Below are positions 1 through 64,000 of a DNA stretch of 64,000 nt, piece by piece. The notes under the pieces were generated by a model. It saw nothing but the letters and a program-made list of their open reading frames with translations, was not told the DNA's origin and did not search any database. Each line of letters starts with the position of its first letter. Position 1 is the stretch's first letter. The DNA lies in contig JAFTFD010000339.1 of assembly GCA_017449745.1 (NCBI GenBank), positions 21,866-85,865 of the forward strand, written 5' to 3'. The stretch comes from Lachnospiraceae bacterium. GTDB lineage: Bacteria > Bacillota > Clostridia > Lachnospirales > Lachnospiraceae. The position numbers were made by a program, and so were the translations under genes.

Positions 1-97
1 GTAATTGTAATTCATTTTCGTTCCTTTCTTGGATTAACCCTTTTTTAGTTTTAGTTCGTGGAATTTCAACAGTGCTTCCATTGTTAATTGCATTGTC

Positions 98-886
98 CTA
101 ATTGATGTAATACCGGATTGCTCTTTCTGCAGCCCTGATATTCAGGGGATGCGTTGAAGTCTCATGAAGCAAGATCAACCTGTCTCCCGGAAATATTCCA
201 TTTTGCTCATAAATACTGATCCGCTGCAGAGCATTCTCCAGATAGACCGGGTCATCCATCATACCAAGATGTTCAAGATAGACCTCTTTTCTCAATTTCA
301 CGTTCAGCATAGTAAAATCAGGATATATCGTTCCGATCCCTTTTAGATCTAATGGATACTCATATCGATAAGGAATGTGCAGTTTATTCAACATATCTGC
401 GATGAGTATTTCAGACTTTGACCTGACACGTTCCCCTTTGGCAGTGAAGAACTCCGGTGAATCCTCCATGAATTTTTTTCTTTCATATGGAACATTCTGC
501 CACTGATCTGCGAATTCCTTATCAGGTAACACTATAGGCGTAACCAGCTTTTGCCGGTCTTTAGATAAGTTTGTATAAACATCTTCCACCATTATTTCCG
601 GGATTCTTCTCTGCAACCCGTCAATAGCTTTCAGCTCTTTCTTAGCAGAATTAAGTATTCTCTCGTCGTATTTCTTTTGCGCCAGAGATTTGGCGAACAC
701 ATCCTGCTTCCGCAACAGATACTTATCTTTCTGCTGTTCTGTGCTGATGTAGTATTGAACATAACTCCCGTGGCTTCTGATATGCAGAGTGCCTTCCGGT
801 GCCTTACTCAATGCTCTTTCCTTCTCACGGATCAACAACTCGAGTGAAGCCTTCCGATTAAGTAATGACTCATAGATAGATGGCAA
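98..886 (-). CDS. Hypothetical 262-aa protein with a C-terminal restriction-endonuclease-fold-like signature (copy A)
   Basis: Long ORF with TTG start and an aggaga RBS. The C-terminal half has the spacing SKSE ... YPDF ... LEHLG ... LLHE, reminiscent of PD-(D/E)xK (TnsA/Vsr-style) nucleases. It lies in a low-GC region. The function is inference only. Confidence 0.7.
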   Translation of the reverse strand: MPSIYESLLNRKASLELLIREKERALSKAPEGTLHIRSHGSYVQYYISTEQQKDKYLLRKQDVFAKSLAQKKYDERILNSAKKELKAIDGLQRRIPEIMVEDVYTNLSKDRQKLVTPIVLPDKEFADQWQNVPYERKKFMEDSPEFFTAKGERVRSKSEILIADMLNKLHIPYRYEYPLDLKGIGTIYPDFTMLNVKLRKEVYLEHLGMMDDPVYLENALQRISIYEQNGIFPGDRLILLHETSTHPLNIRAAERAIRYYIN

Positions 887-2048
887 TTTACTATTTCTCC
901 TTTGTATTGATGAATATGGTTTTGTCGTTCCTTTCTTTATAATGTTCTCATATCATGATTGGTCTTTCTTAATATTGGCCTCTCATCAGATTGGCTTGCT
1001 TTATATTGGTCTCTCAACAAATTGAACTCCTTTTCAATAAATCCTCGCATGGTTTGATTACCTTTTGTTCTACAAGTTTCTCGTTAGATAGGCATTTTAT
1101 GGCGGGACACCGCTTATGTTCCCGCAAACTATCGCTCTTTCTTTTTGCATTCCAGTGGGAAGATAAGCCCTATACGGGCATTTGCTTAAATTGAGCACTC
1201 TTCTGTTGTGCGGGATATTTGTGTGTGCGCAGTGCCCACGGTTATTAGTGGATATACTAAATATATTTGTTGTGCGATAAAACAGCCATTTCATCAGCTG
1301 TACCTCCAAATGTTTTTATTCGTTCTCTTTTGTTGTGAATAGTAAAGTCCGAAAAAAAGCGGTCACGTGCAAACAGGTAGTCCTGTTATAAAATGTTGCT
1401 TAGGACTTTTTTCCTCGCGGTCATTTATCCCATTCCTTCTTTTCTTTGTTGTGACAACAAAAAATCCGAGGTTTTGAATTTACCTCTATGTCCCATCATT
1501 TCTTTGATATTTGTTGCGAGAGTCTTGAAATGGTCAGTTTTCCACACATCTGAATGCGGGAAATCCGTGGTCTTTGTCGCGCGCTGTAAAAATGCCAATT
1601 TATGTGCACAACCTGTTGCAACGATATTCGCCAATTATGTTGTGAATAGCTGTATGACCACTTGATTTCAGAGTATGGCAGAAAGAATTAGAGTCTGAAA
1701 TGAAAGGTATTAGAAACCTGATAGTTTAAAATGAGAGGTATTTGACTGCAGGGAGTTTAAAATGAAAGTATTAGACTGCAGGAAGTTCAGAATAAACGCT
1801 ATAAACGGGGATACGAATCAGAATTTTGTAATGTAGTGGATGAATAAGAAGTGCAGGCTAGTTGTAGGAAACAAGAAACACAAGCAGGAATAGGAAACAA
1901 GAAATACACAAAACATTAGTTAAGTTATACAAACAAGAAAAGACAAACAACGAAATAGCCGAAAAAGATATGGCATCTGGACCGAATCTCCGGCTCAGAT
2001 ATTGCTCATTTTAAACCAAACATGAAAACAAAATCAAGAACCGCAGCC

Positions 2049-2079
2049 AAAAAAGTGCCGCACCTCACGGTGCGGCACT
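2049..2079 (-). terminator. Intrinsic terminator downstream of pckA (copy A)
   Basis: Mirror of 41832..41862: GC-rich stem agtgccgcacc/ggtgcggcact followed by a T-tract on the coding strand. Confidence 0.8.
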
Positions 2080-2228
2080 TTGCATCTTGCATTATTCTGC
2101 GATGACCCAATCAGCATTCAGATGATATCTGTATTCAATTGATATCTGTACTCAGATGATATCCGAATTCTCATTTATCTGTATTCAGATGCTATCCGAA
2201 TTCAAATCAGGTCTGGGCCGGGTTCAGA

Positions 2229-3842
2229 TCAGATCTGAGGGCCTGCAGCGACGAGAGCCTTACCAGCCTCGTTGCCTTCATACTTCTTGAAGTTCTTGAC
2301 GAATCTCTGAGCAAGATCCTGAGCCTTTGCATCCCATTCTGCAGCATCTGCATATGTGTCGCGAGGATCAAGGATACCTGTGTCAACGCCCGGAAGCTCT
2401 GTAGGAACCTCGAAATCAAATACAGGGATCTTCTTTGTAGGAGCCTTGTTGACATCGCCGTTCAGGATAGCGTCGATGATGCCGCGGGTATCCTTAATGG
2501 AGATACGCTTGCCGGTTCCGTTCCAGCCTGTGTTGACGAGGTAAGCCTTTGCGCCGACCTTCTCCATCTTCTTGACAAGCTCCTCTGCATACTTTGTAGG
2601 ATGCAGCTCAAGGAATGCCTGGCCGAAGCAAGCGGAGAATGTAGGTGTGGGCTCAGTGATGCCGCGCTCTGTTCCTGCAAGCTTTGCTGTGAAGCCGGAC
2701 AGGAAATAGTACTTGGTCTGCTCAGGTGTCAGGATGGAGACCGGAGGCAGTACGCCGAAAGCATCAGCGGACAGGAAGATAACGTTCTGAGCATCCGGAC
2801 CAGCGGATACAGGGCGAACCTTCTTGACGATGTTCTCGATGTGCTCGATCGGATAGGAAACACGTGTGTTCTCTGTCACGCTCTTGTCAGCGAAATCGAT
2901 CTTGCCTTCTGCATCAACAGTAACGTTCTCAAGAAGAGCGTCACGTCTGATTGCATTGTAGATATCGGGCTCGGAATCCTTGTCAAGGTTGATAACCTTA
3001 GCATAGCAGCCGCCCTCGAAGTTGAAGACGCCATTGTCGTCCCAGCCGTGCTCGTCATCGCCGATGAGGAGTCTCTTGGGATCTGTAGACAGTGTTGTCT
3101 TACCTGTGCCGGACAGACCGAAGAAGATTGCTGTGTTCTCGCCGTTCATATCTGTGTTTGCAGAGCAATGCATGGAAGCGATGCCCTTCAGCGGCAGATA
3201 GTAGTTCATCATGGAGAACATACCCTTCTTCATCTCGCCGCCGTACCATGTGTTCAGGATGACCTGCTCACGGCTGGTTGTGTTGAAGGCTACGCATGTC
3301 TCGGAGTTAAGGCCATAATCCTTGTAGTTCTCTACCTTAGCCTTGGAAGCTGTGTAGACAACGAAATCAGGCTCGAAGTTCTCAAGCTCTTCTGCTGTGG
3401 GCTGGATGAACATGTTCTTAACAAAGTGTGCCTGCCATGCAACTTCCATGATGAAGCGGACAGCCATACGTGTGTCAGCGTTTGCACCGCAGAAAGCATC
3501 CATGACGAACAGTCTCTTGCCGGAGAGCTCCTTCTGAGCAAGAGCCTTCATAGCTGCCCATGTCTCCTCGCTCATCGGGTGGTTGTCGTTCTTGTACTCA
3601 TCAGTCGTCCACCAGACCGTATCCTTGGAGTTCTCATCCATAACGATGTACTTGTCCTTAGGGGAACGGCCAGTGTAGATACCTGTCATGACGTTGACAG
3701 CACCGAGCTCTGTCTCGACGCCCTTCTCATAGCCTTCCTGCTCGGGCTTCATCTCTTCCTCATAAAGGAACTCATAGGAAGGATTGTAGACGATCTCAGT
3801 AGCGCCTGTGATGCCATACTTAGTTAAATCAATCTTTGCCAT
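2229..3842 (-). CDS. pckA: Phosphoenolpyruvate carboxykinase (ATP) (copy A)
   Basis: 537 aa with the kinase-1a loop [11 protein letters not shown]. Length and overall sequence are typical of ATP-dependent PEPCK. Confidence 0.95.
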
Positions 3843-4087
3843 CGTACGTTAACCTCTTTCTTGTAATTGATATATGGTTGATACGTTAAACTAACATAAC
3901 TGTGCATACTCCTAGTCTTTTTAACATATTTGACACTAAAAATCAATATCCGCAGCCTTTTCCGACGTGGAAAAACATCGAAACTGTTATTTTTTTAACA
4001 TTCGCTCTCTGCCACAGTCAGCAACTGCCTGCACCTGTGCCGCACGGCAATCCGCGCAAGCTTCTGCTTCACAGCAAAAGCCACTGC

Positions 4088-5263
4088 CTACGCCTGCGCC
4101 GAACCAGTGATCCGCGCGAGAACCTCTGCGTCGCAGTAGAAGCGGCAGCTCGACATTCTCACAGGATTTGCCGAAACTGTATCGTAAGCCCGTCTCAGCA
4201 CCTCTTCCGGAACAGAGATGCCGGGGAACGCTTTTTCCATAAAGCCGCAGAAGTCGTTCACATCCGTAAAACCTGCTGCCTCCAGTACCGCGCTGCGGTC
4301 TTCTTCCGGCATTTCTTTCAGGAATCCGGTGAGAAAATACCCGCAAGCCATACCGTGCGGCATGTGAAGGTCATAGGTCACGGTGTAACTGAGCGCATGC
4401 GGAATGCTGGTGCCAGTCTGTGCGATGGCGATCCCCGCAAAAGTCGACGCTCTCATGAGGCGCGCAGCAGTCTCCTCTCCGGCTGCAGCAGTATTTTCTG
4501 CTGAGGCTGCCGTCTCACTTGCCGCAACAGCTGCGCCTTCCGCCTCACTGCAGCCCGCCCTTAATGCGCTGCATCCACCTGGCAGCAGTAGATCCTTGCA
4601 GGAGCTCCAGATCCGAAGGCCTGCCAGGGCCGCTGCTTTACTGTAGTCATCCGCTGCTTTTGATTCGTAGCTCTCGATCATGTGCGCAAGGGCGTCGACC
4701 GCCGTGTTGGTGATAATGGACTGCGGCGCATTCGCAAGATACTTGCCGTCGACCAGTGCGAGCTTCGGGAAGATCCTGTGGGGGATCGATGCTTTTGTTT
4801 TCTTTTCATGCCGTGTCAGGACGCTGACGCCTGTCACTTCCGATCCTGTGCCGCAGGTCGTCGGGACCGCCACCACATCGAGCGAGCGGGTCGGAAGCTC
4901 TCCGTTATACAGGTCCTCTGCCAGGATCTCTGGCCTGTACATCAGGAATGCGATCGCCTTGGCCGCATCCATAGCGGAGCCTCCGCCGATTCCGATCACA
5001 AAATCAGCGGCCTGCTCCTTTCCGTAGATCGCTCCTTTGACTACCGTTTCCACGGAAGGATTCTCTTCGATCTCAGCGAAATGGCACCACGCAGTGCCAT
5101 TGTCCTCAAGAACCTGCGTCACATCTGCGAGCGCCCCGCATTTTTCCGCCGAATGCCTGCCTGTAACGATCAACGCCTTTGTGCCGCAGGATGAGAGATC
5201 TGCGGCATGTTTTTTAACACAGTCTTTTTCATCAAAAACCCTTGTCGGCATGTAAAATTTCAT
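4088..5263 (-). CDS. Iron-containing alcohol dehydrogenase family protein (copy A)
   Basis: 391 aa with the GGGSAMDAAKAIA motif and a His-rich metal-site region (IPHALSY ... HGMACG). It carries an Ala-rich low-complexity insert. Confidence 0.88.
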   Translation of the reverse strand: MKFYMPTRVFDEKDCVKKHAADLSSCGTKALIVTGRHSAEKCGALADVTQVLEDNGTAWCHFAEIEENPSVETVVKGAIYGKEQAADFVIGIGGGSAMDAAKAIAFLMYRPEILAEDLYNGELPTRSLDVVAVPTTCGTGSEVTGVSVLTRHEKKTKASIPHRIFPKLALVDGKYLANAPQSIITNTAVDALAHMIESYESKAADDYSKAAALAGLRIWSSCKDLLLPGGCSALRAGCSEAEGAAVAASETAASAENTAAAGEETAARLMRASTFAGIAIAQTGTSIPHALSYTVTYDLHMPHGMACGYFLTGFLKEMPEEDRSAVLEAAGFTDVNDFCGFMEKAFPGISVPEEVLRRAYDTVSANPVRMSSCRFYCDAEVLARITGSAQA

Positions 5264-5376
5264 AAGAGGTCTCCTTTGTAATACGCTGCTCCACTGCGGA
5301 GCCGGTTTGAATTACTGTACTTTCCCGACTCCATTTCATTATATATAAAGGCTGCCGGATGTGCTAGAATAGCAGC

Positions 5377-5970
5377 ATGAAAATATGGATCACAAGACAC
5401 GGACAGACAAACCTGAATAAAGCGCGCCTCATGCAGGGCCTGACGGACGAGCCGCTCAACGAGACCGGCCTGGAACAGGCCAGGCAAACGCGCGCCCTGC
5501 TGGAGGAAACACACCCCGGCATCGTTTTTGACGCAGTCTACGCCAGCCCCCTGAAAAGGGCCATCGTCACCGGCTCCATTATCGGAAATGTTCCCGAGGA
5601 TCAGATCATCCGCGATGAGAGGATCATCGAGGCTGACTTCGGGCGGTATGAAAAAAAATGCTACTGGCTGGTCGGCCCGCGCATGACTTTGTACTGGGGA
5701 TTTCCGGAGTATTTTCCTGCACCGTCTACAGTTGAGACGACAGAGCAGATGATCCGGCGCGCACACGGGTTCCTTCGGGAGTTGGAGCAGAAAGATTACG
5801 AGAACGTACTGGTCGCCTGCCACGGCGGCATCATTCGCGCCCTCACCGGTTATCTGGAGGATGCGCCCAGAGGCTATATCTGGAGGCCGCGCCCTCACAA
5901 CTGTGAAGTCCGCATCTACGAATCCTCCGGCGGAAAGCACCGTTTTCTGGAGAAAATCCAGCAGACATAA
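5377..5970 (+). CDS. Histidine phosphatase (phosphoglycerate mutase-like) family protein (copy A)
   Basis: 197 aa with the N-terminal catalytic RHG motif (ITRHGQT) and a second His in VACHGG. Confidence 0.88.
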   Translation: MKIWITRHGQTNLNKARLMQGLTDEPLNETGLEQARQTRALLEETHPGIVFDAVYASPLKRAIVTGSIIGNVPEDQIIRDERIIEADFGRYEKKCYWLVGPRMTLYWGFPEYFPAPSTVETTEQMIRRAHGFLRELEQKDYENVLVACHGGIIRALTGYLEDAPRGYIWRPRPHNCEVRIYESSGGKHRFLEKIQQT

Positions 5971-6055
5971 GGGAGTTCTATCAGCGATCAAATGACAGAA
6001 AAGGCAGAAAAGCATGCCGCGCCTGCACGACATGCTCTTCTGCCTTTTACTATAT

Positions 6056-7837
6056 TTATTTTATTGACCTGTAGAACTTCTGCAGTACAAAGAAGGCGGG
6101 TTTCTTATATTTCTTGTCCGGTGAGAGCAGGCCCTTTCTGTTGTAATACCCTTGGATCATGCTGGTTCGTCTGGGACATCTGAAGTCGTACAGGATCCAC
6201 GGTGTCATTCCCTTTACGTAGGGGATGTCCTTCAGCGTTTCGATCTGTTTTTCAAAAACATAAGTCTGGCAGTCCTCTGTGCCTTTGTCATAGATGGATC
6301 TGCGGTGGCCCGGCATAGCGTCCGCGCCGAACTCCGTCACGATGACCGGCTTGGAAGGATCGCTGTTCTCGAAGAGCTTTGTCAGCATGCCAAAATCCGG
6401 TGTGTACCAGCCCATATACTCGTTGAGGCCGATCACATCCAGATACTCCGCGAGCCTGTCCGCGATTGCCATCTCCTGATAGCTGACAAGGCACGCCGCT
6501 GATACGAGTCTCGTAGAATCCTCACGATGCGCGCACTCCGCGAGATTCTTCATGAATTCAAGTCTTTCGTCTGTGTCGGCATTCTCATTTCCGACGGACC
6601 AGATGATCACGCTGGCGCGGTTCCAGTCTCTGTTGATCAGCTCCAGGAGCTGGTTCTGCGCATCCTGATAGGTCGCCTCTCTGGTGAACCGGATCGCCCA
6701 GTAGACTGGGATCTCCTCCCACAGGAGGATCCCTTCCCTGTCCGCCAGCTGCGCCATCTCCTCGTTATGCGGATAGTGGGCAACACGCATGAAATTGCAT
6801 CCGAGCTCTTTTGCGATCCGGATGTTTTCAAGCCTTTCTTCCGTTGTCAGTCCTTTTCCATTCTCGACACTTTCCTCGTGGCAGCTGATCCCCTTCAGGA
6901 AGATCTGCTTTCCGTTCAGGAGAATATCGCGGCCCTCCACGCGGATCTCACGGAAGCCTACCTTGTCGGTAACTTTATCTTCTCCGCAGATCAGCTCTAC
7001 GTCATAAAGATAAGGATCCTGCGGAGACCAGAGCATGGGGGATGCCTCGATGACTGCCTCTCCCTTGCCCGCGCGGATATCGATCGTGTAATTGATCCCG
7101 AGCTCCGGAATAACAAGGGACGCCTTAGTATCACATTCCTGTGAAAGCGCGGCGCTCACACAGATCTTATCAAATTTCCCGTCTGGCACCAGCGCGATCC
7201 GGAACTGCCTGATAAAGACCTCCGGCACGCGGATCAGCTCGATATCCCTGTAAACACCGCCGTAATTAAACCAGTCCGTGTTTTCCGTCGGAACCTGCTC
7301 GGGGCGGCGGGTGCTGTCTGCCTGGAGGATGATCCTGTTCTCCGCATTGTCTTCCTGAAGGGCATCCGTGATCTCAAAATAAGCCGGGGTAGAGCCGCCT
7401 CTGTGCATGCCCAGATACTGTTTGTTCAAAAATACCCTGCAGATGTAGTTCACGCCGCCGAGTTTCAGAAAGATCCTCTCGCCCGTCGTTTTCTGCATTC
7501 TGAATTTACGCGTAAAAATCATGCTCCCATCGTACAGCAGATACCGCTCGCTCTGCGTGTTCCAGCAGCAGGGCAGCTGCATTGTCGGCCACTCGTCAAA
7601 AGAGTAATCGACCGGGACCGTATAGCCGTTCTTGTCATAGCGGCGCTCCTCGAACCAGTGCTGGCGGATGCAATTGTCATACTGGTCTACCGCGTAATGC
7701 CACAGGCCGTTCAGGGATTCCTTCCTGCGGAACCTGTCATAGAACATGTCTTTGACGGTTGCCTGCCTGGACTCATATTCGCTCAGATAATCTTCGAGGT
7801 TGATATCCGACACATTTTTCTGCTGATACTGTTTCAT
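6056..7837 (-). CDS. uidA: GH2 beta-glucuronidase (copy A)
   Basis: 593 aa with the acid/base motif WSVGNE, the nucleophile motif VTEFG, and an N-x-K-G glucuronate-recognition motif (YNRKG) near the C-terminus. Confidence 0.85.
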
Positions 7838-7903
7838 GGCACTCCTTTCTGAAAAGCCCGTACCTGCTCCTGTTCTTTGAAGGCGCTTCGTTATGGATGC
7901 GGG

Positions 7904-8362
7904 TCACTTTTTGCTGCATGCTGCGTTCGCTGCCTTCGCCGCCAGCGGCGTAAAAATAAAAGCAACGATGTAAAGAATGATATAAAGCGGAATAAATGTT
8001 GCGAAGAATGCAAAAATAAAGTCCGGTGCCTTGCGCACGTTAAAAATGGACAGCGGAAGCCCCACGCCGATGGTAAAGATAAGGCAGACCGGAAGGGATC
8101 CGACGAGATTTCCCGCAAGGCTCTGCGGATCAAGCTTGAACAGGCGTGCAAACCCGGCCTGGATCTTCTGTCCCGGAATCAGGATATTCAGAAGAAAAGC
8201 AAGGCAGAATCCAATAGCGATGTTCGCCAGAAGATTCGGCGTAAAGATCGCCTGCACGGGTGCTCCCGCAAGGAGCGCTGCCGAGACGGACATAACGATC
8301 GCCATCGGCAGATCGAGAACCAGATTAAAAAGAATGATCCATTTGAGACTTGGTTTTTGCAT
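7904..8362 (-). CDS. Small integral membrane protein (copy A)
   Basis: 152 aa with about 4 hydrophobic helices. An RBS-like aaaggtg precedes the ATG. Confidence 0.7.
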   Translation of the reverse strand: MQKPSLKWIILFNLVLDLPMAIVMSVSAALLAGAPVQAIFTPNLLANIAIGFCLAFLLNILIPGQKIQAGFARLFKLDPQSLAGNLVGSLPVCLIFTIGVGLPLSIFNVRKAPDFIFAFFATFIPLYIILYIVAFIFTPLAAKAANAACSKK

Positions 8363-8625
8363 AGTTTATCACCTTTTTCCTTTCCTGAATTACAAGGTCG
8401 GTCCGGGAATAGTTCCCGCCCGCCGGCTGCCCCGATCGCAGCCCGGTTTCAGTATAATAAAAAACCACAGGCACTTCAATGCCTGCGGTTTCTTATATGT
8501 ATATGATGCTAAGTTCAAAAGGCAGAAAAGCATGCTGCGCTCACACGAGCAGGCTTTTATACCTTTTGACCCCAATAACATGTATATTAATGGAAGATGG
8601 GGTAATTAAGCCGGATCTGTACCGA

Positions 8626-10989
8626 TCAGAGCACTGCTGTGACCTCTTTGTCTCCATCTTTGACTATGATCTTCGCTGCTCCGGGTTTCCCGACGCGGAC
8701 AACGGCCTGCGCCCTGCCATAGTAAGTTTTGAATTTCCCCTCGGTATAGCTCTCCTCGGTGCAGGGGTTTGCGCTTCCGAATCCCAGAAGCTCAGCTCCC
8801 TCTGCCGTGACGGTGAGGGTCCTGTCGTCATTGGATTCTACGATCCCGTTTTCGCCGCGGACCTCAATATCTACATAGACGATCTCGCCCTTGCCGGCCT
8901 TTGTATTCTCAGGCACTGCAGCTACCTGCCTGCTGCCGTTTGCGGAGACAAGGGAGTGTTCGGCGATCTTCTTGCCCTGGGCATCGTAAGAGACTGCTGT
9001 GAGCGTTCCGGGCTGGAAGGATGTCTTGTAAACCGCCTTGTAGTCCTTGAGCTTTTTCTTTCCAAGAGATTTCCCGTTCAGGAACAGTTCCACGCCATCG
9101 CCTTTAGAATAGACCTCGATATAGGCCTTATTGCCCTCGCAGTTTTTCCAGGACCAGCTCTCCATTGCGTTGGTTCCGCGCCACACAGATTTGGAGGGGC
9201 GGACACCGGGATGATTGACAGGTCGGACCCCGATCACCGGATGATCGATCTGGTCCCAGACAACAGCCGCATAGCGGCAGCTGGCGTCCGGAGTGCCGAG
9301 AATGTCAATGACGCCTGCACCTGCAAGCAGCCAGGGGTAAGGGCGGTTAAAAGGAACGCCGCCGGTGTAGCTCCATGCGCCGATCCCGGCTTCTCCCAGA
9401 TAGTCCCAGGAGGTCCACATGAAATCGCCGATGAGATAAGGGTATTTTTTCACCATTTCCCAGTTCTTGCAGATATCCTGCGGGAAGGTCTCGGAGCCGA
9501 CCAGGATCCTGTTCGGATGCGCCGTGCCATCGAGCGGGTAACGGCCCGAACCGTAATTGTATCCGGCAATATCGAGCGCATCACAGAAAGGAGTGGAAAT
9601 GGCGTCTACCTTTTTGGAATTGCCGCCCTTATTCATCCCGGTCCCGATGAAGCTCGCCATGATATTGAAGGCAAGGCTGCCGTTGGAGGCCTTATCTTCC
9701 TTCTGGGGTTTATCGGCGCCGGTATTCTGTTTGCCGTCCTGATAGATCCCGTTCCCCTTTGCCGCGCGTCCGATGATCATCAGGTTGACGCCGCAGGTAA
9801 CAGGGCGGTCCGGATCGAGCTCATGCAGGAGGTCGATCATCTTCTGTCCTGCGATCTGTCCTCTCTCCTCATGCGGCTCCGCCACTTCATTGCCGATCGA
9901 GTACATCAGCACGGAAGGATGATTGAAATCATGCTCTGCCAGCGCCGTAATATCCTCTTTCCAGCACTCTTCAAAGTTGCAGCCGTAGTCATAGGGATTT
10001 TTGCGGTTGTACCACATATCGAACGCCTCGTCCATGACGTACATGCCGTACTCGTCGCAAGCATTCAGCAGCGCTGTGGAGGCGGGGTTATGGGCGATGC
10101 GGACAGCGTTGAAACCGCTCTCTCTTAAAATACGGATCTTCCTTTTTGCGCTCTCGGCAAATTCTGCCGCGCCGAGGATCCCGTTGTCATGATGGATGCA
10201 GCCGCCCCTTAAAAGCGTCTCCTTGCCATTGACGAATAACCCCTTCGGGCTCCATTCAAGTTTTCTGATGCCGAAACGCTCACAGACTTCGTCGAGGATC
10301 TCCCCTCCGCGCTTTAAAACAACATGCGCATCATAGAGCTTTGGCGACTCTTCCGACCAGAGCTGGGCCCCGGGGACAACAAGCTCCAGATCTGCCCCGT
10401 TTCCGGCCGCGATCACTTTCCCGTTATCCAGGATCTCAACAGATACGGAGGTGTTTTGCGCATCTCCTGCAACAGCGGACCTGACTCTGATCTTTGCGGG
10501 GTCGATGCTGAGCGTGTTTATTTTTACTCCCTGCCAGGGCAAATAAGTCTTCTTTGAGACCAGAAGGGAGACAGGCCTGTAAATACCGCCGCCCGTGTAC
10601 CATCTGGAATTCGGCAGTTTTTCATTGTCGGCCACGACGGTGATCGTATTGGTCTCGCCGTACCGGAGCATGCCGTCAAGGTTTACATTAAAAGGTGTAT
10701 AGCCGTAATGGTGCAGCGCGGCCCTGCTGCCGTTTATGCTGACCTGCGCGTCCTTGTAGATACCTTCAAAGAGCAGCTCGACATGGCAGTCCTTCCAGTC
10801 TGCCGGAACCTCGATCTGCTTTTCATATTCGTAGATACCTCCCGGAAAATAGGCGTGTCCGCTGCCGCCCGGTGCGTCTTTGGAGCGGGCCGCGAGGAGC
10901 TGCGCATCGTGCGGGAGAGTGACGCTCTTCCATTCACCGTCCCCCTGTACCTTAAATTTCCAGCTATCGTTGAAGTCGATCTGTTTCAT
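8626..10989 (-). CDS. GH2 family glycoside hydrolase, beta-galactosidase-like (copy A)
   Basis: About 787 aa from the ATG (MKQIDF) that follows an aaggagag RBS. It shows the GH2 N-terminal sugar-binding pattern and the SIGNEV acid/base motif. Confidence 0.88.
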   Translation of the reverse strand: MKQIDFNDSWKFKVQGDGEWKSVTLPHDAQLLAARSKDAPGGSGHAYFPGGIYEYEKQIEVPADWKDCHVELLFEGIYKDAQVSINGSRAALHHYGYTPFNVNLDGMLRYGETNTITVVADNEKLPNSRWYTGGGIYRPVSLLVSKKTYLPWQGVKINTLSIDPAKIRVRSAVAGDAQNTSVSVEILDNGKVIAAGNGADLELVVPGAQLWSEESPKLYDAHVVLKRGGEILDEVCERFGIRKLEWSPKGLFVNGKETLLRGGCIHHDNGILGAAEFAESAKRKIRILRESGFNAVRIAHNPASTALLNACDEYGMYVMDEAFDMWYNRKNPYDYGCNFEECWKEDITALAEHDFNHPSVLMYSIGNEVAEPHEERGQIAGQKMIDLLHELDPDRPVTCGVNLMIIGRAAKGNGIYQDGKQNTGADKPQKEDKASNGSLAFNIMASFIGTGMNKGGNSKKVDAISTPFCDALDIAGYNYGSGRYPLDGTAHPNRILVGSETFPQDICKNWEMVKKYPYLIGDFMWTSWDYLGEAGIGAWSYTGGVPFNRPYPWLLAGAGVIDILGTPDASCRYAAVVWDQIDHPVIGVRPVNHPGVRPSKSVWRGTNAMESWSWKNCEGNKAYIEVYSKGDGVELFLNGKSLGKKKLKDYKAVYKTSFQPGTLTAVSYDAQGKKIAEHSLVSANGSRQVAAVPENTKAGKGEIVYVDIEVRGENGIVESNDDRTLTVTAEGAELLGFGSANPCTEESYTEGKFKTYYGRAQAVVRVGKPGAAKIIVKDGDKEVTAVL

Positions 10990-11237
10990 TTTTGACACTC
11001 TCCTTTTTGATACTACGCTGTACTGCGCCCGCCTGGTTCTTTCCAGGCAATGCTTTATTCCCTCAATTAGTCCGGATATCCGGCAGAATTATTGTGATTT
11101 CTTCTTTTGACCTTTATAATAATTATCATTATTTTCGCCCTCCTGTTCAATGTCTGACATGAAATGGGTGAATAAGTTTTGTATCATTTTCAAACCAAAT
11201 CAGGATCATTGCGTCGCTATTTGAGAGGTGCTGAAAT

Positions 11238-12329
11238 ATGGATCAGGCGTTGTCTACTGACAGCAAAACAGGTTCCTTTTATCTGATCAATAACCGGAAT
11301 GTGGATCTGGCTGCGTACGAGGCGGACGGAATTTCCGCGAACAGGCGCCTCAACGGGCCTTTCCAGTTTTTCCTGTCATCCAATTATATGAATGCCGAAG
11401 GGGCGGATTATATCATTGCCACCTGCGCTCCCGACCTGCTGCTCTATTCAGCCAGCTGCAAGGAAAATATCCCGGGGGCTTATTATCATCCGCCTCTTCA
11501 CCGCCATGATTATTATGAACTGATGATCGTGCTGGAGGGAGAGCTCTACCAGAATATTGAGAATATCCGCCACTACTACCCCATGGGGAGCGCGTGTATT
11601 CTCAACCCTAACGTCCGCCACACAGAGGAATTCATAACAGACTGCCGCTGTGTCTATGTGCAGATGTCCCGGGACCTGATCAGGCAGTGCTTCGATACGC
11701 CCCTGTTTTTTTCCTCGGAGCCGGACCAGCCCCTTCAGGAGATCCGTTCTTTTTTCTTTCCCAGCCATTCACAGGAGCACACAGAGCAGAAAAAATATAT
11801 CGATTTTATCTCTGAGGACGGAGACCACGCCGCAAAAGCAAGGGCAGAGACGCACAGGATCCTGGACGCCCTGATGCAGGAAACGCTCTCCCCTTCCGCA
11901 AATGCCTCCTCCAGGATCCGCTACGGTTTTACCGAGCTGTTATATCATCTGTTCTCCACAGACCAGTACTCGCGAACACCGGTACAGCTGGGGTCCGATC
12001 TGGAGGCGCAGCTCTTCAGCGAGATCCGGGACCTTATGAGCGAGACGCACGGGATGCTTGGCAGGAGCGAACTGGCCGCCCGGTTCCACTATTCGGGCAA
12101 TTACATCTACAAGGTCATCCGAAAATACACTGGACAGAATATTGTGGATCTCGCTGTTTCTTACCGCCTCGAAGAGGCCGCCCGCCTGCTGCAGTCCACG
12201 GACCTGAACATCGAGGACATCTGCCGGCAGCTCGGTTTTCGCAACCGCACCCATTTTTACCGGTTGTTCAAAAAGGCCTATGGCATGACGCCGCTTGCTT
12301 ACAAAAAAAACACTGTCCTGTCCTCCTGA
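11238..12329 (+). CDS. AraC/XylS family transcriptional regulator (copy A)
   Basis: 363 aa with a C-terminal double HTH (GFRNRTHFYRLFKKAYGMTP) and an N-terminal cupin-like sensor. Confidence 0.9.
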   Translation: MDQALSTDSKTGSFYLINNRNVDLAAYEADGISANRRLNGPFQFFLSSNYMNAEGADYIIATCAPDLLLYSASCKENIPGAYYHPPLHRHDYYELMIVLEGELYQNIENIRHYYPMGSACILNPNVRHTEEFITDCRCVYVQMSRDLIRQCFDTPLFFSSEPDQPLQEIRSFFFPSHSQEHTEQKKYIDFISEDGDHAAKARAETHRILDALMQETLSPSANASSRIRYGFTELLYHLFSTDQYSRTPVQLGSDLEAQLFSEIRDLMSETHGMLGRSELAARFHYSGNYIYKVIRKYTGQNIVDLAVSYRLEEAARLLQSTDLNIEDICRQLGFRNRTHFYRLFKKAYGMTPLAYKKNTVLSS

Positions 12330-12420
12330 AGGATTGAAATCCTTCCTGTTATAGCGATAGAATTATATGACGCAAATAACACAAACAGATACAACCATCG
12401 TGTTGCAACAAGGAGTACAA

Positions 12421-14415
12421 ATGAAATCAACAAAAAAACTGATATCAGCTTCCCTTTCTCTTCTTCTGACGCTCTCCCTTTGTGCCTGTGCCGCAGGGAC
12501 ACAGACTGCAGAGACAGCGCAGGATACTTCCTCCACTGCAGCCGACAGTGTGCAGGAGGAAGCTGCCTCCAGCGAAGCTGTCCCTAAAGAAACAGCAGCA
12601 CAGGAGTCTGAAGACGGCCAGAGTAATACCGGGGATGCTGCAACTGAAACGGAAGCTGCGGCAGAGAGCGCGATCGTCACCGGCTTGTCTCCGATCGACA
12701 TGGCGTTATGGTCCTACAACTCTGACGATGACGTCTATTACCAGATCGGTATCTCCTACTGCGAGACGCCCGCGGATGAGAGTTATGAGAAACTCGCCGT
12801 CTTTGTTCCCGGCGCTTATATGTCAGGGACTCAAAACAGTGACGGCACTTACACCTGCGAGATCAGCGAAGAGGGAGAGGTGAACGGCTATACAGCAGCC
12901 ACTGCCCCCATCGTCATGCCGATCAACACCCCCGGCTACTCCGCGCAGTCTGCTCTGACGGATTACACTTCCGTATCCGATTATATGGAAGCCGGGTTTA
13001 TCTACGCCCATGCCGGCTGCCGCGGCAGAGATGCCGGTGCCCCTGCCGGCATCACAGATCTGAAAGCTGCTGTCCGGTACCTTCGTTACTGCTCCGATCT
13101 TCTGCCCGGCGATACAGACAGTATCTTTACCTTTGGCATGTCCGGAGGCGGAGCGCAGTCCGCGCTCATGGGATCAACAGGAAACAGTGCCCTCTATGAT
13201 CCGTATCTCGAGGCGATCGGAGCCGTAAAAGGCGTCTCCGACGATGTGCTTGGTTCCATGTGCTGGTGCCCTATTACCAACCTCGACAGCGCGGATGCGG
13301 CTTACGAATGGATGCTGGGAACGTCCAGAAGCGGTCTCTCCGAAGAAGAGCAGGCTGTCTCTGACGCGCTTGCTGAGGCCTTCGCGGAGTACATCAATAA
13401 TGCAGGGATCAAGGACGAAGCCGGAAATATCCTGACGCTGGAAGCTTCGGCGGAAGGGATCTGTCAGGCAGGCTCCTACTACGATACAGTAAAGGATGCG
13501 ATCGAAACTTCCCTTGAACATTTCCTTGAGGATACAGAATTTCCTTACGAAGCTTCCTCTTCCGGCGGCTTTGGCGGCGGAATGGGCGGCCATGGCGGCT
13601 TTGGAGGCTTCGGCGGCGGAACGGGCGGTCCCGTCAGCGGTGAGCGTCCTTCCGGTGCCCCCGATGGAGAAATGCCTGCTGACGGAGAGATGCCTGCTGA
13701 TGGAGAAACATCTGCCAATGCTGAAGCATCTGAGGAAGTCAATTACGAAGAGATCGACGATATTCAGAGAAATGATACCTCTTCTTCCGGTCTATCCCTT
13801 TCCGGCACCTATGAAACGGCACAGGATTACATTGACGCCCTGAATGGGAACGGCGAATGGGTGACTTACGACGCTGACAACAATTCCGTGACCATCACAG
13901 ACGTAGCATCCTTTGTGAAAGCCCTGAAAAATGCTTCCAAAAACCTCGGTGCATTTGACCAGTTCGACGGCGGCCAGGGTGAGAACACGCTCTTTGGCTA
14001 TGGTGACGGAAACGGCGCTCACTTCGACGCTGTACTGGCAGAGATCCTGGAAGATCTTGGCAGCGAATACGCGCAGGCTTACGCCGAGGATCTTCAGAAA
14101 ACAGACCTGATCGGAAATACCGTCGATACAAGACTTATGATGTACACGCCTCTCTACTATCTGCTTGAGAGTTCCGACGGCTATGGCACGAGCGATGTGG
14201 CGAAATACTGGCGGATCCGCACCGGGATCAACCAGGGCGACTGCGCTCTTTCTACCGAGCTGAATCTGGCGCTCGCTCTTAAAAACTACGACCCCGTCGA
14301 GTCCGTCGATTTTGAGACGGTCTGGGGCCAGGGACATACAATGGCTGAGAGAAGCGGAAACTCCACGGACAATTTCATTCAGTGGGTGGTCGACTGCACT
14401 GCAGGTAAGAACTGA
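12421..14415 (+). CDS. Secreted lipoprotein, alpha/beta-hydrolase (tannase/esterase-like) (copy A)
   Basis: Start moved to MKSTKK after an aaggag RBS. Signal peptide with a lipobox-like LCAC and the GxSxG elbow GMSGGG. Contains a Gly-rich tract and a tandem GEMPAD repeat. Confidence 0.8.
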   Translation: MKSTKKLISASLSLLLTLSLCACAAGTQTAETAQDTSSTAADSVQEEAASSEAVPKETAAQESEDGQSNTGDAATETEAAAESAIVTGLSPIDMALWSYNSDDDVYYQIGISYCETPADESYEKLAVFVPGAYMSGTQNSDGTYTCEISEEGEVNGYTAATAPIVMPINTPGYSAQSALTDYTSVSDYMEAGFIYAHAGCRGRDAGAPAGITDLKAAVRYLRYCSDLLPGDTDSIFTFGMSGGGAQSALMGSTGNSALYDPYLEAIGAVKGVSDDVLGSMCWCPITNLDSADAAYEWMLGTSRSGLSEEEQAVSDALAEAFAEYINNAGIKDEAGNILTLEASAEGICQAGSYYDTVKDAIETSLEHFLEDTEFPYEASSSGGFGGGMGGHGGFGGFGGGTGGPVSGERPSGAPDGEMPADGEMPADGETSANAEASEEVNYEEIDDIQRNDTSSSGLSLSGTYETAQDYIDALNGNGEWVTYDADNNSVTITDVASFVKALKNASKNLGAFDQFDGGQGENTLFGYGDGNGAHFDAVLAEILEDLGSEYAQAYAEDLQKTDLIGNTVDTRLMMYTPLYYLLESSDGYGTSDVAKYWRIRTGINQGDCALSTELNLALALKNYDPVESVDFETVWGQGHTMAERSGNSTDNFIQWVVDCTAGKN

Positions 14416-14646
14416 ACAAGGTGCGGACAGACGAAACAAAATTTTACGCCGATAGAAGATTCTTTCATAAAAGCATAGCCTAAAAGCAAATAACGTGTTA
14501 GACTGTACGCTGGTTGTATGAATCAGCGAATACAGGTCTGACACGTTATTTTTATGCTGTAAAAACAGCGCTGTACCTGTTCCATCTCTACACAGTGACA
14601 GGAATACCGGAGACACCTCGCTCCGGTTTTTTTGGGGGAATTGAAA

Positions 14647-15309
14647 ATGCAGGAACAAAATACCGATAAGCAGCTTACCAAACGGATCTTAATGAGTGCG
14701 CTCGGCGTCATCATCTGCGGCATCAGCGTCGGGATGTTCAAGCACGCCTTTCTCGGAGTCGATCCTTTCCAGTCCCTGATGAGCGGTCTGGATGCCGTGA
14801 TCCCGCTGCGATTCGGGACGCTCTATGTGATCACCAACCTCGTGCTGCTGGCCTTCGCGCTGATCTTTGACCGCCATAAGATAGGGCTGGCGACGCTGAT
14901 CAACCTGTTCCTGCTCGGCTATATAGCGGAATTCTCCCAGAAATGTGTATCTTCGCTGCTGCCGGGGCCTTCCCTGGTCACGCGCTTTCTGCTGCTGGCC
15001 GCCGCGATCGTGATCATGTGCGTCGCTTCCGCTTTCTATTTTACCGCGGATCTGGGCGTGTCCACCTACGACGCTGTCGCGCTTGTCTGGTCGGAGCGGC
15101 AGAAAAAGATCCCCTTCTCTATCTGCAGGATCATCACGGATCTGGTGTGCGTGATCAGCGGAACGCTGCTCTGCCTTCTCGGCGGCTATACATGGCTCGA
15201 GGTGACAGGAGAAGTGGGGATCGGAACGATCATTACCGCTTTCTTTATGGGACCGCTGATCGATTTCTTTAATGTGAAGCTGGCGAGGCCGTTTCTGTAT
15301 GGAAAGTGA
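14647..15309 (+). CDS. Multi-pass membrane protein (YczE/YitT-like) (copy A)
   Basis: About 220 aa from the ATG (MQEQNT) with six hydrophobic segments. The family assignment is tentative. Confidence 0.7.
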   Translation: MQEQNTDKQLTKRILMSALGVIICGISVGMFKHAFLGVDPFQSLMSGLDAVIPLRFGTLYVITNLVLLAFALIFDRHKIGLATLINLFLLGYIAEFSQKCVSSLLPGPSLVTRFLLLAAAIVIMCVASAFYFTADLGVSTYDAVALVWSERQKKIPFSICRIITDLVCVISGTLLCLLGGYTWLEVTGEVGIGTIITAFFMGPLIDFFNVKLARPFLYGK

Positions 15310-15513
15310 TGAGGCAGGGTGCCTGACGGCAGGATCGAAGAGGATGGGAGGCAGCTCGCTGTCTGTTGGCGGAGTATATTCAATCATAAGAAGAAGCGGA
15401 TCCAGCCTCCGGCAGGATCTACGAGAATAAGAAAAGCAGCTCGCCTGACGGCTCGCTGTTTGTTGGCGGAGTATATCTTTCTGGAATTGTTCCCAACCTT
15501 CGGTCAGTGATTT

Positions 15514-15570
15514 GAGAAAAAAGAAAGGGTCCCTTTCCATGCAAGCATGGTCAGGGACCCTTTCTTTTTT
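15514..15570. terminator. Bidirectional intrinsic terminator between guaA and the membrane-protein gene (copy A)
   Basis: Mirror of 28341..28397: 13-bp stem agaaagggtccct/agggaccctttct flanked by A- and T-tracts. Confidence 0.85.
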
Positions 15571-15619
15571 CTCAACAGCCGCTGCACGGCTGACAATTCC
15601 AGTGATGCATTCCTTGTTA

Positions 15620-17161
15620 TCACTCAAGTTCTATAGTCCCGGGCGGTTTACTGGTGAGGTCGTACAGGACGCGGTTTACGCCTTTGACTTCGTTGATGAT
15701 GCGGTTCATGCAGGTCTGCAGGACGCTCCAGGGGAGCTCGGCTGCTTCCGCTGTCATGAAGTCGCTGGTGAGGACTGCCCTGAGGACGACGGCATAGTCA
15801 TAGGTCCTGCCGTCTCCCATAACGCCGACAGAGCGCATATTGGAGAGCGCCGCAAAGAACTGACCAAGTCCCAGGTCGACGCCAGCTTTTTTGAGTTCCT
15901 CGCGGTAGATCGCGTCCGCCTCCTGTACGATCCTGACCTTATCCTCTGTGACATCGCCGACGATGCGGATGCCAAGCCCCGGTCCCGGGAACGGCTGGCG
16001 GTAGACAAGGTGTTCCGGGATCCCGAGCTCTAAGCCGACCTCGCGGACTTCGTCCTTAAAAAGCTGGCGGAGAGGCTCAATAATCTCTTTGAAATCGACA
16101 TGGTCCGGAAGGCCGCCGACATTATGATGCGATTTGATCACAGCACCGGTCCCGATACCGCTCTCGACGACGTCCGGGTAGATCGTTCCCTGCACGAGAT
16201 AATCCACTGCGCCGATCTTTTTTGCCTCCTTCTCGAAGACCTCGATAAACTCGGCGCCTATGATCCTGCGTTTCATTTCCGGTTCCGCAACACCTGCCAG
16301 TTTTTTATAAAAGTGATCCTGTGCGTTTACGCGGATGAAATTCAGGTCATAGTTTCCTTCCGGTCCGAAAACCGCTTCTACCTCATCTCCCTCATTTTTC
16401 CTGAGAAGACCGTGGTCCACAAATACACAGGTCAGCTGGCGCCCGACTGCCTTGGAGAGAAGGACAGCCGCTACAGAGGAGTCCACGCCGCCGGAAAGGG
16501 CACACAGCACTTTCCCGTCGCCGATCTTCTCCCTCAGCTGCTGAATGGTAGTCTCCACAAAGGAGGACATCTTCCAATCTCCACTGCAGCCGCAGATATC
16601 ATAGACAAAATTATGGAAGAGCTTTTTTCCTTCGGGCGTGTGCACAACCTCAGGATGGAACTGCACCGCGTAAAGGCGGCGCATCGGATCTTCCATAGCC
16701 GCGACCGGGCAGTGACCGGAATATGCTGTCACATGGAAGCCCGCCGGGACAGACGCGATGTAATCCGTATGGCTCATCCAGCAGGTCGTCTGCGTCTCCC
16801 AGTTTCCCAGGATCCCTGATTCTTTTTCAGCATCGACCGTGATCTCCGTTTTTCCATACTCGCTGACAGGTGCTGTCTTGACTTCTCCTCCGAGAAGATA
16901 GGCCATCAGCTGTGAGCCATAGCAGATCCCGAGAACGGGAATTCCCAGGGCAAACAGCTCCGGATCGCAGGACGGCGAATTCTCTCTGTAAACGCTGTCC
17001 GGCCCGCCTGTCAGGATGATTCCCTTCGGCCCCATTTTCCGGATCTCTTCGATCGGCGTCGTATGGGGAAAGATCTCACAGTAGACGTGTTCCTCTCTCA
17101 CTCTTCTTGCGATCAGCTGCTTGTACTGACCGCCGAAATCAAGCACTATTATTTTCTCCAT
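15620..17161 (-). CDS. guaA: GMP synthase (glutamine-hydrolysing), full length (copy A)
   Basis: Start at [13 protein letters not shown]. It has a GATase domain (GICYG, HPE), the PP-loop SGGVDSS, and the C-terminus KPPGTIELE. Confidence 0.95.
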
Positions 17162-17266
17162 CGGCTTTTCTCCTTGAGTGTATTTGATTTTCTGTTTGTA
17201 TTTGCTGATGCAGTTGTTTGCCATTAAAAATAACCGGGCAGAGTCTCCCCTACCCGGTATTTCTTA

Positions 17267-18607
17267 TTAATAGATAATACGTCTGATGCAGATATACTGT
17301 CTGTAGTTGACGTTGCTGTATTTGATTCCGGTCCTGGCTGTGCTGGCGTGAACGATCGTTCCGTTTCCGCAGTAGATCGCTACATGACCCGGATAGCAGA
17401 TGATATCGCCCGGGAGCGCCTCCTCGAGGGATGCGACAGCTATGCCGTTGCTGCGCTGGCCGACGTCCGTTCTCGCGAGTGAATAGCCGAACGCTTTATA
17501 GACAAGCGAAGTAAAACCGGAGCAGTCCGTTCCGTTTGTGAGGGAATTTCCTCCGTAAACATAGGGGTTGCCGACAAACTGGCATGCGTAATTGACAACA
17601 TCCTGTCCTGTTTTTCCAGACGGCGATGCGTAAACCTTTGTCTGTGCCGTGGATGCTGAGGTCGTACTGGTCTGGCTGCTGGCAGTGCTCGTTCCGGAAG
17701 CTGACTGCGCTTCCTGTTCCGCTTTTCTGCGCGCTTCCTCCTCTGCCTTTCTCCTCGCCTCTTCTTCCTGCCTGCGTTTCTCTGCAGCAATACGGGCTTC
17801 TTCCTCAATCGCAGCCGCCAGTGCATTCGTCTGCTCGATCAGCTGCTGTGCAAAGATAGCTGCCTGCTGCTGCGCAACAGCGATCCTCTCGTCAATATCT
17901 TCATATTGCTCCCTCAAAATGTTCAGTTCCACTTCAAGGGCGTTCTGCTCTTCCTCCAGACCAAGCCGGTTCTCCTCACGCTCAGCTTTCTCATCCTCAA
18001 GCTGCGCCTGTTTTTCCGCGACCTTTTTCTGTACCTCCTGGTAGCGCACGATCATGTTCTGGTCATACTCCGCCAGCTGGTTCGCGTACTGTGTCTTATT
18101 GAGGATATCCGAAAAAGAAGTGGACTGCAGGATGATCTGGACGTAGTCCGCATCGCCTTTTTCATAGATGTATTTGATGCGGCGCTTCATCGCCTCGTAC
18201 TGGCGGTCCTCCTCAGCTTTGGCTGCATCATATTCCGCCTGCGTCTTTTCGATCTGCTGGTCGAGTTCCGCGATTTCTCCTTCCAGGATCTCGATGCCGG
18301 CCATGATCTGAACGATCTGCTCGTTGGTCTCATCGATCGCGTTAGAAACATCCTGGATCTCTTCTTCCAGCACATCCGCCTCATTCTGGGCCTGTGTCAG
18401 CTGGCTCTGGGTCTGCGCCTTCTGGTTCTGCAGGTCTGTGACCTTACTGGCAGAAACCTCCGCGACAGGCAGAACAGCCAGGACCAGAGACAGCGCCAGC
18501 AGCAGTGCCGAACGGCCGGCTCTGCGCAGCGAGGCACCTCCTACGCAAACAAAACGACTATGATCACTGATTTTTTTATCAGCTCTTCGATTCGTTTTTA
18601 TACTCAA
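17267..18607 (-). CDS. Secreted coiled-coil NlpC/P60 peptidoglycan hydrolase (CwlO/PcsB-like) (copy A)
   Basis: 446 aa with an N-terminal TM/signal segment and a long Q/E/A-rich coiled coil. The C-terminal NlpC/P60 domain carries the catalytic DCSGF and a His in PGHVAIY. Confidence 0.88.
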   Translation of the reverse strand: MSIKTNRRADKKISDHSRFVCVGGASLRRAGRSALLLALSLVLAVLPVAEVSASKVTDLQNQKAQTQSQLTQAQNEADVLEEEIQDVSNAIDETNEQIVQIMAGIEILEGEIAELDQQIEKTQAEYDAAKAEEDRQYEAMKRRIKYIYEKGDADYVQIILQSTSFSDILNKTQYANQLAEYDQNMIVRYQEVQKKVAEKQAQLEDEKAEREENRLGLEEEQNALEVELNILREQYEDIDERIAVAQQQAAIFAQQLIEQTNALAAAIEEEARIAAEKRRQEEEARRKAEEEARRKAEQEAQSASGTSTASSQTSTTSASTAQTKVYASPSGKTGQDVVNYACQFVGNPYVYGGNSLTNGTDCSGFTSLVYKAFGYSLARTDVGQRSNGIAVASLEEALPGDIICYPGHVAIYCGNGTIVHASTARTGIKYSNVNYRQYICIRRIIY

Positions 18608-18674
18608 ATAGACTCCTTATAGCTTTTCATTATGCCTGTTTCTCTGATCTGCACCGCAATACGGGTTTCTAAGA

Positions 18675-20078
18675 TCAAAGCTCACAGTTACCGACTGTTC
18701 TCGGGAAAGGCAGCACGTCACGGATGTTCTCCATGCCGGTCAGATACATAACGCACCTCTCAAAACCAAGGCCGAATCCGGCGTGGCGGACAGATCCGTA
18801 TCTGCGAAGATCCAGATAGAAATCATACTGGCTCTTGTCCATTCCGAGTTCGTCCATTCTCTGCTCCAGAAGCGCGAGATCATCCTCTCTCTGGCTGCCG
18901 CCGATGATCTCACCGATGCCCGGAACCAGGCAGTCGCAGGCTGCGACGGTCTTTCCGTCCGGATTCAGCTTCATATAGAAGGCCTTGATCTCCTTCGGAT
19001 AATCTGTCACGAAAACAGGGCGCTTGAACTGTTTCTCTGTAAGGAAGCGCTCATGCTCTGTCTGCAGATCGCATCCCCAGAAGACCTTGTTCTCAAACTC
19101 ATCGTTGTGCTCTTTGAGGATCTCTACCGCCTCTGTATATGTGATGCGGCCGAAATCGGAGGAAGCGACATGATTGAGTCTCTCCAGCAGTCCCTTGTCA
19201 ATGAACTGGTTGAAGAAAGCCATCTCTTCCGGCGCTTTCTCAAGCACGTAGCGGATGATGTATTTGAGCATATCCTCCGCAAGCTCCATGTCGTCCTCAA
19301 GATCCGCAAAACAGATCTCGGGCTCGATCATCCAGAACTCTGCCGCATGTCTTGTAGTGTTAGACTTCTCAGCGCGGAAAGTAGGGCCAAAGGTATACAC
19401 ATTGCGGAACGCAAATGCATAGGTCTCGACATCCAGCTGGCCGCTGACAGTCAGGTTGGTGGGCTTTCCGAAGAAATCCTGGGAATAGTCGACTTTGCCG
19501 TCCTCTGTACGGGGGAGGTTCTCGAGATCCAGCGTTGTCACCTGGAACATCTCGCCTGCGCCCTCTGCGTCGGATCCTGTGATCTCAGGCGCATGGACAT
19601 AAACAAAGCCTCTCTCCTGGAAGAACTGGTGGATCGCAAACGCGATCAGGGAGCGGACACGCATGACCGCCATAAAGGTATTGGTGCGGACACGCAGATG
19701 CGGGATCGTGCGCAGATACTCAAAGCTGTGGCGCTTTTTCTGCAGCGGATAGTCTGCGGAGGAATCTCCCTCGACTTCCACTTTTTCCACCTGCATCTCA
19801 AAGGGCTGCTTGGCATTGGGAGTAGCAACGATCTTGCCGGTCGCGATCACAGCGGCGCCGACGTTGAGCTTTGCGACGCGCTCGAATCCTTCCATATCCG
19901 CTGAATAGACCAGCTGAAGCGTTGCGAAGGTGCTGCCGTCGGACAGCACGATAAAGCCCACGTTCTTGGAATCCCTGTTGTTGCGGACCCAGCCGCCGAC
20001 AGTGACTGTCTTGTCAAAAAAAGCTTCCGGCTGCGCAAAAATAGCAGCCACTTCTACCATCTCATACTGTTTTTTCAT
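18675..20078 (-). CDS. asnS: Asparagine--tRNA ligase (copy A)
   Basis: 467 aa class II aaRS with [21 protein letters not shown] and a C-terminal GFGLGFER motif. Confidence 0.95.
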
Positions 20079-20084
20079 ATTGCT

Positions 20085-21170
20085 TTATTCTCCTGTTTCC
20101 TGCGCGGGCTCGCTGACTGCGACATTATCCAGCAGATAGGCCACGACCTTATCCACCAGCAGATACTCCCGGTAAGCTTCCGCGTCCTGCTCCTTCTTAA
20201 ACTCTTCAACGCTCTTATACCCTGCCCTTGCTGCCTCGGTAGAAAGTGCCGTATTGAACTCTTTGTCTGTGATCTCCAGCTTTTCCTTGTCGGCGATCGC
20301 CTGCATGATGATGTATTCCTTCGCTGTCTCTGTCGCCATCTCGCGGATATCATTTTCATAGTTTTCCGCATCAGACCCCTGATAGCTCATGAAAGTGGCA
20401 AGATCCAGGCCGTACTGGGAGGCATACGCAGTAAACGTCTCTGTGTAGGAGAGATTCATGCGCTCCACCATTTCCTGCGGAGGGTCCTTTTTGAACGTGC
20501 TGTTGTCGATCAGATACTGGATCGCCTGGCCCTGGACCTCGCTGTCATAGGTCGACTGCGCCTGCTCCATCAGCTGGCTGCGCAGATACTCCTTATATTC
20601 ATCGGCTGTAGAAACACCTTCAATATTAAGGCCTGCCGCATACTCATCCGTCAGTTCCGGCGCAACTCTCTCGGAGATGCTGTTGACCTTCACGTCGAAG
20701 GTGACAGCGGCTCCTGCCAGGTCTGCATTGCCGTAATCCTCCGGGAAAGTAAGGTCAAGTGTCACCTCATCGCCGACAGTAACACCGATCAGGCCGTCCT
20801 CAAAGCCATCGATGAAAGAACCGGAGCCGATCGTAAGATCATAGCCGGAAGCCGTGCCGCCCTCAAAGGCAACTCCGTCCTTTTTCCCGACATAGTCGAT
20901 ATTGGCAATATCCCCGGACTGGACCACATTCCTGTCCGTGATCTCTTTTGACTGGGTATTCATGGAGAGCTGATACTGCGTGTACAGTTCCAGATAATCA
21001 TCCGAAACCTCCGGCGCCGCAACCTCTACCGCGATGTTCTGATAGTCCGCCAGATCCACATAATCTGCCGCCTTGATCCCGGAGAGATATGCCGGATCTT
21101 TTTTGCCGCATCCCGTAAGCAGGATAAGCGATGCTGCAATGACTGCCGCCGCAAGCATACTTTTTTTCAT
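20085..21170 (-). CDS. Lipoprotein with trigger-factor-like FKBP-type PPIase domain (copy A)
   Basis: Start at MKKSML, lipobox LLTGC, and a central FKBP-like block (GDIANIDYVGKKDGVAFEGG ... FDVKVNSI). Its stop lies 6 nt before asnS. Confidence 0.82.
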   Translation of the reverse strand: MKKSMLAAAVIAASLILLTGCGKKDPAYLSGIKAADYVDLADYQNIAVEVAAPEVSDDYLELYTQYQLSMNTQSKEITDRNVVQSGDIANIDYVGKKDGVAFEGGTASGYDLTIGSGSFIDGFEDGLIGVTVGDEVTLDLTFPEDYGNADLAGAAVTFDVKVNSISERVAPELTDEYAAGLNIEGVSTADEYKEYLRSQLMEQAQSTYDSEVQGQAIQYLIDNSTFKKDPPQEMVERMNLSYTETFTAYASQYGLDLATFMSYQGSDAENYENDIREMATETAKEYIIMQAIADKEKLEITDKEFNTALSTEAARAGYKSVEEFKKEQDAEAYREYLLVDKVVAYLLDNVAVSEPAQETGE

Positions 21171-21438
21171 AAATAATGCATCCTTTCTGTTTCCCAGGAT
21201 CGCGGACCACTTAACCTGCAAGCGATCTGTACTGAATGACTAAACCCGCATTCCTGAGGTATGTTTCCTGTGTCCGGCAGCACCAATGCTGCCTGCACAG
21301 TACCTTTTAGTTTAGCATAACGACCACTTTAATAAAAGTGTTTCTTCTGTGAACGGAACGATGTTGTCACTGCTTTTTTTCAATGGTATAATACGACACA
21401 GGGCTGTCATAAGCCCACATAATATCAGGAGGGCTATC

Positions 21439-21918
21439 ATGAGCACAGGATTAATCGTGAGTTTAGTCATCCTTGCCGTACTGATCGGCGCCACAGTGGC
21501 ACTGTATTTCGTCGGCAAGAAGATGCAGAAGAGACAGGCGGAACAGCAGGCACAGATCGAGGCGACCAAACAGCCGGTCAAGATGCTGATCATCGACAAG
21601 AAGAGGCTGCCCATCAAGCAGTCAGGACTTCCTCAGCAGGTCATTGATTCGACTCCTTGGTATGCAAAGCGTTCCAAGCTGCCGGTCGTAAAAGCCAAGG
21701 TTGGTCCTCAGATCATGAATCTGATCGCCGATGAACAGATCTTCGATTTCATCCCGGTCAAGAAAGAGGTCCGGGCTATGGTAAGCGGCATCTATATCGT
21801 CGAGGTCAAGGGACTGCACGGACAGAAGCTGGTCAACACCAATCCCAAGAAAAAGAACTGGTTCACCAAGACCATGGACAAGATCCGCGAGAAGGGCGGC
21901 GCCGGTCCCGTCAAGTAA
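21439..21918 (+). CDS. Single-pass membrane protein, YajC-like N-terminus, function unknown (copy A)
   Basis: 159 aa from the ATG after an aggaggg RBS. It has one N-terminal TM helix followed by KKMQKRQAEQQ. Confidence 0.7.
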   Translation: MSTGLIVSLVILAVLIGATVALYFVGKKMQKRQAEQQAQIEATKQPVKMLIIDKKRLPIKQSGLPQQVIDSTPWYAKRSKLPVVKAKVGPQIMNLIADEQIFDFIPVKKEVRAMVSGIYIVEVKGLHGQKLVNTNPKKKNWFTKTMDKIREKGGAGPVK

Positions 21919-21939
21919 GCCGGAAAGTGAATATGAATC

Positions 21940-21971
21940 AAAAAAGAAGCGCACCGGTGCGCTTCTTTTTT
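21940..21971. terminator. Intrinsic-terminator-like hairpin coinciding with the palindrome axis
   Basis: Sequence aaaaaa-gaagcgcacc|ggtgcgcttc-tttttt. A native terminator would read as stem gaagcgca, loop ccgg, stem tgcgcttc, then T6. It lies 21 nt after the stop codon of the 159-aa gene on each arm. Confidence 0.75.
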
Positions 21972-21992
21972 GATTCATATTCACTTTCCGGC

Positions 21993-22472
21993 TTACTTGA
22001 CGGGACCGGCGCCGCCCTTCTCGCGGATCTTGTCCATGGTCTTGGTGAACCAGTTCTTTTTCTTGGGATTGGTGTTGACCAGCTTCTGTCCGTGCAGTCC
22101 CTTGACCTCGACGATATAGATGCCGCTTACCATAGCCCGGACCTCTTTCTTGACCGGGATGAAATCGAAGATCTGTTCATCGGCGATCAGATTCATGATC
22201 TGAGGACCAACCTTGGCTTTTACGACCGGCAGCTTGGAACGCTTTGCATACCAAGGAGTCGAATCAATGACCTGCTGAGGAAGTCCTGACTGCTTGATGG
22301 GCAGCCTCTTCTTGTCGATGATCAGCATCTTGACCGGCTGTTTGGTCGCCTCGATCTGTGCCTGCTGTTCCGCCTGTCTCTTCTGCATCTTCTTGCCGAC
22401 GAAATACAGTGCCACTGTGGCGCCGATCAGTACGGCAAGGATGACTAAACTCACGATTAATCCTGTGCTCAT
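21993..22472 (-). CDS. Single-pass membrane protein, YajC-like N-terminus (copy B)
   Basis: Mirror of 21439..21918 with identical translation. Confidence 0.7.
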   Translation of the reverse strand: MSTGLIVSLVILAVLIGATVALYFVGKKMQKRQAEQQAQIEATKQPVKMLIIDKKRLPIKQSGLPQQVIDSTPWYAKRSKLPVVKAKVGPQIMNLIADEQIFDFIPVKKEVRAMVSGIYIVEVKGLHGQKLVNTNPKKKNWFTKTMDKIREKGGAGPVK

Positions 22473-22740
22473 GATAGCCCTCCTGATATTATGTGGGCTT
22501 ATGACAGCCCTGTGTCGTATTATACCATTGAAAAAAAGCAGTGACAACATCGTTCCGTTCACAGAAGAAACACTTTTATTAAAGTGGTCGTTATGCTAAA
22601 CTAAAAGGTACTGTGCAGGCAGCATTGGTGCTGCCGGACACAGGAAACATACCTCAGGAATGCGGGTTTAGTCATTCAGTACAGATCGCTTGCAGGTTAA
22701 GTGGTCCGCGATCCTGGGAAACAGAAAGGATGCATTATTT

Positions 22741-23826
22741 ATGAAAAAAAGTATGCTTGCGGCGGCAGTCATTGCAGCATCGCTTATCCTGCTTACGGGA
22801 TGCGGCAAAAAAGATCCGGCATATCTCTCCGGGATCAAGGCGGCAGATTATGTGGATCTGGCGGACTATCAGAACATCGCGGTAGAGGTTGCGGCGCCGG
22901 AGGTTTCGGATGATTATCTGGAACTGTACACGCAGTATCAGCTCTCCATGAATACCCAGTCAAAAGAGATCACGGACAGGAATGTGGTCCAGTCCGGGGA
23001 TATTGCCAATATCGACTATGTCGGGAAAAAGGACGGAGTTGCCTTTGAGGGCGGCACGGCTTCCGGCTATGATCTTACGATCGGCTCCGGTTCTTTCATC
23101 GATGGCTTTGAGGACGGCCTGATCGGTGTTACTGTCGGCGATGAGGTGACACTTGACCTTACTTTCCCGGAGGATTACGGCAATGCAGACCTGGCAGGAG
23201 CCGCTGTCACCTTCGACGTGAAGGTCAACAGCATCTCCGAGAGAGTTGCGCCGGAACTGACGGATGAGTATGCGGCAGGCCTTAATATTGAAGGTGTTTC
23301 TACAGCCGATGAATATAAGGAGTATCTGCGCAGCCAGCTGATGGAGCAGGCGCAGTCGACCTATGACAGCGAGGTCCAGGGCCAGGCGATCCAGTATCTG
23401 ATCGACAACAGCACGTTCAAAAAGGACCCTCCGCAGGAAATGGTGGAGCGCATGAATCTCTCCTACACAGAGACGTTTACTGCGTATGCCTCCCAGTACG
23501 GCCTGGATCTTGCCACTTTCATGAGCTATCAGGGGTCTGATGCGGAAAACTATGAAAATGATATCCGCGAGATGGCGACAGAGACAGCGAAGGAATACAT
23601 CATCATGCAGGCGATCGCCGACAAGGAAAAGCTGGAGATCACAGACAAAGAGTTCAATACGGCACTTTCTACCGAGGCAGCAAGGGCAGGGTATAAGAGC
23701 GTTGAAGAGTTTAAGAAGGAGCAGGACGCGGAAGCTTACCGGGAGTATCTGCTGGTGGATAAGGTCGTGGCCTATCTGCTGGATAATGTCGCAGTCAGCG
23801 AGCCCGCGCAGGAAACAGGAGAATAA
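22741..23826 (+). CDS. Lipoprotein with trigger-factor-like FKBP-type PPIase domain (copy B)
   Basis: Mirror of 20085..21170 with identical translation. Confidence 0.82.
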   Translation: MKKSMLAAAVIAASLILLTGCGKKDPAYLSGIKAADYVDLADYQNIAVEVAAPEVSDDYLELYTQYQLSMNTQSKEITDRNVVQSGDIANIDYVGKKDGVAFEGGTASGYDLTIGSGSFIDGFEDGLIGVTVGDEVTLDLTFPEDYGNADLAGAAVTFDVKVNSISERVAPELTDEYAAGLNIEGVSTADEYKEYLRSQLMEQAQSTYDSEVQGQAIQYLIDNSTFKKDPPQEMVERMNLSYTETFTAYASQYGLDLATFMSYQGSDAENYENDIREMATETAKEYIIMQAIADKEKLEITDKEFNTALSTEAARAGYKSVEEFKKEQDAEAYREYLLVDKVVAYLLDNVAVSEPAQETGE

Positions 23827-23832
23827 AGCAAT

Positions 23833-25236
23833 ATGAAAAAACAGTATGAGATGGTAGAAGTGGCTGCTATTTTTGCGCAGCCGGAAGCTTTTTTTGACAA
23901 GACAGTCACTGTCGGCGGCTGGGTCCGCAACAACAGGGATTCCAAGAACGTGGGCTTTATCGTGCTGTCCGACGGCAGCACCTTCGCAACGCTTCAGCTG
24001 GTCTATTCAGCGGATATGGAAGGATTCGAGCGCGTCGCAAAGCTCAACGTCGGCGCCGCTGTGATCGCGACCGGCAAGATCGTTGCTACTCCCAATGCCA
24101 AGCAGCCCTTTGAGATGCAGGTGGAAAAAGTGGAAGTCGAGGGAGATTCCTCCGCAGACTATCCGCTGCAGAAAAAGCGCCACAGCTTTGAGTATCTGCG
24201 CACGATCCCGCATCTGCGTGTCCGCACCAATACCTTTATGGCGGTCATGCGTGTCCGCTCCCTGATCGCGTTTGCGATCCACCAGTTCTTCCAGGAGAGA
24301 GGCTTTGTTTATGTCCATGCGCCTGAGATCACAGGATCCGACGCAGAGGGCGCAGGCGAGATGTTCCAGGTGACAACGCTGGATCTCGAGAACCTCCCCC
24401 GTACAGAGGACGGCAAAGTCGACTATTCCCAGGATTTCTTCGGAAAGCCCACCAACCTGACTGTCAGCGGCCAGCTGGATGTCGAGACCTATGCATTTGC
24501 GTTCCGCAATGTGTATACCTTTGGCCCTACTTTCCGCGCTGAGAAGTCTAACACTACAAGACATGCGGCAGAGTTCTGGATGATCGAGCCCGAGATCTGT
24601 TTTGCGGATCTTGAGGACGACATGGAGCTTGCGGAGGATATGCTCAAATACATCATCCGCTACGTGCTTGAGAAAGCGCCGGAAGAGATGGCTTTCTTCA
24701 ACCAGTTCATTGACAAGGGACTGCTGGAGAGACTCAATCATGTCGCTTCCTCCGATTTCGGCCGCATCACATATACAGAGGCGGTAGAGATCCTCAAAGA
24801 GCACAACGATGAGTTTGAGAACAAGGTCTTCTGGGGATGCGATCTGCAGACAGAGCATGAGCGCTTCCTTACAGAGAAACAGTTCAAGCGCCCTGTTTTC
24901 GTGACAGATTATCCGAAGGAGATCAAGGCCTTCTATATGAAGCTGAATCCGGACGGAAAGACCGTCGCAGCCTGCGACTGCCTGGTTCCGGGCATCGGTG
25001 AGATCATCGGCGGCAGCCAGAGAGAGGATGATCTCGCGCTTCTGGAGCAGAGAATGGACGAACTCGGAATGGACAAGAGCCAGTATGATTTCTATCTGGA
25101 TCTTCGCAGATACGGATCTGTCCGCCACGCCGGATTCGGCCTTGGTTTTGAGAGGTGCGTTATGTATCTGACCGGCATGGAGAACATCCGTGACGTGCTG
25201 CCTTTCCCGAGAACAGTCGGTAACTGTGAGCTTTGA
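23833..25236 (+). CDS. asnS: Asparagine--tRNA ligase (copy B)
   Basis: Mirror of 18675..20078 with identical translation. Confidence 0.95.
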
Positions 25237-25303
25237 TCTTAGAAACCCGTATTGCGGTGCAGATCAGAGAAACAGGCATAATGAAAAGCTATAAGGAGTC
25301 TAT

Positions 25304-26644
25304 TTGAGTATAAAAACGAATCGAAGAGCTGATAAAAAAATCAGTGATCATAGTCGTTTTGTTTGCGTAGGAGGTGCCTCGCTGCGCAGAGCCGGCCGTT
25401 CGGCACTGCTGCTGGCGCTGTCTCTGGTCCTGGCTGTTCTGCCTGTCGCGGAGGTTTCTGCCAGTAAGGTCACAGACCTGCAGAACCAGAAGGCGCAGAC
25501 CCAGAGCCAGCTGACACAGGCCCAGAATGAGGCGGATGTGCTGGAAGAAGAGATCCAGGATGTTTCTAACGCGATCGATGAGACCAACGAGCAGATCGTT
25601 CAGATCATGGCCGGCATCGAGATCCTGGAAGGAGAAATCGCGGAACTCGACCAGCAGATCGAAAAGACGCAGGCGGAATATGATGCAGCCAAAGCTGAGG
25701 AGGACCGCCAGTACGAGGCGATGAAGCGCCGCATCAAATACATCTATGAAAAAGGCGATGCGGACTACGTCCAGATCATCCTGCAGTCCACTTCTTTTTC
25801 GGATATCCTCAATAAGACACAGTACGCGAACCAGCTGGCGGAGTATGACCAGAACATGATCGTGCGCTACCAGGAGGTACAGAAAAAGGTCGCGGAAAAA
25901 CAGGCGCAGCTTGAGGATGAGAAAGCTGAGCGTGAGGAGAACCGGCTTGGTCTGGAGGAAGAGCAGAACGCCCTTGAAGTGGAACTGAACATTTTGAGGG
26001 AGCAATATGAAGATATTGACGAGAGGATCGCTGTTGCGCAGCAGCAGGCAGCTATCTTTGCACAGCAGCTGATCGAGCAGACGAATGCACTGGCGGCTGC
26101 GATTGAGGAAGAAGCCCGTATTGCTGCAGAGAAACGCAGGCAGGAAGAAGAGGCGAGGAGAAAGGCAGAGGAGGAAGCGCGCAGAAAAGCGGAACAGGAA
26201 GCGCAGTCAGCTTCCGGAACGAGCACTGCCAGCAGCCAGACCAGTACGACCTCAGCATCCACGGCACAGACAAAGGTTTACGCATCGCCGTCTGGAAAAA
26301 CAGGACAGGATGTTGTCAATTACGCATGCCAGTTTGTCGGCAACCCCTATGTTTACGGAGGAAATTCCCTCACAAACGGAACGGACTGCTCCGGTTTTAC
26401 TTCGCTTGTCTATAAAGCGTTCGGCTATTCACTCGCGAGAACGGACGTCGGCCAGCGCAGCAACGGCATAGCTGTCGCATCCCTCGAGGAGGCGCTCCCG
26501 GGCGATATCATCTGCTATCCGGGTCATGTAGCGATCTACTGCGGAAACGGAACGATCGTTCACGCCAGCACAGCCAGGACCGGAATCAAATACAGCAACG
26601 TCAACTACAGACAGTATATCTGCATCAGACGTATTATCTATTAA
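25304..26644 (+). CDS. Secreted coiled-coil NlpC/P60 peptidoglycan hydrolase (copy B)
   Basis: Mirror of 17267..18607 with identical translation. Confidence 0.88.
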   Translation: MSIKTNRRADKKISDHSRFVCVGGASLRRAGRSALLLALSLVLAVLPVAEVSASKVTDLQNQKAQTQSQLTQAQNEADVLEEEIQDVSNAIDETNEQIVQIMAGIEILEGEIAELDQQIEKTQAEYDAAKAEEDRQYEAMKRRIKYIYEKGDADYVQIILQSTSFSDILNKTQYANQLAEYDQNMIVRYQEVQKKVAEKQAQLEDEKAEREENRLGLEEEQNALEVELNILREQYEDIDERIAVAQQQAAIFAQQLIEQTNALAAAIEEEARIAAEKRRQEEEARRKAEEEARRKAEQEAQSASGTSTASSQTSTTSASTAQTKVYASPSGKTGQDVVNYACQFVGNPYVYGGNSLTNGTDCSGFTSLVYKAFGYSLARTDVGQRSNGIAVASLEEALPGDIICYPGHVAIYCGNGTIVHASTARTGIKYSNVNYRQYICIRRIIY

Positions 26645-26749
26645 TAAGAAATACCGGGTAGGGGAGACTCTGCCCGGTTATTTTTAATGGCAAACAACTG
26701 CATCAGCAAATACAAACAGAAAATCAAATACACTCAAGGAGAAAAGCCG

Positions 26750-28291
26750 ATGGAGAAAATAATAGTGCTTGATTTCGGCGGTCAGTACAAGCAGCTGATC
26801 GCAAGAAGAGTGAGAGAGGAACACGTCTACTGTGAGATCTTTCCCCATACGACGCCGATCGAAGAGATCCGGAAAATGGGGCCGAAGGGAATCATCCTGA
26901 CAGGCGGGCCGGACAGCGTTTACAGAGAGAATTCGCCGTCCTGCGATCCGGAGCTGTTTGCCCTGGGAATTCCCGTTCTCGGGATCTGCTATGGCTCACA
27001 GCTGATGGCCTATCTTCTCGGAGGAGAAGTCAAGACAGCACCTGTCAGCGAGTATGGAAAAACGGAGATCACGGTCGATGCTGAAAAAGAATCAGGGATC
27101 CTGGGAAACTGGGAGACGCAGACGACCTGCTGGATGAGCCATACGGATTACATCGCGTCTGTCCCGGCGGGCTTCCATGTGACAGCATATTCCGGTCACT
27201 GCCCGGTCGCGGCTATGGAAGATCCGATGCGCCGCCTTTACGCGGTGCAGTTCCATCCTGAGGTTGTGCACACGCCCGAAGGAAAAAAGCTCTTCCATAA
27301 TTTTGTCTATGATATCTGCGGCTGCAGTGGAGATTGGAAGATGTCCTCCTTTGTGGAGACTACCATTCAGCAGCTGAGGGAGAAGATCGGCGACGGGAAA
27401 GTGCTGTGTGCCCTTTCCGGCGGCGTGGACTCCTCTGTAGCGGCTGTCCTTCTCTCCAAGGCAGTCGGGCGCCAGCTGACCTGTGTATTTGTGGACCACG
27501 GTCTTCTCAGGAAAAATGAGGGAGATGAGGTAGAAGCGGTTTTCGGACCGGAAGGAAACTATGACCTGAATTTCATCCGCGTAAACGCACAGGATCACTT
27601 TTATAAAAAACTGGCAGGTGTTGCGGAACCGGAAATGAAACGCAGGATCATAGGCGCCGAGTTTATCGAGGTCTTCGAGAAGGAGGCAAAAAAGATCGGC
27701 GCAGTGGATTATCTCGTGCAGGGAACGATCTACCCGGACGTCGTCGAGAGCGGTATCGGGACCGGTGCTGTGATCAAATCGCATCATAATGTCGGCGGCC
27801 TTCCGGACCATGTCGATTTCAAAGAGATTATTGAGCCTCTCCGCCAGCTTTTTAAGGACGAAGTCCGCGAGGTCGGCTTAGAGCTCGGGATCCCGGAACA
27901 CCTTGTCTACCGCCAGCCGTTCCCGGGACCGGGGCTTGGCATCCGCATCGTCGGCGATGTCACAGAGGATAAGGTCAGGATCGTACAGGAGGCGGACGCG
28001 ATCTACCGCGAGGAACTCAAAAAAGCTGGCGTCGACCTGGGACTTGGTCAGTTCTTTGCGGCGCTCTCCAATATGCGCTCTGTCGGCGTTATGGGAGACG
28101 GCAGGACCTATGACTATGCCGTCGTCCTCAGGGCAGTCCTCACCAGCGACTTCATGACAGCGGAAGCAGCCGAGCTCCCCTGGAGCGTCCTGCAGACCTG
28201 CATGAACCGCATCATCAACGAAGTCAAAGGCGTAAACCGCGTCCTGTACGACCTCACCAGTAAACCGCCCGGGACTATAGAACTTGAGTGA
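26750..28291 (+). CDS. guaA: GMP synthase (glutamine-hydrolysing), full length (copy B)
   Basis: Mirror of 15620..17161 with identical translation. Confidence 0.95.
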
Positions 28292-28340
28292 TAACAAGGA
28301 ATGCATCACTGGAATTGTCAGCCGTGCAGCGGCTGTTGAG

Positions 28341-28397
28341 AAAAAAGAAAGGGTCCCTGACCATGCTTGCATGGAAAGGGACCCTTTCTTTTTTCTC
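28341..28397. terminator. Bidirectional intrinsic terminator after guaA (copy B)
   Basis: Sequence aaaaaagaaagggtccct - loop - agggaccctttcttttttc, lying between convergent genes. Confidence 0.85.
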
Positions 28398-28601
28398 AAA
28401 TCACTGACCGAAGGTTGGGAACAATTCCAGAAAGATATACTCCGCCAACAAACAGCGAGCCGTCAGGCGAGCTGCTTTTCTTATTCTCGTAGATCCTGCC
28501 GGAGGCTGGATCCGCTTCTTCTTATGATTGAATATACTCCGCCAACAGACAGCGAGCTGCCTCCCATCCTCTTCGATCCTGCCGTCAGGCACCCTGCCTC
28601 A

Positions 28602-29264
28602 TCACTTTCCATACAGAAACGGCCTCGCCAGCTTCACATTAAAGAAATCGATCAGCGGTCCCATAAAGAAAGCGGTAATGATCGTTCCGATCCCCACTTC
28701 TCCTGTCACCTCGAGCCATGTATAGCCGCCGAGAAGGCAGAGCAGCGTTCCGCTGATCACGCACACCAGATCCGTGATGATCCTGCAGATAGAGAAGGGG
28801 ATCTTTTTCTGCCGCTCCGACCAGACAAGCGCGACAGCGTCGTAGGTGGACACGCCCAGATCCGCGGTAAAATAGAAAGCGGAAGCGACGCACATGATCA
28901 CGATCGCGGCGGCCAGCAGCAGAAAGCGCGTGACCAGGGAAGGCCCCGGCAGCAGCGAAGATACACATTTCTGGGAGAATTCCGCTATATAGCCGAGCAG
29001 GAACAGGTTGATCAGCGTCGCCAGCCCTATCTTATGGCGGTCAAAGATCAGCGCGAAGGCCAGCAGCACGAGGTTGGTGATCACATAGAGCGTCCCGAAT
29101 CGCAGCGGGATCACGGCATCCAGACCGCTCATCAGGGACTGGAAAGGATCGACTCCGAGAAAGGCGTGCTTGAACATCCCGACGCTGATGCCGCAGATGA
29201 TGACGCCGAGCGCACTCATTAAGATCCGTTTGGTAAGCTGCTTATCGGTATTTTGTTCCTGCAT
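28602..29264 (-). CDS. Multi-pass membrane protein (YczE/YitT-like) (copy B)
   Basis: Mirror of 14647..15309. Confidence 0.7.
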   Translation of the reverse strand: MQEQNTDKQLTKRILMSALGVIICGISVGMFKHAFLGVDPFQSLMSGLDAVIPLRFGTLYVITNLVLLAFALIFDRHKIGLATLINLFLLGYIAEFSQKCVSSLLPGPSLVTRFLLLAAAIVIMCVASAFYFTADLGVSTYDAVALVWSERQKKIPFSICRIITDLVCVISGTLLCLLGGYTWLEVTGEVGIGTIITAFFMGPLIDFFNVKLARPFLYGK

Positions 29265-29495
29265 TTTCAATTCCCCCAAAAAAACCGGAGCGAGGTGTCT
29301 CCGGTATTCCTGTCACTGTGTAGAGATGGAACAGGTACAGCGCTGTTTTTACAGCATAAAAATAACGTGTCAGACCTGTATTCGCTGATTCATACAACCA
29401 GCGTACAGTCTAACACGTTATTTGCTTTTAGGCTATGCTTTTATGAAAGAATCTTCTATCGGCGTAAAATTTTGTTTCGTCTGTCCGCACCTTGT

Positions 29496-31490
29496 TCAGT
29501 TCTTACCTGCAGTGCAGTCGACCACCCACTGAATGAAATTGTCCGTGGAGTTTCCGCTTCTCTCAGCCATTGTATGTCCCTGGCCCCAGACCGTCTCAAA
29601 ATCGACGGACTCGACGGGGTCGTAGTTTTTAAGAGCGAGCGCCAGATTCAGCTCGGTAGAAAGAGCGCAGTCGCCCTGGTTGATCCCGGTGCGGATCCGC
29701 CAGTATTTCGCCACATCGCTCGTGCCATAGCCGTCGGAACTCTCAAGCAGATAGTAGAGAGGCGTGTACATCATAAGTCTTGTATCGACGGTATTTCCGA
29801 TCAGGTCTGTTTTCTGAAGATCCTCGGCGTAAGCCTGCGCGTATTCGCTGCCAAGATCTTCCAGGATCTCTGCCAGTACAGCGTCGAAGTGAGCGCCGTT
29901 TCCGTCACCATAGCCAAAGAGCGTGTTCTCACCCTGGCCGCCGTCGAACTGGTCAAATGCACCGAGGTTTTTGGAAGCATTTTTCAGGGCTTTCACAAAG
30001 GATGCTACGTCTGTGATGGTCACGGAATTGTTGTCAGCGTCGTAAGTCACCCATTCGCCGTTCCCATTCAGGGCGTCAATGTAATCCTGTGCCGTTTCAT
30101 AGGTGCCGGAAAGGGATAGACCGGAAGAAGAGGTATCATTTCTCTGAATATCGTCGATCTCTTCGTAATTGACTTCCTCAGATGCTTCAGCATTGGCAGA
30201 TGTTTCTCCATCAGCAGGCATCTCTCCGTCAGCAGGCATTTCTCCATCGGGGGCACCGGAAGGACGCTCACCGCTGACGGGACCGCCCGTTCCGCCGCCG
30301 AAGCCTCCAAAGCCGCCATGGCCGCCCATTCCGCCGCCAAAGCCGCCGGAAGAGGAAGCTTCGTAAGGAAATTCTGTATCCTCAAGGAAATGTTCAAGGG
30401 AAGTTTCGATCGCATCCTTTACTGTATCGTAGTAGGAGCCTGCCTGACAGATCCCTTCCGCCGAAGCTTCCAGCGTCAGGATATTTCCGGCTTCGTCCTT
30501 GATCCCTGCATTATTGATGTACTCCGCGAAGGCCTCAGCAAGCGCGTCAGAGACAGCCTGCTCTTCTTCGGAGAGACCGCTTCTGGACGTTCCCAGCATC
30601 CATTCGTAAGCCGCATCCGCGCTGTCGAGGTTGGTAATAGGGCACCAGCACATGGAACCAAGCACATCGTCGGAGACGCCTTTTACGGCTCCGATCGCCT
30701 CGAGATACGGATCATAGAGGGCACTGTTTCCTGTTGATCCCATGAGCGCGGACTGCGCTCCGCCTCCGGACATGCCAAAGGTAAAGATACTGTCTGTATC
30801 GCCGGGCAGAAGATCGGAGCAGTAACGAAGGTACCGGACAGCAGCTTTCAGATCTGTGATGCCGGCAGGGGCACCGGCATCTCTGCCGCGGCAGCCGGCA
30901 TGGGCGTAGATAAACCCGGCTTCCATATAATCGGATACGGAAGTGTAATCCGTCAGAGCAGACTGCGCGGAGTAGCCGGGGGTGTTGATCGGCATGACGA
31001 TGGGGGCAGTGGCTGCTGTATAGCCGTTCACCTCTCCCTCTTCGCTGATCTCGCAGGTGTAAGTGCCGTCACTGTTTTGAGTCCCTGACATATAAGCGCC
31101 GGGAACAAAGACGGCGAGTTTCTCATAACTCTCATCCGCGGGCGTCTCGCAGTAGGAGATACCGATCTGGTAATAGACGTCATCGTCAGAGTTGTAGGAC
31201 CATAACGCCATGTCGATCGGAGACAAGCCGGTGACGATCGCGCTCTCTGCCGCAGCTTCCGTTTCAGTTGCAGCATCCCCGGTATTACTCTGGCCGTCTT
31301 CAGACTCCTGTGCTGCTGTTTCTTTAGGGACAGCTTCGCTGGAGGCAGCTTCCTCCTGCACACTGTCGGCTGCAGTGGAGGAAGTATCCTGCGCTGTCTC
31401 TGCAGTCTGTGTCCCTGCGGCACAGGCACAAAGGGAGAGCGTCAGAAGAAGAGAAAGGGAAGCTGATATCAGTTTTTTTGTTGATTTCAT
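29496..31490 (-). CDS. Secreted lipoprotein, alpha/beta-hydrolase (tannase/esterase-like) (copy B)
   Basis: Mirror of 12421..14415. Confidence 0.8.
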   Translation of the reverse strand: MKSTKKLISASLSLLLTLSLCACAAGTQTAETAQDTSSTAADSVQEEAASSEAVPKETAAQESEDGQSNTGDAATETEAAAESAIVTGLSPIDMALWSYNSDDDVYYQIGISYCETPADESYEKLAVFVPGAYMSGTQNSDGTYTCEISEEGEVNGYTAATAPIVMPINTPGYSAQSALTDYTSVSDYMEAGFIYAHAGCRGRDAGAPAGITDLKAAVRYLRYCSDLLPGDTDSIFTFGMSGGGAQSALMGSTGNSALYDPYLEAIGAVKGVSDDVLGSMCWCPITNLDSADAAYEWMLGTSRSGLSEEEQAVSDALAEAFAEYINNAGIKDEAGNILTLEASAEGICQAGSYYDTVKDAIETSLEHFLEDTEFPYEASSSGGFGGGMGGHGGFGGFGGGTGGPVSGERPSGAPDGEMPADGEMPADGETSANAEASEEVNYEEIDDIQRNDTSSSGLSLSGTYETAQDYIDALNGNGEWVTYDADNNSVTITDVASFVKALKNASKNLGAFDQFDGGQGENTLFGYGDGNGAHFDAVLAEILEDLGSEYAQAYAEDLQKTDLIGNTVDTRLMMYTPLYYLLESSDGYGTSDVAKYWRIRTGINQGDCALSTELNLALALKNYDPVESVDFETVWGQGHTMAERSGNSTDNFIQWVVDCTAGKN

Positions 31491-31581
31491 TTGTACTCCT
31501 TGTTGCAACACGATGGTTGTATCTGTTTGTGTTATTTGCGTCATATAATTCTATCGCTATAACAGGAAGGATTTCAATCCT

Positions 31582-32673
31582 TCAGGAGGACAGGACAGTG
31601 TTTTTTTTGTAAGCAAGCGGCGTCATGCCATAGGCCTTTTTGAACAACCGGTAAAAATGGGTGCGGTTGCGAAAACCGAGCTGCCGGCAGATGTCCTCGA
31701 TGTTCAGGTCCGTGGACTGCAGCAGGCGGGCGGCCTCTTCGAGGCGGTAAGAAACAGCGAGATCCACAATATTCTGTCCAGTGTATTTTCGGATGACCTT
31801 GTAGATGTAATTGCCCGAATAGTGGAACCGGGCGGCCAGTTCGCTCCTGCCAAGCATCCCGTGCGTCTCGCTCATAAGGTCCCGGATCTCGCTGAAGAGC
31901 TGCGCCTCCAGATCGGACCCCAGCTGTACCGGTGTTCGCGAGTACTGGTCTGTGGAGAACAGATGATATAACAGCTCGGTAAAACCGTAGCGGATCCTGG
32001 AGGAGGCATTTGCGGAAGGGGAGAGCGTTTCCTGCATCAGGGCGTCCAGGATCCTGTGCGTCTCTGCCCTTGCTTTTGCGGCGTGGTCTCCGTCCTCAGA
32101 GATAAAATCGATATATTTTTTCTGCTCTGTGTGCTCCTGTGAATGGCTGGGAAAGAAAAAAGAACGGATCTCCTGAAGGGGCTGGTCCGGCTCCGAGGAA
32201 AAAAACAGGGGCGTATCGAAGCACTGCCTGATCAGGTCCCGGGACATCTGCACATAGACACAGCGGCAGTCTGTTATGAATTCCTCTGTGTGGCGGACGT
32301 TAGGGTTGAGAATACACGCGCTCCCCATGGGGTAGTAGTGGCGGATATTCTCAATATTCTGGTAGAGCTCTCCCTCCAGCACGATCATCAGTTCATAATA
32401 ATCATGGCGGTGAAGAGGCGGATGATAATAAGCCCCCGGGATATTTTCCTTGCAGCTGGCTGAATAGAGCAGCAGGTCGGGAGCGCAGGTGGCAATGATA
32501 TAATCCGCCCCTTCGGCATTCATATAATTGGATGACAGGAAAAACTGGAAAGGCCCGTTGAGGCGCCTGTTCGCGGAAATTCCGTCCGCCTCGTACGCAG
32601 CCAGATCCACATTCCGGTTATTGATCAGATAAAAGGAACCTGTTTTGCTGTCAGTAGACAACGCCTGATCCAT
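31582..32673 (-). CDS. AraC/XylS family transcriptional regulator (copy B)
   Basis: Mirror of 11238..12329. Confidence 0.9.
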   Translation of the reverse strand: MDQALSTDSKTGSFYLINNRNVDLAAYEADGISANRRLNGPFQFFLSSNYMNAEGADYIIATCAPDLLLYSASCKENIPGAYYHPPLHRHDYYELMIVLEGELYQNIENIRHYYPMGSACILNPNVRHTEEFITDCRCVYVQMSRDLIRQCFDTPLFFSSEPDQPLQEIRSFFFPSHSQEHTEQKKYIDFISEDGDHAAKARAETHRILDALMQETLSPSANASSRIRYGFTELLYHLFSTDQYSRTPVQLGSDLEAQLFSEIRDLMSETHGMLGRSELAARFHYSGNYIYKVIRKYTGQNIVDLAVSYRLEEAARLLQSTDLNIEDICRQLGFRNRTHFYRLFKKAYGMTPLAYKKNTVLSS

Positions 32674-32921
32674 ATTTCAGCACCTCTCAAATAGCGACGC
32701 AATGATCCTGATTTGGTTTGAAAATGATACAAAACTTATTCACCCATTTCATGTCAGACATTGAACAGGAGGGCGAAAATAATGATAATTATTATAAAGG
32801 TCAAAAGAAGAAATCACAATAATTCTGCCGGATATCCGGACTAATTGAGGGAATAAAGCATTGCCTGGAAAGAACCAGGCGGGCGCAGTACAGCGTAGTA
32901 TCAAAAAGGAGAGTGTCAAAA

Positions 32922-35285
32922 ATGAAACAGATCGACTTCAACGATAGCTGGAAATTTAAGGTACAGGGGGACGGTGAATGGAAGAGCGTCACTCTCCCGC
33001 ACGATGCGCAGCTCCTCGCGGCCCGCTCCAAAGACGCACCGGGCGGCAGCGGACACGCCTATTTTCCGGGAGGTATCTACGAATATGAAAAGCAGATCGA
33101 GGTTCCGGCAGACTGGAAGGACTGCCATGTCGAGCTGCTCTTTGAAGGTATCTACAAGGACGCGCAGGTCAGCATAAACGGCAGCAGGGCCGCGCTGCAC
33201 CATTACGGCTATACACCTTTTAATGTAAACCTTGACGGCATGCTCCGGTACGGCGAGACCAATACGATCACCGTCGTGGCCGACAATGAAAAACTGCCGA
33301 ATTCCAGATGGTACACGGGCGGCGGTATTTACAGGCCTGTCTCCCTTCTGGTCTCAAAGAAGACTTATTTGCCCTGGCAGGGAGTAAAAATAAACACGCT
33401 CAGCATCGACCCCGCAAAGATCAGAGTCAGGTCCGCTGTTGCAGGAGATGCGCAAAACACCTCCGTATCTGTTGAGATCCTGGATAACGGGAAAGTGATC
33501 GCGGCCGGAAACGGGGCAGATCTGGAGCTTGTTGTCCCCGGGGCCCAGCTCTGGTCGGAAGAGTCGCCAAAGCTCTATGATGCGCATGTTGTTTTAAAGC
33601 GCGGAGGGGAGATCCTCGACGAAGTCTGTGAGCGTTTCGGCATCAGAAAACTTGAATGGAGCCCGAAGGGGTTATTCGTCAATGGCAAGGAGACGCTTTT
33701 AAGGGGCGGCTGCATCCATCATGACAACGGGATCCTCGGCGCGGCAGAATTTGCCGAGAGCGCAAAAAGGAAGATCCGTATTTTAAGAGAGAGCGGTTTC
33801 AACGCTGTCCGCATCGCCCATAACCCCGCCTCCACAGCGCTGCTGAATGCTTGCGACGAGTACGGCATGTACGTCATGGACGAGGCGTTCGATATGTGGT
33901 ACAACCGCAAAAATCCCTATGACTACGGCTGCAACTTTGAAGAGTGCTGGAAAGAGGATATTACGGCGCTGGCAGAGCATGATTTCAATCATCCTTCCGT
34001 GCTGATGTACTCGATCGGCAATGAAGTGGCGGAGCCGCATGAGGAGAGAGGACAGATCGCAGGACAGAAGATGATCGACCTCCTGCATGAGCTCGATCCG
34101 GACCGCCCTGTTACCTGCGGCGTCAACCTGATGATCATCGGACGCGCGGCAAAGGGGAACGGGATCTATCAGGACGGCAAACAGAATACCGGCGCCGATA
34201 AACCCCAGAAGGAAGATAAGGCCTCCAACGGCAGCCTTGCCTTCAATATCATGGCGAGCTTCATCGGGACCGGGATGAATAAGGGCGGCAATTCCAAAAA
34301 GGTAGACGCCATTTCCACTCCTTTCTGTGATGCGCTCGATATTGCCGGATACAATTACGGTTCGGGCCGTTACCCGCTCGATGGCACGGCGCATCCGAAC
34401 AGGATCCTGGTCGGCTCCGAGACCTTCCCGCAGGATATCTGCAAGAACTGGGAAATGGTGAAAAAATACCCTTATCTCATCGGCGATTTCATGTGGACCT
34501 CCTGGGACTATCTGGGAGAAGCCGGGATCGGCGCATGGAGCTACACCGGCGGCGTTCCTTTTAACCGCCCTTACCCCTGGCTGCTTGCAGGTGCAGGCGT
34601 CATTGACATTCTCGGCACTCCGGACGCCAGCTGCCGCTATGCGGCTGTTGTCTGGGACCAGATCGATCATCCGGTGATCGGGGTCCGACCTGTCAATCAT
34701 CCCGGTGTCCGCCCCTCCAAATCTGTGTGGCGCGGAACCAACGCAATGGAGAGCTGGTCCTGGAAAAACTGCGAGGGCAATAAGGCCTATATCGAGGTCT
34801 ATTCTAAAGGCGATGGCGTGGAACTGTTCCTGAACGGGAAATCTCTTGGAAAGAAAAAGCTCAAGGACTACAAGGCGGTTTACAAGACATCCTTCCAGCC
34901 CGGAACGCTCACAGCAGTCTCTTACGATGCCCAGGGCAAGAAGATCGCCGAACACTCCCTTGTCTCCGCAAACGGCAGCAGGCAGGTAGCTGCAGTGCCT
35001 GAGAATACAAAGGCCGGCAAGGGCGAGATCGTCTATGTAGATATTGAGGTCCGCGGCGAAAACGGGATCGTAGAATCCAATGACGACAGGACCCTCACCG
35101 TCACGGCAGAGGGAGCTGAGCTTCTGGGATTCGGAAGCGCAAACCCCTGCACCGAGGAGAGCTATACCGAGGGGAAATTCAAAACTTACTATGGCAGGGC
35201 GCAGGCCGTTGTCCGCGTCGGGAAACCCGGAGCAGCGAAGATCATAGTCAAAGATGGAGACAAAGAGGTCACAGCAGTGCTCTGA
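32922..35285 (+). CDS. GH2 family glycoside hydrolase, beta-galactosidase-like (copy B)
   Basis: Mirror of 8626..10989. Confidence 0.88.
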   Translation: MKQIDFNDSWKFKVQGDGEWKSVTLPHDAQLLAARSKDAPGGSGHAYFPGGIYEYEKQIEVPADWKDCHVELLFEGIYKDAQVSINGSRAALHHYGYTPFNVNLDGMLRYGETNTITVVADNEKLPNSRWYTGGGIYRPVSLLVSKKTYLPWQGVKINTLSIDPAKIRVRSAVAGDAQNTSVSVEILDNGKVIAAGNGADLELVVPGAQLWSEESPKLYDAHVVLKRGGEILDEVCERFGIRKLEWSPKGLFVNGKETLLRGGCIHHDNGILGAAEFAESAKRKIRILRESGFNAVRIAHNPASTALLNACDEYGMYVMDEAFDMWYNRKNPYDYGCNFEECWKEDITALAEHDFNHPSVLMYSIGNEVAEPHEERGQIAGQKMIDLLHELDPDRPVTCGVNLMIIGRAAKGNGIYQDGKQNTGADKPQKEDKASNGSLAFNIMASFIGTGMNKGGNSKKVDAISTPFCDALDIAGYNYGSGRYPLDGTAHPNRILVGSETFPQDICKNWEMVKKYPYLIGDFMWTSWDYLGEAGIGAWSYTGGVPFNRPYPWLLAGAGVIDILGTPDASCRYAAVVWDQIDHPVIGVRPVNHPGVRPSKSVWRGTNAMESWSWKNCEGNKAYIEVYSKGDGVELFLNGKSLGKKKLKDYKAVYKTSFQPGTLTAVSYDAQGKKIAEHSLVSANGSRQVAAVPENTKAGKGEIVYVDIEVRGENGIVESNDDRTLTVTAEGAELLGFGSANPCTEESYTEGKFKTYYGRAQAVVRVGKPGAAKIIVKDGDKEVTAVL

Positions 35286-35548
35286 TCGGTACAGATCCGG
35301 CTTAATTACCCCATCTTCCATTAATATACATGTTATTGGGGTCAAAAGGTATAAAAGCCTGCTCGTGTGAGCGCAGCATGCTTTTCTGCCTTTTGAACTT
35401 AGCATCATATACATATAAGAAACCGCAGGCATTGAAGTGCCTGTGGTTTTTTATTATACTGAAACCGGGCTGCGATCGGGGCAGCCGGCGGGCGGGAACT
35501 ATTCCCGGACCGACCTTGTAATTCAGGAAAGGAAAAAGGTGATAAACT

Positions 35549-36007
35549 ATGCAAAAACCAAGTCTCAAATGGATCATTCTTTTTAATCTGGTTCTCGATC
35601 TGCCGATGGCGATCGTTATGTCCGTCTCGGCAGCGCTCCTTGCGGGAGCACCCGTGCAGGCGATCTTTACGCCGAATCTTCTGGCGAACATCGCTATTGG
35701 ATTCTGCCTTGCTTTTCTTCTGAATATCCTGATTCCGGGACAGAAGATCCAGGCCGGGTTTGCACGCCTGTTCAAGCTTGATCCGCAGAGCCTTGCGGGA
35801 AATCTCGTCGGATCCCTTCCGGTCTGCCTTATCTTTACCATCGGCGTGGGGCTTCCGCTGTCCATTTTTAACGTGCGCAAGGCACCGGACTTTATTTTTG
35901 CATTCTTCGCAACATTTATTCCGCTTTATATCATTCTTTACATCGTTGCTTTTATTTTTACGCCGCTGGCGGCGAAGGCAGCGAACGCAGCATGCAGCAA
36001 AAAGTGA
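35549..36007 (+). CDS. Small integral membrane protein (copy B)
   Basis: Mirror of 7904..8362. Confidence 0.7.
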   Translation: MQKPSLKWIILFNLVLDLPMAIVMSVSAALLAGAPVQAIFTPNLLANIAIGFCLAFLLNILIPGQKIQAGFARLFKLDPQSLAGNLVGSLPVCLIFTIGVGLPLSIFNVRKAPDFIFAFFATFIPLYIILYIVAFIFTPLAAKAANAACSKK

Positions 36008-36073
36008 CCCGCATCCATAACGAAGCGCCTTCAAAGAACAGGAGCAGGTACGGGCTTTTCAGAAAGGAGTGCC

Positions 36074-37855
36074 ATGAAACAGTATCAGCAGAAAAATGTG
36101 TCGGATATCAACCTCGAAGATTATCTGAGCGAATATGAGTCCAGGCAGGCAACCGTCAAAGACATGTTCTATGACAGGTTCCGCAGGAAGGAATCCCTGA
36201 ACGGCCTGTGGCATTACGCGGTAGACCAGTATGACAATTGCATCCGCCAGCACTGGTTCGAGGAGCGCCGCTATGACAAGAACGGCTATACGGTCCCGGT
36301 CGATTACTCTTTTGACGAGTGGCCGACAATGCAGCTGCCCTGCTGCTGGAACACGCAGAGCGAGCGGTATCTGCTGTACGATGGGAGCATGATTTTTACG
36401 CGTAAATTCAGAATGCAGAAAACGACGGGCGAGAGGATCTTTCTGAAACTCGGCGGCGTGAACTACATCTGCAGGGTATTTTTGAACAAACAGTATCTGG
36501 GCATGCACAGAGGCGGCTCTACCCCGGCTTATTTTGAGATCACGGATGCCCTTCAGGAAGACAATGCGGAGAACAGGATCATCCTCCAGGCAGACAGCAC
36601 CCGCCGCCCCGAGCAGGTTCCGACGGAAAACACGGACTGGTTTAATTACGGCGGTGTTTACAGGGATATCGAGCTGATCCGCGTGCCGGAGGTCTTTATC
36701 AGGCAGTTCCGGATCGCGCTGGTGCCAGACGGGAAATTTGATAAGATCTGTGTGAGCGCCGCGCTTTCACAGGAATGTGATACTAAGGCGTCCCTTGTTA
36801 TTCCGGAGCTCGGGATCAATTACACGATCGATATCCGCGCGGGCAAGGGAGAGGCAGTCATCGAGGCATCCCCCATGCTCTGGTCTCCGCAGGATCCTTA
36901 TCTTTATGACGTAGAGCTGATCTGCGGAGAAGATAAAGTTACCGACAAGGTAGGCTTCCGTGAGATCCGCGTGGAGGGCCGCGATATTCTCCTGAACGGA
37001 AAGCAGATCTTCCTGAAGGGGATCAGCTGCCACGAGGAAAGTGTCGAGAATGGAAAAGGACTGACAACGGAAGAAAGGCTTGAAAACATCCGGATCGCAA
37101 AAGAGCTCGGATGCAATTTCATGCGTGTTGCCCACTATCCGCATAACGAGGAGATGGCGCAGCTGGCGGACAGGGAAGGGATCCTCCTGTGGGAGGAGAT
37201 CCCAGTCTACTGGGCGATCCGGTTCACCAGAGAGGCGACCTATCAGGATGCGCAGAACCAGCTCCTGGAGCTGATCAACAGAGACTGGAACCGCGCCAGC
37301 GTGATCATCTGGTCCGTCGGAAATGAGAATGCCGACACAGACGAAAGACTTGAATTCATGAAGAATCTCGCGGAGTGCGCGCATCGTGAGGATTCTACGA
37401 GACTCGTATCAGCGGCGTGCCTTGTCAGCTATCAGGAGATGGCAATCGCGGACAGGCTCGCGGAGTATCTGGATGTGATCGGCCTCAACGAGTATATGGG
37501 CTGGTACACACCGGATTTTGGCATGCTGACAAAGCTCTTCGAGAACAGCGATCCTTCCAAGCCGGTCATCGTGACGGAGTTCGGCGCGGACGCTATGCCG
37601 GGCCACCGCAGATCCATCTATGACAAAGGCACAGAGGACTGCCAGACTTATGTTTTTGAAAAACAGATCGAAACGCTGAAGGACATCCCCTACGTAAAGG
37701 GAATGACACCGTGGATCCTGTACGACTTCAGATGTCCCAGACGAACCAGCATGATCCAAGGGTATTACAACAGAAAGGGCCTGCTCTCACCGGACAAGAA
37801 ATATAAGAAACCCGCCTTCTTTGTACTGCAGAAGTTCTACAGGTCAATAAAATAA
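36074..37855 (+). CDS. uidA: GH2 beta-glucuronidase (copy B)
   Basis: Mirror of 6056..7837. Confidence 0.85.
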
Positions 37856-37940
37856 ATATAGTAAAAGGCAGAAGAGCATGTCGTGCAGGCGCGGCATGCT
37901 TTTCTGCCTTTTCTGTCATTTGATCGCTGATAGAACTCCC

Positions 37941-38534
37941 TTATGTCTGCTGGATTTTCTCCAGAAAACGGTGCTTTCCGCCGGAGGATTCGTAGATGCG
38001 GACTTCACAGTTGTGAGGGCGCGGCCTCCAGATATAGCCTCTGGGCGCATCCTCCAGATAACCGGTGAGGGCGCGAATGATGCCGCCGTGGCAGGCGACC
38101 AGTACGTTCTCGTAATCTTTCTGCTCCAACTCCCGAAGGAACCCGTGTGCGCGCCGGATCATCTGCTCTGTCGTCTCAACTGTAGACGGTGCAGGAAAAT
38201 ACTCCGGAAATCCCCAGTACAAAGTCATGCGCGGGCCGACCAGCCAGTAGCATTTTTTTTCATACCGCCCGAAGTCAGCCTCGATGATCCTCTCATCGCG
38301 GATGATCTGATCCTCGGGAACATTTCCGATAATGGAGCCGGTGACGATGGCCCTTTTCAGGGGGCTGGCGTAGACTGCGTCAAAAACGATGCCGGGGTGT
38401 GTTTCCTCCAGCAGGGCGCGCGTTTGCCTGGCCTGTTCCAGGCCGGTCTCGTTGAGCGGCTCGTCCGTCAGGCCCTGCATGAGGCGCGCTTTATTCAGGT
38501 TTGTCTGTCCGTGTCTTGTGATCCATATTTTCAT
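37941..38534 (-). CDS. Histidine phosphatase family protein (copy B)
   Basis: Mirror of 5377..5970. Confidence 0.88.
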   Translation of the reverse strand: MKIWITRHGQTNLNKARLMQGLTDEPLNETGLEQARQTRALLEETHPGIVFDAVYASPLKRAIVTGSIIGNVPEDQIIRDERIIEADFGRYEKKCYWLVGPRMTLYWGFPEYFPAPSTVETTEQMIRRAHGFLRELEQKDYENVLVACHGGIIRALTGYLEDAPRGYIWRPRPHNCEVRIYESSGGKHRFLEKIQQT

Positions 38535-38647
38535 GCTGCTATTCTAGCACATCCGGCAGCCTTTATATATAATGAAATGGAGTCGGGAAAGTACAGTAAT
38601 TCAAACCGGCTCCGCAGTGGAGCAGCGTATTACAAAGGAGACCTCTT

Positions 38648-39823
38648 ATGAAATTTTACATGCCGACAAGGGTTTTTGATGAAAAAGACTGTGTTAAAAA
38701 ACATGCCGCAGATCTCTCATCCTGCGGCACAAAGGCGTTGATCGTTACAGGCAGGCATTCGGCGGAAAAATGCGGGGCGCTCGCAGATGTGACGCAGGTT
38801 CTTGAGGACAATGGCACTGCGTGGTGCCATTTCGCTGAGATCGAAGAGAATCCTTCCGTGGAAACGGTAGTCAAAGGAGCGATCTACGGAAAGGAGCAGG
38901 CCGCTGATTTTGTGATCGGAATCGGCGGAGGCTCCGCTATGGATGCGGCCAAGGCGATCGCATTCCTGATGTACAGGCCAGAGATCCTGGCAGAGGACCT
39001 GTATAACGGAGAGCTTCCGACCCGCTCGCTCGATGTGGTGGCGGTCCCGACGACCTGCGGCACAGGATCGGAAGTGACAGGCGTCAGCGTCCTGACACGG
39101 CATGAAAAGAAAACAAAAGCATCGATCCCCCACAGGATCTTCCCGAAGCTCGCACTGGTCGACGGCAAGTATCTTGCGAATGCGCCGCAGTCCATTATCA
39201 CCAACACGGCGGTCGACGCCCTTGCGCACATGATCGAGAGCTACGAATCAAAAGCAGCGGATGACTACAGTAAAGCAGCGGCCCTGGCAGGCCTTCGGAT
39301 CTGGAGCTCCTGCAAGGATCTACTGCTGCCAGGTGGATGCAGCGCATTAAGGGCGGGCTGCAGTGAGGCGGAAGGCGCAGCTGTTGCGGCAAGTGAGACG
39401 GCAGCCTCAGCAGAAAATACTGCTGCAGCCGGAGAGGAGACTGCTGCGCGCCTCATGAGAGCGTCGACTTTTGCGGGGATCGCCATCGCACAGACTGGCA
39501 CCAGCATTCCGCATGCGCTCAGTTACACCGTGACCTATGACCTTCACATGCCGCACGGTATGGCTTGCGGGTATTTTCTCACCGGATTCCTGAAAGAAAT
39601 GCCGGAAGAAGACCGCAGCGCGGTACTGGAGGCAGCAGGTTTTACGGATGTGAACGACTTCTGCGGCTTTATGGAAAAAGCGTTCCCCGGCATCTCTGTT
39701 CCGGAAGAGGTGCTGAGACGGGCTTACGATACAGTTTCGGCAAATCCTGTGAGAATGTCGAGCTGCCGCTTCTACTGCGACGCAGAGGTTCTCGCGCGGA
39801 TCACTGGTTCGGCGCAGGCGTAG
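38648..39823 (+). CDS. Iron-containing alcohol dehydrogenase family protein (copy B)
   Basis: Mirror of 4088..5263. Confidence 0.88.
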   Translation: MKFYMPTRVFDEKDCVKKHAADLSSCGTKALIVTGRHSAEKCGALADVTQVLEDNGTAWCHFAEIEENPSVETVVKGAIYGKEQAADFVIGIGGGSAMDAAKAIAFLMYRPEILAEDLYNGELPTRSLDVVAVPTTCGTGSEVTGVSVLTRHEKKTKASIPHRIFPKLALVDGKYLANAPQSIITNTAVDALAHMIESYESKAADDYSKAAALAGLRIWSSCKDLLLPGGCSALRAGCSEAEGAAVAASETAASAENTAAAGEETAARLMRASTFAGIAIAQTGTSIPHALSYTVTYDLHMPHGMACGYFLTGFLKEMPEEDRSAVLEAAGFTDVNDFCGFMEKAFPGISVPEEVLRRAYDTVSANPVRMSSCRFYCDAEVLARITGSAQA

Positions 39824-40068
39824 GCAGTGGCTTTTGCTGTGAAGCAGAAGCTTGCGCGGATTGCCGTGCGGCACAGGTGCAGGCAGTTGCTGACTGTGGC
39901 AGAGAGCGAATGTTAAAAAAATAACAGTTTCGATGTTTTTCCACGTCGGAAAAGGCTGCGGATATTGATTTTTAGTGTCAAATATGTTAAAAAGACTAGG
40001 AGTATGCACAGTTATGTTAGTTTAACGTATCAACCATATATCAATTACAAGAAAGAGGTTAACGTACG

Positions 40069-41682
40069 ATGGCAAAGATTGATTTAACTAAGTATGGCAT
40101 CACAGGCGCTACTGAGATCGTCTACAATCCTTCCTATGAGTTCCTTTATGAGGAAGAGATGAAGCCCGAGCAGGAAGGCTATGAGAAGGGCGTCGAGACA
40201 GAGCTCGGTGCTGTCAACGTCATGACAGGTATCTACACTGGCCGTTCCCCTAAGGACAAGTACATCGTTATGGATGAGAACTCCAAGGATACGGTCTGGT
40301 GGACGACTGATGAGTACAAGAACGACAACCACCCGATGAGCGAGGAGACATGGGCAGCTATGAAGGCTCTTGCTCAGAAGGAGCTCTCCGGCAAGAGACT
40401 GTTCGTCATGGATGCTTTCTGCGGTGCAAACGCTGACACACGTATGGCTGTCCGCTTCATCATGGAAGTTGCATGGCAGGCACACTTTGTTAAGAACATG
40501 TTCATCCAGCCCACAGCAGAAGAGCTTGAGAACTTCGAGCCTGATTTCGTTGTCTACACAGCTTCCAAGGCTAAGGTAGAGAACTACAAGGATTATGGCC
40601 TTAACTCCGAGACATGCGTAGCCTTCAACACAACCAGCCGTGAGCAGGTCATCCTGAACACATGGTACGGCGGCGAGATGAAGAAGGGTATGTTCTCCAT
40701 GATGAACTACTATCTGCCGCTGAAGGGCATCGCTTCCATGCATTGCTCTGCAAACACAGATATGAACGGCGAGAACACAGCAATCTTCTTCGGTCTGTCC
40801 GGCACAGGTAAGACAACACTGTCTACAGATCCCAAGAGACTCCTCATCGGCGATGACGAGCACGGCTGGGACGACAATGGCGTCTTCAACTTCGAGGGCG
40901 GCTGCTATGCTAAGGTTATCAACCTTGACAAGGATTCCGAGCCCGATATCTACAATGCAATCAGACGTGACGCTCTTCTTGAGAACGTTACTGTTGATGC
41001 AGAAGGCAAGATCGATTTCGCTGACAAGAGCGTGACAGAGAACACACGTGTTTCCTATCCGATCGAGCACATCGAGAACATCGTCAAGAAGGTTCGCCCT
41101 GTATCCGCTGGTCCGGATGCTCAGAACGTTATCTTCCTGTCCGCTGATGCTTTCGGCGTACTGCCTCCGGTCTCCATCCTGACACCTGAGCAGACCAAGT
41201 ACTATTTCCTGTCCGGCTTCACAGCAAAGCTTGCAGGAACAGAGCGCGGCATCACTGAGCCCACACCTACATTCTCCGCTTGCTTCGGCCAGGCATTCCT
41301 TGAGCTGCATCCTACAAAGTATGCAGAGGAGCTTGTCAAGAAGATGGAGAAGGTCGGCGCAAAGGCTTACCTCGTCAACACAGGCTGGAACGGAACCGGC
41401 AAGCGTATCTCCATTAAGGATACCCGCGGCATCATCGACGCTATCCTGAACGGCGATGTCAACAAGGCTCCTACAAAGAAGATCCCTGTATTTGATTTCG
41501 AGGTTCCTACAGAGCTTCCGGGCGTTGACACAGGTATCCTTGATCCTCGCGACACATATGCAGATGCTGCAGAATGGGATGCAAAGGCTCAGGATCTTGC
41601 TCAGAGATTCGTCAAGAACTTCAAGAAGTATGAAGGCAACGAGGCTGGTAAGGCTCTCGTCGCTGCAGGCCCTCAGATCTGA
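40069..41682 (+). CDS. pckA: Phosphoenolpyruvate carboxykinase (ATP) (copy B)
   Basis: Mirror of 2229..3842. Confidence 0.95.
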
Positions 41683-41707
41683 TCTGAACCCGGCCCAGAC
41701 CTGATTT

Positions 41708-41807
41708 GAATTCGGATAGCATCTGAATACAGATAAATGAGAATTCGGATATCATCTGAGTACAGATATCAATTGAATACAGATATCATCTGAATGCTGA
41801 TTGGGTC
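41708..41807. repeat. Three degenerate ~33-bp tandem units between the pckA stop and its terminator (mirror copy at 2104..2203)
   Basis: The units start at about 41708, 41741 and 41775 and begin gaattcggata(g/t)catctga(a/g)tacagata. The motif atcatctga recurs with a 33-nt period. Confidence 0.75.
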
Positions 41808-41831
41808 ATCGCAGAATAATGCAAGATGCAA

Positions 41832-41862
41832 AGTGCCGCACCGTGAGGTGCGGCACTTTTTT
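41832..41862 (+). terminator. Intrinsic terminator downstream of pckA (copy B)
   Basis: Sequence agtgccgcacc-gtga-ggtgcggcact followed by tttttt. Confidence 0.8.
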
Positions 41863-42125
41863 GGCTGCGGTTCTTGATTTTGTTTTCATGTTTGGTTTAA
41901 AATGAGCAATATCTGAGCCGGAGATTCGGTCCAGATGCCATATCTTTTTCGGCTATTTCGTTGTTTGTCTTTTCTTGTTTGTATAACTTAACTAATGTTT
42001 TGTGTATTTCTTGTTTCCTATTCCTGCTTGTGTTTCTTGTTTCCTACAACTAGCCTGCACTTCTTATTCATCCACTACATTACAAAATTCTGATTCGTAT
42101 CCCCGTTTATAGCGTTTATTCTGAA

Positions 42126-42217
42126 CTTCCTGCAGTCTAATACTTTCATTTTAAACTCCCTGCAGTCAAATACCTCTCATTTTAAACTATCAGGTTTCTA
42201 ATACCTTTCATTTCAGA
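42126..42217. repeat. Three tandem ~31-bp degenerate repeats in the ORF-free low-GC region (mirror copy at 1694..1785)
   Basis: The three units are cttcctgcagtctaatactttcattttaaa, ctccctgcagtcaaatacctctcattttaaa and ctatcaggtttctaatacctttcatttcaga. Confidence 0.75.
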
Positions 42218-43024
42218 CTCTAATTCTTTCTGCCATACTCTGAAATCAAGTGGTCATACAGCTATTCACAACATAATTGGCGAATATCGTTGCAACAGGT
42301 TGTGCACATAAATTGGCATTTTTACAGCGCGCGACAAAGACCACGGATTTCCCGCATTCAGATGTGTGGAAAACTGACCATTTCAAGACTCTCGCAACAA
42401 ATATCAAAGAAATGATGGGACATAGAGGTAAATTCAAAACCTCGGATTTTTTGTTGTCACAACAAAGAAAAGAAGGAATGGGATAAATGACCGCGAGGAA
42501 AAAAGTCCTAAGCAACATTTTATAACAGGACTACCTGTTTGCACGTGACCGCTTTTTTTCGGACTTTACTATTCACAACAAAAGAGAACGAATAAAAACA
42601 TTTGGAGGTACAGCTGATGAAATGGCTGTTTTATCGCACAACAAATATATTTAGTATATCCACTAATAACCGTGGGCACTGCGCACACACAAATATCCCG
42701 CACAACAGAAGAGTGCTCAATTTAAGCAAATGCCCGTATAGGGCTTATCTTCCCACTGGAATGCAAAAAGAAAGAGCGATAGTTTGCGGGAACATAAGCG
42801 GTGTCCCGCCATAAAATGCCTATCTAACGAGAAACTTGTAGAACAAAAGGTAATCAAACCATGCGAGGATTTATTGAAAAGGAGTTCAATTTGTTGAGAG
42901 ACCAATATAAAGCAAGCCAATCTGATGAGAGGCCAATATTAAGAAAGACCAATCATGATATGAGAACATTATAAAGAAAGGAACGACAAAACCATATTCA
43001 TCAATACAAAGGAGAAATAGTAAA

Positions 43025-43813
43025 TTGCCATCTATCTATGAGTCATTACTTAATCGGAAGGCTTCACTCGAGTTGTTGATCCGTGAGAAGGAAAGAGCAT
43101 TGAGTAAGGCACCGGAAGGCACTCTGCATATCAGAAGCCACGGGAGTTATGTTCAATACTACATCAGCACAGAACAGCAGAAAGATAAGTATCTGTTGCG
43201 GAAGCAGGATGTGTTCGCCAAATCTCTGGCGCAAAAGAAATACGACGAGAGAATACTTAATTCTGCTAAGAAAGAGCTGAAAGCTATTGACGGGTTGCAG
43301 AGAAGAATCCCGGAAATAATGGTGGAAGATGTTTATACAAACTTATCTAAAGACCGGCAAAAGCTGGTTACGCCTATAGTGTTACCTGATAAGGAATTCG
43401 CAGATCAGTGGCAGAATGTTCCATATGAAAGAAAAAAATTCATGGAGGATTCACCGGAGTTCTTCACTGCCAAAGGGGAACGTGTCAGGTCAAAGTCTGA
43501 AATACTCATCGCAGATATGTTGAATAAACTGCACATTCCTTATCGATATGAGTATCCATTAGATCTAAAAGGGATCGGAACGATATATCCTGATTTTACT
43601 ATGCTGAACGTGAAATTGAGAAAAGAGGTCTATCTTGAACATCTTGGTATGATGGATGACCCGGTCTATCTGGAGAATGCTCTGCAGCGGATCAGTATTT
43701 ATGAGCAAAATGGAATATTTCCGGGAGACAGGTTGATCTTGCTTCATGAGACTTCAACGCATCCCCTGAATATCAGGGCTGCAGAAAGAGCAATCCGGTA
43801 TTACATCAATTAG
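43025..43813 (+). CDS. Hypothetical 262-aa protein with a C-terminal restriction-endonuclease-fold-like signature (copy B)
   Basis: Mirror of 98..886. Confidence 0.7.
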   Translation: MPSIYESLLNRKASLELLIREKERALSKAPEGTLHIRSHGSYVQYYISTEQQKDKYLLRKQDVFAKSLAQKKYDERILNSAKKELKAIDGLQRRIPEIMVEDVYTNLSKDRQKLVTPIVLPDKEFADQWQNVPYERKKFMEDSPEFFTAKGERVRSKSEILIADMLNKLHIPYRYEYPLDLKGIGTIYPDFTMLNVKLRKEVYLEHLGMMDDPVYLENALQRISIYEQNGIFPGDRLILLHETSTHPLNIRAAERAIRYYIN

Positions 43814-43895
43814 GACAATGCAATTAACAATGGAAGCACTGTTGAAATTCCACGAACTAAAACTAAAAAAGGGTTAATCCAAGAAAGGAACGAAA

Positions 43896-44453
43896 ATGAA
43901 TTACAATTACTTTAAAAACTATATTATTGATAAAGCACAGATGATCGGCGAGGATATTAGTTATTATGAAACAGCGGAAACAGAACCGGAAGTAGTGACT
44001 GAAACGGCATCGGATATGCTTTCCCATATACTTGAATTTACTATTCATTCAAGCGACGTATATAGTCCGGCCATCAGTACAACTGTGCGTATAGATCTTG
44101 TTGAATTGTTTCAGGATCTGCAATATGAAAAAAATGATCAGATCGTCAGAAAGATCGATGCATTGTTTAATTCAATGGAAACAACAGGATGTAAACTTGG
44201 AACGGAAGCATATATTAAAAGGTTGAGCGGGGTTGAACTGGAACGATATAATGCGCTCAAAGAACTAAGAGCTGAGATAGCAGAAAAAGAAGGCGTGCGT
44301 CTATACATGATCTTCGATAACAGGACACTTGCGGAGATGAGCCGCCTGAAACCTGAATCGAAAGCAGCAATGCAGACTATCCATGGAGTTGGAGCCGTAA
44401 AGATGGCAAAATACGGAGAACAGTTTTTTGACCTTCTCAGGGAATTGGCATAA
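43896..44453 (+). CDS. HRDC domain-containing protein
   Basis: 185 aa. The C-terminal ~70 aa match the HRDC pattern (LERYNALKELRAEIAEKEGVRLYMIFDNRTLAEMSRLKPESKAAMQTIHGVGAVKMAKYGEQF). I did not recognise the N-terminal ~110 aa. Its first 15 nt lie inside the palindrome and are mirrored at 1..15. Confidence 0.8.
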   Translation: MNYNYFKNYIIDKAQMIGEDISYYETAETEPEVVTETASDMLSHILEFTIHSSDVYSPAISTTVRIDLVELFQDLQYEKNDQIVRKIDALFNSMETTGCKLGTEAYIKRLSGVELERYNALKELRAEIAEKEGVRLYMIFDNRTLAEMSRLKPESKAAMQTIHGVGAVKMAKYGEQFFDLLRELA

Positions 44454-44581
44454 TAATTTACATACTATATATTTTCGGATATATCTAACTCATACCGGAA
44501 CATGATGGTACAATATGCTGGAGAAGGATTTTGCACAGCATATCTATTGTTAACTGGAAGCAACCAGTATAAGGACTCCAA

Positions 44582-45517
44582 ATGAAAGACGATCTAAACC
44601 TTTTCAGAAATCTGCTGATCCTGCTGTTGATCCTGGTCCTTGCGGGAGGGGCAGTCTGCGGGTATCAGTTATATAAAAACAGGGATGCTTATGGCGCTGA
44701 AGAAGACGGGGAGCTCACCGGCCTTAGGAAATTAATTTCAGAAGCTGAAAAGTGGCTGGACAGAAGTGGTGGTTCGAGATCGGGCCCGCTTCAGCCTTCA
44801 GAAGGTGAGGACGGTGCCGGGGACGCGCAGAACGAGGCGTCCGGCCAGGACAGCCAGGATGGCCGGAGTGACGCAAATGACACATGGGGAGGAGATGACC
44901 AGGACTTACTTGGCCTCATTGTCTGGGATGAGTTTCCCGAAGATCCGTTTGATGCCTTCCCGGGAGGAGAACGCAGACGGGTGATCTTCATTGGTGACTC
45001 CAGGACAGTCGGCATGTACTGGGCGCTGAGTAAGGACCAGAGTCTCCATGAAGTACATCTGGAAGATAAAAACGGAGATATATGGTCAGCCAGGGAAGGT
45101 ATGGGCCTTGCCTGGATGAAGGAGTATGGCGTCCCTCCTGTGCAGGAGGAGATCGGGGAAAATACGGCGGTCGTGATCCTGATGGGGGTCAATGACATAG
45201 GATCGCGGATAACCGCAGATGATTATGTGGACTATGTGAATGAAAAAGCACAGGACTGGACTGGAAAAGGTGCCTTGGTGTATTATACCTCTGTGAATCC
45301 GGTGCGGGAAACGCTCCCGAATGGCCTGTCCAATGCAAAGATCGATGAATGGAACCTGAAAATGCAGGAAGGGCTTTCAGAGAATGTGCAGTACATTGAC
45401 ACAAATTCTGTGATCACGCAGTACAGGGGGCAGTTCGATTTCAAGGACGCCCTGCATTACCGGGATTCGACGAATCTGGATGTATACAGGGTGGTTATGA
45501 CAGCAATCATCCAATAA
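44582..45517 (+). CDS. Membrane-anchored SGNH/GDSL-type hydrolase
   Basis: 311 aa with an N-terminal TM helix. It has block I FIGDSRT, block III LMGVND, and block V DALHY. Confidence 0.8.
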   Translation: MKDDLNLFRNLLILLLILVLAGGAVCGYQLYKNRDAYGAEEDGELTGLRKLISEAEKWLDRSGGSRSGPLQPSEGEDGAGDAQNEASGQDSQDGRSDANDTWGGDDQDLLGLIVWDEFPEDPFDAFPGGERRRVIFIGDSRTVGMYWALSKDQSLHEVHLEDKNGDIWSAREGMGLAWMKEYGVPPVQEEIGENTAVVILMGVNDIGSRITADDYVDYVNEKAQDWTGKGALVYYTSVNPVRETLPNGLSNAKIDEWNLKMQEGLSENVQYIDTNSVITQYRGQFDFKDALHYRDSTNLDVYRVVMTAIIQ

Positions 45518-45536
45518 GAAGCTGCAGGAAACATCC

Positions 45537-45683
45537 CTGCAGGCATTGCTGGCAGACGCTTCCAGATTAGTTTATTCCTGCAGGCATTGCTGGCAGACGC
45601 TTCCAGATTAGTTTATTCCTGCAGGCATTGCGAACAGACGCTTCCAGATTAGTTTATCCCTGCAAGCATTACCGGACAGGCAG
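45537..45683. repeat. 41-bp tandem direct repeat, 3 full copies plus a partial fourth
   Basis: The unit ctgcaggcattgctggcagacgcttccagattagtttattc starts at 45537, 45578, 45619 and 45660. Copies 1-2 are identical and copies 3-4 are progressively diverged. Confidence 0.9.
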
Positions 45684-45741
45684 TAACAAATAAGTATTAA
45701 ATTTAATTATCAAAAAAAAATAGAAAGAGAGCACGTAAACA

Positions 45742-47334
45742 ATGAGAGGCTGCGGCATTTTAATGCCGATCTCATCCCTGGCTTCCAGGTTCGGGATCGG
45801 CTGCATTTCCAAAGAGGCATATGAATTTGTAGATTTTCTTAGCAAAGCGGGACAGGGCTACTGGCAGATCCTGCCGGTGGGGCCTACAGGCTTCGGCGAT
45901 TCTCCTTATCAGCCGTTTTCCGCTTTCGCGGGAAATCCATATTTTATCTGCCTGGAGGATCTGATCGAGAAGGGCCTGCTGACCTGGGATGAAGTGAACA
46001 GCAGAGACTTCGGACGCGATGAAGAGCGCGTGGATTACGGCGCGCTTTACAATAACCGCTTCGACGTACTGCGTATTGCCTATGGCAGATTCCTGGAAAA
46101 GAAGATGGATCAGGAGGCAGATTATGCCGAGTTTACAGCCAGAGAACAGTTCTGGCTGGAGGACTATGCTCTCTTTATGGCGCTGAAAGAACTGCATGAG
46201 GGCAAGGGCTGGAGCGACTGGGACGATGAATATCGCCTGAGAAAGCCGCAGGCACTTAAAAAGGCCAAAGAAGAACTCAAGGAGACCATCGGCTTCTTTG
46301 AATTCCAGCAGTTCATGTTCGATCTGCAGTGGAGAGCGCTGAAAAAATACGCCAATAAGCACAATGTCCGGATCATTGGAGACATCCCTTTCTATGTCGC
46401 ACTGGACAGCACGGATGCATGGTCTCATCCTGAAGCATTTCTGATGGACAAGGATCTGAAGCCTACGGTCGTCGCAGGATGCCTGCCGGATGTGTTTTCC
46501 GCGACCGGACAGCTCTGGGGAAACCCGATCTACGACTGGCCGCACCTTAAAAAACGGGACTATGACTGGTGGGTGAAGAGGATCCGCCGCAGCTATGAGC
46601 TATATGATGTCATCCGCATCGATCATTTCCATGGTTTTTCGGAATACTGCGCGATACCGTATGGGGATGAGACGGCACTAAACGGTAAAATGTGCAAAGG
46701 ACCGGGCATCGACTTCTTCCGGAAAACAGCGGAGCAGGTTCCCGAGATGCGCGAGGAAGGCCTGCACATGATCGCAGAGGACCTCGGAAATAATACAGAG
46801 GAGAAAGAAAAGCTCCTTAAGGACAGCGGGCTTCCCGGAATGAAAGTACTGCAGTTTGCGTTTACCAGCTGGGACAGTGCTTATCTCACACATCGCCATG
46901 AGCGGAACTTTGTTGTCTATACGGGAACACACGACAATACCACAGCTCGCGCATGGGTAGAGGAATTGAATGAGGGGGCGAGATCTTACGTCCGCCGTTA
47001 TATCAATTCCGTGAATACGGATTACGGCGCATTTGTGTGGGATTTCATCCGCGAGGCATACCGATCCGTGGCAGAGCTTTGCATCATTCCCCTGCAGGAT
47101 TATCTGGTCAAAGGAAAAGAGGCAAGGATCAACAGCCCCGGTGTCGCAGACGGCAACTGGCAGTGGAGATTAAAGCCTCATTTCCTCTCTGACGACCTTG
47201 CGCGCAGCATATATGGACTGTCTGAACTGTACGGAAGACTTCCGCAGGAGGAGCCGGTGACAGAGGAGCCGGAGGAGACGGAAGAGACAGAAGAGACGGG
47301 GAAAACAAAGCAAGCAGAGGAAACCCAGAATTAG
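45742..47334 (+). CDS. malQ: 4-alpha-glucanotransferase (amylomaltase, GH77)
   Basis: 530 aa. The N-terminus GILMPISSL ... GYWQILPVGPTGFGDSPYQPFSAFAGNPYFI is typical of MalQ. It has an acidic E/T-rich C-terminal tail. Confidence 0.92.
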   Translation: MRGCGILMPISSLASRFGIGCISKEAYEFVDFLSKAGQGYWQILPVGPTGFGDSPYQPFSAFAGNPYFICLEDLIEKGLLTWDEVNSRDFGRDEERVDYGALYNNRFDVLRIAYGRFLEKKMDQEADYAEFTAREQFWLEDYALFMALKELHEGKGWSDWDDEYRLRKPQALKKAKEELKETIGFFEFQQFMFDLQWRALKKYANKHNVRIIGDIPFYVALDSTDAWSHPEAFLMDKDLKPTVVAGCLPDVFSATGQLWGNPIYDWPHLKKRDYDWWVKRIRRSYELYDVIRIDHFHGFSEYCAIPYGDETALNGKMCKGPGIDFFRKTAEQVPEMREEGLHMIAEDLGNNTEEKEKLLKDSGLPGMKVLQFAFTSWDSAYLTHRHERNFVVYTGTHDNTTARAWVEELNEGARSYVRRYINSVNTDYGAFVWDFIREAYRSVAELCIIPLQDYLVKGKEARINSPGVADGNWQWRLKPHFLSDDLARSIYGLSELYGRLPQEEPVTEEPEETEETEETGKTKQAEETQN

Positions 47335-47388
47335 TAAGCTGGTAAGCCTGTAACTGACAACACGCAAAAATACCGCGGAGGAAACGGC

Positions 47389-48327
47389 ATGAGCGATGTC
47401 TTGAAAAAGATCAGGGAAAACGTGGCGAAGGTCATGATCGGCAAGGAGGCAGTCACCGATCTGCTGCTGGCGGCGCTGGCTGCGGGAGGGCATGTCCTTC
47501 TGGAGGATGTTCCGGGAACCGGCAAGACGGTGCTGGCGAGAGCCCTTGCAAAATCGATGGATTTTGATTTCGGCAGGATCCAGTTTACGCCGGATCTGCT
47601 GCCCAGCGATGTGACAGGGCTTAGCTATTTTGACCAGGAAAAGAGTACTTTTGTTTTCCGGAAGGGGCCCGTGTTTACAAATCTGCTGCTGGCCGACGAG
47701 ATCAACCGCGCGACGCCAAGGACACAGTCCGCGCTCCTTGAGTGCATGGGCGAGGGCCAGGTGACAGTCGACGGAGAGACGCGCAGCCTTGAGAAACCTT
47801 TCTTTGTCATCGCAACGCAGAATCCGGTCGAGACGATCGGATGCTTTCCGCTGCCGGAAGCGCAGATGGACAGGTTTCTGATGAAGATCAACATGGGGCG
47901 CCTGTCCGCGCAGGAAGAGCGCAGCATGCTGGACCGTTTCATTGAAGCGCAGCCGCTGGAGACGCTGGAGAGTGTCGCTTCCAGGGAGGAGATCGTCCGG
48001 CTGCAGCAGGACTGCAGGCATGTTTTTGTGCACAGCGAGTTAAGAGATTATATTGTGAAACTTGTGCAGGCTTCCAGAAGCGGGTATGAGTACGGCTATA
48101 CAGGTATCAGCCCGCGCGGAACGCTGGCGCTTCTTCGCGCGTCACAGGGATTTGCCCTTGTACAGGGCAGGGACTTTGTCGTGCCGGAAGATATCAAGAG
48201 TGTTGCGGAGTCGGTCCTTGCCCACAGGTGTCTCACGGAAGAGACGTCCGATGCGGACCGCCGCGGCAGAATAGCGCAGATCCTCGGATCCGTACCTGTG
48301 CCGACCGAGGACTGGAGCCGCAGATGA
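47389..48327 (+). CDS. MoxR-family AAA+ ATPase
   Basis: 312 aa with Walker A GTGKT, Walker B LLADEINR, and the ATQNP motif. Confidence 0.92.
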   Translation: MSDVLKKIRENVAKVMIGKEAVTDLLLAALAAGGHVLLEDVPGTGKTVLARALAKSMDFDFGRIQFTPDLLPSDVTGLSYFDQEKSTFVFRKGPVFTNLLLADEINRATPRTQSALLECMGEGQVTVDGETRSLEKPFFVIATQNPVETIGCFPLPEAQMDRFLMKINMGRLSAQEERSMLDRFIEAQPLETLESVASREEIVRLQQDCRHVFVHSELRDYIVKLVQASRSGYEYGYTGISPRGTLALLRASQGFALVQGRDFVVPEDIKSVAESVLAHRCLTEETSDADRRGRIAQILGSVPVPTEDWSRR

Positions 48328-49520
48328 TCGCCGTACTGGCGGCACTGCTGTGCCTTGCGCTTGTCGCGTGGAATTATTTTTACAGCAGAAGATGGGACCG
48401 CGGCGTCAGCGTCGGGATCTCCTTTTCGCGCCCCGCGACCTATGTCGGCAAAACTTTTGAGCTGACGGAAGTGATAGAGAACAGGAAAAAAATGCCAGTC
48501 CCCGTCATGGAGATCGGTTTTCGCGTGCCGATCGGCATTCGTTTTACGGATGCGGAGAACACGCAGATCAGCGATTATATCTACAAGAAAGATCTCTTCG
48601 CCCTTCTGGGGATGGAGAGCATCACCAGAAAATATGAGATGGAAGCGGCAGAGCGCGGCTGTTACGATGTCAGCCAGGTTGTCTGCGAGGCTCCATCTCT
48701 TCTTCATATCTACCGGTACCGCATGGAATGCAGCACAACGGACCGGATCTATGCCTACGCCAGAAGAGTAGATGTCTCCAGGATCATCACCAGTGTCGAG
48801 ACGATCCTCGGGGAACTTGAAAGCAACCACAAGACTTACGAAGATCCTTTTGCTTTTGCCTCCATCCGGGAATACACGATCCGGGACCCGATGAAGACGA
48901 TCAACTGGAAAGCCAGTGCGCGCAGCGGGAACCTGATGGTAAATACTTTTACTTCTGTCCGCTCAGAGGAGATCGAGGTCTGTCTCGATGTGGAGGACAG
49001 CGGGATCCTCAAGCACTCGCCGCTTGTCGAGGAGAGCATCTCCATCGCGGCATCCCTGTGTGAAAAGCTGATGATGGCGGCCAGAACAGTGGAGTTCCGG
49101 ATCAATATCAGGCCGACGCAGCAGGAGATGGCGGAGTACGGGCACACTCTTAAGACTATGGATGGCTATACCCTTTTTCCGGCAGCGTCCGGTCAGGACA
49201 GGCATCAGAGCCTGGAGAGATTTCTGACGGGAAAAATGACGAACCGCGATACGGTACCTTTTGCGGATATGGCGTTCTCCGGATCGGTACCTCCAATTAA
49301 AAAGTCAGATTCTAGACCTGCTCCGACATCGGGAAAATCCGCAGAAAACGCGGACAGAGTCCGCATCCTTATTTCTAAAAATATTGACAGTGACTGGATC
49401 AGGGAACATCAGCAGCAGATCGATGGCAGCTGCATCCTGGTGATCCCGCACAGGCACGGCAGCCAGAGAACGCCGGTATCCCAGGGGATCCACTGCATCG
49501 ATTGGGAGATGAAGAACTAA
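48324..49520 (+). CDS. DUF58 domain protein (MoxR partner)
   Basis: Start taken at the ATGA overlap with the moxR stop (MIAVLAALL, N-terminal TM). It carries the conserved core IREYTIRDPMKTINWKASARSGNLMVNTF. Confidence 0.85.
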   Translation: MIAVLAALLCLALVAWNYFYSRRWDRGVSVGISFSRPATYVGKTFELTEVIENRKKMPVPVMEIGFRVPIGIRFTDAENTQISDYIYKKDLFALLGMESITRKYEMEAAERGCYDVSQVVCEAPSLLHIYRYRMECSTTDRIYAYARRVDVSRIITSVETILGELESNHKTYEDPFAFASIREYTIRDPMKTINWKASARSGNLMVNTFTSVRSEEIEVCLDVEDSGILKHSPLVEESISIAASLCEKLMMAARTVEFRINIRPTQQEMAEYGHTLKTMDGYTLFPAASGQDRHQSLERFLTGKMTNRDTVPFADMAFSGSVPPIKKSDSRPAPTSGKSAENADRVRILISKNIDSDWIREHQQQIDGSCILVIPHRHGSQRTPVSQGIHCIDWEMKN

Positions 49521-49599
49521 GCGGCTGGGGAACAAACAGTTCAGAATGTGAGTGACTGAAGAACGGAGCAGATGAAGAATTTAGTGGCTGAGGACGATA

Positions 49600-50847
49600 A
49601 TGAGTGCACGGATAAGACAATTTCTGATCACCATATGTGAATGGCTTCACGCTGCCATGGTCCTGGCACCGCTTGCCGGTGTGCTGTACATGCTGCTAAA
49701 AGAGAGAAATGACAGCTATATTCCGGTCATGTATGCCATTGCGCTTGGACTGCTGCTGCCTGCCAATATGATCCTGCGTACAGCTGTGATGAGGGCAAAG
49801 AGCCTATGGCTGTATCTGATCGTGACTGCGGCGGTGCTGACGGGCGTCTTTGCCGCAGCAGCTTCTTTGAGCGGGGCGTATTTTGAGGGGACGGTCAGGA
49901 TCTATCTTTGGGTCGTGCTGACAGTGCAGACAGTAATTCTTGCTGTGGACTGTTTTGGAATCAGAATGGAGGACAACAGGCGCCGGCAGGCAGTTCTGGA
50001 GAATGATCCAGACTGGCGGGAAAATGTGCATCTTACGCAAAGACCCGGAATCGGAGGCGGGGTCTGGTTTGCACTGCTGTATATACTGGGAGTGCTGGTC
50101 AACTGCAGCAGTATGTGTGATATAGCATTTCGGAGCGAAGCGGCTTATCTGGTGATCCTGGTCGTTTATCAGTTCCTGACTTCGACAGAGCAGTATCTGC
50201 GCAACAGACATGATATCAGCCACGTTCCGGAAAAGAGGATACGCAGGATCAGCACGGCAGTGCTCGCTGTCTTCCTGCTGGTCATGGGCGCTTCGATCCT
50301 CTTATCGGCTTTTGCGGGCAGATGGCGCCGCTATGCCGATCTTCGCCAGACAGATAACAAGCCTGTCGATATCGTGCTGGATCCTGAGATGTTCGAGGTG
50401 CCGCAGCAGGAGGGAATGGGCGGCCAGGAAGACCTGATGGCGATGCTGGCTGAGGATGCGCCGGAGCCGTGGATCGGCTGGGAGTACCTTGCCTGGATCG
50501 TTGCCGGCGTCAGCGTGGTTCTGATCGCTGTCGGTATTTTTTATGCGATCCGCCGTATTTTTGCCGAATTCAGGAACAGACCGGAAGAGAACGGAGACAT
50601 TGCCGTCAGACTCGAGCCGGAGGACGAGACCGTATCTCTGGAGACGGCGAGTACGCACCGCACCTTATTCCTTACCGAAGAGGAGAAGATCAGGAAGCGC
50701 TATCGCAAGATGATCAGAAAAAACCGGAAGGACCGGCCGGGAGCTTCGGAGACACCCGAAGAAATGGAGAAACTTGCCGGGATCAGCGAACTTGCAGAGA
50801 CGAAAGAACTGCATGCGCTTTATGAAAAGGTGCGGTACGGGAGATAG
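49600..50847 (+). CDS. Multi-pass membrane protein with a DUF4129-like C-terminal domain
   Basis: 415 aa with several TM helices. The charged C-terminus ends LHALYEKVRYGR, as in the third gene of MoxR/DUF58 operons. Confidence 0.7.
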   Translation: MSARIRQFLITICEWLHAAMVLAPLAGVLYMLLKERNDSYIPVMYAIALGLLLPANMILRTAVMRAKSLWLYLIVTAAVLTGVFAAAASLSGAYFEGTVRIYLWVVLTVQTVILAVDCFGIRMEDNRRRQAVLENDPDWRENVHLTQRPGIGGGVWFALLYILGVLVNCSSMCDIAFRSEAAYLVILVVYQFLTSTEQYLRNRHDISHVPEKRIRRISTAVLAVFLLVMGASILLSAFAGRWRRYADLRQTDNKPVDIVLDPEMFEVPQQEGMGGQEDLMAMLAEDAPEPWIGWEYLAWIVAGVSVVLIAVGIFYAIRRIFAEFRNRPEENGDIAVRLEPEDETVSLETASTHRTLFLTEEEKIRKRYRKMIRKNRKDRPGASETPEEMEKLAGISELAETKELHALYEKVRYGR

Positions 50848-51090
50848 GCAGTATGCCGCCATAACCATATACATCGGGGTATCGGGATACCGTATCTGTC
50901 ATTGTCCAGAATAGCAGTGAACAGCGTATTTTGATTCATAATTCTGTCGAAATTCATAATTGTGCTATCCCCATGAAAAGGGTAAAATCATAAATTATTA
51001 TTTCGTATTGTAACGGTACGCCCTCAGCAGTTAATGCTTCGGACGGCCCGAATAGTAGCATCGTAATTTCACTGTAGAAGGAGAAGATTA

Positions 51091-52080
51091 ATGGCAGAAA
51101 TCAGAAGACCTGACAACATGGAAAGAATTACGACCCCTGCCCTGGCGCAGGCATTCATTGAGGAGCAGATCACAGAGCTCCGCGCACAGATCGGTGACAA
51201 CAAGGTCCTGCTGGCACTGTCCGGCGGCGTAGACTCTTCTGTAGTTGCTGCACTGCTCATCAAGGCAGTCGGCAAGCAGCTGATCTCCGTGCACGTCAAC
51301 CACGGACTGCTTCGCAAAGGCGAGCCTGAGCAGGTTATTAAGGTATTCCGCGATGAGATGAATGCCAACCTGATCTATGTGGACGCTGTGGACCGCTTCC
51401 TCGACAAGCTGGCCGGCGTTTCCGATCCGGAGACAAAGAGACACATCATCGGTGAGGAGTTTATCGATGTATTCGCGGAAGAAGCCAGAAAGCTCGATGG
51501 CGTGAAATTCCTGGCACAGGGTACGATCTGGCCGGATATCCTTGAGAGCGAGGCAGGCATTAAGGCACACCACAATGCTGGCGGTCTTCCCGAGGACATC
51601 GCATCCCGCTTTGAGCTTGTAGAGCCGGTCAAGATCCTCTTCAAGGACGAGGTCCGTCTCGTAGGTAAAGAGCTCGGTCTTCCTGACAACATGGTCTTCC
51701 GTCAGCCGTTTCCCGGCCCGGGACTCGGCGTACGCTGCCCCGGCGCGATCACACGCGACAGACTCGAAGCAGTCCGTGAGTCCGATGCGATCCTGCGCGA
51801 GGAATTTGCAAAGAACGGCCTTGAGGGCAAGGTATGGCAGTACTTCACAGTTGTTCCGGACTTTAAGTCCACCGGTGTCAAGAACGGCAAACGTACCTTT
51901 GACTGGCCATGCATCATCCGTGCGATCAACACCACGGATGTCATGGAAGTTACTGTTGAGCACCTTCCGGACGAGCTGATCGATCACCTCGTTAAGAGGA
52001 TCATCACAGAGGTTCCCGGGATCAACCGCGTGCTCTATGACTTCACTCCCAAGCCGCCCGCAACGGTCGAATACGAATAA
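51091..52080 (+). CDS. Stand-alone GMP synthase ATP-pyrophosphatase (PP-loop plus dimerisation) domain protein, no glutaminase domain
   Basis: 329 aa with the PP-loop [10 protein letters not shown]. It is collinear with the C-terminal ~320 aa of the full-length GuaA in this window and ends KPPATVEYE. RBS is gaaggag. Confidence 0.88.
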   Translation: MAEIRRPDNMERITTPALAQAFIEEQITELRAQIGDNKVLLALSGGVDSSVVAALLIKAVGKQLISVHVNHGLLRKGEPEQVIKVFRDEMNANLIYVDAVDRFLDKLAGVSDPETKRHIIGEEFIDVFAEEARKLDGVKFLAQGTIWPDILESEAGIKAHHNAGGLPEDIASRFELVEPVKILFKDEVRLVGKELGLPDNMVFRQPFPGPGLGVRCPGAITRDRLEAVRESDAILREEFAKNGLEGKVWQYFTVVPDFKSTGVKNGKRTFDWPCIIRAINTTDVMEVTVEHLPDELIDHLVKRIITEVPGINRVLYDFTPKPPATVEYE

Positions 52081-52189
52081 TTTCTGATTTGTCAGAAGCC
52101 CGGTATTTTTGCGGGTTGCAAGCAAAAATGTTTAAGGTCTGACAGCAGATTGACAATATTTCTCTAAAACTGAATTATTCCAAAAGAAG

Positions 52190-52231
52190 CAGCGCTATCT
52201 GATTTCAAGTATTTCAGACAGCGCTGTTTTT
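52190..52231 (+). terminator. Intrinsic terminator after the GMPS-like gene
   Basis: Stem cagcgct(a)tctga / tcaga(c)agcgctg with an 11-nt loop, followed by ttttt. Confidence 0.75.
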
Positions 52232-52530
52232 CTATCCTATTAAGTGCAGAATATGTGCCGGCAGGTGTGTACGGATGATGAATACAAAAGACTGGAAAAA
52301 GCATTCTTTGAAAAGGAGAAGAATCTTTCCAAATTTGCCAGTATCGAGTACGAATGATCGCGAACGCTACAAACGATGCAGATGATGCAGATAAAAAGTA
52401 GGCCAGACCCTTGGAGAGCTTGATGTCCTAAGGAGCTGGCCTTCTTTTTATTTATAGCGCGCTTGCGCGCGTGCAGATTGCCTGCAGGGAAAAATGCTGT
52501 AAATGTGTAAGACGAAGATTATGATTACAC

Positions 52531-52586
52531 TTGACATGTTTGGTTTACTCGAGTAAACTCTTAGATAAGGTTTATCAAGATAAACC
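52531..52586 (+). promoter_or_regulatory. Sigma-70-type promoter with two palindromic operator candidates upstream of the blaI/blaR1-like genes
   Basis: TTGACA (52531-36), a 17-nt spacer, then TAAACT (52554-59). The perfect palindrome gtttactcgagtaaac (52543-58) overlaps the spacer and -10 element. A second palindrome, ggtttatc-aa-gataaacc, lies at 52569-86. Confidence 0.65.
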
Positions 52587-52607
52587 AAATTCAGGAGAGT
52601 GTTGACT

Positions 52608-52970
52608 ATGGGTGATATTGAACTTGGGAACGTGCAGGAACGGTTCGCGGATATTGTATGGAAGTATGAGCCTGTCGGTTCGGGAGAGCTGGTAAAGCTT
52701 TGTGAAAAGGAGCTGCACTGGAAAAAACCAACGACTTACACCGTGCTGCGAAAGCTGTGTGAGAAGGGCCTGCTTCAGAATGTGAACGGAATTGTGACCT
52801 CACGAATTTCGCGTGATGATTTCTACGCTTCCAAAAGCGAACAGATCATTGAAGAGTCATATCAGGGATCTCTCCCTGCTTTTGTAGCAGCATTCACTTC
52901 AAGGAAAAAGCTCTCAGCTAAGGAGGCTGAGGAGATCCAGAGGCTGATCGATTCTTTCAAAAAGGGGTAA
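52608..52970 (+). CDS. BlaI/MecI/CopY-family transcriptional repressor
   Basis: 120 aa from the ATG after an aggagag RBS. It has a winged-helix N-terminus (TTYTVLRKLCEKGLL) and a C-terminal dimerisation helix. Confidence 0.88.
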   Translation: MGDIELGNVQERFADIVWKYEPVGSGELVKLCEKELHWKKPTTYTVLRKLCEKGLLQNVNGIVTSRISRDDFYASKSEQIIEESYQGSLPAFVAAFTSRKKLSAKEAEEIQRLIDSFKKG

Positions 52971-52972
52971 GT

Positions 52973-55270
52973 ATGAGTGCTATATTCCTCAAAATATTGA
53001 ATATGAGTATTACAGCCAGCTGGCTTATCCTTGCTGTGATCGCTGCGCGGCAGCTTCTCAGGACGGCACCTAAGTGGACAGTCTGCCTGCTCTGGGGAAT
53101 GGTTGCGCTTAGGCTGATCTGTCCATTCTCTATGGAAAGCACATTCAGCCTGATCCCGAGTACGGAGACGATTCCGTCCGGGATCGCTGATCAGAACAGG
53201 CCCTCTGTTAATACGGGGATCACCCTTGTAAACGATATGGTCAATCCTGCGATATCGGCATCCTTTACCCCGAATCCCGGGGACAGCGTGAGTCCTCTTC
53301 AGATCATCATACCAATCGCAGCAGCTGTATGGATCACGGGAATGATCCTGATGCTTGCATATGCGCTGATCAGTTACCTGAAGCTGAAGAGAAGTGTCAT
53401 GGCATGTATGCCTGTCGGAGAAGATGTATTTGCCTGTGATGAGATAAATACCCCATTCATTCTGGGAGTTTTCAGGCCGTTGATCTATGTGCCTTCTTTC
53501 ATGGATGGTGATACATTAAGCTTCGTACTCCGGCACGAAAGGGCACATCTTCAGCGCCATGATCATTGGTGGAAGCCATTCGGATATTTGCTTCTGGCTG
53601 TTCACTGGTTTAATCCACTATGTTGGATCGCATATATCCTTCTTTGCAAGGATATAGAAATGGCATGCGATGAGAAAGTGATCCGCGACATGGACAAGGA
53701 TGCCATGGCAGCATATAGTCAGGCAATTCTTGACTGCAGCTTTTCCAGAAAACGCATCGCTGCATGCCCTCTGGCCTTCGGTGAAGTCGGGGTGAAGGAG
53801 CGGGTGAAAGGCGTGTTAAATTACAGGAGACCTACTTTCTGGATTATTTTGATCGCCGGTATAGTATGCATTGCTTTAGCTCTATGCCTTATGACAGACC
53901 CGTTATCAAAAGAGCTTGGCAAGACTCCTGCTGAGGGCGAATCATCTGGGCGGTTTTATCTGACGATCGGTGCAAAGGGTGTGAAAAGCATCGATGTAGT
54001 AACGCCTCATTCAAGCGGAGGCTGTCAGAATGCGGATGGTTCATTGTTTAAGGAAGGCGAAACCTTCTGGCTTGAACCACTGGACGGGGTTCAGGATCTA
54101 TGCGGTGTGACCATCACAGCTTTAGATGAAAACGGAGCTGTGATCTGGACAGCATCCATTCCCGACAATGAGGAAAACAAAGGCTTTACTCATTTGATAC
54201 AGGATGGATGGGAAGTCACGAGCTTCGCCGACCTGGAGACAGATATGCTGCCGTCCGGGACACAGGACGAAATGTTTGTCAGTTTTGCGGGCGAAGATTA
54301 TACGGAAATCCGATGGCAGGGGAGAACCTATGTGCCATATTGCCCTGTGGATAATCGCGACCGCGGCGCGAAGCTGGGTCATGTAGGCGAGGATGAAAAC
54401 GATGAAATCTATGAGTACAGGGATTATTCCGCGGCGGAATGGCTGATTTCGTTTTACCATTCCGGGCTGATGGACAGCTCCATGCTGATGCGGGAAGTGA
54501 ATGTAACTAAGATCCCGGAAGGATTGTCTTCCGAATACTGGTGGAATGAGCCCGGTCTTCTGGTTCCATACGAACAGACACAGGACGGACAGTGGGAGGC
54601 GCGTGGGAAACAGTACAGGTATTGCCTCACCCTGCGGGGCAGGGGGAATAATGCAGCCAGGGAAAGTGAATTTACGGTACTGTCGAATGAGCAGAATATT
54701 ACCTTTGAAGAAGTGTTAGAAAGTCTGTTTTCCAGCCAGCGTTACACTGTATTTGACTATAAAGACGCCATCCTGGTGCGGATTGGAACTTTGGAGGAGG
54801 ATGAAACGAACGCGCCTGGGGTATCAGAAACACCGAAAGAGGAAGACAACGGGCAAAACGCTTCCGCAGTTACGCAGGAGTGGCGCTGGCCTCTGGAAAA
54901 AACACATGAGGTCGGTGATTATTATGGAATCAGGGTCCATCCGCTGACCGGTGAAGAACGTATGCATGACCATGTAAATCTCAGAGCGGAAGAGGAAGAG
55001 TGGGTTGTGGCTGCAATCGGAGGAAAGATAAAAGACATACAGTATGACCCGCAGATGGGCAATACAGTCATCGTTGATGCCGGTGACGGAATAGAAACCG
55101 AGTATGGGCATCTCTCCAAAGTCGGAGTATCAGAAATTGGCGGGACGATCCATGCCGGTGATGTGATTGGAATGGCCGGCAAAACAGGAACGGCAACAGG
55201 AACCAATCTTTCTTTCAAGGTAATTGTAAATGGGAGTCCTGTAGATCCTATGCAGTTTATTGGTGATTAG
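52973..55270 (+). CDS. BlaR1/MecR1-like M56 peptidase signal transducer with C-terminal degenerate LytM (M23) domain
   Basis: 765 aa with N-terminal TM helices and the HExxH motif (RHERAHLQRHD). Residues ~310-630 are unrecognised. The C-terminal M23-like block (YGHLSK ... GKTGTATGTNLSFKV ... VDP) has HxxxD changed to HDHVN and HxH changed to NLS. Confidence 0.82.
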   Translation: MSAIFLKILNMSITASWLILAVIAARQLLRTAPKWTVCLLWGMVALRLICPFSMESTFSLIPSTETIPSGIADQNRPSVNTGITLVNDMVNPAISASFTPNPGDSVSPLQIIIPIAAAVWITGMILMLAYALISYLKLKRSVMACMPVGEDVFACDEINTPFILGVFRPLIYVPSFMDGDTLSFVLRHERAHLQRHDHWWKPFGYLLLAVHWFNPLCWIAYILLCKDIEMACDEKVIRDMDKDAMAAYSQAILDCSFSRKRIAACPLAFGEVGVKERVKGVLNYRRPTFWIILIAGIVCIALALCLMTDPLSKELGKTPAEGESSGRFYLTIGAKGVKSIDVVTPHSSGGCQNADGSLFKEGETFWLEPLDGVQDLCGVTITALDENGAVIWTASIPDNEENKGFTHLIQDGWEVTSFADLETDMLPSGTQDEMFVSFAGEDYTEIRWQGRTYVPYCPVDNRDRGAKLGHVGEDENDEIYEYRDYSAAEWLISFYHSGLMDSSMLMREVNVTKIPEGLSSEYWWNEPGLLVPYEQTQDGQWEARGKQYRYCLTLRGRGNNAARESEFTVLSNEQNITFEEVLESLFSSQRYTVFDYKDAILVRIGTLEEDETNAPGVSETPKEEDNGQNASAVTQEWRWPLEKTHEVGDYYGIRVHPLTGEERMHDHVNLRAEEEEWVVAAIGGKIKDIQYDPQMGNTVIVDAGDGIETEYGHLSKVGVSEIGGTIHAGDVIGMAGKTGTATGTNLSFKVIVNGSPVDPMQFIGD

Positions 55271-55362
55271 GGAACAGGGCTCAGTAAAAAAGTTGATTGT
55301 TCGTGTGCATTCAGAGGGGAGAAAAGCTGTATGAACAGCGGACTCACAGAGTCCGAACGCAG

Positions 55363-55397
55363 GGGGTACGGGGATTTTATCCTGTACCCCGGTTTTT
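55363..55397 (+). terminator. Intrinsic terminator after the blaR1-like gene
   Basis: Sequence ggggtacgggg-atttta-tcctgtacccc followed by ggttttt. Confidence 0.7.
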
Positions 55398-55514
55398 ACG
55401 TTCGAAATGTCCACGACAAGGATTCGGATGAAGATTCATTTGTAACCTTTCACCCTGTTCATCTGTATTATTATTGAAAGGCCTTTTAGTAACAATGTAA
55501 GGAACCATATATTT

Positions 55515-55997
55515 ATGCGATTAGATTTTAATGTGATTGCCGAGGAATACAGGGATAATCTCTTCGCCGCAGCTTTCCATATCTGTGAGAACGCGGCGGA
55601 TGCGGATGATGTTGTCCAGGAGACGCTTCTCAAATATCACCGGTCAACAAAAGAATTTGATAATGAAGAGCATCTTAAGGCCTGGCTTCTGCGCGTCACA
55701 GTCAATCAAGCAAAAAACGTGCGCAGATCTTTCTGGAGACACAGGATCGTACCGATTGAAGACTACATGGAGACGTTGTGCTTTGATTCACCGGAATCGG
55801 AGACTTTATTTCTGGAAGTGATGCAGTTGCCGGAGAAATACAGGATCGTGATTCATCTGTTCTATTATGAGGACTATTCGGTAAATGAGATCAGTCAGGT
55901 GCTAAGGATCAGCGAAAGTAATGCAAAGGTACGGTTAAGCCGCGCCAGAAAGATGCTCAAGGAAAGATTACGGGAGGAGTGGAGTGAGGATGAATAA
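55515..55997 (+). CDS. ECF-type RNA polymerase sigma-70 family factor (module 1)
   Basis: 160 aa with region 2 (DADDVVQETLLKY ... WLLRVTVNQAKN) and region 4 (YEDYSVNEISQVLRISESNAKVRLSRARKML). Confidence 0.88.
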   Translation: MRLDFNVIAEEYRDNLFAAAFHICENAADADDVVQETLLKYHRSTKEFDNEEHLKAWLLRVTVNQAKNVRRSFWRHRIVPIEDYMETLCFDSPESETLFLEVMQLPEKYRIVIHLFYYEDYSVNEISQVLRISESNAKVRLSRARKMLKERLREEWSEDE

Positions 55998-56589
55998 CCG
56001 AGAAAAATACAAACAGGCATTTTCTGTTCTGCATGCCTCCGATACTACAAAGATGGAGGTGAAAACAGTGGAATTATCTAAATACTCTATGATGCGCAGA
56101 ATTACCGCAGCGTGTGCCGGATTGATACTGGTCTTAGGAACAGGTATGGTGGTTTATGCGTATGGGGGACATATCGTCCGTCAGATTTTCGGATGGGGAA
56201 ACAACATGACGATCACTAATACAATTGATCCAGAGACCGGAGAAAACAAGAATGAAGTGATGGTCATGACTGACTCACTGACAAAGCCGATTATTGTTGA
56301 AGACGATAGGATAATATTCGTTGTAAATGGCGAGCATATCGATATTACAGATCAAATGTCCGAAACGGAGCCGTATTCCTATGAATATGAGGATGAGGAA
56401 GGCTACAAGCACTACTGGTTCGTTGGGATTAATAATGCTGAAAAGGGGGAATACGGATTCGGTGAATACATCATGGATACAAATGGCGAGTGGGCGGGAG
56501 GTTACTCAGCTTGGACTAATCTGGATGAGAATGGAGATGGCCCAGAGTGGTTGGAGATTGGAAAGGACAAGATAGGTTGTCCGTGGTAA
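55990..56589 (+). CDS. Putative anti-sigma factor / membrane protein (module 1)
   Basis: Its ATG overlaps the sigma stop codon (ATGAATAA). It has a short cytoplasmic N-terminus, one TM helix (ITAACAGLILVLGTGMVVYAY), and a ~130-aa extracytoplasmic domain. Confidence 0.65.
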   Translation: MNNREKYKQAFSVLHASDTTKMEVKTVELSKYSMMRRITAACAGLILVLGTGMVVYAYGGHIVRQIFGWGNNMTITNTIDPETGENKNEVMVMTDSLTKPIIVEDDRIIFVVNGEHIDITDQMSETEPYSYEYEDEEGYKHYWFVGINNAEKGEYGFGEYIMDTNGEWAGGYSAWTNLDENGDGPEWLEIGKDKIGCPW

Positions 56590-56644
56590 TGTGCTGGAGA
56601 AATGTTTTGATTACTGAATACAGCATATGATATAAGAATCAGAG

Positions 56645-56673
56645 AACCGGCGGCATTTGCTGCCGGTTTTTTT
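56645..56673 (+). terminator. Intrinsic terminator after module 1
   Basis: Sequence aaccggcggca-tt-tgctgccggtt followed by ttttt. Confidence 0.75.
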
Positions 56674-56683
56674 GAAAAACGAA

Positions 56684-56708
56684 TGAACCGATCGGAACAA
56701 ATCCGTCT
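56684..56708 (+). promoter_or_regulatory. Candidate ECF-type promoter upstream of the second sigma factor
   Basis: TGAAC (56684-88), a 15-nt spacer, then CGTCT (56704-08). This resembles the GAAC-N15/16-CGTC architecture of autoregulated ECF promoters. Confidence 0.4.
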
Positions 56709-56752
56709 CTAAATATACAGATGCATCTGAAAGAAACATGAAGGAGACGCCG

Positions 56753-57310
56753 ATGGATGAGCAATATCTCGTCAGAAGAATGAAGAATGGTGACCGGTCC
56801 GCTTTTGACAGCATTTACGAAAAATACCATATACCAATACTGCGCTCGGCCTATTTGATCTGTGGGAACAGACAGGATGCGGAAGACGTTATGCAGGATA
56901 CATTTGTTGCCTGCTGGCTCCATGTCAGGGAACTCAGAAAGGATGAGAGCTTCCGGTACTGGCTTTTTCGGATCATGGCACAGGCCGCGAGAAAAACAGC
57001 AAAGGAACATGCCGCTCTTGTGCCGGATGAAATGATCCAGGACACGGCAGACAGGGGTCAGCTGCAGCAGCTGGTCAGTGATGAGTATGAGAGAGTATTA
57101 GATGGATACTTCGTAGAGAATGCCTTGCAGGCATTATCTAAGCAGCAGAGGGAAGTGATCGTTCTCTACTACTACAATGAGATGTCTGTGAAGGAGATTG
57201 CAAATACACTGCAGGTCTTCGAAGGTACAGTTAAGAGCAGATTATTCACGGCGAGGCGGCAGATGAAATCGGCACTGCAGCGTCTTAAGAAGGAGAGAGA
57301 AAATGCGTGA
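56753..57310 (+). CDS. ECF-type RNA polymerase sigma-70 family factor (module 2)
   Basis: About 185 aa from the ATG after an aaggag RBS. It has region 2 (RQDAEDVMQDTFVACW) and region 4 (YYYNEMSVKEIANTLQVFEGTVKSRLFTARRQM). Confidence 0.88.
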   Translation: MDEQYLVRRMKNGDRSAFDSIYEKYHIPILRSAYLICGNRQDAEDVMQDTFVACWLHVRELRKDESFRYWLFRIMAQAARKTAKEHAALVPDEMIQDTADRGQLQQLVSDEYERVLDGYFVENALQALSKQQREVIVLYYYNEMSVKEIANTLQVFEGTVKSRLFTARRQMKSALQRLKKERENA

Positions 57311-57497
57311 AAACTATTTGGATCAGGAGATACGAAACGCGCTTGTAACAGCAGCGGATCACGTAGATGTATCCTCCCGCTGCAAGGACAGGATTGACGC
57401 TCAGATTAACTGTGCAGAGGCCATGCAATCGAATGGAGGATCAGGGCATTTTTGTTATGGAAGCCGCGAAAAAGAATTGACACATCCTATTGAATAG
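57303..57497 (+). CDS. Short ORF in the anti-sigma position, no TM segment (possibly a truncated anti-sigma factor)
   Basis: 64 aa. Its start overlaps the sigma stop codon as expected for a coupled anti-sigma gene, but the ORF ends before any hydrophobic helix. Confidence 0.4.
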   Translation: MRENYLDQEIRNALVTAADHVDVSSRCKDRIDAQINCAEAMQSNGGSGHFCYGSREKELTHPIE

Positions 57498-57511
57498 GGT
57501 AATATCTTGAT

Positions 57512-57655
57512 GTGAAAAGAACGTTCTATGAGATGAAACACTTTACAAAAAAGTGGAATGAATTAGGTTTTACGGATGACGATCTTCGTTCCTTACAGAA
57601 TATGCTGCTGGAGGATCCTAAGGCAGGACCGCCTGCAACATTTGAGGAAAGAACT
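57512..57655 (+). pseudogene. N-terminal remnant of a RelE/HigB-superfamily toxin (COG4737-like)
   Basis: MKRTFYEMKHFTKKWNELGFTDDDLRSLQNMLLEDPKAG matches the typical first ~40 aa of this toxin family. The remainder of the toxin fold is absent and the frame runs directly into the antitoxin. Confidence 0.55.
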
Positions 57656-57973
57656 ATGAGCACTATGTATGAAAGCCTGATGGAAGGGTTACAGGAAGAT
57701 CTGAAAGATATCCAGACTTACGGAGAACCTCAGGGTAGAAAAACGGTTATTGAATATATACCTGTGAAAGAATACACAGCTGATGAAGTAAAGTCGATTC
57801 GAAAAGGGGTAGGCGTGAGCCAGTCCGCATTTGCCAAATGCCTGGGCGTTTCCAAGAAGACCGTTGAAAAGTGGGAATCGGGAGATAACATTCCTTCAGG
57901 ACCTGCTTCGCGGTTGTTGGATCTGTTTTTCAACCATACGATCAGTACGTCACAATATATTAAGCATGTATAA
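57656..57973 (+). CDS. HTH (XRE/MqsA-HigA-like) antitoxin
   Basis: An internal ATG follows a gaggaaag RBS. The HTH reads IRKGVGVSQSAFAKCLGVSKKTVEKWESGDNIPSGPASRLL. Confidence 0.7.
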   Translation: MSTMYESLMEGLQEDLKDIQTYGEPQGRKTVIEYIPVKEYTADEVKSIRKGVGVSQSAFAKCLGVSKKTVEKWESGDNIPSGPASRLLDLFFNHTISTSQYIKHV

Positions 57974-58268
57974 TGTTGAAATGTTATCACGCTGATAAAA
58001 TTTTGATAGCACCGGCCATGACAGCCAGGATAATCTGGATAACTGAGATCAAAATAAATCAGAACAGATACAAATACTAAACAAATATGTTTAATATTTG
58101 AAAGTCCGTGTAGAATACGAATAAGAAAACACCTGTCCGCTTACATCCTCATTGTTTCTGAAAGTGACAAACAGTTTGAACCACTGACACTGGCAAGCTG
58201 AGGACAAAACAACATAGTAAAGCTGAAGCCTTGTGCTATGACATTACGTCACGGCATGAGGCTTTTTG

Positions 58269-58625
58269 TTATTGCTTGTCCAAGCCCTTCAGACGTTTGT
58301 AGTAAGCCAGAAGTCTGTCCCGCGAGGGATTCTTTTGGTCGATCACATCTGAAATCAATGCAAACAATGCCGGATCATCCGCTTTGGAGATAACGTATTC
58401 CTTTGGTTCGGGATCACTCACTGTACCAGTCAGGTAATCCGCAGAAGTCTTTAGTTTTTGTGCCATAAATATGATCATCTGATACGAGGGCGTTCTGGCA
58501 GCGGACTCATATCGCAGATATCCCATTTTAGACAGTCCGAGAAGTCTTGCAGCCTCAGCTTTATTAAGACCTCTTTCCTCACGTACTTTCTTTAGTCTTT
58601 CCGGTAAAATTATCACTTCTGCCAT
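58269..58625 (-). CDS. XRE-family HTH transcriptional regulator
   Basis: 118 aa with the HTH LKKVREERGLNKAEAARLLGLSKMGYLRYE. Confidence 0.85.
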   Translation of the reverse strand: MAEVIILPERLKKVREERGLNKAEAARLLGLSKMGYLRYESAARTPSYQMIIFMAQKLKTSADYLTGTVSDPEPKEYVISKADDPALFALISDVIDQKNPSRDRLLAYYKRLKGLDKQ

Positions 58626-58648
58626 GTTTCCGCCTCCATCCCAGGCTG

Positions 58649-58702
58649 TTGACAGTAACCAATGGATACAGTATTATGTCGTAAAGAGTATCCAATGGTT
58701 AT
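58649..58702 (+). promoter_or_regulatory. Promoter with two CCAATGG-containing operator-like sites in the divergent region
   Basis: TTGACA (58649-54), a 17-nt spacer, then TATTAT (58672-77). The site taaccaatggatac lies inside the spacer, and a related site gtatccaatggttat lies at 58688-702. Confidence 0.55.
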
Positions 58703-58750
58703 ATTTTAAGGCGTTCTGGTTATAATGACAAGCGAATAATTGGGGGCAGT

Positions 58751-59185
58751 ATGAATAAAAGATATAAAGCCATTGTATTTTCGTCACCAATGGATTCTGA
58801 GAAAGCTGGGATTAGGTATGCAATTAAGGATATTGAAACCGGCGAAATTGTGGATGATGCACAAGGTTATGGCTATAGATCAGCACAGAAGGCATATGCA
58901 GGATGGGCTTACAAAAACAGGGACAGATCCAAGGACACTGAAAAAGCGGAAAAGGAAATCATTATTTTACAGTGGATGAAAGAAAACAGGTCATTCATCA
59001 GATTACTGGATACTTTAGCATTCGAGATAGTGAAAGGATCCCACGCACCTGAGGACAAAGTTGATGTCAATTTCGTCAGAAAACTGCTGAAAGAGAATGG
59101 TTATAGAGACCTGCCTTTTACCGCTCGTGATCTATATAAATATTGGCAAAACGGACCAGTCTTTAGCAAGAAGAAACGACAATAA
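58751..59185 (+). CDS. Hypothetical protein, 144 aa
   Basis: A clean ORF divergent from the XRE regulator. I recognised no motif. Confidence 0.6.
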   Translation: MNKRYKAIVFSSPMDSEKAGIRYAIKDIETGEIVDDAQGYGYRSAQKAYAGWAYKNRDRSKDTEKAEKEIIILQWMKENRSFIRLLDTLAFEIVKGSHAPEDKVDVNFVRKLLKENGYRDLPFTARDLYKYWQNGPVFSKKKRQ

Positions 59186-59256
59186 TCATGTATTTTTTGG
59201 ATAATTCTGCATCGTTTCTTCAATCTCGGCAGGTCTTTGAGGCGTGATAGTAAATT

Positions 59257-59512
59257 AGAGCATGAGAAAACTTTGGTTATTTCAAAAATCCTGCCAGAAG
59301 GTGACATCGGAGAACAAGTCAGGGCATGGAAAAGTTCCGGTCATTTCAAAAATCCTGTCCGGAGACGGTATCGGAGAGCGGCTTAGGGCATTAAAATCTT
59401 TAAGCGGTTTGTATTTCTTGCCTAGAGGTGGCAGTAAAAACCGTCGGGGAGCATGGAAAAACTTCAAGTATTTTATATTCCCTGCCTAGAGACGGTTCTT
59501 TGATGACAGAGC
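59257..59512. repeat. Four tandem, diverged 64-bp repeats (non-coding)
   Basis: The units start at 59257, 59321, 59385 and 59449, each beginning ag(a/g)gcat(g/t)(a/g)a-aaa. Units 1-2 share tcatttcaaaaatcctg and units 3-4 share tgcctagag. The period is not a multiple of 3. Confidence 0.75.
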
Positions 59513-59563
59513 TATCTTGTTTGATGGCCTGAGCATTCTATAAACGAAGATCGGTTCCTGCTG

Positions 59564-59662
59564 TTGGGAATTAGTGAAACTTCAAAGGTCTGTATTGTAT
59601 GTCATTGCTACAGAGAATCAGACACAGTTATTCGGATCATCTCAGCCAGACAGGCAACCAGG
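59564..59662 (+). pseudogene. C-terminal remnant of a BrnT-family (DUF497) toxin
   Basis: KVCIVCHCYRESDTVIRIISARQATRK matches the characteristic BrnT C-terminus (...IRIISARKATKKE). There is no N-terminal part upstream. Confidence 0.55.
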
Positions 59663-59686
59663 AAGCTCCAGCTGGCTCGTGATGAT

Positions 59687-60283
59687 ATGACGGGTCTGAT
59701 TCCGGGCCTGCACGGCGACCCCCAGCCGACAGAGATCAGTACGATCACCATCTACCCGGACAATACATTTGAACTGCGGGGTGCCGGGTACATGCTGGGA
59801 GAGTGGAAATCGACGGAAAAAACAAACAATGGAGGGGATTGGTATAAGAAAGTTTCCCGGTCCGCTTTCACCTGCAAAGGAAAACTGCTGATCGATACGG
59901 GAGGAACAAGAAAAGGAATCGTCACCGAGCTCAGCGATCTCACTTCCAGCAGCCACTCTACTGATACAGCATTGGCTGCTTTTGCGGATAATCCGGAGTG
60001 GGCGTATTCGTATGAGTCTACGTATCAGTTAATCTGTCATCCGGCTCTTGCACAGACGGATGAGCAGATACAGGAATGGATGACAAAAGTAAAATCGAAA
60101 TCCGGTGCAAGCTATCTGTACAGTGACATCAGGCTGACATTTAACAGTGAAGGCAAGCTTAAAGAGGTCTATTTCTATCCGGTTGGCTTTACGAGCATTT
60201 CCAGCAACAGTACCTTCGGGTCAAAGGATCCGGTAGAAAGTCCTACAGCGTATAAGAGTATCGGTTTCTATGTCATCGAGTGA
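59687..60283 (+). CDS. Hypothetical protein (~198 aa), in frame with the BrnT remnant; start uncertain
   Basis: The open frame runs 59564..60283. The first internal ATG, at 59687, lacks a clear RBS. I saw no signal peptide and no recognised motif, so it may itself be a fragment. Confidence 0.45.
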   Translation: MTGLIPGLHGDPQPTEISTITIYPDNTFELRGAGYMLGEWKSTEKTNNGGDWYKKVSRSAFTCKGKLLIDTGGTRKGIVTELSDLTSSSHSTDTALAAFADNPEWAYSYESTYQLICHPALAQTDEQIQEWMTKVKSKSGASYLYSDIRLTFNSEGKLKEVYFYPVGFTSISSNSTFGSKDPVESPTAYKSIGFYVIE

Positions 60284-60343
60284 GTCACGGAACCTGTCCC
60301 CGTGACTCCCCGTGACTCAGCCGAAGCCGGAAGAGCCCGTGGT

Positions 60344-61600
60344 TCACTCAGTGCGGTTGTAGATCGCCGATACGCTGCTCCGGCTGCCGCCGATGAAGAC
60401 GACGGCGGCCAGCGCGCACAGAAGCATGGCCAGGAGCAGGACGACCCGCTCAGGGATCCGCTCAGAAAGGATCCCGGCTGAGAATTCCCCGATCAGGGCG
60501 CCGACGGTGGACAGCATGCTGAACGCACCGTTGAAGCGCCCTTTCTTTTCGTCCGGCACGTAGCTCTGTGTGGCCGAGATGCGGATCGTGTAGCTGGTGA
60601 TGCCGCCGATCCCGACGAGAAAACACAGGAGCATCATGACCCGGAACGGGAAGAACAGGTAGATTCCCTCGAAGATGGAGATGGCAATGTAAACGACCAG
60701 CGCGATGCGGTAGCGGAACCGGGCCGGGATTTTCAGCCGGTAATGGATCATGCCGCCGATCGCCCTGCCTGCGAGCGAAAAAGCCATCACGAACATATAC
60801 CAGTACTCGCCGTTCTCAAACGTGCCTTTGAAGTATGGGAGCACAATGACGGAAGACACGCCGCCGCAGATGGCGGAGAAGGCAAAATATGCCGCAATCG
60901 CCAGCAGTCCCTTTTCCGAGGAGAGGTAGCGGAAGCCTTCCCGTGTGTCCTCGATCACCTGCCGCGCCGGCTTTGCTCCCTCTATTTTCGTCTTCTGCTG
61001 CTCTTCGATATAGTGCTCCTCAGTCCTGATCTGCGTCTCCATCACCGCGGCGGCGAAGAAGCAGATCCCGTTTACCAGCAGCAGCGGCGCGAGCCCGATT
61101 TTGCTGTACATAAACGTTGAAACCGGCACCATCACCGCTGAGAGGGTCTCCAGCACGCTTGCGATGGAGTAGGCCTTCTGGTAGTTTCCTTCGGTGATCA
61201 GCAGCGGATAAAAGCTCTCATAGGCAACCATGTAGATGCTTTCGACTGTCCCCAGGACAAAGCAGTACACAGCAAACAGCGGAAACGAGAACCAGCCGGC
61301 GGACAGCACCGCCGCCATCACGATGTAGAGAAACGCGGAGAAGAAGTCCAGCGTGTAGATTGTCTTTTTCCTCGAGAAGCGGTCCAGCAGCGCACCGGAG
61401 ATGACCGGCATGAACAGGTGCGGCAGCGTGAACATGGCAATATAAACAGAATACAGCAGCGTCGACTCGGAGATGTCCAGCACCATGAGGCTCATGGCAA
61501 ACCCGGACATCGCGTTTCCGAACATCGACACGATGCTGCCCAGTGTAATGATGGTAAAATCCCTCGTCCACAGCGAGGGCGTATTCTTCCGGTCTGACAT
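60344..61600 (-). CDS. MFS transporter
   Basis: About 418 aa from MSDRKNTPSLW with about 12 hydrophobic helices and the MFS loop motif GALLDRFSRKK. Confidence 0.85.
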   Translation of the reverse strand: MSDRKNTPSLWTRDFTIITLGSIVSMFGNAMSGFAMSLMVLDISESTLLYSVYIAMFTLPHLFMPVISGALLDRFSRKKTIYTLDFFSAFLYIVMAAVLSAGWFSFPLFAVYCFVLGTVESIYMVAYESFYPLLITEGNYQKAYSIASVLETLSAVMVPVSTFMYSKIGLAPLLLVNGICFFAAAVMETQIRTEEHYIEEQQKTKIEGAKPARQVIEDTREGFRYLSSEKGLLAIAAYFAFSAICGGVSSVIVLPYFKGTFENGEYWYMFVMAFSLAGRAIGGMIHYRLKIPARFRYRIALVVYIAISIFEGIYLFFPFRVMMLLCFLVGIGGITSYTIRISATQSYVPDEKKGRFNGAFSMLSTVGALIGEFSAGILSERIPERVVLLLAMLLCALAAVVFIGGSRSSVSAIYNRTE

Positions 61601-61730
61601 TGCCCTGTTCCCTTCGATATTGAATTCAGGTGCTTCGTGGGCTAAACTGATTATAAGGCAGGCTGTTAACTCAAGCAAGCTTATGCTCTACCCGCAAGCC
61701 CGCAGAAATGATGAACAGGATCCTGAAAAA

Positions 61731-61952
61731 ATGCCTGCAGACAAACCCGAAAAAAAGAAAAAACAGATCACTACCGAGCGGGGAAAGATCGAGGCAGAGC
61801 TCGCCCTTGCGAACCGGATTAAGATGACCGTGCTCCCGAGAGTTTTTCCGGCTTACCCGGACAGGACTGATTTTGACATCTATGCTTCGATGACACCGGC
61901 AAAAGAAGTCGGCGGCGACTTCTACGACTTCTTCCTGATGGAAGGACAGGGC
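61731..61952 (+). pseudogene. Fragment of a PP2C/SpoIIE-type (RsbU-like) serine phosphatase
   Basis: AELALANRIKMTVLPRVFPAYPDRTDFDIYASMTPAKEVGGDFYDFF is the canonical start of the SpoIIE phosphatase domain. The domain stops after this first motif, and both the sensor part and the remaining catalytic motifs are absent. Confidence 0.55.
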
Positions 61953-62094
61953 AATGTCATCCGCCGGGTTTATGAGGAAACGGAAGACGAGATGTACTAC
62001 ACCGCGACCTTTGAGGACGGCGAGACCACAGCAAGCCAGATCATGCAGGAGTGGTATGACGAGCTGGCCAAGGCAAACGGGAAGGAGGTTCACG

Positions 62095-62526
62095 ATGATA
62101 GGACGGCAGGTTATTCTCACAAACAGGGAATTCACATTGGAAGAGTTATATGATTTTATGCGCACTCACTGGGACGTGAATGAAGGCGGAGAATTTGTAT
62201 TGGGAAGGCCGACTAAAGCATCCATTGAGGAGTATATTCTTCTTCCTGCGACCAGACGGTTCATGACGATTGTCTATCCGCGCAAGGCTGGAGGACTGTT
62301 CAGCAAAGACAACAAGGTCATTCTGTCCACGGCTGACACGCCCGAAGGCGCTTTCGAAGGACTCGCGCAGGCCATCCCCACGGGTAAAATCTTCATCGGA
62401 GCGGCGCAGATGGTCAATTTAAGTTCGTCGGAGAAGGAAAGAAAGGGACCGGCGGAGGATATCCTGCAGCGGTATACGGCGTATATGAAAAAATTACTGG
62501 GTGAAGCGGGGTATCTTAAGGGATGA
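62095..62526 (+). CDS. Hypothetical protein, 143 aa
   Basis: The ATG follows a ggaaggagg RBS (MIGRQVILTN). Confidence 0.6.
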   Translation: MIGRQVILTNREFTLEELYDFMRTHWDVNEGGEFVLGRPTKASIEEYILLPATRRFMTIVYPRKAGGLFSKDNKVILSTADTPEGAFEGLAQAIPTGKIFIGAAQMVNLSSSEKERKGPAEDILQRYTAYMKKLLGEAGYLKG

Positions 62527-63056
62527 GAAAAGCACTTCTATTTCTGCTGCTGTTTGTCTTCACACTTTCCGGATGCGGGAAGGGCGGATCAGGGGAGATG
62601 ATCGGACCGCGGACAGAGGATGCCTGGGAACAATGGGAAGAGGATCAGAAAACCCTGGCCCAGACCTGGGGAGAGACGGAGATTTACGCTTATGTCACGT
62701 CGATCATGGATGATATGTACAAGGTGGATACCCGCGTGATCTTCAGCGATGATTTTTCCGTTGAGGCAGAAACTCCGGAAGTGGACGCGTTTCGAAAGCT
62801 TTACGACGATATGAATCTGGGAGACGGGATCTCGCCGGAAGAATTTCTGAGCTGGCTGGATGATTCCGCGATGCGGTACGCACTCGGAAGGCCCTGTGAT
62901 CTGGCTAGTATAGAAGAACAGAAGGAAGCGGACGGAGCGTACACCGTCAGACTTGAGTACGCTTCGGGCGGTGATGCGCTGATGGCACTCAGCCTGCCGG
63001 TCTCCACAGATGCAGACGGGCAGTTTACCTTGATCAGGATGATTACGGAAGAATGA
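62523..63056 (+). CDS. Lipoprotein, function unknown
   Basis: 177 aa with a signal peptide and the lipobox LSGC. Its start overlaps the preceding stop codon. Confidence 0.75.
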   Translation: MRKALLFLLLFVFTLSGCGKGGSGEMIGPRTEDAWEQWEEDQKTLAQTWGETEIYAYVTSIMDDMYKVDTRVIFSDDFSVEAETPEVDAFRKLYDDMNLGDGISPEEFLSWLDDSAMRYALGRPCDLASIEEQKEADGAYTVRLEYASGGDALMALSLPVSTDADGQFTLIRMITEE

Positions 63057-63203
63057 GAGTTGTGTCAAGTCCGCTATGAAAGGACTTGACATGTAGCGTC
63101 TCCTCGCTGGGGAGGCATCACACATTAAAATGTGTGATATTTTGCTCGCACGCCCGGAGGGCGTATTAAATCGAGCGATGTTCAAAAGCGTGGAGGGCAA
63201 AAT

Positions 63204-63500
63204 ATGGCGCACCCCAATGAGGAACACACTGGCCGCAAGGTCACGGAGAACATCTACCTGTGCCCGGACGGCAAATATCGTTGGACCTATGAATTGCAGA
63301 TGCTGAAGAACCCGACGATTCTGATCACGATTCTGAAAGTAATCCTGCTTTCTTTCGGAATCGTCATGGCTTTCCTCATCCTGATCAACCTGATCGGGGG
63401 GCGACTTCCGCTACTGGGACCGCTCAACCTTTACATCTTTTTTCGGAACTTTTCTCATACTTGTACTGGTCACAGCTGTCCGGCACAGATCAGATCATGA
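63204..63500 (+). CDS. Small membrane protein, possibly frameshifted at its C-terminus
   Basis: 98 aa with the conserved-looking N-terminus YLCPDGKYRWTYE followed by a TM helix. The tail is low-complexity. Confidence 0.45.
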   Translation: MAHPNEEHTGRKVTENIYLCPDGKYRWTYELQMLKNPTILITILKVILLSFGIVMAFLILINLIGGRLPLLGPLNLYIFFRNFSHTCTGHSCPAQIRS

Positions 63501-64000
63501 TGACAGGTAAACCTCCTCCAGCGTCCGCCGCAGGGTATTCCGATCCATTCTCGTCTGCTCCATGAGTCCCTCTGCAAATCGGCTGAAGGCACCGCACAGC
63601 AGTGGATGCGAGAAGCCAAAGGACAGCTCCGGGCGCAAGGCGTGGATTACATGGGTCCAGTCCTTGGAGATGAACAGGCGGATATTCGGGAAGGGCGTTT
63701 CCGGTAGCGGATAAAGCCGATAATTCGGGCAGGCCTCTGAGAGCCGGATGATCTCACGGATGTGGAGGGCATACTGCTCCGGCGTGTAATACAGCTGCGG
63801 GCAACCCGGGATTGCTTCTACAGCTGCAGAATCTAAGCTGTAATCTTTATGGGTGTCCTGGCCTTCTGGAATCAGGAGTTTTTCCGGCGGTATCAGCGGG
63901 ACACACTCGCACACCATTACAGACGCATCTTTCAGCCGCTGTGCAAGCGCTTCATGGGTCATCTGCCAGTACGCCGTCAGCGCGGGCTCATGGAAGGAAT
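63495..64000 (-). CDS. Hypothetical protein, 5' partial (frame open to window end)
   Basis: Translating upstream of the listed Met (63962) gives no stop before base 64000, so the N-terminus probably lies outside the window. Confidence 0.55.
   Translation of the reverse strand, partial: SFHEPALTAYWQMTHEALAQRLKDASVMVCECVPLIPPEKLLIPEGQDTHKDYSLDSAAVEAIPGCPQLYYTPEQYALHIREIIRLSEACPNYRLYPLPETPFPNIRLFISKDWTHVIHALRPELSFGFSHPLLCGAFSRFAEGLMEQTRMDRNTLRRTLEEVYLSS

Follow-up and report, generated by a model that had tools for sequence, protein, structure and literature searches.

De Bruijn graphs treat a sequence and its reverse complement together, and k-mers with self-reverse-complementary suffixes cause inverted loops and palindromic unitigs in them. 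This has been described by Rahman & Medvedev (2022, Genome Res, PMC9528984), who found such palindromic unitigs to be fully covered by SPAdes and MEGAHIT contigs. In the case of ABySS they were split, and with Minia this happened to a minority of them. Palindromes that span a whole contig have also been reported as assembly errors, both in SPAdes isolate assemblies of M. bovis (81 contigs, PMC9455707) and for single cells of cyanobacteria (assemblies in bioRxiv 10.1101/2023.06.06.543983).

Other known inverted structures are real molecules. The inverted chimeras of multiple displacement amplification (MDA) have their junction at a short self-complementary sequence and form long palindromic molecules (Lasken & Stockwell 2007, PMC1855051; Pacasus, PMC6218980). 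Tandem inversion duplication in Salmonella (Kugelberg et al. 2010) and ODIRA in yeast (PMC4689423) start at short palindromes and have inverted arms of tens of kilobases.

Here we describe a large palindrome in a window of DNA from a Lachnospiraceae bacterium, where "the window" is the whole stretch of 64,000 nucleotides that was analysed. Like the palindromic unitigs of PMC9528984, it has a hinge k-mer with a self-reverse-complementary (k−1)-suffix, and the product equals its own reverse complement. The Minia-based Logan contigs stop at this hinge, which can be compared to the Minia splitting in that study. The palindromes there were truly in the reference, however, while the native palindrome in our window measures only 32 nt and the multi-kilobase arms would stem from a lost continuation. 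Arms of at least 22 kb are also unusual in this comparison, as is survival to a large final k, for which carry-over between assembly rounds would be needed.

In the M. bovis and cyanobacterial contigs, as here, genes were doubled as identical reverse complements, and the authors judged these contigs to be artefacts and removed them. Those reports came without a hinge sequence, whereas the hinge here is a native terminator palindrome, and its native junction is documented elsewhere. MDA chimeras arise at low frequency and at many sites, usually with an intervening deletion, but the window has one junction, no deletion and no evidence of amplification. The recovered products of tandem inversion duplication and ODIRA show a pair of junctions, and deletion has usually remodelled their palindromic centres. 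The window has a perfect centre and no visible second junction, and no independent sample shows the structure.

Structure of the palindrome

Bases 1..21955 and 21956..43910 are exact reverse complements of each other, with 0 mismatches over 21,955 positions in a direct comparison of the arms. The axis lies exactly at 21955|21956, where there is neither a spacer nor an adapter remnant, and neighbouring axes extend for at most 2 matching bases. An earlier reading of this DNA, made from the sequence only, had already described exact arms without a spacer, and with this single axis that description holds.

The same reading put the length of the palindrome at 43.9 kb. Within the window the palindrome is indeed perfect, but it reaches position 1, so that its outer limit is set by the edge of the window or contig. 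This means that position 43910 is simply the mirror of base 1, and that 43.9 kb is a lower bound. The gene of an HRDC-domain protein (43896..44453) crosses position 43910, and three contigs of the same species (L031, L033, L034) align across it free of gaps, at 99.7-100% identity. Similarly, 43911..64000 had been called a unique flank. It is unique in the window, but only since its mirror would fall to the left of the window. There is no second junction that returns to native order within 21,955 nt of the axis, which is where the window ends.

The axis halves a perfect palindrome of 32 nt, AAAAAAGAAGCGCACCGGTGCGCTTCTTTTTT (21940..21971), which is native sequence. This is a terminator-like match: a bidirectional intrinsic terminator, made up of an A-run, a GC stem and a T-run, that follows a gene for a protein of 159 aa. 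The hairpin has 13-14 pairs, at about −19 kcal/mol. In native genomes, the terminator is found between the 159-aa gene and a convergent GHMP-kinase gene. The next perfect palindrome in the 42,029 nt of single-copy sequence measures 16 nt, and none except the hinge is longer. The chance of a random break falling on the 32-nt palindrome is about 1e-3 or less.

The loop of the hairpin comes in more than one allele. The perfect CCGG is present in the window and in a minority of contigs (3/10), while contig L007 has the imperfect GCGG.

Same-species contigs

The window was compared with contigs of the same Lachnospiraceae species, taken from ENA and from Logan assemblies. These stem from several metagenomes or samples, at 98.9-100% nucleotide identity. 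Logan contigs are Minia-based with k = 31, and they are built in such a way that no 31-mer occurs in them twice.

Such a check against relatives had been suggested in the sequence-only reading. Eight contigs (L001, L002, L003, L004, L005/L006, L007, L009 and L028) match the window only up to 21940/21971, and past the palindrome all eight enter unique DNA, on the side of the GHMP kinase, pyrD/pyrK, murein ligase, ddl and aconitase genes. The 10 kb of this native downstream sequence has no match anywhere in the window. Two further contigs, both k = 31 Logan contigs with the perfect CCGG loop, break off inside the palindrome: L008, with 100% identity to the window, 31 nt into it, and L010 30 nt into it. 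None of these contigs folds back.

L004 has the same CCGG allele as the window, and diverges from it exactly after the T-run. The identical 32 nt are followed by native sequence, with no fold-back, in both L004 and L029. L007, the k = 31 Logan contig with the imperfect loop, reads through the palindrome. Among the contigs listed for two protein look-ups, there is no fold-back either. The pattern was also not found in IMG/VR. It was not found in the JGI metagenomes either, but this is uninformative, as that collection is without the species.

The native continuation is strain-variable and fragile, and it breaks several assemblies. Two haplotypes begin directly after the T-run, and there are indels of roughly 100-200 nt. 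Identity is 89-97% past the palindrome, versus 99-99.95% upstream of it, with the exception of L001/L002, which show no difference over the 584 nt aligned downstream. At the site of the palindrome, L002 contains an N-gap with a second half-terminator. L004, L009 and L028 end 57-106 nt past it.

K-mer content and graph walk

It is instructive to look at how little separates the fold-back from the native genome. For k = 21 to 33, 0 of the k-mers that span the junction are absent from L004, a native contig. Exactly one is absent when k is raised to 34, CAAAAAAGAAGCGCACCGGTGCGCTTCTTTTTTG (21939..21972), which is its own reverse complement. This 34-mer is the only sequence that tells the two apart.

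For odd k up to 33, the 32-nt palindrome is at least k−1 long, and a k-mer there does have its own reverse complement as successor. A toy doubled de Bruijn graph was walked for k = 21-33, with and without the native continuation. If the continuation is left out, the walk delivers a perfect palindrome that is identical to positions 17000..26911 of the window. If it is present, the walk halts at a G/T branch at the edge of the palindrome. From k = 35 upwards there is no fold-back, and with the imperfect GCGG loop of L007 the walk reads straight through.

Proposed origin

These comparisons argue strongly, although they do not prove, that the palindrome is an artefact and not a biological feature, and that it would be absent from the organism. 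The sequence-only reading had ranked a sequencing or assembly artefact first, and this is supported by the relatives that continue natively past the hinge. The most likely cause is an inverted loop in the de Bruijn graph at the terminator palindrome, to which we give a probability of around 0.6; a chimeric molecule primed by the hairpin is less likely. Such a loop was not among the causes named earlier, and it is the one that fits best.

The native order would be pckA, and further on guaA, asnS, the FKBP-like lipoprotein, the 159-aa gene and the 32-nt terminator. After this would come a short strain-variable spacer, and then the convergent GHMP-kinase, pyrD, pyrK and further genes. In a graph with k ≤ 33, where a k-mer's end falls in the self-complementary stretch of the terminator, its own reverse complement is a permitted successor. 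Should the true continuation be missing, thin, or divided among strain variants and pruned, then the sole walk left would lead through the hairpin and, on the opposite strand, back along the unitig it came from. The assembler would then write the unitig followed by its reverse complement, giving a palindrome without spacer and without mismatches. The identity of the arms over 21,955/21,955 positions is to be expected in this case, because one unitig would have been written twice.

A 32-nt palindrome loops only at k ≤ 33, and contigs of at least 64 kb need a far larger k, so a carry-over from a small-k or local assembly must be assumed. Assemblers that work with multiple k pass their small-k contigs to later rounds, and the junction may in this way survive to the final large k. 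The parent assembly would probably have had a stage with k ≤ 33 in which the native branch was lost. The sample labels, 'XIEF21', suggest a ruminant gut-microbiome study (PMC8199421) in which MEGAHIT and IDBA-UD were applied to Illumina reads. For an overlap-based long-read parent assembly the graph mechanism is inapplicable, and a fold-back molecule, made in vitro or in vivo, is then needed.

More generally, a native perfect palindrome of at least k−1, followed by a strain-variable stretch, would suffice for a metagenome assembler to write a unitig twice.

Alternative explanations

The fold-back may instead have been made in the tube, which we regard as possible but rather unlikely. Here a 3' single-stranded end that finishes in the terminator would snap back on the 14-bp stem and be extended, either by phi29 during MDA or during end repair and fill-in. 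This would yield real palindromic molecules that are subsequently sequenced and assembled. The position of the axis on the stable terminator hairpin fits this well, and it agrees just as well with the native junction that all other assemblies have. More than 85% of MDA chimeras are inverted, with most junctions primed on 2-21 nt of complementarity (PMC1855051), and palindromic reads after amplification are frequent enough that dedicated tools were written for them (PMC6218980, PMC13265396). There is however no sign that the sample was amplified. In addition, native reads would normally outweigh a single chimeric molecule when a consensus is built, and a nearby quasi-palindrome that is longer than the hinge (28336..28399, with 31-nt arms that are 94% complementary) did not fold. 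Snapping back also needs no perfect loop, and yet the window has the minority perfect allele, which only the graph model requires.

A real and very recent inverted duplication in the cell is improbable. In this case the terminator hairpin would have let the leading strand snap back, much like in the symmetric precursor proposed for tandem inversion duplications in Salmonella or in ODIRA in yeast, and at least 22 kb would have been duplicated in inverted orientation. Arms with zero divergence do fit a very recent event, and so does the axis, since the junction is at a short inverted repeat. Short inverted repeats are the accepted initiation sites for such events according to PMC4689423, with reference to Kugelberg et al. 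(2010, Genetics 185:65). But none of the same-species contigs above has the structure, not even L004, with its shared loop allele, or L008, from an identical strain. Also, the genes that natively come after the terminator are absent from the window, no second junction is seen over the 21,955 nt given above, and the graph artefact accounts for every feature without any new molecule. Bacteria with SbcCD rapidly cleave or delete long perfect palindromes that have next to no spacer, and the symmetric precursors that have been proposed are too unstable for recovery; both count against a duplication in the cell.

If the fold-back were real after all, against long odds, it would be a fresh inverted duplication, symmetric and 22 kb or more in size (possibly 42 kb or more), made by snap-back of a nascent strand at a perfectly palindromic bidirectional terminator and caught before its centre was remodelled. 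Tandem inversion duplications have been postulated to pass through an unstable symmetric precursor, and this would then be a direct sighting of it in nature, in a ruminant-gut Lachnospiraceae.

Long-read artefacts that arise at random ends are very improbable. These include a missed SMRTbell adapter, or a nanopore complement strand that trails its template through the pore. Nanopore data commonly contain reads with such inverted duplications (PMC9054137), and these leave spacer-less fold-backs after polishing. Yet the ends of fragments are essentially random, and the axis is centred exactly on a 32-nt perfect palindrome that has no equal in 42 kb. The clean junction, with no trace of adapter or spacer, also speaks against it, as do the 0 indels relative to Illumina-based contigs over 11.7 kb. 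The missed hairpin adapter and the fold-back long read, which had been proposed earlier among the types of artefact, fit poorly with an axis on this palindrome.

The covalently closed hairpin end of a linear replicon, likewise raised earlier, matches in geometry alone, in that a hairpin end, when sequenced round, also comes out as a perfect palindrome, and it is effectively excluded: genomes of the same species run on through the site without a break, into housekeeping genes, the hinge is a canonical intrinsic terminator and not a telomere-resolution site, and Pfam finds no protelomerase, ResT-like, phage or plasmid replication genes among the proteins of the 42 kb beside the axis.

Gene content

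The right arm (21956..43910) is the native chromosome segment, and is collinear with same-species contigs. For example, L025/L026 are collinear with 21940..35235 at 99.5% identity, and L031 with 33896..45588 at 99.7%. The left arm (1..21955) is the mirror copy, which the window start truncates within the mirror image of the HRDC gene.

The right arm holds the genes for the 159-aa protein, an FKBP/trigger-factor-like lipoprotein, asnS, an NlpC/P60 protein, guaA and DUF6198. It also holds a 664-aa BD-FAE-like protein, an AraC regulator, a GH2, a 152-aa ORF and a second GH2, and in addition a His-phosphatase, an Fe-ADH, pckA and a 262-aa ORF. The earlier count of some 15 doubled genes, with asnS, guaA and pckA among them, was right. 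The genes were however said to be head-to-head, and the innermost pair, the two copies of the 159-aa gene, is convergent, and so tail-to-tail at the axis. The left-arm copy (21439..21918, + strand) is the last gene before the axis, and the right-arm copy is found at 21993..22472 on the − strand. The 159-aa protein is membrane-anchored and has no Pfam match, and exactly the same protein is present on 20 other contigs.

Of asnS, guaA, pckA and the remaining genes of the arms, there is almost certainly just one copy each in the organism, with the usual neighbours following. The contig doubles about 15 or more genes, which would inflate estimates of duplication or 'contamination' as well as counts of paralogues. 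The fold-back also conceals the true adjacency to the GHMP-kinase/pyrD side.

The native segment continues in 43911..64000, the mirror of which would fall outside the window. This part contains the genes for the HRDC protein, a GDSL lipase, a GH77 amylomaltase, a MoxR ATPase, DUF58 and a stand-alone C-terminal half of GMP synthase, and furthermore BlaI/BlaR1-M23, an MFS transporter and two ECF sigma factors. Two same-species contigs, L031 and L032, run collinear with it, at 99.4-99.8% identity.

Extent of the palindrome

The two arms were compared directly: bases 1..21955 match the reverse complement of 21956..43910 with 0 mismatches over 21,955 positions. Around 21955|21956, extension from neighbouring axes halts at 2 bases or fewer. 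Without mismatches and without a competing axis, the palindrome does exist in the file. It has no spacer, just as the sequence-only reading had described, and chance cannot account for it. Its presence in the sequence record is confirmed, but the genome very probably lacks it. The mirror symmetry in GC skew and ORFs follows from the palindrome by construction.

Two related claims did not hold up, namely that the palindrome ends at 43910 and that 43911..64000 is a unique flank. The left arm reaches window position 1, which means that 43910 is merely the mirror image of the window start, and the flank is unique only in that its mirror falls outside the window. An HRDC-domain gene (43896..44453) crosses 43910, and three public contigs of the same species (L031, L033 and L034) also align across it, without a gap and at 99.7-100% identity. 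The 43.9 kb is therefore a lower bound, and a biological outer boundary at 43910 is rejected.

The element at the axis

The innermost gene of each arm encodes a membrane-anchored protein of 159 amino acids, to which no function is assigned. The left copy (21439..21918, plus strand) and the right copy (21993..22472, minus strand) are convergent. Between them, at 21940..21971, lies AAAAAAGAAGCGCA-CCGG-TGCGCTTCTTTTTT. This element is laid out like a bidirectional intrinsic terminator: an A-run, then a GC-rich stem around a loop of 4 nt, then a T-run. The computed hairpin has a stem of 13-14 bp, with a folding energy near -19 kcal/mol. Because the CCGG loop is self-complementary, the element is also a perfect palindrome of 32 nt. 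Rfam, at gathering thresholds, finds no structured RNA at the axis, and ARAGORN no tRNA.

Among perfect palindromes whose arms reach 7 nt or more, the 42,029 nt of single-copy window sequence hold just one other, and it measures 16 nt. The axis thus coincides with the sole long perfect palindrome, which is not a chance event. The breakpoint of the fold-back falls inside this native element, and whatever its cause, the fold-back is templated by the terminator hairpin.

Other fold-back seeds were considered and rejected: there is no second long perfect palindrome, and a longer but imperfect one after guaA, at 28336..28399 (mirror 15512-15575), did not fold. It has 31-nt arms that are 94% complementary, a 2-nt spacer and A/T runs, and is probably another bidirectional terminator. 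Just past it, 28396-28532 varies between strains, with a 65-nt repeated piece in contig L028.

The loop at 21954-21957 is itself polymorphic between strains (window, L001-L010 and L028). CCGG, which makes the palindrome perfect, is carried by the window and by 3 of 10 other contigs (L004, L008 and L010). The commonest loop is GCGG, in 6 of 10; in L002 the sequence is GCGCCGCGGTGCGC, and its T-run carries a T>G change. The contigs with the perfect allele, three in all, stop within 57 nt of the terminator; four of the six with GCGG extend about 680 nt or more past it.

The native junction

The exact 159-aa protein is encoded by 20 other public metagenome contigs, and the exact AsnS protein by 6, with partial overlap between the sets. 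Their DNA is 98.4-100% identical to the window (100% for L008 and L034), so they belong to the same species. None of the contigs that encode the exact 159-aa, AsnS or HRDC proteins, at lengths up to 58.6 kb, is palindromic.

Every contig's match ends at 21940 in one arm or at 21971 in the other, the outer edges of the 32-nt element. Past the terminator there is unique DNA in L001, L002, L003, L004, L005/L006, L007, L009 and L028. Relatives thus join the terminator to different sequence, which the sequence-only reading had named as speaking against a real palindrome. Downstream in the native order, a short spacer leads into a convergent gene set: a GHMP kinase, dihydroorotate dehydrogenase (PyrD together with its Fe-S subunit), an acyltransferase, dihydroorotase, a Mur ligase, D-Ala-D-Ala ligase and aconitase. 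No part of these 10 kb was found anywhere in the window. L004, which has the same CCGG allele, matches the window for 53 nt beyond the stop codon, through the T-run. After that L004 reads TCTGCGG..., whereas the window reads GATTCAT..., the complement of the window sequence that went before.

The fold-back junction pattern has 0 matches in IMG/VR. It also has 0 in JGI metagenomes, but this is uninformative since the native palindrome is missing there too.

The native continuation is the sort of sequence that is prone to loss. Two haplotypes start directly after the T-run, indels of about 100-200 nt occur, and identity is 89-97%, versus 99-99.95% upstream. An exception is the pair L001/L002, identical over the 584 nt aligned downstream. 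L004, L009 and L028 stop 57-106 nt past the palindrome. In the L002 scaffold (XIEF21-1_SAMN15829977 scaffold_957, 10540-10560), 10 N's some 40 nt past the terminator mark a gap, after which the terminator's right half appears a second time and the spacer goes on in the other haplotype. Apparently, mixed strains were scaffolded wrongly at this same troublesome site.

Origin of the fold-back

For k up to 33, all junction k-mers are found in native contig L004 when both its strands are counted. A single new one appears at k=34, CAAAAAAGAAGCGCACCGGTGCGCTTCTTTTTTG at 21939..21972, where the native counterpart is CAAAAAAGAAGCGCACCGGTGCGCTTCTTTTTTT. This means that a de Bruijn graph with k≤33 holds the fold-back walk without needing a chimeric read.

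A toy doubled graph was built from one arm ending at the palindrome. If the native continuation is omitted, the unique walk at k=21, 29, 31 and 33 passes the hairpin and retraces itself, and it spells a perfect palindrome that equals window 17000..26911. Once the native continuation is added, the walk halts at a G/T branch at the palindrome edge. No fold-back occurs at k≥35, and the imperfect GCGG loop strain (L007) gives straight read-through. The public Logan contigs, for which k is 31 and in which no 31-mer recurs (PMC12424806), show the same contrast between alleles as the toy graph: L008 and L010, with the perfect CCGG, stop 31 and 30 nt into the palindrome, while L007, with the imperfect allele, runs 746 nt past it.

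An artefact of some kind is highly likely, and we put the probability that it is an inverted loop in a de Bruijn graph at about 0.6. The parent assembly would have included a stage with k≤33 in which the native branch was pruned or absent, and the fold-back junction would then have been carried on into later, larger k. By design, multi-k assemblers such as MEGAHIT, IDBA and SPAdes reuse earlier contigs. Inverted loops arise from k-mers with a suffix equal to its own reverse complement (Rahman & Medvedev 2022, PMC9528984), which is a formal description of the artefact proposed here. Where such a loop is the sole edge, the doubled graph has a palindromic unitig; in tests by those authors, these were fully covered by SPAdes and MEGAHIT contigs and split by ABySS (PMC9528984). 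Among SPAdes isolate assemblies 81 whole-contig palindromes were discarded as assembly errors (PMC9455707), and the same has been reported for single-cell assemblies (bioRxiv 10.1101/2023.06.06.543983).

The main competitor, though a good deal less probable, is that hairpin-primed chimeric molecules were made in vitro, by MDA or fill-in. This fits the position of the axis equally well, and inverted forms make up more than 85% of MDA chimeras, with priming on 2-21 nt of complementarity (PMC1855051). Such chimeras need no perfect loop allele however, yet the window carries it (3/10 contigs); they should also lose to native reads by majority, and there is no sign of amplification.

A real snap-back inverted duplication of the TID/ODIRA type has the right geometry, but is improbable: independent contigs lend it no support, a second junction is not seen within the window, and it would have to persist as a spacer-less palindrome of over 40 kb. 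SbcCD cleavage and replication slippage strongly counter-select long palindromes of this kind. Less probable again is a random-end long-read artefact, from a missed adapter or template-complement reads (PMC9054137), which leaves unexplained why the axis sits on the sole long palindrome, and shows in neither spacer nor indel noise. A hairpin telomere of a linear replicon is excluded, since relatives have an uninterrupted native junction and the hinge is a terminator.

If the inverted loop in the assembly graph is indeed the cause, the parent contig is expected to be palindromic over its whole length, which would be 84 kb or more, with its centre at 21955|21956. The window would then illustrate neatly how a perfect terminator of 32 nt can lead an assembler to write one unitig twice.

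Gene content and other observations

In a protein scan of GTDB species representatives, the 159-aa protein has its closest matches in Lachnospiraceae MAGs, none of them above 70% identity. Judging by the sample labels 'XIEF21' and 'LIUQ22' and by the MEGAHIT names with 'k141', the public contigs come from ruminant gut metagenomes. Xie et al. 2021 assembled Illumina reads with MEGAHIT and IDBA-UD (PMC8199421), and we infer a link between the window and that project.

The genes are ordinary chromosomal ones: asnS, guaA, pckA, two GH2, Fe-ADH, GH77, MoxR, BlaI/BlaR1, sigma factors and an MFS transporter. No protelomerase, phage, plasmid or replication genes are among the window proteins; a phage or plasmid end at the axis was rejected for lack of such genes, and because relatives read through. 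ARAGORN found no tRNA in the window, and Rfam no family.

guaA (26687-28291) is called at 534 aa in the window and L028, and at 513 aa in L002 and L004. In L001 (4181-5722) it is split into 332 and 173 aa; a frameshift or a misassembly of this MEGAHIT contig is the probable cause. In addition to this full-length gene, 51091-52080 encodes a stand-alone 329-aa protein with only the ATP-pyrophosphatase and C-terminal dimerisation part of GMP synthase, lacking the glutamine amidotransferase domain; it is conserved in L032.

From pckA to a 262-aa ORF runs a 1.3-kb low-GC stretch (41683-43024, mirror 887-2228) with no ORF of 100 aa or more and no Rfam match. GC is about 39% over 42001-44000, versus about 53% in the surroundings. 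The stretch holds three degenerate repeat arrays, of 17/33-nt units (41704-41802) and of roughly 31-nt units (42113-42213 and 42887-42980). The 262-aa protein (43025-43813) has no Pfam match.

The spacer between the GDSL-lipase and GH77 genes has a 41-nt tandem repeat (45533-45675, 3.3 copies, 94% matches). L031-L033 are shorter here by 82 nt, or two units, so the copy number varies between strains.

Finally, GC is lowered to 0.43-0.48 over 52000-60000, which may be an accessory island. Encoded here are a repressor of the BlaI type and a BlaR1-like M56 sensor that carries a fused M23 peptidase (52599-55270), as well as two sigma factors of the ECF type (55515-55997 and 56738-57310). The stretch also has genes for an HTH protein and a BrnT-like toxin fragment, and a tandem repeat of 64 nt (59252-59391).

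Follow-up and report, generated by a model that had tools for sequence, protein, structure and literature searches.

Perfect palindromic contig ends are obtained when an assembler reads round a hairpin telomere, and palindrome formation seeded by short inverted repeats is established in bacteria, ciliates, yeast and mammalian cells. Palindromes are processed by nucleases of the SbcCD type, and in bacteria a perfect palindrome that lacks a spacer and has arms of 42 kb or more would be extremely unstable or lethal.

Palindromes can also be created by the assembly graph itself. A k-mer with a palindromic (k-1)-suffix creates an inverted loop, and where this loop is the sole exit, the maximal unitig in the doubled graph is palindromic (Rahman and Medvedev, 2022; PMC9528984). 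In the assembler tests of that study, SPAdes and MEGAHIT spelled such palindromes in full, ABySS split them and minia gave mixed results. Whole-contig palindromes in SPAdes isolate assemblies (81 cases) were ascribed to assembly error (PMC9455707), and palindromic contigs are described in SAG assemblies (bioRxiv 10.1101/2023.06.06.543983). In the literature on MEGAHIT-specific palindromic contigs or "inverted duplication" assembly artefacts we found nothing beyond PMC9528984. In addition, palindromic inverted chimeras are pervasive in amplified long-read data (Pacasus, PMC6218980 / bioRxiv 10.1101/173872; PMC13265396). Chimeras formed during MDA are mostly inverted with an intervening deletion, more than 70% of the junctions use 2–21 nt of complementarity, and neither self-priming on hairpins nor template switching proved to be a major route to them (Lasken and Stockwell, 2007; PMC1855051). 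Hairpins of single-stranded DNA, combined with end repair, give rise to inverted-repeat chimeric fragments (FFPE/end-repair, PMC8458033), and ligation-based nanopore libraries yield inverted-repeat chimeric reads (PMC13141652).

The stretch of DNA analysed here (the window, 64,000 nt) opens with a perfect palindrome that occupies positions 1–43910. Mirror-base pairing showed that all 21,955 positions of the left arm (1–21955) are complementary to their mirror positions in the right arm (21956–43910), with 0 mismatches (21,955/21,955). The axis lies at 21955|21956, inside the CCGG loop of a hairpin. The whole axis element, A6-GAAGCGCA-CCGG-TGCGCTTC-T6 (21940–21971), is a 32-nt perfect palindrome with an 8-bp GC-rich stem. 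The earlier note had set the axis at this point within the hairpin, and both the sequence and the mirror pairing agree with its coordinates and description. The fold-back junction is located somewhere within 21940–21971, with 21955|21956 as its formal axis; inspection of the sequence at the axis revealed no extra base and no adapter remnant. In the remaining ~42 kb of unique sequence the longest other perfect palindrome measures only 16 nt, which argues that the placement of the junction is non-random. For a junction placed at random, the probability of hitting the centre of a 32-nt palindrome is ~1 in 40,000.

The visible palindrome ends only where the start of the window cuts the left arm. 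From 43911 to 64000 (+) the same chromosome continues away from the axis, and the mirror of this part would lie upstream of the window. Its genes encode an HRDC protein, malQ, MoxR/DUF58, a BlaI/BlaR1-like pair, ECF sigma factors and an MFS transporter. The 185-aa ORF with the HRDC domain (43896–44453) straddles the visible palindrome end, which is a window cut only. Near the same end there is a low-GC (0.39) stretch at 41700–44000, mirrored at ~1–2200, which holds a 262-aa ORF without annotation (43025–43813).

Gene content of the window is that of an ordinary housekeeping chromosome. It includes genes for a trigger-factor-like PPIase lipoprotein, a class II aaRS (Asn/Asp type), an NlpC/P60 hydrolase, GuaA, an AraC regulator, two GH2 enzymes, an Fe-ADH, PEPCK and MalQ. 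No tRNAs were found in the window, and none of the about 40 window ORFs scanned against Pfam was phage-, plasmid- or resolvase-like. For the ORFs covered, the same scan agrees with the remark in the earlier note that the window holds no telomere resolvase. Several further features were recorded along the way. Besides the full-length guaA (26687–28291), there is a second GuaA-like ORF at 51091–52080 (+), which has the ATP-pyrophosphatase and GMP_synt_C parts without the glutamine amidotransferase domain. Directly after guaA, at ~28336–28399, lies a long inverted repeat with arms of ~21–23 nt, presumably another terminator; since it is imperfect and has a loop, it is no inverted-loop site. At 52599–57310 a BlaI-type repressor adjoins a BlaR1 (M56) sensor that carries a fused M23 peptidase domain, and two ECF-type sigma factors come next. 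GC content drops to 0.43–0.48 across ~52–60 kb, and this low-GC region is possibly an acquired island. Finally, a 41-nt tandem repeat of ~3.5 copies (87–100% identical) occupies the intergenic region between a GDSL-lipase-like ORF and malQ (45533–45675).

The gene that ends at the axis element encodes, according to its translation, a 159-aa single-pass membrane protein (21439–21918, +), and its mirrored duplicate lies in the right arm (21993–22472, −). The protein has one N-terminal hydrophobic helix, and no Pfam family was matched in a Pfam scan. Its TAA stop codon (21916–21918) is located 21 nt before the hairpin element. The stem of 8 bp contains five GC pairs, or 14 pairs in total when the A/T tracts are counted, and the T-run comprises 6–7 residues. 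In its native context the RNA folds with ~−21 kcal/mol (z = −2.5 to −3) and was classed as terminator-like. The features of an intrinsic terminator are all present, namely a GC-rich stem, a 4-nt loop, a T-run that follows directly and a stop codon nearby. Orthologues of the 159-aa protein occur in Lachnospiraceae MAGs; the nearest genomes belong to uncultured rumen/gut Lachnospiraceae, with at most 70% amino-acid identity in this protein. In related species a strong hairpin with a T-run follows the orthologous gene at five of the seven related loci examined (L011–L015), and at several related loci A and T tracts flank the hairpin too. To judge from its sequence, the axis element is a genuine, ordinary bidirectional Rho-independent terminator. 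That the hairpin terminates the gene of the 159-aa membrane protein had already been proposed; the terminator-like call, the fold, the native contigs described below and the hairpins in relatives all speak for it.

The exact 159-aa protein is recorded in 20 contigs from independent metagenomes, and 10 of these were fetched as a native comparison set (L001–L010, with L001 and L002 being 20-kb loci). As far as the terminator's far edge, all of them are collinear with the right arm at 99.0–100% identity, with 0–1 gap openings per 10.5 kb. The alignments begin at window position 32471 for L001 and L002, where the fetched loci start, and every one of the ten stops at 21940–21942, i.e., at the far edge of the 32-nt element. 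The hairpin is carried by 10/10 contigs. One contig, L004, has exactly AAAAAAGAAGCGCACCGGTGCGCTTCTTTTTT (6519–6550), followed by unrelated TCTGCGG...; beyond the palindrome it reads TCTGCGGTTTTAAGTAAG..., and the window reads GATTCATATTC.... In L004 the palindrome is flanked by C and T and is therefore exactly 32 nt long, and the native 33-mer made of the palindrome plus T is AAAAAAGAAGCGCACCGGTGCGCTTCTTTTTTT.

The claim of the earlier note that the 32-nt palindrome pre-exists in single-copy DNA is thus borne out by the exact copy in L004, which is followed by unique sequence. The reasoning that led to a pre-existing hairpin was circular as far as the window went, and its conclusion is true by way of the native contigs. 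Alone, the window shows only A6 and a GC-rich 10-mer preceding the axis, which is insufficient for a pre-existing terminator because the right half of any fold-back copies the left half. We also considered the terminator as an illusion made by the fold-back itself and rejected this, as native contigs carry the hairpin.

Past the terminator, L001–L003, L005–L007 and L004/L009 continue. In L001–L003 the native continuation extends over 6–10 kb and contains convergent genes for a GHMP kinase, pyrD, pyrK, the plsC acyltransferase and the pyrC dihydroorotase; L001 and L002 reach further, to a Mur ligase, ddl and aconitase. When the native contigs were aligned to the window, this downstream DNA was absent from it. 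The normal arrangement through the terminator is present in seven independent assemblies (L001–L003, L005–L007, L004). Because conspecific assemblies read through the terminator into ordinary genes, we conclude, with a probability of about 0.9, that the giant palindrome is an assembly or library artefact seeded by a native palindromic terminator, and not biology or a structure of the genome. A 26-mer of the locus, GTGAATATGAATCAAAAAAGAAGCGC, gave no exact match in GTDB representative genomes, JGI metagenomes or IMG/VR, and no exact record was found for the PEPCK protein of the window.

The exit from the terminator is strain-variable in the native contigs. The first 40 nt downstream fall into five haplotypes among eight contigs, with a mean identity of 74%, vs. 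99.3% for the 100 nt upstream of the exit. The spacer between the terminator and the GHMP kinase gene is hypervariable over 40–300 nt downstream (e.g., L001 10534–10850; L004 6551–6607) and also carries indels of ~66 and ~230 nt, with the flanking genes 99–100% identical. Of the 10 public contigs, four have their end no more than 92 nt from the terminator. In L002 (~10530–10600) the hairpin is directly followed by a stretch of N and a second copy of the terminator's right half (TGCGCTTCTTTTTTTCTGC). Here an independent data set seems to show another assembly defect, of a different kind, at this site. In L001 (4181–5722) the guaA gene is split into two ORF calls (173 and 332 aa), while it is intact in L002, L004 and the window; the split is probably a frameshift error or a strain pseudogene.

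As the most likely route to this contig, at about even odds, we regard a purely computational, graph-level inverted loop. The 159-aa gene ends in an ordinary bidirectional Rho-independent terminator, of which the CCGG-loop allele forms a perfect 32-nt palindrome. On the real chromosome the terminator is followed by the strain-variable spacer and then by the convergent GHMP-kinase/pyrD/pyrK cluster. In a de Bruijn graph with k≤33, a k-mer ending in the palindrome joins its own reverse complement as an inverted loop. Were the native exit branch missing or pruned, the sole continuation of matching coverage would be the reverse complement of the incoming path. Such pruning is plausible, given the several strain haplotypes in the first 40 nt downstream; to judge from this variable exit, each native branch would be individually weak and prone to pruning in a sample of mixed strains. 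Assemblers that work on a doubled graph or by "push-through", e.g., SPAdes and MEGAHIT, would then spell X-palindrome-revcomp(X), and multi-k assemblers may carry a fold-back contig from a low k into later rounds.

Counts of k-mers agree with such a loop. For k≤33, every k-mer of the junction already occurs in native L004; a single novel one appears at k=34, and at k=55 there are 22. The shortest junction string that is absent from the native genome is a self-complementary 34-mer, C+palindrome+G (CAAAAAAGAAGCGCACCGGTGCGCTTCTTTTTTG, 21939–21972). We then built a toy doubled de Bruijn graph, for which the only input was native L004, truncated at the palindrome end. At k=21, 31 and 33 it gave a palindromic unitig that passes the palindrome and returns along its own reverse complement, and a comparison of the unitigs for k=31 and 33 with the window showed no difference before the first strain SNP at 24258. 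With k=35 or 55 the unitig goes no further than the palindrome. Once the native branch is added, the unitig for k=31 breaks off after 30 nt of the palindrome. Of the two Logan contigs (k=31), L010 ends 30 nt and L008 31 nt into it. The palindrome demonstrably behaves as an inverted loop in real assemblies.

The loop allele matters as well. Of the 10 contigs, six carry GCGG, L002 a further variant and three CCGG; only CCGG makes a perfect palindrome, and this is the allele of the window. All three CCGG contigs end within 89 nt after the palindrome start, vs. one of the seven with imperfect alleles (Fisher p=0.033; 10 contigs in all), and the other six of these seven continue for 712 nt or more, counted from the palindrome start. 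What defines an inverted loop, a native exact palindrome of at least k-1 (the 32 nt suffice for odd k≤33) and identical arms, was found here. The palindrome is native and has a native continuation, a graph of low k is enough to produce the fold-back, and public contigs built at k=31 are interrupted here.

The contig itself restricts how such a route could have run. The tandem repeat at 45533–45675 holds an exact repeated 55-mer, and therefore the assembly route is constrained and the contig is not a plain k≤55 unitig. A plain low-k unitig was accordingly rejected, as the exact repeated 55-mer requires a multi-k, read-threading or long-read assembler. Since the contig crosses this 55-mer, a fold-back that arose at low k would need an assembler with multi-k rounds or read threading to carry it forward. 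Further points count against the graph route. If a single strain were well covered, k≥35 should suffice to resolve the 32-nt palindrome from the reads that span it, and every feature also fits a long-read assembly seeded by one physical fold-back read. We infer that the graph, rather than a physical chimeric molecule, made this contig with a confidence that is evenly balanced.

A strong rival is the reading preferred in the earlier note, a physical fold-back in vitro, which we hold possible, with the odds somewhat against it. A 3′ end or single-stranded tail would snap back on the 8-bp stem, or a strand-displacing polymerase would switch to the displaced strand there, and the product would be extended. 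Perhaps this took place during MDA/phi29 amplification or during end repair of the library, and one or a few such reads then misled a long-read or hybrid assembler; as with the step before it, we lean against this setting without dismissing it. The junction sits exactly at a native inverted repeat and is non-random, the join is inverted and at a short complementary sequence, and the contig runs through a tandem repeat that is not resolvable in graphs of low k; all of this suits a physical molecule. However, the intervening deletion typical of MDA is missing, the join being exactly symmetric with no base lost, and arms of at least 42 kb would still require extension by an assembler. Snap-back would be equally possible on the commoner GCGG allele, leaving an imperfect centre, yet the allele in the window is exactly the one on which the graph route depends (likelihood ratio roughly 3 against the in vitro reading). 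Moreover, there are no indels of the long-read type relative to Illumina contigs (0–1 gap openings per 10.5 kb). The earlier note had read the junction at a hairpin as the signature of polymerase fold-back or template switching. What stands of this is that the junction is non-random and lies at a native inverted repeat; it is not a specific signature, since a graph fold-back fits equally, and somewhat better, without any chimeric molecule (PMC9528984). Nor does self-priming on the hairpin or template switching hold as the favoured route, given that it is not a major source of MDA chimeras (PMC1855051) and that the usual deletion is missing here. The computational fold-back in the graph is a route that this reading overlooked.

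The other explanations have far less in their favour. Routes beyond those listed here are, taken together, improbable. That a break or stalled fork near the terminator led to intrastrand snap-back and, upon replication, to a palindromic duplication in part of the population is very improbable, although the junction position fits. The product, a symmetric tandem-inversion-duplication intermediate or a palindromic amplicon, is just as hard to credit, and so is its reading as a real molecule, in which a strain subpopulation would carry a giant palindromic duplication or amplicon after in vivo snap-back at the palindromic terminator allele. Without a spacer, and with arms of at least 42 kb, such a palindrome should not persist in a bacterium as a stable structure. 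It would also cut the housekeeping genes off from the convergent pyr/mur/ddl cluster, which comes next in every native contig of sufficient length (L001–L003); its arms show no divergence, no second junction is visible, and the seven independent assemblies are normal through the terminator. Fold-back at a random fragment end, in which the terminator would be accidental, draws on a missed SMRTbell adapter, nanopore read-through from template to complement, or blunt ligation, all of them common palindromic sources in long-read data (for ligation-based nanopore libraries, PMC13141652). Here, though, the 16 nt beyond the axis are native, the axis has no adapter remnant or extra base, and in ~42 kb no other perfect palindrome exceeds 16 nt, so that the junction would have hit this one by a coincidence of ~1 in 40,000. 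We find this reading barely credible and rejected it on the position statistics; the view in the earlier note that the junction argues against random end-to-end ligation agrees with the palindrome-length statistic, by which such a ligation is very unlikely. Least credible is a hairpin telomere, with the axis as the covalently closed tip of a linear replicon and an assembler that read round it. Conspecific contigs with 99–100% identity run past the terminator, up to ~10 kb as fetched, into unique chromosomal genes. Moreover, the window carries housekeeping genes (trigger-factor-like PPIase, AsnS/AspS, GuaA, PEPCK), with no plasmid-, phage- or resolvase-like ORF among the about 40 scanned, and the would-be tip is an ordinary terminator whose position is conserved in related species. 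The telomere was rejected on the native read-through and on the lack of resolvase, plasmid or phage content among the window ORFs scanned. The earlier note had also disfavoured it and had named joins of the terminator to other unique DNA as evidence against it; the conspecific contigs contain such joins.

With an artefact as the preferred reading, the case is chiefly of use for quality control. A duplicated mirror image accounts for at least 21,955 bp of the window, and the mirror image probably makes up half of a contig of at least 84 kb. The fold-back doubles gene counts and falsely truncates the locus. It also makes false ORFs over the axis: a mirror-image pair of 120-aa ORFs at 21622–21984 (−) and 21927–22289 (+) spans it, owed solely to the fold-back, and both are spurious gene calls. 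The contig is best cut at 21955 and one arm dropped. As a general rule, bidirectional terminators in which A-tract, stem, self-complementary loop and T-tract together form an exact palindrome of at least k-1 are predictable break or fold-back sites for graph assemblers, and the one-base loop polymorphism, CCGG vs. GCGG, turns this effect on or off. Unless reads prove the molecule, there is no biological novelty; if the in vivo molecule were real, terminators with self-complementary loops would be natural hotspots of palindrome formation in gut Firmicutes.

Compared with known systems, the element at the axis resembles bidirectional Rho-independent terminators between convergent genes in its A-tract, GC-rich 8-bp stem, 4-nt loop and T-tract, in its position 21 nt past a stop codon and in the convergent cluster that lies downstream in the native locus. 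Its sole peculiarity is the CCGG-loop allele, with which the element is an exact palindrome over its full length. Hairpin telomeres that protelomerases resolve (Borrelia ResT, phage N15 TelN, Agrobacterium TelA) share with it that read-round assemblies are perfect palindromes centred on the tip; in contrast to them, native DNA here continues past the tip, the context is chromosomal and the tip is a terminator. Like the inverted chimeras of MDA and library preparation, the contig has an inverted join at short complementarity with both segments from one locus, but it is perfectly symmetric, without a deletion, and the complementarity extends over 32 nt vs. the 2–21 nt reported. With the palindromic unitigs made by inverted loops (PMC9528984) it has in common an exact native palindrome of at least k-1 at the axis and identical arms; furthermore, its junction consists entirely of native k-mers for k≤33, and other k=31 assemblies split at the same place. 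It differs from the published inverted-loop and whole-contig palindromes in the length of its arms (at least 42 kb) and in crossing a repeat that needs k>55 or read threading. The carry-over from a low k that is needed here is treated in PMC9528984, PMC9455707 and bioRxiv 10.1101/2023.06.06.543983 only in general terms.
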